20,000 nucleotides of DNA, taken from the IMG/VR virus record IMGVR_UViG_3300023174_000066. One strand, written 5' to 3'. Origin of the DNA: an uncultured virus (IMG/VR IMGVR_UViG_3300023174_000066) (lineage: Duplodnaviria; Heunggongvirae; Uroviricota; Caudoviricetes). Both the position numbers and the translations under genes were made by a program. Below the pieces are notes generated by a model. The model was not told the origin of the DNA. It saw only the letters and a list, made by a program, of their open reading frames with translations, and searched no databases. Below, piece after piece: positions 1 through 20,000 of this stretch; within the stretch, counting starts at the first letter, position 1; each line of letters starts with the position of its first letter.

Positions 1-695
1 ACGACATAGAAGCCGTCTTTTGCCTTGATTGTGCCACGCTCGGGGTTCTGCGTAATGGTCAGTTCTCGTCTGCCGTCAATCAGTCCATAGACCACCGAGA
101 GAACTTTCGGGTCAATCAGACCAATCTCGTCAATGAGCAAGACCTTACCCTGCTCGGCACAACGAGTGAGTGCGCCGTCAACCCACTCAAAGCCACCCGA
201 GGGAGTTTGGACATAGCCACCAACGAGGTCAGCAACTTCCGTATCCCCAGAGCCGAGGATTGTTTCCAGTTCCTCACCAAAGGTTGCCTCAACGAGTGCT
301 GTCTTACCGCACCCTGGCGCACCATAGAACAGAGCGTATTGGCTGGTTTCGCGCAACTTGCGAAGTACCTCAACATCAACATTCTCGGAAGTACCCCAGT
401 TACGCGAGTAGTAGAGTTCACCATTCGGGCGAGGGTAAGAGGTTTCACCCGACAGGGTTTCTGCTTCCACGATTTTCGCTTTCTTGGTTGTGCCAGTTCC
501 TCGCTTGGTGAGAGTTCCAGCAATCGGGGTGTGAGCCGAGAGCGTGTCGCTGTCAGCGAGAGTTGAGGAGTATCCCTGACCTGCTACCGCAGTCAAGAGT
601 TCTCCAAGACCCTCATACATTCTATCAGTTGTGGCGATACGCTCTCTGTCTGATAGTGATTGGAGTTCCATATCTGTAATGGTGTTCGTAGGCAT
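1..695 (-). CDS. MoxR/CbbQ/NirQ-type AAA+ ATPase (C-terminus runs off the window)
   Basis: Not in the ORF track; translated manually. ATG at 695 with GAAAGGA SD. MPTNTITDME...YALFYGAPGCGKT (Walker A)...DLVGGYVQTPSGGFEWVDGALTRCAEQGKVLLIDE (Walker B)...ELTITQNPERGTIKAKDGFYV. The frame is open to the window edge. Confidence 0.9.
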   Translation of the reverse strand, partial: MPTNTITDMELQSLSDRERIATTDRMYEGLGELLTAVAGQGYSSTLADSDTLSAHTPIAGTLTKRGTGTTKKAKIVEAETLSGETSYPRPNGELYYSRNWGTSENVDVEVLRKLRETSQYALFYGAPGCGKTALVEATFGEELETILGSGDTEVADLVGGYVQTPSGGFEWVDGALTRCAEQGKVLLIDEIGLIDPKVLSVVYGLIDGRRELTITQNPERGTIKAKDGFYV

Positions 696-710
696 TTTGG
701 TTGTCCTTTC

Positions 711-1214
711 CTATTCTACGATTTCGGTAATTAGTTCCTCGGGGAAGTTGGCTTCCTTACGAGCGCGACCAATCCTGCGGATTAGTGCTTGTGGTGTGTT
801 CCAAGAAACCGTGTCAATCAAATCCTCTAACGAGAACTCAATGGCGAGAGGCTTCTCAACTAACTCCCAGTCGCTATTGTAAAGATTGTTGAGGAGAGTT
901 GTCAAATCAACAATCGTTTTGTTGGCAAGCGAGAGCGCGAGTTCGGGGGTGTCCATTTCTTGTATCTCCCCGACACACATCTCTTTGCGGAAACTGACAA
1001 CATCTGTGTTTGCTGTGGCATAGCACCGCCACGGCTTTTTTGGTGACCACGAGGAAATCTGCCTACGCCAAGTGGAAACTGGAACATACTTCCCAGTATT
1101 GTCAATGCCCTCGGGAGTGAGGATAATCTGGGCTGTGTTTACGCCCTTGCGGAACTCCAAGTAGAGTGCCTTGCCAACGAGGTTGGCGTGGTTGGGGATT
1201 GCTTCGTCAGTCAT
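711..1214 (-). CDS. Hypothetical protein (167 aa)
   Basis: GAAAGGA SD before the ATG, own promoter upstream, stop 15 nt before the ATPase start. Confidence 0.85.
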   Translation of the reverse strand: MTDEAIPNHANLVGKALYLEFRKGVNTAQIILTPEGIDNTGKYVPVSTWRRQISSWSPKKPWRCYATANTDVVSFRKEMCVGEIQEMDTPELALSLANKTIVDLTTLLNNLYNSDWELVEKPLAIEFSLEDLIDTVSWNTPQALIRRIGRARKEANFPEELITEIVE

Positions 1215-1250
1215 TTTATGTCCTTTCGCTGACTGGTGGTTTTTGCTTAC

Positions 1251-1285
1251 AGGTCAAATCTAGTCGTTTTTTCGCTTCGTGTCAA
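1251..1285 (-). promoter_or_regulatory. Sigma70/SigA-type promoter TTGACA-N17-TAGATT followed by TGACCT
   Basis: -35 TTGACA at 1285-1280, -10 TAGATT at 1262-1257, 17-nt spacer. Confidence 0.75.
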
Positions 1286-1292
1286 GTTGGGA

Positions 1293-1862
1293 TTAGTAGT
1301 GGAAATAAACTGGCACGAGATATTGCTTCTGGGGTTCTTTTTCACAGCGTTCAGAGAAGTGAGCGAGAGTTGGGTAGCCAGTTTCCAAATCAAAGAACCT
1401 ACTGTCTGCTGTCCATTCCCCGCTCAACATATCAATAACTCTTTTGAGTTGCCAGAACTCCATAGACGAGGGAACTTTGATTGATGAATAAGAACTGTAT
1501 TCAGTAACAAGAGTGTTGAGGTCAATGCCAACAGGCATACATTCCCTCATCTCTTGCTTCACATCAGAAGCGAACCGAGCCAGCGTGTATTCCGCGAGTT
1601 CGGGGTCATCTGCGTAGCAGAGGATATCGGGTGCGCTGAAAGAGGGTTTTATGCCCTCTATCTCTTTCTCCGCTGTTTCTTTTATCTGCGCCTCTGTGAG
1701 GAACACGCCACCAGTCCAGCGACCAGCAAATGGTGGCATACCAGCAGCGTTGTGATAGTCCGACCACTCGGGGTTGATGTGTTCAGTAATCATAAAGCCT
1801 ACGCGCCCATAGGCTTCGGCTTCGCTGTCTGCTGTGACAAGCATGATTTGTATCGTGTGCAT
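1293..1862 (-). CDS. Hypothetical protein (189 aa, MHTIQIMLVTAD...)
   Basis: Start moved to ATG 1862, which has an AGAAAGGG SD and lies downstream of the promoter. Confidence 0.8.
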   Translation of the reverse strand: MHTIQIMLVTADSEAEAYGRVGFMITEHINPEWSDYHNAAGMPPFAGRWTGGVFLTEAQIKETAEKEIEGIKPSFSAPDILCYADDPELAEYTLARFASDVKQEMRECMPVGIDLNTLVTEYSSYSSIKVPSSMEFWQLKRVIDMLSGEWTADSRFFDLETGYPTLAHFSERCEKEPQKQYLVPVYFHY

Positions 1863-1884
1863 CTTGCGCCCTTTCTTGACGGTT

Positions 1885-1919
1885 AGGTCAAATCTAGCGC
1901 ACACGCCGATACTTCGCAA
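1885..1919 (-). promoter_or_regulatory. Promoter TTGCGA-N17-TAGATT followed by TGACCT
   Basis: Shares the 13-mer CTAGATTTGACCT with the promoter at 1251-1285; 17-nt spacer. Confidence 0.65.
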
Positions 1920-1980
1920 GTCGCAATGCTCACGGTTGAGATTTTTTGAGGACTACCTCGCCTGCACTTCTTTTTGAGTG

Positions 1981-2205
1981 TTAGGGGTAGATAACAGGTG
2001 TGTAGCATGCCTCGCAGGCTAGCCACATGTCTTGGTCGCTCTTGTCGACTACGACTACGAATGAGTAAAGCTCTCCGTCTATATATCCAACATCTTCTTG
2101 ACATGCCTCGCAATGGGGGATGTCGTATTCATCTAGGTAGCCCGCAGCTTCCGCCTTCGCAAGGTCGGACGAAGATGAGACGAGAAAGATATCGAATTGC
2201 TCCAT
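1981..2205 (-). CDS. Small acidic protein with two CEAC (CxxC) motifs, probable zinc binder; leaderless
   Basis: CEAC...CEAC. A -10 TACTAT sits 6 nt before the ATG. Confidence 0.75.
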   Translation of the reverse strand: MEQFDIFLVSSSSDLAKAEAAGYLDEYDIPHCEACQEDVGYIDGELYSFVVVVDKSDQDMWLACEACYTPVIYP

Positions 2206-2245
2206 AGGTATATAGTACCCGATTTGCCATCGGTTGAGATTTGTG

Positions 2246-2509
2246 CTACGGGGTCATGCCGCGGTTCGAGGCGCGCCACACACTGGCCGAGTGATTCTCT
2301 TCTACCTCGAGCTTGTGCTCAGCGTCGTCGTACAAACGAATGATGTGGATGCAAGGGTCCCCTCCGTCAGAGAATTCTGCATCTTCGGTCTCACTCATCG
2401 GCACGCCATCATGCGTTTCGCATATGGGCGCGCCTGCCCATCCGTTATCAAATCCGATGCGCACCCAGGCCTCGAAGTCCATCGGTTCATTGTCTACAGG
2501 TTCCAGCAT
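2246..2509 (-). CDS. Hypothetical acidic protein (87 aa)
   Basis: GAGAGG SD; extended -10 TGGTATAGT upstream at about 2547-2555; CETHDG and DPCIH motifs. Confidence 0.75.
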   Translation of the reverse strand: MLEPVDNEPMDFEAWVRIGFDNGWAGAPICETHDGVPMSETEDAEFSDGGDPCIHIIRLYDDAEHKLEVEENHSASVWRASNRGMTP

Positions 2510-2571
2510 GCCGAGCCTCTCATTTGTTATCGGTTAAGTACTTCACACTATACCAGGCCGGAAGCTCAAAT

Positions 2572-2604
2572 AAAAAGAAACGCTCCCAACTTTCGTGGGG
2601 AGCG
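2572..2604 (-). terminator. Intrinsic terminator
   Basis: CGCTCCCCAC-GAAA-GTTGGGAGCG followed by TTTCTTTTT on the - strand. Confidence 0.85.
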
Positions 2605-2621
2605 CTCTTGAGGAGAGTTAG

Positions 2622-2762
2622 TTACTCGGCTGCGGCTTCTTCTTCGTCGCCTTCAACGTCGTCAGCGTCATCTTCGACAACGGCTGCTTCTGCTTCTTCG
2701 ATTTCTTCAGCTTCAACTTCAGCTTCAACTTCAACCTCGTGGTCGATGTTCTCTTCGGTCAT
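2622..2762 (-). CDS. 46-aa extremely acidic protein
   Basis: Not in the ORF track. MTEENIDHEVEVEAEVEAEEIEEAEAAVVEDDADDVEGDEEEAAAE. AAAAGGAA SD, extended -10 TGATATCAT at 2829-2821, terminator directly downstream. Confidence 0.8.
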   Translation of the reverse strand: MTEENIDHEVEVEAEVEAEEIEEAEAAVVEDDADDVEGDEEEAAAE

Positions 2763-2872
2763 GATTTATTTCCTTTTGCTAGGTGTGCGGGACGAAATGT
2801 TCGTAAAACCATTTCACTAAATGATATCACGTTTCTGGTCCTGAGTCTGGCCGGCCGATCGAGCTGCGGGTT

Positions 2873-2900
2873 AACTTTGAATGAACGTTCGTTGGAAGTT
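2873..2900. repeat. Inverted pair of the AACTTnnAACGAA motif (operator-like)
   Basis: AACTTTGAATGAA-CG-TTCGTTGGAAGTT, intergenic. Confidence 0.7.
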
Positions 2901-2934
2901 TTGCCGGATGCGGGATGGCGCTGCCGGTAAAATT

Positions 2935-3720
2935 TTAATCAACGCTCGTGAAAAGTTTTGATGTCTCGGCCAATTTCCTGAGCGTCCCTGGATTTGGGAT
3001 GCCCGACGCGCGATCTCCCTGGAAACCAAGGCTTCGTTCAAAGTTTGCGAAGGCGGACCTGGTCTTGTGATCAAACTCGCCGCGGGGGGCACCGCGAAGA
3101 CCAACCACTGCAGACAATGCCAGTTGTATAATAACAACACTGGGGTGCTTTAGACCTGGTCGGATGATGGAGCTGTGTACAACGGGGAGCTTTGTTTCCT
3201 TCGTTGAAAGTTTTAGATCTGAGCCGGCCGCGCTCAACTTTGGACGAGCGAATGCGAGCACTTCGTAAACGTAACGCGTCCGTCGGTAGACACCGTTCTT
3301 TGCTGAGCTACCCTTTGGCAGGCCAGGATCGGTTTGACCTTCGATGCACTGGAACATGCCGTGCTTCGTGAAATGTTCGACGTCCGTTACCAGGCCAACG
3401 TGTGGCTGGCCGAACGGGATGATGTTTGAATCTGATGACGGTTGAAAGAATACGATGTCACCAGGCCGGGGATTTTTGTAGATGAGGTTATCTGAGATGT
3501 AACGAGCAAGAATGCTAGCGGTTAAAACATGGGACGCGCATACCAGGCCTGCACGTTTGATGACGACGTCCAGGAAGGCACCTGCCCAGGGAATGCCTGG
3601 TTGGCCGACGGTCTGTGAAAACATATCCGCTTGTTGGAACGGGGCCGTGTATCCAATGTACTTTTCAGCTTCGGTTATTAAAAGTGCTGCCTGCTTACTG
3701 GCCCTACTGATTTTTATCAT
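2935..3720 (-). CDS. CHAP-like domain plus C-terminal peptidoglycan-binding (PG_binding_1-like) domain; catalytic Cys apparently replaced by Ala
   Basis: AEKYIGY...PWAGAF...PRPGDIVFF...HVGLV...IEGQT, then IRPGLKHPSVVIIQLAL...GEFDHKTRSAFANFERSLG...GIPNPGT. ATG 3720 has a GAGGAG SD. Confidence 0.75.
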   Translation of the reverse strand: MIKISRASKQAALLITEAEKYIGYTAPFQQADMFSQTVGQPGIPWAGAFLDVVIKRAGLVCASHVLTASILARYISDNLIYKNPRPGDIVFFQPSSDSNIIPFGQPHVGLVTDVEHFTKHGMFQCIEGQTDPGLPKGSSAKNGVYRRTRYVYEVLAFARPKLSAAGSDLKLSTKETKLPVVHSSIIRPGLKHPSVVIIQLALSAVVGLRGAPRGEFDHKTRSAFANFERSLGFQGDRASGIPNPGTLRKLAETSKLFTSVD

Positions 3721-3874
3721 ACAACTGCTCCTCAAGCATGTTGACTAGCTGGGCCGCTTCGTTGGCCCTTGCTGTCAATCTTACATGCTCGATTCGAGTT
3801 GTGGCAAGTTTTACGTCGTCAAGCATATGTCTTGCTAAAACTTTTGCGTACTCGAGTAGCGCTGGATTTGTCAT
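3704..3874 (-). CDS. Hypothetical protein (56 aa, MTNPALLEYAKVLARHMLDD...)
   Basis: Not in the ORF track. ATGA overlap with the upstream stop; fills the gap between two genes. Confidence 0.7.
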   Translation of the reverse strand: MTNPALLEYAKVLARHMLDDVKLATTRIEHVRLTARANEAAQLVNMLEEQLYDKNQ

Positions 3875-4866
3875 TCGTTCGTTGTTTCTTTCTCTTCGGT
3901 GCTGTTTGGAGTTTCCTGGATGACCTCGACGTCAATGATCTTTGAATCAGCTTCGTTCGAAGTTTTACCGGATGCGGCCGCTGCGGGCTCATCACCTGGA
4001 ATGTTTACACCAGCGTCGTGCAATCTTGCCGCTGCACTGGATGCATTGATCGCCAGTCGCTGTAGACGTTCGGCAATGACGGACGCTGCGGGACGGGCGT
4101 CCAGTGTGATGTTTGCATCAAGCTCGACTCCGCCGCGGACGCCAGCTCGATCGAGGATCTCCGTCGCAGCTTTGAGCTTTACGGGTTCGGACTCTGCTGT
4201 TTCCATCATTTGTTCGAGGACGTCGACGGCGTACGGGGCCGCCTGGGTTAACTTTGCACGAGCTCGTTCGATGTCATCTCCGGGCCTGTGTTTTAAGGAT
4301 CTTAGGTGAACGCGACAGAGACCGTCATCTGCTAGACGTCCGGAAGACCACAACATGCAACGAAGCCCATCATCTTTGACAGCAGTGCATCTTGTTGGAA
4401 AGACTAGCGGTTGACGTTTTCCAGATATAGCCACGCCGCTCTCTTGTTCTTTGAGCCAAGCGCGCGTCGCGCCAATGACCCAAGGGGGGACAAGGTAATC
4501 GGTTGCTTCTTCCGCGATTAAGTCCAGGCCGGTGAGATAGTCGGAGTTTTTATTATCAGGATTAGTAAGGATGGGTTTTTTCTCATTGAGAGAAATGATT
4601 CGTTTCTGGGTGGCCATCTCTTCTGAGACTGCCTGGATGAGACCGGTTGGGATTCCGTTCGTTGCATATACGGGTAACCAGTTTAAGTGTGCTCGACGTA
4701 GGATGGCACGGTTCTCATATGTATCCTCACACACGCCGCGGTCGGTTTCTTCAATGCCGATGGCGGATAAGTCTGGCCTGATGTTCGGCATTGTGTTGAT
4801 TTCAACAATGGGCTTATCCGGTTCGGGTGTATCGAACGGGTCTAGTTCCGTGCCGTCTTTTATCAT
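3871..4866 (-). CDS. Zn-finger (HGGxSTG-like) protein resembling an actinophage terminase small subunit
   Basis: CTAVKDDGLRC...GLCRVH followed by RARAKLTQAAPYAVDVLEQMMETAESEPVKLKAATEILDRAG, a helical pattern I associate with TerS-like proteins. Start is ATG 4866 or TTG 4881. Confidence 0.55.
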   Translation of the reverse strand: MIKDGTELDPFDTPEPDKPIVEINTMPNIRPDLSAIGIEETDRGVCEDTYENRAILRRAHLNWLPVYATNGIPTGLIQAVSEEMATQKRIISLNEKKPILTNPDNKNSDYLTGLDLIAEEATDYLVPPWVIGATRAWLKEQESGVAISGKRQPLVFPTRCTAVKDDGLRCMLWSSGRLADDGLCRVHLRSLKHRPGDDIERARAKLTQAAPYAVDVLEQMMETAESEPVKLKAATEILDRAGVRGGVELDANITLDARPAASVIAERLQRLAINASSAAARLHDAGVNIPGDEPAAAASGKTSNEADSKIIDVEVIQETPNSTEEKETTNE

Positions 4867-5077
4867 ATGACTTTTTACCAACGTTCGTTAAAAGTTAGGC
4901 CGACGGGATGAAACTTGGGGAGAGGCTGCTCATCCCGTCGGGGTTCGTTGCATCTTGCGTATTGCAGCGAAGGGCCTCTTCCCACGAACTTCGTTAAAAG
5001 TTCGATGAGAACATCTTCTCACGGTTCCAGAAAGTTTTTTTGGCGTACGGTGAGAGATAGCAGGTTTCCTGGTTTAG

Positions 5078-5133
5078 AAACAAAAACAAAAACCCCGTAA
5101 AATCAAGGTTTTTGATTTTACGAGGTCTTGTTT
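5078..5133 (-). terminator. Long hairpin with T-rich tail, probable terminator (possibly bidirectional)
   Basis: CGTAAAATCAA (5096-5106) pairs with TTGATTTTACG (5112-5122) and the stem can be extended; GTTTTTGTTTTTG follows on the - strand. Confidence 0.7.
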
Positions 5134-5153
5134 AGAAAGTGCTTTGGATTTAC

Positions 5154-5342
5154 CTACTTACAATCGCAATGACCGCAACCGCAATTTCCTGCCATTGGCA
5201 GTTTTGCCGTGACACTTGGGTGGTCTACGCTAACCCAACGGCCACTATCTAGACGTACTACTTTTTCTGCTTGTGTACGAGAATTTTTAGACGCGCTTCC
5301 TACGAGTAGGTTTCTTAGCCACAGTTTCAGTTTCAGGAACAT
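5154..5342 (-). CDS. Small hypothetical protein with Cys-rich C-terminus (CGCGHCDC)
   Basis: ORF track; fits the - strand operon. Confidence 0.55.
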   Translation of the reverse strand: MFLKLKLWLRNLLVGSASKNSRTQAEKVVRLDSGRWVSVDHPSVTAKLPMAGNCGCGHCDCK

Positions 5343-5481
5343 TTATATTTTCACCTGCTTCCTTTTTCTCGTATCCGACATTGCACTCACACTCACACAC
5401 AAACTTGTCAAACTCTCCGACACAGCCTAAGCAGTGGTCGCAATTTTTGTGATGTGAGGTACTGCACCACCCGCAAATCAT
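5287..5481 (-). CDS. Small Cys-rich protein with basic tail
   Basis: CGWC...HKNC...CECEC; ATGA overlap with the upstream gene. Confidence 0.7.
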   Translation of the reverse strand: MICGWCSTSHHKNCDHCLGCVGEFDKFVCECECNVGYEKKEAGENINVPETETVAKKPTRRKRV

Positions 5482-6194
5482 CGGATTGCGTATCGAGTTT
5501 CTTTGTGGTGGTAAACCTTGATTGTAGGGTCAAGCATAATTTTGTATCCTTTCTCTCGGGCATTCATACACCAAGAGTAATCTTCTCCTACATTGCACTC
5601 AAAGTCAAGTCCGTCCCATTGGATACCTTTGATTCGAAACCACGGGCGGTCACAATTCTCAAAGACTCCCTGCTTCATAGCAACGAATCCAAATCCCACG
5701 CCAAAGACTTCTTGAACTTCTTCATTCATAAAAAAGTCAATTTCATTCACCATCTTGGGTCGTCCACTCTCGTCAAAGAACGAAACTGCGACGGTTCCAT
5801 CTGGGGAGGTTTGATACAGACCGCTAATCACATCTTCTTTGGATTGATAAAGCCTGACGAAATCTTCGACGTCCCACTCGATATCGGAGTCAATCCAAAT
5901 AATTTTGTCGTAGGTGAACTTGCCAGCGCCAATCTCGTTGGTCTCCCAGTTGTTTTTGTATTCGTCAATGGCGGTCAGTTCTCGTGCGCTCGGCACAAAG
6001 GAGGATTGCTTTGATAAAAACTTGTAGTCAAGCCCTTCACTATTCAGCCACTTGGTTGTCTCAACAAGACTGTTCACGTACTCGGAATGCATCACCTTTC
6101 CAGGTGTTGCAATAACTACGTGGTAGTGGGGCTTACTCGAGGAACTCGTCGATTGTTGTGGTGCACTGTCCATATGATTTACATCTTTCTTCAT
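5478..6194 (-). CDS. Glycosyltransferase-like protein (GT-A fold)
   Basis: VVIATPG, WIDSD (DxD), VISGLY, GVGFGFVAM, VGEDYSWC, IMLDPTIKVYHHK. The start may be ATG 6173. Confidence 0.75.
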   Translation of the reverse strand: MKKDVNHMDSAPQQSTSSSSKPHYHVVIATPGKVMHSEYVNSLVETTKWLNSEGLDYKFLSKQSSFVPSARELTAIDEYKNNWETNEIGAGKFTYDKIIWIDSDIEWDVEDFVRLYQSKEDVISGLYQTSPDGTVAVSFFDESGRPKMVNEIDFFMNEEVQEVFGVGFGFVAMKQGVFENCDRPWFRIKGIQWDGLDFECNVGEDYSWCMNAREKGYKIMLDPTIKVYHHKETRYAIR

Positions 6195-6357
6195 TCAGGT
6201 CGCACGAACTACACACCTTGCCATCGCCATCGCAATATCGGCAGTTAGTCCATTCGTCATTGATTGCTTCGCCATCTTCTTCAGATAGCCAGCCGTACTT
6301 AGGCAACTCGCCGGTACCGTCACAATACTCGCAGTCGTATAAGTCTGGCTTACTCAT
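6133..6357 (-). CDS. DnaJ-type CxxCxGxG zinc-finger protein
   Basis: CEYCDGTG...CRYCDGDG...CSSC. Confidence 0.7.
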   Translation of the reverse strand: MSKPDLYDCEYCDGTGELPKYGWLSEEDGEAINDEWTNCRYCDGDGKVCSSCDLNEERCKSYGQCTTTIDEFLE

Positions 6358-6697
6358 CGTCCTCGTCCTCGTCCTCGTCGTCGAAGATAGCGTCTTTTCC
6401 GTCGCTCATCTCCATCCATGCTTTAATCAGACGGTTTACTTCTTTGATGGGCATGACAGAGATTTTGTCCCAGTCTTCATTGTTAATGAGGCACAGTTGG
6501 AGAATATCCATAAGCACTACCATTTTTTTATCACCAGGAGTGAGCATGAATTGTCGCATCTGCATCATTGGCATCTCTTGTAATGAAATAAGCCTTATGA
6601 CACCAATGCTGGTCTCAATCGCAACTTGGTCGATCTCGTTGTAGCTATCAGCGATCATCTTCTCTTGTCGCTTAGTTAGTATTTTTCTTGTTGCCAC
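6350..6697 (-). CDS. Hypothetical protein (115 aa) with acidic tail; weak resemblance to tail assembly chaperones
   Basis: GTG 6697 has a GAGG SD and directly follows the upstream stop. The longer track ORF would overlap another gene. Confidence 0.65.
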   Translation of the reverse strand: MATRKILTKRQEKMIADSYNEIDQVAIETSIGVIRLISLQEMPMMQMRQFMLTPGDKKMVVLMDILQLCLINNEDWDKISVMPIKEVNRLIKAWMEMSDGKDAIFDDEDEDEDDE

Positions 6698-6698
6698 T

Positions 6699-6923
6699 TT
6701 AATCCTCTTCTGGGTCGAAGTAGTCGTTAAGGTCTCTTTCCCAGCAGACCCCTTCGCCATCGCATGTAAGCACGTCATTAAGGCATTCCCCACATACTGT
6801 ACCTTCTCCTGCACAATTAGGACAGTCAATAGTGAAGTCACGCAAATGAACGTCCCAACTTGCGCCGTTGCCCTCGCAAACGGAGCAGGTGATAAGTCGT
6901 TCATATTTACCCTTGCTTGTCAT
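6699..6923 (-). CDS. DnaJ-type CxxCxGxG zinc-finger protein
   Basis: CSVCEGNG...CPNCAGEG...CGEC; ATG 6923 overlaps the upstream stop (TAATG). Confidence 0.7.
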   Translation of the reverse strand: MTSKGKYERLITCSVCEGNGASWDVHLRDFTIDCPNCAGEGTVCGECLNDVLTCDGEGVCWERDLNDYFDPEED

Positions 6924-7393
6924 TAGATACCTGTTCGACAGTCTTGGCACAGAAGAGCATTCAATCCTGTGTCTTGGTCATAAACTACAGTACCAGATTT
7001 TGTGATTACTGTCGGACTAATTGGTCCTTGTTTTCCACAGCGGTCACACTGTCGTGGAGCAATCCATTCAATCACATGTCCTCGTTCAATCGATGCAAGC
7101 ATTCCTCGAGAGAGAGCATGCTCTGGTCCAGGTCCCATCGTCTTTCGAATAAACAGTCTAACGTCTTCAACCTTAATTACAGGACGAATCTCTTTGCATC
7201 GACAATCAATGCGAGAGGGAGTGCAAGCAACAAATCCACCATCAAAACTTTCGTGGACCTTTACTGAGTGACCGCAGACACAAATTCTTTTGTCTCGATC
7301 AGACCTTCCGCTCTTACGAATTTTTTCGTCAGCGGTCTTGAGTTCCTCAATCGTAAAATCGAGAAATCCCATCGGGTTATTTTCTTGTTCCAT
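6923..7393 (-). CDS. Cys-rich hypothetical protein; leaderless
   Basis: CVCGH...C...CRC...CDRC...CQDC; TGA-TACACT-N6-ATG at 7393. Confidence 0.8.
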   Translation of the reverse strand: MEQENNPMGFLDFTIEELKTADEKIRKSGRSDRDKRICVCGHSVKVHESFDGGFVACTPSRIDCRCKEIRPVIKVEDVRLFIRKTMGPGPEHALSRGMLASIERGHVIEWIAPRQCDRCGKQGPISPTVITKSGTVVYDQDTGLNALLCQDCRTGI

Positions 7394-7408
7394 ACCCAAA
7401 GTGTATCA

Positions 7409-7660
7409 TAAACTTTCCTAATTATCCTAATTTTCTAATTGTCAATCGGTTTTTGGGCCCCCTATACACATACGTACACGCGTATAGAGAATTCAATTGA
7501 CATTTATAGTATTAGGATTTATCATTGCCCTACTATCCACTTCGAGCAAAAGTTTTTTCCAAAAACGGATAGTATTATTTATACCCCTCTGTTTTTTACT
7601 ATCCACTTCTGGTTTTACTTTTTCTTCAAAAGTGATAGTATTATTTTATCACCTAATCTG
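7409..7660. repeat. AT-rich divergent intergenic region with iteron-like repeats (candidate replication origin)
   Basis: TACTATCCACTTC at 7531 and 7597; GATAGTATTATTT at 7568 and 7634 (66-bp period); ATAGTATTA also at 7506; CTAATT three times at about 7418-7440. Confidence 0.6.
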
Positions 7661-7672
7661 AACAGGAGTAAA

Positions 7673-7912
7673 ATGTCATACATTATCCTTGGAATCACCT
7701 ACTTTTTTACTTCTTTATTATACATTTTATGGCCTGTTGCCCTCCTCGTAATGCTTACAAAAGTGTCCAAATTTAAGATTGCACTACCCATTACAATCGT
7801 CATTTCCGTCTCAGCTTTTCTTCTTGGACACCAAGCTTTCCTACTCGCAGGGGCAATAGTCTTCCTTATCAGCATTCTTTTTTATCTGATTGGCGACTAC
7901 GTAATCTGGTAA
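7673..7912 (+). CDS. Small multi-pass membrane protein (79 aa)
   Basis: AGGAG SD before ATG 7673; about three hydrophobic segments. Confidence 0.7.
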   Translation: MSYIILGITYFFTSLLYILWPVALLVMLTKVSKFKIALPITIVISVSAFLLGHQAFLLAGAIVFLISILFYLIGDYVIW

Positions 7913-7939
7913 ACTAGAGGTACACCAACCTAGAAAGTT

Positions 7940-9793
7940 ATGATGCTACGTCCCATTAGGGGCGAGGGAGAGCGTCCAACACATACAAAAAGACCACTGA
8001 TTTTAATCTCAGTGGCCTTTCTATTTTTTGCTAATCCGATTACGGCTGGCGCTTTATCTTTACCGACCGAGGCGAAGCTTCAGCCTCAGCCAACTCAGCT
8101 TCGTATTTCTTCGCAGCCTTACGGTTCAGTCTTGCAGCAAGTACTAGTCCTAGAAGGAAAAACCCCAGGACTCCTGCTGCAAACCCAACCCAGAACGAAT
8201 CAAGTTCAATCACAATCTGCATATTCAGACCTCCTATCTGAGCTCCAGTTTACACTACGTCACCTCGAAAATCTACTGTCAAACGCAAAAAACTCTGACC
8301 CCCTAAACCCAGACCCCGAACTTCTCTCCCAATACAAAGCAGAGATCAGGAGTCTGGAACTTAAGCTCCAGCAACTTCAAACGAACGTCGACGCAACTCA
8401 GCAAGCATACGAACAGCTATTCACGTCCACTCAACTTCTCGAAGAAGCAACAGCAAATAAGCAACAAGCGCAAGAAGCCTACGACGCTGCAACTATTAAC
8501 GAACAGAAAGCAAACCAAAGACTTGCACAGGCACATCAAGAACTTGACGCAGCAGTACAAGCTTACGAACAAGCCAACCAGAACTATCAACAAGCGCTAC
8601 AGGCTTATAACGAAAGCCAGATTCCAGACCCTAACCAAACTAACACACAACCAACACAACCAGGTCTGCAGGCAGACATCTATAACCAGATACAAACAGC
8701 AGGTACAAACATACCTCCACGTTCTACAACAGCCTATAACTTCTGTAAAACAGTCACGGTTACGCAAATCAACAACAACTGGGGTTCAGGCAACATCGAA
8801 GGTTGCGGAACTGACTACGTGATGATTCACTACACGGGATACCTCACTGTTCCCGAAGCAACTCCTTACGGTTATGACTTTCTCAGCATCTCCGACGACG
8901 GATGGTACTTTGAACTAGACGGACAAGTAGTAAACGATAACTGGTATCCAAAAGGTTGCGGAGGCAACTGGAGCCGGAAGTTTAACTTAACACCAGGACA
9001 ATCCTACCAAGTAGACGCATGGTGGTATGAGTGGAGCGGAGGAGCATGCTCAACGCTCTATTACGACAGTGGATACAACTGGGGACCAATCCCTGCTGCA
9101 TGGTTCTCACAGACTCCCTACACCCCCATTAGATACATCAACGACCCTGCTCTCTACCCAGCAGTCGTAAGGACAGAACAAGATTTTCAGAACGCGATCA
9201 CTAACAAGAACGCAAAGCAGACAGAGCTCACAACCAAAGAAGGCGAGTATGACCAAGCAGACCAGGCTCTCTTAAGATCCAGCCAACTTTTAACGAACGC
9301 AACTACAGCAGAGCACGATCTACAGCTGCAGCTAACTTTGAACGAACAACAATACACGTCTTCATACAGCGCTACAGCACAACTCGCAGCATCTATCTCC
9401 TTCATAACTATCAACGAGATTCTTACCACACCTGCGCCAGAAATCCCCGAACCCACGCCGGAACCATCTCCAACTCCGAACGAACCTCCGTTAGAAGTTA
9501 CGCCTGCTCCAGAACCTACACCAGAACCTACCCCAGAACCAGAAAACCTAGCAGTTGCAGCAGTTGCAGCAGTAGCCGAAGCGTTTGCTCAAGTTTCAGA
9601 AGCAATCGCAAACATTGGTTCAGATCTATCACCAGAGGTCCGTGAAAAGGCTCAAAAGGTAGTTATTTCAGCAATTGTTGTCACCCAAATTGCAACTCAA
9701 GCCGCCCAAATCGCAACCCAAGCAGCCGCCGCTTCAGCCTCTGCAGCAGCTGCATCAGCAAGTTCTAACTCAGGACCAGGAAGGAGGAAATAG
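7940..9793 (+). CDS. Exported coiled-coil protein with a PA14-like domain, Pro/Glu/Thr linker and Ala-rich C-terminal segment
   Basis: N-terminal signal-like segment; Q/A/E coiled coil; PGLQADIY...INNNWGSG...IHYTGYLTVP...SDDGWYFELDGQVVNDNW...WWYEWSGGA (PA14 pattern); PEPTPEP repeats. Promoter TGGTAAACT at 7907-7915. Confidence 0.8.
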   Translation: MMLRPIRGEGERPTHTKRPLILISVAFLFFANPITAGALSLPTEAKLQPQPTQLRISSQPYGSVLQQVLVLEGKTPGLLLQTQPRTNQVQSQSAYSDLLSELQFTLRHLENLLSNAKNSDPLNPDPELLSQYKAEIRSLELKLQQLQTNVDATQQAYEQLFTSTQLLEEATANKQQAQEAYDAATINEQKANQRLAQAHQELDAAVQAYEQANQNYQQALQAYNESQIPDPNQTNTQPTQPGLQADIYNQIQTAGTNIPPRSTTAYNFCKTVTVTQINNNWGSGNIEGCGTDYVMIHYTGYLTVPEATPYGYDFLSISDDGWYFELDGQVVNDNWYPKGCGGNWSRKFNLTPGQSYQVDAWWYEWSGGACSTLYYDSGYNWGPIPAAWFSQTPYTPIRYINDPALYPAVVRTEQDFQNAITNKNAKQTELTTKEGEYDQADQALLRSSQLLTNATTAEHDLQLQLTLNEQQYTSSYSATAQLAASISFITINEILTTPAPEIPEPTPEPSPTPNEPPLEVTPAPEPTPEPTPEPENLAVAAVAAVAEAFAQVSEAIANIGSDLSPEVREKAQKVVISAIVVTQIATQAAQIATQAAAASASAAAASASSNSGPGRRK

Positions 9794-9796
9794 CAC

Positions 9797-9982
9797 ATGA
9801 AAGACTTTTTTAACGACCTTATCTCACAGGCGTGGACTCTTCTTGGAATGTTCGTTGCATACGTCGTTCTCGAGGGCTCAGCCAAAGAAGTAATCGGTTG
9901 GTGCATTATCGGCACATTAGGTCTCTGGGTAGTCACATATCCACTTCGTAAGCCGTCTAACTCAAATCAAGATGACGAGTAA
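9797..9982 (+). CDS. Small 2-TM membrane protein (holin-like position)
   Basis: AGGAGG SD; two hydrophobic helices; lies directly before an M23 peptidase. Confidence 0.7.
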   Translation: MKDFFNDLISQAWTLLGMFVAYVVLEGSAKEVIGWCIIGTLGLWVVTYPLRKPSNSNQDDE

Positions 9983-10028
9983 CCGGTAAAATTAATAGTA
10001 AGCCTCAAACAAACAAAGGATTAAAAAC

Positions 10029-10679
10029 ATGGCATCAGACTCAAAAGCACAATATGCAATTGATGGGAATCCAGGTAAGAAGTGGAAAGTAACTTCATAC
10101 ATGGGTTGGCGTATTCACCCCGTCTACAAAGACAAGCGCCACCACAACGGAACTGACATTTGGTCTTCACAAGAGCCTTGCTGGATTGAAGCACCTTACG
10201 CAGGAAAGGTTGTCGCAATTGGCAACAACCCTGCTGGGTTTGGAAACAGCGTAACCCTCATGCACAAGATCAAGGGAAAGTGGTACACCACGCTATATGC
10301 TCACATGGCAGATGGCTCAATTAAGGTCAAAAAGGGACAGAAAATCGACGCTGGTACTCCTCTTGGAAAGATGGGCTCAACGGGTACATCAACCGGTAAG
10401 CACCTACACTGGGAACTCCACAAAGGAAAACAGCACCTATGGAACGCCACTGGCGTTGGCTACATTGAGCCTGTCAAGTTCTTTAAGCACCTCATTGAGT
10501 GGGAGAAGTCAATTGCTACTGCTGAAGTAGCAGCTCTACCCGAAGATCCAGTAATCCCAACTCCAACTCACGATGAGGCTGGGTCAGAGGCTGCAGAAGC
10601 AAGTCAAAATGCTATTGCTTCAGCACCAGCTCCAGTAGTCCCTGCAGTAGCCCCAAAGGCACCAGCAAGAAAAAGATAA
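10029..10679 (+). CDS. M23 family metallopeptidase (endolysin-like)
   Basis: HNGTD (HxxxD), YTTLYAHM, GSTGTSTGKHLHWE (HxH); AAAGGA SD. Confidence 0.9.
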   Translation: MASDSKAQYAIDGNPGKKWKVTSYMGWRIHPVYKDKRHHNGTDIWSSQEPCWIEAPYAGKVVAIGNNPAGFGNSVTLMHKIKGKWYTTLYAHMADGSIKVKKGQKIDAGTPLGKMGSTGTSTGKHLHWELHKGKQHLWNATGVGYIEPVKFFKHLIEWEKSIATAEVAALPEDPVIPTPTHDEAGSEAAEASQNAIASAPAPVVPAVAPKAPARKR

Positions 10680-10740
10680 AGACTTATCGGAATAAAGGTG
10701 CATCTGTTATACACAGCACGTAATAAACAATAGCCGATAG

Positions 10741-10778
10741 AGAAGGCCCCCCACCACAAGGTAGGGGGGTTCTTCTTT
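10741..10778. terminator. Terminator between convergent genes
   Basis: AGAAGGCCCCCCACC-ACAA-GGTAGGGGGGTTCTTCTTTT hairpin. Confidence 0.75.
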
Positions 10779-11278
10779 TAGTAGGAGCGACCCTTACCAA
10801 CCTCGCGCAACATACCTAGAGACCTAAACCCCGCTAATTTATCGTGCACGGTCCTAACTGGCATCGAAAACAGCACAGAAAGCACTACAGCAGGGTTTTT
10901 TACTCTAAATTGAGTTATAAAGTTGTAAAAAAGGATCATTTTATCCTCTTCCAACAGGTTAACTGACTCCCAATGGTGGTGGATATGGTCCATCAAGAGA
11001 GAAATACGCTTCTCAGGGCTCGGAAATGCGTGAATATTGGCATTTCCACCGAAAGATTGCTCTAAAAAGTCGAAAACAGGGTCTCGTAAGTACTCTAGTC
11101 TCTTACTGACATCACCTTGTGTGAACCCATATACAGGGAACTCTAGGTGCCCAATTATCAGTAAGTCGTCGCCGTACTTACCAGAGACCCACCATTCGCT
11201 CGAAAAACCGCCATTTTCCGCCTCAAAAAGCTCGACGGTTGCATATAAATTAAGTCTCTCAAAAGTGATGAGAGCCAT
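10778..11278 (-). CDS. Hypothetical protein with C-terminal HTH-like segment
   Basis: PAVVLSVLFSMPVRTVHDKLAGFRSLGML resembles a (winged) helix-turn-helix. Confidence 0.6.
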   Translation of the reverse strand: MALITFERLNLYATVELFEAENGGFSSEWWVSGKYGDDLLIIGHLEFPVYGFTQGDVSKRLEYLRDPVFDFLEQSFGGNANIHAFPSPEKRISLLMDHIHHHWESVNLLEEDKMILFYNFITQFRVKNPAVVLSVLFSMPVRTVHDKLAGFRSLGMLREVGKGRSY

Positions 11279-11281
11279 AAT

Positions 11282-11884
11282 TTACTTCTTTTTCTTCTCA
11301 GTTTTAATAAATACGAGGCGCGAGATCTCTTCAGAGGCAGCAAGAACAGCAATTGGAGCCGAAGCAGTGATAGCAACACCAATCCAAAGACGATAATCAC
11401 CATTTCCAACGCCGATTGTGCTCAAATAGTCAAGAGTATGTGCAACGTTAGCTGCAATTGACACTCCTGCAAAGATAAAGAGCCAGAAAATAGTCCTAAA
11501 TGTCCCTTCGCCACGTGCTGTAAACACAAAAAGTGCGATCGTGTAGGCCAAAATAGCGGCGTCTATGAACAACGCAGGGACCCATTGCAGGAATACAGGG
11601 AGTCCTGTGTACTGGGAAATGTCCCAAATACCGGCAAAAGACACGACAAAGGACGAAAGCATGAGGATAAACACCAAAATCAGTGCAATCCACAGCGTTC
11701 CACGAGAGTCGGGGTTAATACGCTGAGCGTTAGAAGAGGTTGATTCGACTACAGGTGTAGATACGGACACTTCGTTTTGTTCTTCTTGAATATCCATGTC
11801 TAACTCCTGCTCATTCTCAATCCAATCATCATCTATGATTTTTGCAAAGCCCCCTCGGGGGGCAAAAGGTTGGTTAGTATTCAT
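11282..11884 (-). CDS. DUF2637-like 4-TM membrane protein; leaderless
   Basis: SFVVSFAGIWDI...WVPALFIDAAIL...GVSIAANVAH...ASAPIAVLAASE; TGA-TACACT-N6-ATG. Confidence 0.75.
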   Translation of the reverse strand: MNTNQPFAPRGGFAKIIDDDWIENEQELDMDIQEEQNEVSVSTPVVESTSSNAQRINPDSRGTLWIALILVFILMLSSFVVSFAGIWDISQYTGLPVFLQWVPALFIDAAILAYTIALFVFTARGEGTFRTIFWLFIFAGVSIAANVAHTLDYLSTIGVGNGDYRLWIGVAITASAPIAVLAASEEISRLVFIKTEKKKK

Positions 11885-11936
11885 GTCAAAAGTGTATCAC
11901 ATCTTACATAAAAAGCAACTTCTACACACAAAGTTT

Positions 11937-12057
11937 GAGGCCCCCCTATTTCTAGGAGGGCCTCGTTGTAGCACATCACCACACGAATTTCTTCGCATCA
12001 GTTAGTAGGTTGTTTGATAAAGGTATGAGGTAAATCAACGGTCTCTTTGTGCTACAT
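11937..12057 (-). ncRNA. Candidate structured small RNA (~120 nt)
   Basis: Promoter upstream, 9-bp closing stem, GAAA-tetraloop hairpin, 3' GC hairpin, no usable ORF. Confidence 0.5.
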
Positions 12058-12062
12058 GTATT

Positions 12063-12103
12063 ACTTTACAGTATTAAGTTATTTTGTCAAATCCGACACG
12101 CCG
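12063..12103 (-). promoter_or_regulatory. Promoter TTGACA-N16-TAAAGT with adjacent CGACACGCCG (GACAC box)
   Basis: -35 at 12090-12085, -10 at 12068-12063, GACAC at 12095-12099 (+ strand). Confidence 0.6.
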
Positions 12104-12232
12104 TCTATCGCCCCTAGTATCGATTTTATATTTTAACCAAGAATAAAATAAAACAAACGGGGACAATAAAACAAGCATCAACACAAAACTTATTGTCCAT
12201 ATCCATGAACCAATAAGTTTTATTGTGCTCAC
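12074..12232 (-). CDS. Small single-TM protein (52 aa, MSTIKLIGSWIWTISFVLMLVLLSPFVLFYSWLKYKID...)
   Basis: Not in the ORF track; GTGA overlap with the holin stop. Confidence 0.55.
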   Translation of the reverse strand: MSTIKLIGSWIWTISFVLMLVLLSPFVLFYSWLKYKIDTRGDRRRVGFDKIT

Positions 12233-12489
12233 TTTCCCTTAGCCTCCGAGGAGTACTTGGGGGTGCGAGCATTGCCAAGAAGCCAACCAGCTGCAGGCCA
12301 CTGCTCTTCGAGCAGACGAACCAGCGTGTAGTAGACAGCCTGAGTTAGCCCAGTCAGAGCAACGATTGCTCCAGCCTGAGTTTCGCTATCAAGGGCAAGA
12401 CCCTGCGTAGCAAGCCACGCAAAAGCACCGCCGACGGCGATGGGGACCCAAGTACGAATGAGTCCAATCACTGTGTTATTCAACTGCAT
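12229..12489 (-). CDS. Holin-like membrane protein (86 aa)
   Basis: LIRTWVPIAVG...YYTLVRLLEEQWPAAGWLLG..PKY, an actinophage holin-like pattern; GAAGGAAAC SD before ATG 12489. Confidence 0.7.
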   Translation of the reverse strand: MQLNNTVIGLIRTWVPIAVGGAFAWLATQGLALDSETQAGAIVALTGLTQAVYYTLVRLLEEQWPAAGWLLGNARTPKYSSEAKGK

Positions 12490-12503
12490 GTTTCCTTCTT
12501 TCC

Positions 12504-13205
12504 TTATGGAGATACCCACCCATTATTACGATATGACTCGTAAGTGAGTGGCATCTTTTCTGCCCAGAGAGCTTCCATCTGCTCAGCAACCATCTCAATC
12601 TCTACTTGTGGATATGAGGGGTTGAGTGCATCAGACTTCGATGTTCTCAGGGACAGAAAGTTCATTAGACCTCGTGCGTTCATCGTCACATACATTGAAC
12701 TGTATAAGTTGACTGGAAGCACCATTCTTGCTACTTCCTTAGCGACGTTGAGGTTAAGCATTTTGTTGTACTTAATATAAGACTCAACAGAGTTCGCAAG
12801 AATAGCCTCACGAACTTGAGTCTTCTGGAAGTCAGTACCACTTTCAAACGTATACATTCCAGGCTTCCCGATTTGTAGAAGTTTTCTGTCGTAACTAGGG
12901 ACGTAGAAAACTGGGTCTAATTCGCGGTATCGGCCCGATTCTTCGTTATATGAAGCAACTCGATGACGCATAAACTCGCGGAATACAAAGATCGGCGCTT
13001 CAACATAGAATGTAAAAGCATTGTGCTCGAACGGAGTTCCGTGGCGCTCACGCATAAGGTAGTTAATTAGACCAGCGTCCTTAGATTCATTTTCTAACGG
13101 AGCAGTCTTTGTTGAAACTCGAGCGCTGCGGACAACACTCAGGTCTCCACCCATATGATCGATCAACTCAACGGTCATATCTTCGCGCATCACTACTTTA
13201 CTCAT
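12504..13205 (-). CDS. thyX: Flavin-dependent thymidylate synthase
   Basis: ThyX signature RHRVASYNEESGRY, plus HGTPFEH, KEVARMVLP and MNARGLMNFLSLR. Probable start ATG 13205. Confidence 0.95.
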   Translation of the reverse strand: MSKVVMREDMTVELIDHMGGDLSVVRSARVSTKTAPLENESKDAGLINYLMRERHGTPFEHNAFTFYVEAPIFVFREFMRHRVASYNEESGRYRELDPVFYVPSYDRKLLQIGKPGMYTFESGTDFQKTQVREAILANSVESYIKYNKMLNLNVAKEVARMVLPVNLYSSMYVTMNARGLMNFLSLRTSKSDALNPSYPQVEIEMVAEQMEALWAEKMPLTYESYRNNGWVSP

Positions 13206-13215
13206 ATCTAGTTCA

Positions 13216-13905
13216 CTACTCAATGGGCTCTCCTTTATATGTATTATCAATCTCCCCATCCCATGAGTTTTCACGTCTAATCTTTAACGACCACTCACCA
13301 GATGACACATCTCCACGTTCCTTCTTTTCAGCTAAATACTTTCCATTAGCCTGAAAGGTTACATAGTTACGTCGAACAAAGTAATTTGAGCTACGAATGG
13401 TGGCACTCTTCTTATGTAATAAAGGTATTTTAGCCTCAATGACGTCGAAGCCCTTCAGTTCTGTACGCCAACGGTAGTCGTCGTCCTCGAAGTTTGCAGG
13501 ATACAGCCCCTCGTCAAATATCCCCACCTCTTCCACTACCTGCTCACCAATTGAAAAGATCTGAAAGAAAGGGTACTGGTGTGACACAACAATTCGATCT
13601 TTAGCACTCTCGTTAGCCCAAATCTCAAGGGATCCAGGCTGAAACATCACATCATCTGACGCGACATAGACAACCGAATCGTGCGGAAAACTCTTGATTG
13701 CAAGGTTCCAGGACGCCGCAACACCCAAATTAGAAGGCATATTAAGAATTGTGCACTGCTCCACGCAATCTGGAATACCCACACTCTCGAGCTCTCCACC
13801 ATTGTCAATGATCAACAAATGACCAACAGGGTAGTCAATACAACGTACAAGGCTCTGAAGAGACTCGTATTGATTGAGCGTCGGGATTGTTAGGTTAGGA
13901 ATCAT
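13216..13905 (-). CDS. Glycosyltransferase family 2-like protein
   Basis: LTIPTLNQ, LIIDNGG, NLGVAASWN, SDDV, GIFDEGLYPANFEDDDY. Confidence 0.85.
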   Translation of the reverse strand: MIPNLTIPTLNQYESLQSLVRCIDYPVGHLLIIDNGGELESVGIPDCVEQCTILNMPSNLGVAASWNLAIKSFPHDSVVYVASDDVMFQPGSLEIWANESAKDRIVVSHQYPFFQIFSIGEQVVEEVGIFDEGLYPANFEDDDYRWRTELKGFDVIEAKIPLLHKKSATIRSSNYFVRRNYVTFQANGKYLAEKKERGDVSSGEWSLKIRRENSWDGEIDNTYKGEPIE

Positions 13906-14348
13906 TTGACACCAGTTGACCCAAATCCACCTTCGCCTCGCTCTGTTTCGTCTAGTTCTGTATCCTTAACGACGTCGAAGGCAGCGGTTAGGTGGTGCTG
14001 AAATACCAATTGAGCGACTCGATCTCCTCGCTCAATAACAAAGTCCCACTTAGAAGCATTGTAGAGAATGACTCCCACCTCTCCGCGATAACCAGAATCA
14101 ATAGTTCCAGGAGCGTTTAAAACTGTAATTCCACTTCTTAGCGCCAACCCAGAGCGGGGGTGCACCAAAGCAACTATTCCAGCAGGAAGAGAGAGTCGTA
14201 CTCCAGTTTTTATCAAAGCTCGATCACCAGGAGCAATCATGTGCCACCCAGCAGAGCGAAGATCACAACCTGCGTCTCCCTCACTTGCATAGGTAGGAAG
14301 CAGCGACTCGTCGTCTACAGAAATAGTAATCTTCGTCATTGCAGTCAT
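13902..14348 (-). CDS. dut: dUTPase (trimeric type); leaderless
   Basis: AGCDL, PRSGLA, GTIDSGYRGE, RVAQL, RGEGGFGSTG (motifs I-V); TGC-TAAAAT-N6-ATG. Confidence 0.95.
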   Translation of the reverse strand: MTAMTKITISVDDESLLPTYASEGDAGCDLRSAGWHMIAPGDRALIKTGVRLSLPAGIVALVHPRSGLALRSGITVLNAPGTIDSGYRGEVGVILYNASKWDFVIERGDRVAQLVFQHHLTAAFDVVKDTELDETERGEGGFGSTGVK

Positions 14349-14494
14349 GACTCAATTTTAGCACGACGTTCCCTCTTTTTAGCCTCATACGCCGATTTCC
14401 TCCGGGCAATCTCTTCCTGCTTAATTTCCAACAGACGTCGACGAGCAGCTTCTGAGAGATTAGCGTCCCAGCTACGCCATTTTTTTCTTGCCAC
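14345..14494 (-). CDS. Small basic helical protein (49 aa, MARKKWRSWDANLSEAARRRLLEIKQEEIARRK...)
   Basis: Not in the ORF track; the GTG abuts the HNH stop and the TGA overlaps the dut ATG. Confidence 0.55.
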   Translation of the reverse strand: MARKKWRSWDANLSEAARRRLLEIKQEEIARRKSAYEAKKRERRAKIES

Positions 14495-15001
14495 TTATCT
14501 GTCTTTTTCTACTCTTAAGTAGTAAGTAGGTCTACCATTTCCATAATTTCTACCACGATATGAAGAAGTAAGCGCATGGCAGTTTGGACATAGAACTTCT
14601 AAATTTTCTTTTGAGTGATTGGTACCATCACCATCAATATGATTTATTTCAAGAATAGAGTTCCCATCATCTGGATGCTTCTTCCCAAAACCACATTTTG
14701 AACACAAATAGTTAGACTCTTTTAGTAGAAAGTTTCTAACAGAGTTTGACAGTTTTCTTTTAGACCCACCAGACCACTCTCCATTTATCCAAAGCTGTAC
14801 TTTACCAAAAGCAACATCAGATCCACGTCTATCCCAGCAACTTTTGCAGTATGTTCTTGTAGAAGATATTAAAGATGAACATCTTCGACAATGACCCTCA
14901 ACACAACGCTTTGGATAAGCTTTATTATTATATTTTGCGGAGCAAGACTTAGAGCAAAACTTTGGATTTTTTGTTTCGAAACCACATGTTAAACAACTCA
15001 T
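14495..15001 (-). CDS. HNH endonuclease with N-terminal zinc fingers; leaderless
   Basis: CSKC...LEINHIDGDGTNHSKENLEVLCPNCHALT; noticeably AT-rich; TGG-TAATAT-N6-ATG. Confidence 0.9.
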   Translation of the reverse strand: MSCLTCGFETKNPKFCSKSCSAKYNNKAYPKRCVEGHCRRCSSLISSTRTYCKSCWDRRGSDVAFGKVQLWINGEWSGGSKRKLSNSVRNFLLKESNYLCSKCGFGKKHPDDGNSILEINHIDGDGTNHSKENLEVLCPNCHALTSSYRGRNYGNGRPTYYLRVEKDR

Positions 15002-15028
15002 GATACTATATTACCATAGTTCAAATAT

Positions 15029-15107
15029 CCCGATGTATCGCCTGTGGTTTCTACCCACTTGAAAGCGTAACGGATACATGCAGGTTCGAATCCTGTCATC
15101 GGGGCCA
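15029..15107 (+). tRNA. Non-canonical tRNA-like RNA (putative UCU/Arg anticodon hairpin, no standard D arm)
   Basis: Acceptor stem CCCGATG/CATCGGG plus G plus CCA; T arm GCAGG-TTCGAAT-CCTGT; hairpin GTGG-TTTCTAC-CCAC. Confidence 0.7.
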
Positions 15108-15139
15108 GCCACACCGCTGAGCTACAGAGGGTTTTAGAC

Positions 15140-15502
15140 TTAAATGCCTTGAGACTTTTGGATCTCTTTAGCAATGTCGTCTAAAGTAAAAGAGCCTCTG
15201 TGCTTGTAGAAGTTAATAATCGCAACAGCCCTATCTCTTTCATTTTTAATGATTTTGTTTCTTTCTTGAAGCGCTTGCATCTGCTTAAAAGCAGCCTTCT
15301 CTTGCGCCCTAAGATACTTTCGTTGCCTGTCATAGTGCGTCTGACAAAGACCGGATGCTCTAACACCAGCAGTGCAGTCTTCTACCTCACACGGTTGCGC
15401 CAACCTTTCGGCTTTTACTGCAGCTCGATAGTGTGTTATACACATTCCTCGCGTAAGAAAGTTTTGCTCTCCACACACGGAGCAGGTTCCAGATTTTCTC
15501 AT
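15140..15502 (-). CDS. Double C3H zinc-finger protein with C-terminal ERxR-type helix
   Basis: CSVC...GMCITHY and CEVEDC...GLCQTHY; AAAGGAG SD. Confidence 0.8.
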   Translation of the reverse strand: MRKSGTCSVCGEQNFLTRGMCITHYRAAVKAERLAQPCEVEDCTAGVRASGLCQTHYDRQRKYLRAQEKAAFKQMQALQERNKIIKNERDRAVAIINFYKHRGSFTLDDIAKEIQKSQGI

Positions 15503-15514
15503 TCTTTATCTCCT

Positions 15515-16576
15515 TTAGTTAGAGTACATTTTTAATACTGCCAGCGGGTCTACCAAAACACCATTCATTTTAATTGCAAGGTGCAGGTGCGGTCCGCTAG
15601 TTCTTCCAGTGTCTCCAACTTTTCCAATTGTCTGATCGATTTCAATCTTATCTCCAACAGATACTGCCACAGAGCCACCAATCATATGAGCGTAGATTAC
15701 TTCCATCCCATGACCAGCGTCTATGGAAACATAATACCCCAAGTCGTAATCGTAGTCAACTTTAGTAACAGTTCCAGCAATGATAGAAGGAATCTTTGTC
15801 CCAGAAGGAACAGTAAAGTCTACCCCCTGATGGTAGGAAGAACACCCCGAACAGGGAGGAGTTCTGTACCCATACCTATCATTAATAGTTGAAGGCTTAA
15901 ATGGGTAGCGCATTATGGGCATATAAAAGCCTGAATCTGGGTCTGGAAGATCACTAGCTACAATATTTTCCGCAGTGAAAGACTGTACTTTTTCTATGCT
16001 ACTAGCAAAGTTAGCACACGGAGCAGTCCCAGCATGCGCCGGAGAGCTAGCTAAAATCACAGTTGAAGCCACCGCCACTACCGCGTACTTCTTTGACTTA
16101 CTTACCGCCTCCTTGCTCCAATGCTGAAAAAGCCCCAGACCTTTAGCCAACTTACTCGGCCCAGGGACTTGCTCTTCAGATAGAACAATCTCTGTTACTG
16201 GAGCCGGATCTGTCTCCACTACGTCCAAAGCTTTAGGCTTCCTGCGGAAAATCCCGTAAATCTCGTCTTTGAAATCCTCAACAAGCTTTGTCACAATGTG
16301 ATCATCAGGGAAGCTGACAAACGCTTTATCGATAATCTCAACAACCCTGTTACGCTCAAAACGAGCAACTTCGTGGTGATTACCAATCCCCTCTGCATAC
16401 TCAAGACACTCTGCTTGATACTGCATGAGACCTCGCTCGTTACCCACGACGCGGATGTAGTTGTCTTTACTACGCTTAAGAACGTAGGCAACTCGGTTTC
16501 TCTGAGAGATACCCGAATCCAACTTCCACCTCTTTCGGAGGCTTTCAAGTTGAGTCTTCTGTGCATTACTTATCAT
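15515..16576 (-). CDS. M23 peptidase with N-terminal extension and internal signal-like segment
   Basis: HQGVD, IYAHM, GDTGRTSGPHLH. Confidence 0.85.
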   Translation of the reverse strand: MISNAQKTQLESLRKRWKLDSGISQRNRVAYVLKRSKDNYIRVVGNERGLMQYQAECLEYAEGIGNHHEVARFERNRVVEIIDKAFVSFPDDHIVTKLVEDFKDEIYGIFRRKPKALDVVETDPAPVTEIVLSEEQVPGPSKLAKGLGLFQHWSKEAVSKSKKYAVVAVASTVILASSPAHAGTAPCANFASSIEKVQSFTAENIVASDLPDPDSGFYMPIMRYPFKPSTINDRYGYRTPPCSGCSSYHQGVDFTVPSGTKIPSIIAGTVTKVDYDYDLGYYVSIDAGHGMEVIYAHMIGGSVAVSVGDKIEIDQTIGKVGDTGRTSGPHLHLAIKMNGVLVDPLAVLKMYSN

Positions 16577-16826
16577 CTAGTTTTCCCCTCTCGATAAGTG
16601 CAATAGCATTCTCTATGACCCAAACAGTTTTAGTGCCTGCTTTGGTCCCCGTGGATGAGGCGGTGTCGCTCATTTTGTTTAATATTGCAATAATGCGTTC
16701 ACGCTCTTTACGAATCCCCTTGTCAACGCCATCTTCTTTGGCGCTCCTAGCAATAGCACCAACCGTCCCCTCCAAGAGTTCACGGCTGTGCTCTGAAACG
16801 ATGCGATTGTAGTTTCCTTTACTCAA
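16566..16826 (-). CDS. ERERII-family small protein
   Basis: KERERIIAIL...AIALIERG. Confidence 0.75.
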   Translation of the reverse strand: MSKGNYNRIVSEHSRELLEGTVGAIARSAKEDGVDKGIRKERERIIAILNKMSDTASSTGTKAGTKTVWVIENAIALIERGKLDDK

Positions 16827-17002
16827 GAGTTTTCTCCCTTGATAAGAGCAATAATGTCAGAGACGTCTGAAAACGCGTAATGCCATTCATCTTTGGCTTC
16901 GATTAGTGCAATGATTCGCTCGCGCTCACGCCGTCTCGCGTGGCTGGCAACTTTACGTTCGCGCTTGTTGCGTGGCTGACGCAAATAGTCAACGAGTGTC
17001 AT
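16823..17002 (-). CDS. ERERII-family small protein (59 aa)
   Basis: TAATG overlap at 17002; RERERIIALI...IIALIKGENS. Confidence 0.75.
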   Translation of the reverse strand: MTLVDYLRQPRNKRERKVASHARRRERERIIALIEAKDEWHYAFSDVSDIIALIKGENS

Positions 17003-17223
17003 TAGTTCTCTCCCTTGATAAGAGCAATAGCCTCGCACATCAGGCAATCGTAATGAATACCTGAAAGATGACTAGTGTTATGCCAATACTCGTGGTTGAG
17101 TAGTTCGATGATGCGTTCACGCTCTTTATTGCGAACATATTCAGCATATGCGTTAATTTCGTCTACATCTTCTTCAGAGAATGCGCTGTTCAGTACCAGC
17201 ATGTTGTGCTCAAACTTAATCAA
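17002..17223 (-). CDS. ERERII-family small protein
   Basis: KERERIIELL...AIALIKGEN. Confidence 0.75.
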   Translation of the reverse strand: MIKFEHNMLVLNSAFSEEDVDEINAYAEYVRNKERERIIELLNHEYWHNTSHLSGIHYDCLMCEAIALIKGEN

Positions 17224-17407
17224 TTTTATCTCCCTTGATTAGCCTATAAATCTGACCGCAGACTCCCATGTCAAAGAATAAATAATTATCCTTGAGTAGT
17301 GCAAGTATGCGCTCGCGCTCGCGCTTAGTAGCAGCTTCTTCAGCCTCTTTGATTAGCCCCTGAACTGCGTGGAGCTCTTGCTTCATTACTTCTTCCCAGT
17401 CATTCAC
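17216..17407 (-). CDS. ERERII-family small protein
   Basis: AGGAGG SD; RERERILALL...LIKGDK. Confidence 0.75.
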   Translation of the reverse strand: MNDWEEVMKQELHAVQGLIKEAEEAATKRERERILALLKDNYLFFDMGVCGQIYRLIKGDKID

Positions 17408-17549
17408 CGGTTTTCCTCCTAGGTTTGTTAATCAAGTATCGAATAATTTCATCAGCCACAGCATACAGAATAACCAGACCAATCAAAATAAAAACAGCAA
17501 GTACCCCATACCCAAACAGCATAAGAGCAGTGTAGATAAATAGTATCAT
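17400..17549 (-). CDS. Small single-TM protein (49 aa)
   Basis: Not in the ORF track; MILFIYTALMLFGYGVLAVFILIGLVILYAVADE...; ATGA overlap. Confidence 0.65.
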   Translation of the reverse strand: MILFIYTALMLFGYGVLAVFILIGLVILYAVADEIIRYLINKPRRKTGE

Positions 17550-17713
17550 TTCGTTTGCTCCTTGATAAGCCAAATAACTTTGCCGAGTGTCAGGGTTCTT
17601 CCGTACTCGTCGTCATACATCTTTTCCAGCAACGCAAGTATTCGTCCACGCTCTTGCTCTGCACCTGTACGTATGTCTTTCTGGCGAAGGGGAGACATTT
17701 TTTTCTCGCTCAT
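17546..17713 (-). CDS. ERERII-family small protein (55 aa)
   Basis: Not in the ORF track; GAEQERGRILALLEK...VIWLIKEQTK; ATGA overlaps. Confidence 0.7.
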   Translation of the reverse strand: MSEKKMSPLRQKDIRTGAEQERGRILALLEKMYDDEYGRTLTLGKVIWLIKEQTK

Positions 17714-17907
17714 GTGGCCTCTTCCTCGATAAGCGCGATGAGTTGGTTGTGATCCATCACTTCAGCGTACTCAGAGTCACGCAACTTGTCAAGTAGTGCA
17801 ATGATTCGTTTGCGCTCTGCGCTACGCCCAAGTTCAAATTGAACTCGACCATGAGCCTTGAGTTCGAGGTCGAAGACTTCTTCCTCGGTAAATATGCGCC
17901 GGATCAT
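17710..17907 (-). CDS. ERERII-family small protein
   Basis: GRSAERKRIIALLDK...LIALIEEE. Confidence 0.75.
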   Translation of the reverse strand: MIRRIFTEEEVFDLELKAHGRVQFELGRSAERKRIIALLDKLRDSEYAEVMDHNQLIALIEEEAT

Positions 17908-18107
17908 CCGTCGTATCCGTAAGAGTAGTCTGTTTCAGACTTAGTGTAGTCACAGGAATTGCATGTGGTGATGATATCTGCTTCATAGCGACCCGTCATT
18001 TCTACCCACTCGGTGCAGTAGGTCAATTTCTCACAGCTGGGGCATTCCCACTCCGAGTCCTCAAACATTCCTTCGTCGGGCGGGTCAATTGGTGCTTCAA
18101 TTCCCAT
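17904..18107 (-). CDS. Small acidic zinc-ribbon protein
   Basis: CPSC...CNSC; AAGGAG SD. Confidence 0.75.
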   Translation of the reverse strand: MGIEAPIDPPDEGMFEDSEWECPSCEKLTYCTEWVEMTGRYEADIITTCNSCDYTKSETDYSYGYDG

Positions 18108-18153
18108 TAGCTTCTGTCTCCTTGTTAGTGGTAGCTTTTGCTACACCACCACA

Positions 18154-18387
18154 TTACTGCTCTCTGAGCATTTTGTCAAGGTCACGCATCAAACTTTTCA
18201 TACGAATTTCTACGTATTGATCTTCTAGATCCTGAAGCCTCTTTTTTAAATCACTATCCCGACGCTCAAGATCTTCTAGACGTCGACGCAAAGCATTTAG
18301 CCTTGCAATATTGTCAGGAGTCCAAGCGTTGTTGGGCTTAGGCTCACCCATTTGATTCTCGTTGTCATCTCTAAAGCTATTGTTCAT
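18154..18387 (-). CDS. Small coiled-coil protein
   Basis: RLNALRRRLEDLERRDSDLKKRLQDLE; probable start ATG 18387. Confidence 0.65.
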   Translation of the reverse strand: MNNSFRDDNENQMGEPKPNNAWTPDNIARLNALRRRLEDLERRDSDLKKRLQDLEDQYVEIRMKSLMRDLDKMLREQ

Positions 18388-18580
18388 CTTTGGCCCACTT
18401 ATCATAAAGATTGACAAGGCCATACATAGTAACTAAGTAAAAGACAATTGAAACAGACCCAACAGAAACAACTACTACCCAGTTATTCAAAGTAGTATCT
18501 CTCACAAATGCAGAAATCGACGCAACTACAACTAGCAAGGCTAGAGCCACGTGCAACACAAACAGAAGTATTTTAATCAA
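18377..18580 (-). CDS. Small 2-TM membrane protein
   Basis: Two hydrophobic segments; GAAAGGA SD before TTG. Confidence 0.7.
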   Translation of the reverse strand: MIKILLFVLHVALALLVVVASISAFVRDTTLNNWVVVVSVGSVSIVFYLVTMYGLVNLYDKWAKDEQ

Positions 18581-18743
18581 CTATCTTAGGTCCTTTCTTT
18601 GAAGGGAGTTTAATTTTCTCAACTTGTCTTTTGTCTTTCCCTTTAATCAGTTTGACAGAAAACCCATTGCCCATACTTACCACAGCTTCCATACGTTCTG
18701 GATCTTTGTCGAAGTCGTGGATTTCCTTACTGACGTCGACCAT
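18573..18743 (-). CDS. Hypothetical protein (56 aa, MVDVSKEIHDFDKDPERMEAVVSMGNGFSVKLIKG...)
   Basis: Not in the ORF track; TAATG overlap; fills the gap. Confidence 0.65.
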   Translation of the reverse strand: MVDVSKEIHDFDKDPERMEAVVSMGNGFSVKLIKGKDKRQVEKIKLPSKKGPKIVD

Positions 18744-18910
18744 TAGTAATTCCTGTTCTCAATCTTGCTGATAATAGCGTCGTATAGTTCTACAACTGCA
18801 GGGTCATTCTGATTCGACCTGTCGTAGCGCAGCGACTCCACGAGAACACGTCTCTCGTTATCTGCTCCACGAACCATGCCTTGCATGTAGGCATTCTCGT
18901 AATCATTCAC
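18743..18910 (-). CDS. ERERII-related small protein
   Basis: YMQGMVRGADNERRVLVESL; probable GTG start at 18910. Confidence 0.65.
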   Translation of the reverse strand: MNDYENAYMQGMVRGADNERRVLVESLRYDRSNQNDPAVVELYDAIISKIENRNY

Positions 18911-19061
18911 CTTCAACCACTCCGTCAATTCTAATAATCAGCTCTACAGCCTCAGCAGACAAATTTTTGTCCCAGTTCTCTAAAATCTTGTTAACCCCGT
19001 CACGAATACGGTTCCGCTCGTCTTGAATACCTCGAAAGTATCCACTAATCTGTTCGTCCAT
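18903..19061 (-). CDS. ERERII-related small protein (52 aa)
   Basis: Not in the ORF track; MDEQISGYFRGIQDERNRIRDGVNKILE... Confidence 0.65.
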   Translation of the reverse strand: MDEQISGYFRGIQDERNRIRDGVNKILENWDKNLSAEAVELIIRIDGVVEGE

Positions 19062-19062
19062 C

Positions 19063-19311
19063 TCATCCATTGTCGGACTCCTTTTCTACTTCGTAGTCTA
19101 GGTCGATGCTATCAATAGCTTTCTGAAGGACGTCGACGGGGTTGACCTCGGCAGACTTAGGGTCTTCTAGGTATTCTCTCTGAAGGCTATATAGAATGTC
19201 TGCAATGCGCTCACGCTCTCGGAGCTCTCCTTCGTGCAGGACAATACCAATAATCATCTCTTGGCTGTCTGTCATGTTTTCCAGAGTAAGCGTCCTATAC
19301 TTCTTGGTCAT
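19063..19311 (-). CDS. ERERII-family small protein; leaderless first gene of the operon
   Basis: GELRERERIADIL; TGG-TAAAGT-N6-ATG. Confidence 0.8.
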   Translation of the reverse strand: MTKKYRTLTLENMTDSQEMIIGIVLHEGELRERERIADILYSLQREYLEDPKSAEVNPVDVLQKAIDSIDLDYEVEKESDNG

Positions 19312-19356
19312 ACCTCTACTTTACCACGAGATAGCCTAAAACTAGCCGGTAACTGC

Positions 19357-19383
19357 AACATTGAACGAACTTCGTTCAAAGTT
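19357..19383. repeat. Inverted pair of the AACTTnnAACGAA motif (operator-like palindrome)
   Basis: AACATTGAACGAA-C-TTCGTTCAAAGTT, upstream of the 19311 promoter. Confidence 0.7.
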
Positions 19384-19430
19384 CATTATAACATTTTAGA
19401 TTTTATTATACAACGTATCATGTTGTACAG

Positions 19431-19452
19431 AAAAGGGCCCCCGAAGGGGCCC
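19431..19452 (-). terminator. Intrinsic terminator with UUCG loop
   Basis: GGGCCCC-TTCG-GGGGCCC-TTTT on the - strand. Confidence 0.9.
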
Positions 19453-19482
19453 TAATACTGGCGTATAGACTTAAACTTAAGT

Positions 19483-19971
19483 TTATACGGGCCAGATATA
19501 TTCGTAGTTTTCAGGCCTGTATCCAGGGTCTTCTTCCCACCCAAACTGGGAGTACCACTCGTATTCCTTGCTAAGTAGGGCAGTCCGGTGGCTGGAGGCA
19601 ATTTCGTCAAAGAAGCTCATGTCTCGAATCCAGGCAGGAGGGTCGGAGGGGTGATCTAGGAGACCAAGCTGCTCAGCACGAAGCATCGTTGCTTGAGCCT
19701 TCTCTCCGATAGTCGAGTTAAATCCTCGACTCTTCCACTCCTTTACCATTGCTTGGATATAGACATACAAGGCCATCTCGTGACCTCTCCACATCTTTAC
19801 AGCTGGGTGGTTCCTCCAACCTTTAGCAGGTCGAAAGTTCCCTTGCGGATCAAGCTCGAGGAGATTCATAAGAATCTGCCAGCCCTCAAGGGCGTTTTTA
19901 TTTAAACGACGATTGTCTAGGTATTTAGCACACGATTCAAATGATTCAGTGCTAGGCATAAATGACTGCAT
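19483..19971 (-). CDS. Pyrimidine-dimer DNA glycosylase-like protein (MSMEG_6728 family)
   Basis: MQSFMP...SCAKYLDNRRLNK..LE..QIL...GWRNHPAVKMWRGHE...SHRTALLSK..EWY...YIWPV. Confidence 0.8.
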   Translation of the reverse strand: MQSFMPSTESFESCAKYLDNRRLNKNALEGWQILMNLLELDPQGNFRPAKGWRNHPAVKMWRGHEMALYVYIQAMVKEWKSRGFNSTIGEKAQATMLRAEQLGLLDHPSDPPAWIRDMSFFDEIASSHRTALLSKEYEWYSQFGWEEDPGYRPENYEYIWPV

Positions 19972-20000
19972 TTACTCTCTTTTCTTTAGGTTAGAGCTAT

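Follow-up and report, generated by a model that had tools for sequence, protein, structure and literature searches.

The genes and promoters of a large, uncultured lake phage that infects actinobacteria carry about ten copies of a 13-bp asymmetric word, AACTT-Y-N-AACGAA (AACTTnnAACGAA). The word has been pushed into genes and promoters and points with the direction of reading, and it is therefore most likely a docking site for a phage repressor protein. Our preferred reading, which we hold tentatively, is that the sites may be operators and roadblocks of a sequence-specific repressor that would act like the stoperators of Cluster A phages, a family to which we liken the sites without assigning them to it. 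A search for a published account of this word found no paper. All of the sequencing runs that contain the sequence are DNA runs stored as contigs.

Selection on the word as DNA

In the window (the whole 20,000-nucleotide stretch that was analysed), the exact word occurs 10 times vs. 0.04 expected, a number reached in 0 of 200 dinucleotide shuffles, and matches with at most one mismatch number 17 vs. 0.67 expected. Each of the ten exact copies reported in the preliminary description is present at its position and on its strand (Table 1), and all six of the one-mismatch copies listed there were recovered, together with a seventh, unlisted, at 1276 (−). The one-mismatch copy at 4352 (+) is probably a fortuitous match, because its complement encodes an invariant peptide of the TerS-like protein, DDG(L/I)RCMLW. 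Across 82 non-redundant sites the conserved signal is the 13 bp alone, with flanks that show no conservation. Comparison of the window with its nearest relative (G001; 87.6% identical) shows the same letter at 110 of 110 fixed positions, 18 of 20 N positions and 701 of 800 flanking positions.

Table 1. Sites and other features of the window
Position	Strand	Feature	Remark
1276..1288	−	one-mismatch look-alike	−35 region of early promoter (TTGACA, 17 nt, TAGATT); probably not a true site
2873..2885	+	one-mismatch partner half-site	letter 10 is T, not C; conserved in G001
2888..2900	−	exact site	35 nt downstream of endolysin stop; conserved in G001
2935..3720	−	endolysin-like gene	CHAP-like + PG_binding_1; two sites
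3033..3045	−	exact site	endolysin peptidoglycan-binding domain; frame 0; peptide ANFER
3200..3212	−	exact site	linker between two endolysin domains; frame 1
3871..4866	−	TerS-like gene, 331 aa	Zn-ribbon + terminase-like helices; carries sites
3952..3964	−	exact site	variable C-terminal tail of TerS-like gene; frame 2; peptide TSNE
4884..4896	−	exact site	17 nt before TerS-like start codon
4990..5002	−	exact site	220-bp spacer after terminator 5089-5129; weak extended −10-like TGTTCTCAT 2 nt upstream
5089..5129	−	intrinsic terminator	ends upstream operon; marks start of TerS-like/lysis unit
7940..9793	+	617-aa secreted coiled-coil / PA14-like protein gene	3 exact + 3 one-mismatch sites
8373..8385	+	exact site	Q-rich coiled coil of 617-aa gene; frame 1
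8491..8503	+	one-mismatch site	617-aa gene; sense strand
9285..9297	+	exact site	617-aa gene; frame 1
9334..9346	+	exact site	617-aa gene; frame 2
9472..9499		head-to-head pair	two one-mismatch half-sites; 2-nt spacer; Pro/Thr linker of 617-aa gene
19357..19383		head-to-head pair	exact half on − (start 19371), one-mismatch half on +; 1-nt spacer
19384..19392	−	extended −10 element TGTTATAAT	early-type promoter, preceded by terminator 19434-19453

The six exact copies inside genes of the window are, as had been claimed, spread over frames 0, 1 and 2 and all on the sense strand. A codon-preserving shuffle, proposed earlier as a check, bears this out: in 1000 synonymous-codon shuffles that left every protein intact, the mean number of sense copies was 0.174 and the largest 2, vs. 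6 observed. Orientation likewise follows transcription, with 51 sense and 5 antisense copies in ORFs of at least 150 aa, three of the five antisense copies being second halves of pairs. Codon usage by itself favours the sense orientation 2.8 to 1, and part of the orientation bias therefore requires no polar mechanism. At one place in the endolysin, 7 of 7 word-bearing lineages encode A-N-F-Q/E-R as AAC TTY SAA CGA A, so that the word is maintained through one altered residue and fixed codons, whereas 20 other relatives have A-[RHSK]-[YWF]-Q-R with varied codons and the word in 0 of 20. Copies in the tail of the TerS-like gene sit within lineage-specific insertions, and the insertion that holds the 3952..3964 site is seen solely in word-bearing lineages. 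These sequence comparisons indicate that selection, strong and purifying, targets the DNA sequence itself.

The word occurs 13 times in G001 (reversed-pattern control, 0) and 5 to 18 times in each of five further relatives (controls, 0-1). The sites had been described as dispersed, which holds within the window but not in complete relatives, where one block of about 10 kb, out of about 130-135 kb, holds the word and surrounds the TerS-like genes, the lysis genes and the large surface-protein gene. The cluster itself spans at least 6.6 kb, and stray sites exist at promoters 10-36 kb away. Some lineages retain AACTTC with the second half altered (nine AATAA-type copies in L031, six CATTA-type copies in L022), as expected of a co-evolving protein/site pair.

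Promoter positions, inverted pairs and proposed mechanism

Copies outside genes lie within or just 3′ of sigma-70-type promoters. The window pair at 19357-19383 begins 1 nt after TGTTATAAT, lies 46 nt ahead of the ATG at 19311 and by its placement occupies an operator position; the record DSL-LC01 has 11 copies of an early-type promoter like the one beside this pair. In relatives, one site immediately follows TTGACA (G002:3521), one is 8 nt ahead of TATAAT (G005:87683), one lies between a −10-like box and a ribosome-binding site (G001:14496), and a stray site (G005:8348) opposes its cluster but agrees with its own TATAAT promoter and ATG. No promoter-associated site was seen 5′ of a −35 element, the place expected of an activator site.

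The head-to-head pairs noted previously at 2873-2900, 9472-9499 and 19357-19383 are confirmed, and their spacers measure 2, 2 and 1 nt (CG, CC and C); the pairs called degenerate, near 4869-4896 and 4976-5002, are weaker than these three. A partner half-site follows 28 of 82 sites vs. 10 of 82 in an upstream control, spacers range from 1 to 4 nt and whole pairs from 27 to 30 bp, and one relative (L021) has a full pair at the place equivalent to the window's 3200..3212 site. The N letters of the partners fail to pair (12 of 28 and 3 of 28); that is, there is no RNA-type covariation. The unpaired N letters and the variable spacers therefore argue for independent protein half-sites and not for an RNA stem.

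According to our preferred reading, AACTT-Y-N-AACGAA would be the half-site of a phage sequence-specific DNA-binding protein, one domain or monomer of which would bind each word. Bound within a promoter core or immediately behind it, the protein would prevent initiation, the site acting as an operator, a role that we propose for the pair at 19357-19383 behind TGTTATAAT and for the two spacer sites upstream of the TerS-like gene. Single copies in tolerant parts of coding sequence, pointing with transcription, would act on elongating RNA polymerase from one direction, halting or slowing it. The joint effect that we infer, like its timing in infection, would be silencing of a block of ~10 kb (TerS-like gene, 56-aa gene, endolysin, 617-aa surface protein) together with a few distant early-type promoters. 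The preliminary description had offered three functions for its proposed binding sites: repression or roadblock, packaging recognition, and replication or partition. Selected, DNA-level, protein-type sites stand, and of the three functions repression or roadblock fits best, because the sites overlap or just follow promoter cores, track transcription far from the cluster and form pairs that lack RNA-type covariation; the packaging and the replication or partition readings are weakened by the stray sites at distant promoters. Points that weigh against a roadblock are that most copies lie deep within genes, that the array is limited to about 10 kb, and that ten sites within 1.7 kb of a single gene in G002 exceed the apparent need.

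Candidate readers and alternative explanations

A general family comparison of the window's 133 ORFs of at least 45 aa gave 0 matches to repressor-type DNA-binding families, and by this comparison the reader is not recognisably encoded in the window. Neither of the binders named previously is supported. The TerS-like protein shows the same conservation whether a phage has the word, a changed word or no word at all (66 invariant columns in 29 sequences, among them those of the Zn-ribbon and of the terminase-like helices); it therefore cannot alone set specificity and is probably not the reader of its sites. The 10778-11278 protein, which has an HTH-like stretch at its end, follows the word neither in distribution nor in its putative recognition stretch: homologues were found in 2 of 5 other records that carry the word, G005 (94% complete) lacks one, and two relatives without the word have one. 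Relatives encode HTH_17 proteins beside the TerS-like gene; both the window and G001 lack them, and the recognition helices of these proteins show no correspondence with the word. The same holds for an XRE-like small protein.

The small serine recombinase of relatives is a weak lead as candidate reader. That the word is a half-site of this phage enzyme (resolvase/invertase type; 218 aa in G002) seems to us unlikely, though less so than the other alternatives below: pairs would be res/hix-type dimer sites, arrays would take part in recombination or build up a recombinase-DNA structure close to the genome end, and repression would be a possible by-product. Inverted 13-bp half-sites with spacers of 1-4 nt and a total of 27-30 bp match res site I and hix in their layout, and the phage group has the recombinase among its core genes. 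By eye, among 12 orthologues and that of L048, the last helix has the sequence QNG-x-x-WY-x-[TS]-TVKN in all five word-bearing records with an orthologue (G001, G002, G004, G005 and G014) and in L048, which has AACTT-type palindromes; six of the seven records that lack the word have another sequence there, among them G012, although its overall identity (73%) equals that of word-bearing G014. However, G007 has the same helix with 0 exact words (one-mismatch copies, 2 vs. control 9), and the link between helix and word may therefore merely follow ancestry. Furthermore, lone half-sites greatly outnumber pairs; the spacers of the window pairs differ, so that mutual crossover is not possible; recombination joints were found at none of the sites in contigs of four runs, contigs being prone to drop rare forms; and the gene is absent from the window and known here from relatives.

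It is improbable, in our estimate, that the sites serve packaging or genome-end processing near a long-terminal-repeat boundary, read by the TerS-like or neighbouring HTH_17 protein. The cluster does encircle the TerS-like gene, whose product gives weak profile matches to the small terminases of NV1 (E 2.7e-4) and PaP3 (E 0.032). Microbacterium phages have the TerS-like homologue as gene 1 of a linear genome, beginning at base 63, with gene order as in the window, and it matches at two places in each record; left-end genes 7-27 recur about 175.65 kb on as genes 320-340, and a terminal repeat of ~17 kb is therefore suggested by gene spacing, not by sequence comparison. G+C in the window drops from about 51% to 44% near about 5000, three of four runs show a contig depth 1.6-1.9 times greater towards TerS, and contigs of many relatives terminate within 0.5-3 kb of the TerS-like gene. 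Against this, the TerS-like protein is indifferent to the word, the extent of the cluster and its distant promoter sites are unlike the known pac or cosB sites, the depth steps differ between runs (5915, 2831, 3907) and may be explained by mixed strains, and the true large terminase gene is 24 kb off in G002.

A reader supplied by the actinobacterial host, be it a regulator or a nucleoid protein, with differences between phage lineages reflecting different hosts, is rather less probable still. A convincing phage-encoded reader was not found, and the shared G+C of word-bearing phages, 42-47%, is compatible with one host group; but close relatives whose TerS-like proteins are 64-70% identical differ in the word, which would be quick for a host switch, and the perfect paired form occurs in 0 of 185,579 species' genomes, a weak test, which counted the paired form alone.

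We give very little weight to action in RNA, as an mRNA target of an RNA-binding protein, nuclease or small RNA. Sense-strand orientation would then come for free, all single in-gene copies are sense-oriented, several copies lie in 5′ leaders 7-17 nt ahead of start codons, and the AACGAA half resembles a sequence that related phages conserve immediately 5′ of the ribosome-binding site. However, partner half-sites hold the consensus on the antisense strand, invisible to an RNA reader, with variable letters unpaired, and the G002:3521 site, in a promoter spacer, is upstream of any transcript start.

Equally hard to credit is that the two mirror-image arrays act around the genome end as a polar barrier or guide to a DNA motor (a replication fork, a translocase or an exonuclease), resembling Tus-Ter, KOPS or Chi: two opposed clusters do flank a 3-kb centre in the window and G001-G004, at a compositional boundary, but this geometry alone is no evidence because the away-from-centre direction coincides with transcription in the clusters, stray sites at G005:8348 and 34251 track local transcription and not cluster geometry, and promoter-overlapping positions would be meaningless.

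Comparison with known systems

The KorB operators of plasmid RK2 number 12 and lie at promoters, near promoters and far inside genes. The present sites are like them in that one regulator's sites would lie both at promoters and far from any, and unlike them in that KorB sites are palindromes without polarity, found across the whole replicon. Small-terminase sites (lambda cosB R sites, SPP1 pacL/pacR, P22 pac) are found no more than a few hundred bp from the cut; they too are repeated short sites in or adjoining the small-terminase gene, but here the sites span kilobases and reach distant promoters, and the TerS-like protein is invariant relative to the word. The res and hix sites (Tn3 and gamma-delta resolvase, Hin, Gin) consist of inverted 12-13-bp half-sites around a short spacer of site-dependent length, and Tn3 resolvase represses the genes that flank res. 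The resemblance extends to inverted half-sites around a short variable spacer and to a small serine recombinase core to this phage group, but here there are mostly lone half-sites over kilobases within genes, spacers differ between pairs, and no recombination product was seen in contigs of four runs.

The closest likeness proposed here is to Cluster A operators and stoperators. The differences are that this is a large phage, probably lytic, and that no gp71-type repressor is apparent in the window by general family comparison. As described, Cluster A stoperators lie in short intergenic spaces, genome-wide, with more than 20 over a 50-kb genome (PMC9283540), whereas here 10-18 copies lie in about 10 kb of about 130 kb, 6 of 10 are in coding sequence through codon choice, residue changes and insertions, and inverted pairs occur. 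By the same account (L5 gp71, TipsytheTRex repressor; PMC9283540), the two systems share a 13-bp asymmetric word in many copies, presence both at promoters and within transcription units, orientation with transcription, and changed words in related phages.

Selection of the word as DNA

Ten exact copies of the 13-bp word AACTT-Y-N-AACGAA (11 fixed letters) are present in the window, as the preliminary description had counted, against 0.04 expected, and none of 200 shuffles came near ten. The one-mismatch copies that had been listed with them stand as an excess (17 matches with at most one mismatch against 0.67 expected), but the copy at 4352, the complement of which encodes an invariant peptide of the Zn-ribbon of the TerS-like protein, is probably not a true site. 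The same probably applies to a one-mismatch copy at 1276, where an early promoter (TTGACA, 17 nt, TAGATT) has its -35 region. The -35 context of early promoters matches 10 of the 11 fixed letters at 1276-1288 in the window and at 15911, 18299 and 21928 in G001, the nearest related record; in early promoters of a second relative, G002, AACTT, the first half of the word, precedes TTGAC too.

Exact copies within genes of the window fall in all three reading frames and always on the sense strand (6/6), as first described. When synonymous codons were permuted within each gene, with every protein kept, the shuffled genes held a mean of 0.174 sense copies (maximum 2 in 1000 shuffles) and 0 antisense copies. 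Between the window and G001 (66.6 kb, IMG/VR; 87.6% DNA identity over 18,007 aligned window positions), the fixed letters of the ten sites are identical at 110/110 positions, the N letters at 18/20 positions and the flank letters at 701/800 positions; by our arithmetic, the chance of 110/110 at 87.6% identity is about 5 in 10 million. In a non-redundant set of 82 sites, drawn from the window and from relatives with the word, information is limited to the 13 bp, that is, to 11 fixed letters, a Y at letter 6 (C or T) and an N, and T is rare directly after the word. We conclude from these sequence comparisons that the word is real and strongly selected, and that it is selected as DNA.

At the site in the PG-binding part of the endolysin, 7/7 word-bearing rows of the alignment have the peptide A-N-F-Q/E-R, spelled AAC TTY SAA CGA and followed by an A-initial codon, whereas the 20 other rows have A-[R/H/S/K]-[Y/W/F]-Q-R, with CGT, CGC, CGG or CGA as the Arg codon and any letter next. 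From this contrast in peptide and codons, seven rows against 20, it follows that the word cost the protein one residue and froze codons. The copies in the TerS-like gene are short insertions (..TSNE..) in its variable C-terminal tail, and in G002 in the N-terminal tail too; TSNE-type insertions of TerS-like tails occur only in word-bearing lineages. The other intragenic copies occupy parts of proteins that leave room for them: a domain linker, Q-rich coiled coils and a Pro/Thr linker. How far a regulatory signal can be forced into coding sequence is evident from the word, as is the price in proteins: a conserved arginine replaced, codons frozen and short insertions added to tails.

The phage group and the block of sites

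The window derives from a large tailed phage of freshwater actinobacteria, and a megablast comparison with 50,697 phage records gave no match. The 331-aa TerS-like protein has 60% identity to a protein of Actinomycetia phage DSL-LC01 and 34-39% identity to the product of gene 1 of 186-195-kb Microbacterium phages, and in one Microbacterium phage record the gene-1 homologue is labelled 'terminase small subunit'. A search with the 331-aa protein finds 61 related loci in IMG/VR; complete relative records reach 129-136 kb. In Microbacterium phage Zooman, which has a linear genome, the gene-1 homologue starts at base 63, with small genes and the endolysin after it. The gene order of this left end is the order on the window minus strand, and cultured Microbacterium phages have the same gene order as the word-bearing block.

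Four side observations concern genes of the window and of its relatives. Because the first of two HNH genes, which lie between the dUTPase and an M23 peptidase gene, has no counterpart in G001 and the second has a 38% match only, the two look like a mobile insertion. A minus-strand array holds a dozen or so small genes of 55-90 aa, at least seven of which have a common conserved 22-40-nt segment (repeat families D1, D2 and D6); the array is a paralogous family and lies behind the promoter at 19384, which the neighbouring site pair would control. After a site pair comes a highly acidic ORF of 45 codons, made up of Glu/Val/Ala repeats; its length varies between strains, since contigs of two sequencing runs, X2 and X4, diverge as loose ends at 2705 and 2738, exactly in this ORF. 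Contigs L112 (JBDNFI010000028.1, 106 kb; Cyclobacteriaceae MAG) and L113 (Nitrosomirales MAG) carry a ribonucleotide reductase 74% and 60% identical, respectively, to that of G002, and are probably phage contigs binned under the wrong organism.

The sites had been described as dispersed, and in the window they lie at 2873-9499 and 19357-19383. In relatives, however, exact sites are clustered in one block. In G002 (complete, 135,096 bp), a stretch of 10.4 kb that spans the arbitrary contig junction holds all 18 exact copies. If one mismatch is allowed, 34 copies are found, as compared to 4 with the reversed word as control, and the majority are in the same three bins of 5 kb. Exact sites lie within 8.7 kb in G003 (15/15) and within 12.4 kb in G004 (12/12); in G001, 10/13 copies lie within 6.5 kb; and in-block exact copies number 7/10 in G005 and 4/5 in G006. 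On one side, the block always comprises the endolysin gene with the spacer behind it, together with the TerS-like gene and a small gene; on the other, it always comprises the gene for a large coiled-coil protein that is secreted. Transcription of the two sides is divergent, and the word points outward on both.

Outside the clade, the exact word is absent from DSL-LC01, from G007 and from the complete record G008, and occurs once in the complete record G009; an AACTT-type word is absent from the first 12 kb of Zooman; and the paired form of the word has 0 matches in genomes of 185,579 species. Some relatives have a word with the first half kept and a changed second half, of an AACTT...AATAA type (nine times in L031) or an ACTTC.CATTA type (six times in L022), and L048 has short AACTTTTT-type palindromes. 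The varying second half across relatives offers a natural series for a new protein-DNA recognition code.

Several related loci contain repeated elements of other sequence. In Zooman (L080), a box, CTTTAGTG - 5 nt - ACTCTTGCGTG, occurs six times between gene units, upstream of promoters (5 on the plus strand, 1 on the minus strand), and TAAGCTGTAG occurs five times as a -10-like element. Tandem CTAATGTAGACTAA arrays occupy both strands of L077; L034 has seven copies of AAAAAGTGGATAC; and L075 has 12 copies of TTACACGGAAAAA, at promoters. In L024, AACGACGAA lies 10-20 nt before the start codons of ten successive small early genes, an arrangement that recalls the start-associated sequences of Cluster K mycobacteriophages.

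Features of the window and of related records
Feature	Record	Position (strand)	Context or content
Head-to-head pair of words	window	19357-19383	1 nt after TGTTATAAT; terminator upstream; ATG 46 nt downstream
Word	window	4990	after weak TGTTCTCAT
Word	window	4884	17 nt ahead of TerS-like start
Word	G002	3521	directly after TTGACA, fills promoter spacer
Word	G005	87683	ends 8 nt ahead of TATAAT
Word	G001	14496	between -10-like box and ribosome-binding site
Divergent promoter region	window	7497-7675	TTGACA-17-TATCAT promoter
Tandem 50-bp repeats	window	7531-7580, 7597-7646	each an inverted repeat with arms TACTATCCAC / GGATAGTA
Acidic ORF	window	2625-2761	
Endolysin gene	window	2935-3720 (-)	CHAP + PG_binding_1
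TerS-like gene	window	3871-4866 (-)	
HNH endonuclease genes (two)	window	14495-15001, 15140-15502	
Array of small genes	window	16566-19311 (-)	
AAA/CobS-like ATPase gene	window		
ThyX gene	window		
dUTPase gene	window		
Glycosyltransferase gene	window		
M23 peptidase genes (two)	window		
denV-like glycosylase gene	window		
Boxes	Zooman (L080)	2954-11513	
Tandem CTAATGTAGACTAA arrays	L077	6608-6866	
AACGACGAA elements	L024	13683-19518	

Promoter positions, orientation and pairing

Early promoters of the sigma-70 type are conserved in the phage group. A promoter with an inverted repeat around TGTTATAAT recurs 11 times in DSL-LC01, and G001 and G002 carry arrays in which a TAnnnT box follows AACTTGAC(A/T) at 17-18 nt. 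In DSL-LC01 (L018), a fixed ribosome-site context recurs ten times. Most of the relatives' sites and 6/10 window sites lie inside coding sequence; the intergenic copies lie on or just after early-type promoters. No word upstream of a -35 element, the activator position, was seen among the intergenic sites, and by their sequence context the intergenic sites are in repressor positions. The word is not itself a promoter element: over the 82 sites, no conserved -10 element is found at the right distance. In the divergent promoter region of the window, the arms of the tandem 50-bp repeats resemble a DnaA box, and an origin or a second set of operators is a possible role for these repeats.

A check of orientation against transcription, based on automatic gene calls, bears out the earlier claim that intragenic copies read with the gene: in ORFs of at least 150 aa, 51 copies are sense and 5 are antisense, where codon usage alone favours sense by 2.8:1, and 3/5 of the antisense copies are second halves of pairs. 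For ORFs of all sizes, the numbers are 58 sense vs. 15 antisense, and the extra antisense cases fall in small ORFs that are probably spurious, where real genes run opposite. These counts are not independent events, because the window and G001, and G002 and G003, are close pairs. Inside the block, the direction of transcription is also the direction away from the centre. Two stray copies in G005 separate the two directions: the copy at 8348 points against its block side but, on its own strand, lies between a TATAAT 20 nt upstream and an ATG 8 nt downstream, and the copy at 34251 points with its local small ORF. Transcription is therefore the better correlate of orientation.

A degenerate inverted partner is found 4-16 nt after 28/82 sites, as compared to 10/82 in an upstream control window, and most places have one strong half only. 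Between exact or near-exact halves, the spacers are 1, 2 and 2 nt in the window and 4 nt in L021. An RNA hairpin would be another way to read such pairs; it is dismissed, as the free letters of the two halves, which compensatory changes would keep complementary in a stem, are so in 12/28 and 3/28 pairs only. The partner half-site keeps the consensus on the untranscribed strand. We take each pair to be two half-sites that proteins bind independently on double-stranded DNA.

Candidate readers, genome ends and comparison with stoperators

By analogy, the word could be a system of operator and roadblock sites that works like the stoperators of Cluster A mycobacteriophages, a reading that we advance tentatively and rate a little short of an even chance. 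According to this reading, a sequence-specific protein would bind each word; protein bound at promoters would block initiation; protein bound at sense-oriented intragenic copies would block elongating polymerase directionally; and the 10-kb block would thereby be silent at some stage. The mechanism is plausible, and the genes in the marked block (TerS-like protein, endolysin and surface protein) hint that lysis and packaging genes at the genome start are under a timing switch.

Two binders had been named in the preliminary description, the TerS-like Zn-finger protein and an HTH-like protein. The TerS-like protein is not supported: 66 columns are invariant over 29 of these proteins, from records with the word, with a variant or with none. 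Its helical core has weak profile similarity to the small terminases of NV1 and PaP3 (E 2.7e-4 and 0.032); its AlphaFold model is mediocre (pLDDT 65.8), and a Foldseek search with the model returned nothing at E <=0.001, with the NV1 small terminase 8th at E 1.9. For the second protein (10778-11278, 166 aa), the HTH-like stretch is present, at the end of the protein, but its role as binder is not supported, with a homologue in only 2/5 other word-bearing records and also in two word-less records.

Four other candidate readers were weighed, and none gained support. The Zn-rich 156-aa protein encoded at 6923-7393 is present in all relatives, and by eye its sequence does not vary with the word. 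An early protein of 94 aa, XRE-like, does not follow the word either. HTH_17 proteins, encoded singly or in tandem directly before the TerS-like gene in many relatives and replaced in the window and G001 by a terminator and a 220-bp spacer, have helices that do not follow the word. A 77-87-aa acidic protein (source L021) has no DNA-binding features; it occurs in the window, in 3/6 further word-bearing comparison loci (one of the three without a match, L029, does not cover the place) and in 0/15 others.

The best lead on the reader, as a candidate from sequence, is a serine recombinase of 218 aa that belongs to the core genes of the group; its orthologue is present in G001 and other relatives and not in the window. 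The last helix of the recombinase is of one type in 5/5 word-bearing records with an orthologue and in L048, and of other types in 6/7 word-less records (exception, G007), in a comparison by eye of at most 13 genomes, a small sample that is confounded with ancestry. Resolvase and invertase sites have the same build as the 27-30-bp inverted pairs: res/hix-type sites have inverted half-sites of 12-13 bp around a centre of 2-4 bp, and three window pairs and one L021 pair are of this kind. No recombination joint was found at sites in contigs of four sequencing runs, which cannot show rare forms; the runs listed with the sequence are all of DNA, with no RNA run among them. It is conceivable, though improbable, that the C-terminal HTH of the recombinase reads the word and that mirror arrays of single half-sites and dimer sites load the enzyme over the 10 kb flanking the genome end; an architectural domain or a directional barrier would result, used in processing the end or in shielding packaging and lysis genes. 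We know of no described counterpart in phages of a recombinase co-opted as a polar DNA-domain organiser.

A genome end may lie close to the sites, and, as a lead only, several features hint that a terminal repeat has its boundary in the window, near 5-6 kb. In Zooman, genes 320-340 repeat genes 7-27 of the left end at a distance of about 175.65 kb, and two places in the record match the gene-1 homologue; gene spacing, rather than sequence comparison, points to a terminal repeat of about 17 kb. In the window, a G+C of about 51% gives way to 44% at about 5000, where the sign of GC skew changes too; many relatives' contigs end near the TerS-like gene; and contig depth is higher on the TerS side in three of four runs (X1, 84 vs. 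about 52; X2, 25.6 vs. about 13.5; X4, 11.2 vs. about 6), with almost no step in X3 and with steps at different places between runs (5915 in X1, which may be the run of the source sample). The interval from about 5000 to 5915 may be a terminal-repeat boundary or a module junction.

These hints keep a packaging or end-related function of the sites themselves in play, which in our estimate is unlikely. Sites of the pac or cosB type are expected near the cut and the TerS gene, whereas here they extend over 2873-9499 and 19357-19383, and relatives also have sites 10-36 kb away, at promoters, unlike pac/cosB confinement. TerS specificity, to judge from the invariant columns, does not change with the site. 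No contig of the four runs starts or ends at a site, and GC-skew curves of two complete relatives, against which the preliminary description would have mapped the sites, have no extreme at the cluster.

The operator and roadblock reading is the one that invites direct comparison with Cluster A. Cluster A stoperators are described as asymmetric 13-mers that occur at promoters and within transcription units, are oriented with transcription and are inactive when reversed (PMC9283540). Like that system, the word has a 13-bp asymmetric consensus and an orientation that follows transcription. Unlike that system, with its more than 20 sites genome-wide at promoters and in short intergenic spaces, the word is local (18/18, 15/15 and 12/12 copies within 8.7-12.4 kb), lies mostly inside genes, though some copies overlap promoters, and is sometimes paired. 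The Cluster A repressor is a monomer with an HTH and a second DNA-binding ('stoperator') domain; of the 133 window ORFs that reach 45 aa, none matched a DNA-binding family in searches with models that did not include a gp71-specific one. Because the sites are local, mostly intragenic and sometimes paired, and because no such repressor is seen, we withhold Cluster A membership. Among the titles and abstracts searched, we found no paper on such site arrays in this phage group. Directional silencing by site arrays is known so far from one group of temperate mycobacteriophages; if the word works as proposed, it would extend such silencing to large, probably lytic phages of abundant freshwater actinobacteria.

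Follow-up and report, generated by a model that had tools for sequence, protein, structure and literature searches.

Can an RNA that keeps the acceptor stem, T arm and anticodon loop of a tRNA, but places a D-loop-like strand after the anticodon hairpin, be a working tRNA? The question is raised by a plus-strand element at positions 15029..15107 of the window, the whole 20-kb stretch of phage DNA analysed here, which a preliminary description had read as a rewired tRNA-Arg(UCU) gene with an encoded CCA. As judged from the sequence and from its alignment with 53 homologues, the putative mature RNA begins with a 7-bp acceptor stem (15029-15035 with 15097-15103) in which all seven pairs are Watson-Crick. 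It continues with U8-A9 and a conserved T (15036..15038), which may serve tertiary contacts; the T faces T15068 in a U.U layer atop an enclosing helix. The 5' strand of this helix, CGC at 15039..15041, pairs with GCG at 15065..15067, and the two strands would take the spatial roles of D-stem positions 23-25 and 10-12, respectively. Inside it lies the anticodon hairpin (15044..15058; stem GTGG at 15044-15047 with CCAC at 15055-15058), whose loop TTTCTAC (15048-15054) has T33 at 15049, the anticodon TCT at 15050-15052 and A37 at 15053. A TTGAAA bulge (15059..15064), which may play the role of positions 44-45, leads from the anticodon stem to the 3' strand of the enclosing helix. Then come the family-conserved D-loop-like connector TAACGGATACAT (15068..15079), with GGA at 15072-15074, and the T arm GCAGG-TTCGAAT-CCTGT (15080..15096), with a 5-bp stem and a 7-nt loop, so that the GG and TTCGAAT motifs are both retained. 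The 76 nt of the element close with discriminator G15104, which is followed by CCA at 15105-15107; its two ends are the acceptor strands, unlike the arrangement in circularly permuted tRNA genes.

Every part named in the preliminary description, that is the acceptor stem, discriminator, CCA, T arm, hairpin, CGC/GCG and connector, lies where it had been placed. The distance of 8 nt from the acceptor strand to the anticodon-like loop is correct for the hairpin stem, whereas the loop itself begins after 12 nt. The anticodon arm has a standard loop and only four Watson-Crick stem pairs, the fifth layer being U.U or similar, with U.U in the place of the 27-43 pair, and C15042 and G15061 correspond to a C-G that is near-invariant in the family (53/54). 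The gene is solitary, and it runs opposite to its neighbours as had been reported: every flanking ORF annotated from 10778 to 19971 lies on the minus strand. Genes for a dUTPase, ThyX, an HNH protein and M23 peptidases make up the phage context of the window.

Standard tools did not recover the element as a tRNA. ARAGORN called no tRNA or tmRNA gene in the 20-kb window, on which ground a tmRNA or a piece of a permuted tmRNA was also rejected, and Rfam gave no match to the element at gathering thresholds. With a relaxed threshold, the Rfam tRNA model (RF00005) scored it at 28.6 bits against a cut-off of 29, in an alignment that needed to set 4 nt against 15 D-arm positions and to insert 17 nt in the variable region. 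Infernal thereby aligns the element in the manner of a D-armless tRNA, and a canonical D-arm hairpin (positions 10-25, between U8-N9 and the anticodon arm) is absent from it. The earlier view that the middle 44 nt form no cloverleaf is borne out by ARAGORN and by Rfam/Infernal, neither of which produced a high-scoring standard cloverleaf, the outcome named at the time as contrary to rewiring.

The element belongs to a family that we define here by covariance models R1 and R2 and by an alignment of 54 distinct sequences that are pairwise 45-92% identical; about 14 further copies were recovered with the covariance model. A 21-base pattern matched 55 IMG/VR loci, whereas bacterial genomes totalling 596 Gb yielded 3, and the rewired tRNA-Arg family is conserved and almost phage-only, with part of the conservation (GAAA, TAA, GGAT, CATG and GTTCGA) imposed by the search pattern itself. 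Loose 14-base patterns returned at least 118 and at least 116 stretches, nearly all of them by chance, and filtering these added the members L099 and L186. Family members are 76-77 nt long and share one design, to which the window element conforms: acceptor strand, UAU, a 3-bp enclosing helix, CU, a 4-bp hairpin with a 7-nt loop, NNGAAA, the 3' strand of the enclosing helix, UAAYUGGAUACAU and the T arm. When R2 was built from the 53 homologues with the window left out, it scored the window element at 86.5 bits (E 1.8e-21), far above chance, with each of the 19 base pairs of the model intact and no non-standard pair flagged, and this was its sole match in the window with filters off. R1 gave family members 66-98 bits and canonical tRNAs less than 33 bits, so that the two classes stand more than 30 bits apart. 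In the literature searched we found no description of such rewired phage tRNAs.

All four helices of the proposed structure covary strongly in the 54-sequence alignment. Overall, 95.5% of cells are paired and 18 of the 21 pairs show compensatory changes, although, as the family sequences are related, fewer independent events lie behind these figures than the cell counts suggest; the covariation score was reached by none of 500 shuffles, and slid controls were 38-49% paired. Compensatory changes occur in 7/7 pairs of the acceptor stem (98.1% of cells paired) and in 3/3 pairs of the enclosing helix (columns 11-13 with 37-39, 100% paired), all four anticodon-stem pairs covary, and the T-arm helix (columns 54-58 with 66-70) is 99.3% paired. 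RNAalifold, to which no fold had been supplied, returned the same structure, enclosing helix included. A further pair that had been proposed, T15-N32, is unpaired in 39/54 sequences. In columns outside every search pattern, T8 and A9 are invariant (54/54) and T10 occurs in 52/54. The first two bases of the bulge vary across the family (TT, TA, GT, CA, TC, GA, TG, CC), and its GAAA is kept in the 11 loci that were found by a pattern lacking GAAA. What had been offered as a possibility, that CGC and GCG enclose the hairpin, is upheld by this covariation, and the GG-containing D-loop-like strand 3' of the hairpin proves to be conserved in the family. The middle region, for which unconserved decay had been considered as an alternative outcome, is conserved and covaries. 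At least one member, L005, pairs at only 5/7 acceptor positions; therefore, decayed family copies do exist.

The preliminary description had also pointed to a pairing of ATGTATC with GATACAT that competes with the acceptor stem. This helix is present, and it is favoured when the window sequence is folded alone: it gives the minimum free energy fold, at -22.4 kcal/mol, whereas the family structure reaches -20.6 kcal/mol, 1.8 kcal/mol weaker, and the folding z-score of the window sequence against shuffles is only -1.02. As a conserved fold, however, it was rejected, for the alignment holds no compensatory change in its favour, columns 5, 6 and 11 are mostly unpaired in it, and only TAT/ATA within it is invariant.

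Variation of the loop triplet, which had been suggested as a check, is of the kind expected of an anticodon, yet it stays within arginine in 53/54 family sequences. The tally is TCT 21, ACG 19, CCT 8, TCG 2, GCG 2, CCG 1 and GAT 1, with all six Arg types represented; T33 is found in 53/54 and A37 in 54/54. The family is not strictly Arg, as a GAT copy occurs in L249, Mildred21 and Yaboi; the one in Mildred21 duplicates a canonical Ile(gat). Arginine identity rests on A20, C35, position 36 and A/G73, and in plants also on U20a and A38, in the account of PMC9976931 drawn on here. The family has GGAU, with C35 in 53/54, A/G73 in 48/54 and A38 in 43/54. GG is followed by A in 12/12 Arg-anticodon copies that were found by the model alone rather than by the pattern, and the GAT copy common to Mildred21 and Yaboi has GGU in place of GGA. 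In the numbering that we propose for the connector (A14, A15, G18 G19, A20, U20a and A21, then CAT as 46-48), the window element would present A20, U20a, C35, U36 and G73, and on the strength of this set we propose that the host ArgRS charges the rewired RNA and that the RNA reads AGA (and AGG).

In other phages the rewired genes lie among tRNA genes. ARAGORN found tRNAs within 1.5 kb in 44/51 loci, all on the same strand as the rewired gene, which it called itself in none of the 51. Fifteen loci hold 19 canonical tRNA-Arg genes, and in no case does the anticodon of such a gene recur in a rewired copy of the same locus. Cultured carriers of the family include Streptomyces phages Mildred21 and Yaboi, Microbacterium phage A3Wally and Rhizobium phage RHph_I1_18. 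Mildred21 has 46 Rfam tRNA matches, among which CCT is the only canonical Arg anticodon, and its rewired copies supply TCG, ACG and TCT. Rhizobium phage RHph_I1_18 carries tRNAs for 19 amino acids, and its 27 Rfam matches include no canonical Arg tRNA; its Arg anticodons, ACG and TCT, come from two rewired genes only. GenBank records label the rewired genes tRNA-Phe, tRNA-Val or tRNA-OTHER, or leave them blank, with tRNA-Phe(gaa) in Mildred21 and tRNA-Val(aac) in Yaboi as specific mislabels.

In the window, the rewired gene is paired with a predicted HNH homing-endonuclease gene of 168 aa (14495..15001, minus strand), from which it diverges across 27 nt. The HNH ORF matches 12 PHROG families, 11 of them named HNH endonuclease and 1 without assigned function; the best matches are phrog_10822 (5.9e-18) and phrog_1271 (7.6e-17). 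Homologues of it occupy the same divergent position beside a rewired tRNA-Arg in L301 (65% identity), L292 (59%) and L282 (32%). On the other side, a 6-nt spacer, GCCACA (15108..15113), separates the CCA from an 18-nt minus-strand stub (15114..15131) that corresponds to nucleotides 1-18 of a canonical tRNA-Arg(UCU), from the acceptor 5' strand to G18. The stub is identical to the first 18 nt of an ARAGORN-called tRNA-Arg(tct) at the syntenic position of a related genome, G001. This relative is collinear with the window at 6324-14493 and 15546-16829, with 80-86% identity, and differs in the stretch between; it has a single tRNA, the intact canonical Arg(tct) (L002 1596-1668), where the window has the stub and cassette, and no rewired copy. 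At the level of sequence, the comparison shows that a cassette of HNH gene and rewired tRNA gene (14494..15113, with the spacer as its right edge) has taken the place of nucleotides 19-73, the last 55 nt, of the resident canonical tRNA-Arg(UCU) in the window lineage. The window alone has such a stub, none being found 3' of the cassette tRNAs in L301, L292 and L282. Neither the HNH cassette nor the canonical stub beside the element figured in the preliminary description.

Some further features of this region were also considered. A possible but weak -10 box, TATATT, may lie at 15007..15012 on the plus strand, where L301 and L292 have TGnTATAAT at the aligned position; a sigma-70 promoter scan of 14800-15400 gave no site. 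The minus-strand ORFs 15140-15502 and 14495-15001 share a frame and both touch phrog_1271, but a split HNH gene was rejected as four stops lie between them. The upstream ORF 15140-15502 has a homologue of 126 aa that is a separate gene in G001 (L307 8547-8927), and eight database homologues of 101-120 aa; therefore, it is a resident gene and not half of an HNH gene. The idea that this HNH family is always tied to rewired tRNAs was likewise rejected. Among isolates, no relative of this HNH exceeds 47% identity, and in the four isolate HNH loci examined canonical tRNAs adjoin in three and none in one, while R1 found no rewired copy in these four (best score 25.7 bits).

Taken as a whole, these observations are best explained if the element is, as we think probable, a working tRNA-Arg(UCU) gene of an almost phage-only, non-cloverleaf class that was brought in by the HNH cassette and whose product would be charged and would decode. 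In the comparative data, covariation, Arg anticodons and the conserved GG strand support the original main reading of a rewired tRNA-Arg(UCU). Relative to a cloverleaf, two adjacent segments would have been swapped, positions 10-21 (D-stem 5' strand and D loop) and 22-45 (D-stem 3' strand, anticodon arm and start of the variable loop). The order would therefore be acceptor, U8-A9, a 22-25-like strand, the anticodon arm and the GAAA bulge, and after this a 10-13-like strand, the D-loop-like AAYUGGAUA, CAU and the T arm, giving a three-way junction as secondary structure. By layer counting and known tertiary pairs, the layers of the L-shape and the elbow contacts U8-A14, A15-U48 and G18 G19 with the T loop would be retained, and the helix from elbow to anticodon would have 4+2+4 layers as against 4+1+5 in a cloverleaf. 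The GAAA bulge is predicted to sit in the groove of the enclosing helix. In this window the rewired gene came with the HNH gene as a two-gene cassette, at the cost of the 3'-terminal 55 nt of a canonical tRNA-Arg(UCU) that the phage already had; as this insertion destroyed the canonical gene, the rewired one is proposed to restore the lost function. It would also be a poor target for a nuclease directed at the canonical gene, the presumed HNH target, because its sequence order is different.

A conserved RNA of this fold need not act in translation. It could be a tRNA mimic or decoy that adopts the proposed fold and titrates or diverts a host factor recognising tRNA-Arg, for example an anticodon nuclease, a tRNA-modifying enzyme or ArgRS itself; EF-Tu or the ribosome might reject its non-standard core. 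Moreover, tRNA-repair genes adjoin the element in two loci (an RNA ligase in L272, a polynucleotide kinase in L279) and Mildred21 encodes an RNA ligase, a polynucleotide kinase and a Ro-like protein; these repair genes hint at phages that meet tRNA-cutting defences. We nevertheless regard a decoy as unlikely because RHph_I1_18, a phage with 19 other specificities, has its Arg anticodons only in rewired genes, with no other Arg tRNA. The Arg anticodons of rewired copies are precisely those missing from the canonical genes of the same phage, with no clash in 15 loci, and the family has kept its acceptor stem, its discriminator and every element of the aminoacylation identity set. Selection on the RNA is what base-pair covariation in four helices indicates, and this speaks against a DNA site, namely a recombination or homology arm of the homing cassette, or an immunity sequence for the HNH enzyme, made from an unexpressed tRNA relic. 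Such a role would fit the 27 nt between the element and the HNH start codon, likewise seen in L301 and L292, and the homing-endonuclease-type ORF found within 150 nt in 9/53 other rewired loci. The other 44 of these 53, however, have no endonuclease ORF found within that distance and show ordinary tRNA arrays, and we consider the DNA-site reading quite improbable.

The isolated position of the gene and its antisense orientation could instead mark a decaying pseudo-tRNA or a recombination scar specific to the window, and a real 18-nt tRNA stub adjoins the element, so the locus has been rearranged. This we judge to be very improbable: with 19/19 model pairs intact, the element earned its 86.5 bits from a model that never saw the window, and its nearest relatives are only 83% identical to it, every helix having been kept through compensatory changes. 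The database records, for their part, imply an ordinary tRNA read linearly (Phe, Val), with TTGAAA as the anticodon loop, and TTGAAA does sit where standard positions 32-37 fall and is annotated so. We find this hardly credible. No stem flanks TTGAAA, the covariation of columns 11-13 with 37-39 would be left unexplained, and such a loop has no conserved U33 because the two bases before GAAA vary freely; in addition, canonical tRNA-Phe(gaa) is already present in many of the same loci, and ARAGORN reproduced neither the Phe nor the Val call.

How does a rewired tRNA-Arg gene compare with known systems? With canonical bacterial and phage tRNA-Arg it shares the 7-bp acceptor stem, discriminator A/G, a standard T arm, a 7-nt loop with U33 and A37, Arg anticodons, a GGAU motif resembling G18 G19 A20 U20a, and a place in phage tRNA arrays. 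It differs in that the rewired RNA lacks a D hairpin, pairs its post-U8 strand with one that comes only after the anticodon arm, and has the D-loop-like sequence where a variable loop would be. In the circularly permuted tRNA genes of the red alga Cyanidioschyzon merolae, the 3' half precedes the 5' half and a normal tRNA is recovered by processing. They resemble the present genes in having tRNA parts in a non-standard order, but here the mature RNA itself would be non-standard because the acceptor ends are terminal and only 10-45 is permuted. Closer in outline are the metazoan mitochondrial D-armless tRNAs (type III, mt-tRNA-Ser(AGY)), which likewise have three arms and no independent D hairpin (PMC7609411). 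As described in that source, so far as drawn on here, these are shortened, have lost the D-loop/T-loop nucleotides of the elbow and work with adapted mitochondrial factors. The rewired family, by contrast, is of full length, has a GG strand and a canonical T loop, lies in phages and would need ordinary bacterial ArgRS, EF-Tu and ribosomes; its enclosing helix and GAAA bulge have no counterpart in the D-armless tRNAs of the same account. The allo-tRNAs, also a natural non-canonical design of the bacterial world found by metagenome mining, have 8/4 or 9/3 acceptor/T branches and keep the four-arm cloverleaf order with changed stem lengths (the description in PMC5389517, in part), whereas the rewired family keeps the 7/5 acceptor branch and changes the order of segments. 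For the cassette, the part of PMC2330249 on T4 SegB offers a parallel: this free-standing GIY-YIG homing endonuclease in a phage tRNA cluster moves normal tRNA genes. As in the window, an endonuclease sits among tRNA genes, is present or absent between relatives, and its insertion carries flanking tRNA sequence; the difference from the SegB case as given there is that the tRNA-Arg accompanying the predicted HNH enzyme is structurally different and that the resident gene with the same anticodon is destroyed.

If the rewired RNAs are charged and decode, an L-shape could be built from another chain order and pass ordinary bacterial translation, which would make them a natural test of what ArgRS, RNase P, the CCA-adding enzyme, EF-Tu and the ribosome read. 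A wider reading, possible though somewhat doubtful, is that phages maintain a second working tRNA architecture that host ArgRS, EF-Tu and ribosomes accept, while the swap hides both gene and RNA. The permuted three-way-junction tRNA-Arg would then be the sole source of tRNA-Arg in some phages, and the rewired form would persist because the swap conceals it from agents that read the canonical arrangement of D arm and anticodon arm: tRNA-gene-directed homing endonucleases such as the adjoining HNH enzyme at the DNA level, and host tRNA-cleaving defences at the RNA level. Pairing of an endonuclease with a rewired gene suggests that a selfish element may spread without cost to the phage, and the design may serve as an orthogonal tRNA scaffold. 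Censuses of phage tRNAs are incomplete, given that ARAGORN called none of the 51 rewired genes, and phages apparently without tRNA-Arg may carry a rewired one. In favour of an AGA-reading tRNA in the window, AGA accounts for 9/13 Arg codons in the HNH gene and for 45/237 in the 22 ORFs counted.

Every motif that the preliminary description had listed was present when the sequence of 14800-15350 was inspected for the element, a putative rewired tRNA-Arg(UCU) gene at 15029-15107(+). On this strand the acceptor stem pairs 15029-15035 with 15097-15103 and is followed directly by discriminator G15104 and CCA, the T arm occupies 15080-15096, and the stretch from the acceptor stem to the T arm reads TA, T, CGC, CT, the hairpin GTGG-TTTCTAC-CCAC, TTGAAA, GCG and TAACGGATACAT. 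That these segments do not make a cloverleaf, as had been claimed, was borne out by gene finders: across the 20 kb ARAGORN called neither a tRNA nor a tmRNA gene, no Rfam model matched the window at gathering thresholds, and at a relaxed threshold the general Rfam tRNA model gave the element, its sole relevant match, 28.6 bits against a cut-off of 29, aligning it as a tRNA that lacks the D arm and carries 17 inserted nt in the variable region. The window is phage-like by gene content (dUTPase, ThyX, glycosyltransferase, two M23 peptidases, pyrimidine-dimer glycosylase, HNH endonuclease), and the genes between 10778 and 19971 all lie on the minus strand, so the element is indeed antisense to its neighbours. 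The two M23 peptidase genes differ in strand (10029-10679(+) and 15515-16576(-)), the larger directly following the tRNA/HNH locus. G+C drops near position 5000, from about 0.51 (1-5000) to about 0.44 (5001-20000), and AT skew is strongly positive over 8001-12000, where plus-strand ORFs lie at 7940-9793 and 10029-10679.

Among isolated phages, BLAST picked out Streptomyces phages with a 63-nt match to the element (81% identity); in one of these, Mildred21, the matching site is annotated as tRNA-Phe(gaa) and follows an HNH gene at a distance of 2 nt. When a pattern was drawn from the 3' half, it retrieved 11 IMG/VR loci, and their unconstrained 5' halves were all of the same layout. A 21-base pattern running across bulge, connector and T loop retrieved 55 viral loci in IMG/VR, whereas 596 Gb of bacterial genomes yielded only 3. 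With duplicates removed, the family alignment comprised 54 sequences including the window, at 45-92% pairwise identity (mean 68%), the closest relatives of the window element being 83% identical to it. A covariance model of the family scored its members at 66-98 bits and the canonical tRNAs of the same loci below 33 bits, and recovered extra copies that no pattern had ever selected. Using a model built from 53 homologues, with the window left out, the element scored 86.5 bits (E 1.8e-21) and, with filters off, was the sole match in the window. The element is a family member, not an isolated oddity, and we are nearly certain that it belongs to a conserved family of structured RNAs.

Scored against the proposed structure, the 54-sequence alignment held standard pairs in 95.5% of 1130 cells, versus 63.3% in shuffles and 38-49% with partners slid; compensatory changes occurred in 18 of 21 pairs, and none of 500 shuffles reached the covariation score. 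Such changes were found in all seven acceptor pairs and in all three pairs of the CGC/GCG helix, which had been proposed to enclose the hairpin and is paired in 100% of cells in the family; the anticodon hairpin covaried in 4/4 pairs. The covariation check proposed earlier was answered by compensatory changes supporting four helices, and RNAalifold, given the alignment alone, returned the same four. The G of GAAA pairs with a C preceding the hairpin; this C-G pair is invariant in 53/54 sequences, an invariance that leaves covariation uninformative, and the neighbouring T-N pair had no support, being unpaired in 39/54. For the window sequence folded alone, the competing ATGTATC/GATACAT helix of the preliminary description gives the lowest free energy (-22.4 versus -20.6 kcal/mol for the family structure; z-score -1.02), but as a family fold it was rejected: it shows no compensatory changes, and in three of its seven columns most sequences are unpaired.

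The loop triplets of the 54 sequences were TCT (21), ACG (19), CCT (8), TCG (2), GCG (2), CCG (1) and GAT (1), flanked by T33 in 53/54 and A37 in 54/54. Arginine is represented by all six of its anticodon types, those of the CGN box and of the AGR box alike, and the expectation that the triplet should vary as an anticodon does was matched by varied triplets that specify arginine in 53/54. Judged from the alignment, the loop triplet behaves as an anticodon. Copies found by the model alone carry ACG (L297, L186, Microbacterium phage A3Wally, Mildred21, Rhizobium phage RHph_I1_18), TCG (L303, L305, L009, L293), TCT (L303, L293, Streptomyces phage Yaboi, RHph_I1_18, Mildred21) or, in one copy common to Mildred21 and Yaboi, GAT. 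The arginine identity set outlined in PMC9976931 comprises A20, the main determinant for E. coli ArgRS, with C35, position 36 and A/G73, to which plants add U20a and A38. The family has a GGAU connector, C35 in 53/54, an A/G discriminator in 48/54 and A38 in 43/54. Since GGAT was part of the search pattern, the model-found copies are the fairer test of the A after GG, and those with arginine anticodons had GGA in 12/12. In the copy that Mildred21 and Yaboi share with anticodon GAT, the connector has GGU rather than GGA, so the rewired design may once or twice have been taken over for an amino acid other than arginine. GAT (Ile) copies lie at L249 1469-1545, Mildred21 73703-73779 (L311 13704-13780) and Yaboi 74542-74618 (L317). 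Diverged relatives scoring 36-48 bits with the family model (L293 2224-2303 and 2312-2391, L009 1545-1622, L303 2926-2999) were not called by ARAGORN and have arginine anticodons TCT or TCG and other bulges; the two L293 copies have a 4-bp enclosing helix and connectors without any GG (AGTTGCAAAT and AGTTGAAAAT).

ARAGORN called the rewired gene in none of 51 loci. Canonical tRNA genes, one to fourteen within 1.5 kb, accompanied it in 44 of the 51, always on its strand, and it often fitted the array spacing exactly; at L298 the element (1469-1545) lies between a tRNA ending at 1461 and one starting at 1555. The genomic context says tRNA. Canonical tRNA-Arg genes, 19 in all at 15 loci, never shared an anticodon with a rewired copy of the same locus, and loci with multiple rewired copies repeated no anticodon. 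In the complete Mildred21 genome, the 46 Rfam tRNA matches span 20 amino acids, with CCT as the only canonical tRNA-Arg; among its rewired copies, the TCG one is annotated tRNA-Phe, the TCT one tRNA-OTHER, and the ACG one has no annotation. Its rewired GAT copy is a counter-example to such complementarity, duplicating a canonical tRNA-Ile(gat). The complete RHph_I1_18 genome has 27 Rfam matches. ARAGORN named 23 genes there, none of them Arg, and the three matches that it skipped and two that it left unnamed showed no Arg anticodons when folded (read as GCA, CCA, CAA and two irregular loops); the two rewired genes carry ACG and TCT, one of them within a tRNA array. Among 23 isolate-phage GenBank records matching at least two thirds of the element, none was labelled tRNA-Arg: 2 rows of a single phage say tRNA-Phe, 2 rows of a single phage say tRNA-Val, 2 read HNH endonuclease, 1 reads hypothetical protein, and 16 carry no label. 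TTGAAA as the anticodon loop was rejected, the Phe and Val labels reflecting a triplet read at the usual linear distance; in Mildred21, GAA stands at positions 33-35 counted along the sequence.

Standard tRNA is held by the tertiary pairs U8-A14, G18-Psi55 and G19-C56 and by contacts between D stem and variable loop (PMC7609411). With the element numbered by analogy, the family order would result if segments 10-21 and 22-45 of the cloverleaf exchanged places. After U8-A9 would come the strand towards the anticodon (role of 22-25) and a 26-like C, leading into the anticodon stem as in any tRNA; 3' of that stem, the GAAA bulge (role of 44-45) would lead to the returning strand (role of 10-13), then A14, A15, Y16, U17, G18, G19, A20, U20a, A21 and CAU (46-48), and finally the T stem. 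The G starting the returning strand matches conserved G10, and its pair is C-G in 47/54. Only three joins would be unlike those of normal tRNA (9 to 22, 45 to 10, 21 to 46), all linking nucleotides already adjacent in the core of the known L-shape, and the stack between the anticodon loop and the upper end of the enclosing helix would have 4+2+4 layers, whereas the cloverleaf has 4+1+5. The order could have originated by partial tandem duplication of 10-45 and loss of the outer copies. This three-dimensional fold we infer by analogy.

The nearest virus record, G001, is collinear with the window over 6324-14493 (86% identity) and 15546-16829 (80%). A minus-strand canonical tRNA-Arg(tct) of G001 lies between these blocks (ARAGORN; Rfam 63.2 bits); it is the only tRNA match of that record, in which no rewired copy was found. 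The window retains nucleotides 1-18 of the canonical gene, at 15131-15114(-), with no difference from G001 as far as D-loop G18; in place of nucleotides 19-73 it has 620 nt (14494-15113), which contain an HNH gene (14495-15001(-)), the plus-strand rewired tRNA-Arg(TCT) and, after the latter, 6 nt of spacer. The rewired gene reached this locus with an HNH cassette, whose insertion overwrote the canonical gene. The divergent pair recurs at L301 (HNH 65% identical) and L292 (59%), with 27-30 nt from HNH start codon to tRNA 5' end as in the window, and without such a gap at L282 (HNH 32% identical). The stretch between HNH start codon and tRNA carries TGnTATAAT in L301 and L292 and TATATT in the window, where a consensus promoter scan reported no promoter. 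At 9 of 53 other loci the rewired gene has an ORF of homing-endonuclease type no more than 150 nt away; of the 70 candidate ORFs, 56 were tested and 14 omitted by eye (overlap with the element or nested alternative frames). More distant HNH relatives in isolates lie beside ordinary tRNAs or none, without rewired copies. AGA makes up 9 of the 13 arginine codons of the HNH gene. On our reading, a homing cassette destroyed the resident gene while supplying its own replacement with the same anticodon, in a form that would escape a nuclease aimed at the canonical gene, the presumed specificity of the HNH enzyme. ORF 15140-15502 was rejected as a first half of HNH and is a resident gene. In G001 an 86-aa ORF (L307 8284-8544(-)), which looks from its sequence like a GroES-type co-chaperonin, lies between tRNA-Arg and the homologue of this resident gene; window 15137-15545 has no counterpart of it, so the two records differ here by more than the cassette.

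We consider it probable that the element is a functional, structurally rewired tRNA-Arg(UCU) that is charged and decodes. Literature on phage non-canonical or D-armless tRNAs, phage tRNA-Arg and HNH homing at tRNA genes yielded no description of it, which does not prove that nothing is in print, because most subscription journals lie outside the coverage. The word phage is absent from a 2020 review of non-canonical tRNAs (PMC7609411), and a 2024 paper states that every known bacterial tRNA is a cloverleaf.

Genes for RNA ligase, polynucleotide kinase and Ro-like protein occur beside or near rewired tRNAs (L272 492-1457(-); L279 760-1173(-); Mildred21 80769-82421, 99529-100629 and 101172-102077). 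Since such tRNA-repair and RNA-quality genes adjoin them, there are hints that phages with rewired tRNAs face tRNA-cutting defences. Mildred21 also encodes a tRNA nucleotidyltransferase and a tmRNA (record 96087-96353), and another phage-borne tmRNA gene lies on an IMG/VR contig (L274 706-1076(+)), about 400 nt upstream of a rewired tRNA-Arg. In RHph_I1_18 the coordinate set L320 7012-7089(-), 6934-7009(-) and 11387-11460(-) comprises an amber-reading CTA tRNA that ARAGORN labels Pyl and two tRNAs with irregular anticodon loops, one the four-base tatg; L263 carries an ochre-reading TTA tRNA at 120-190.
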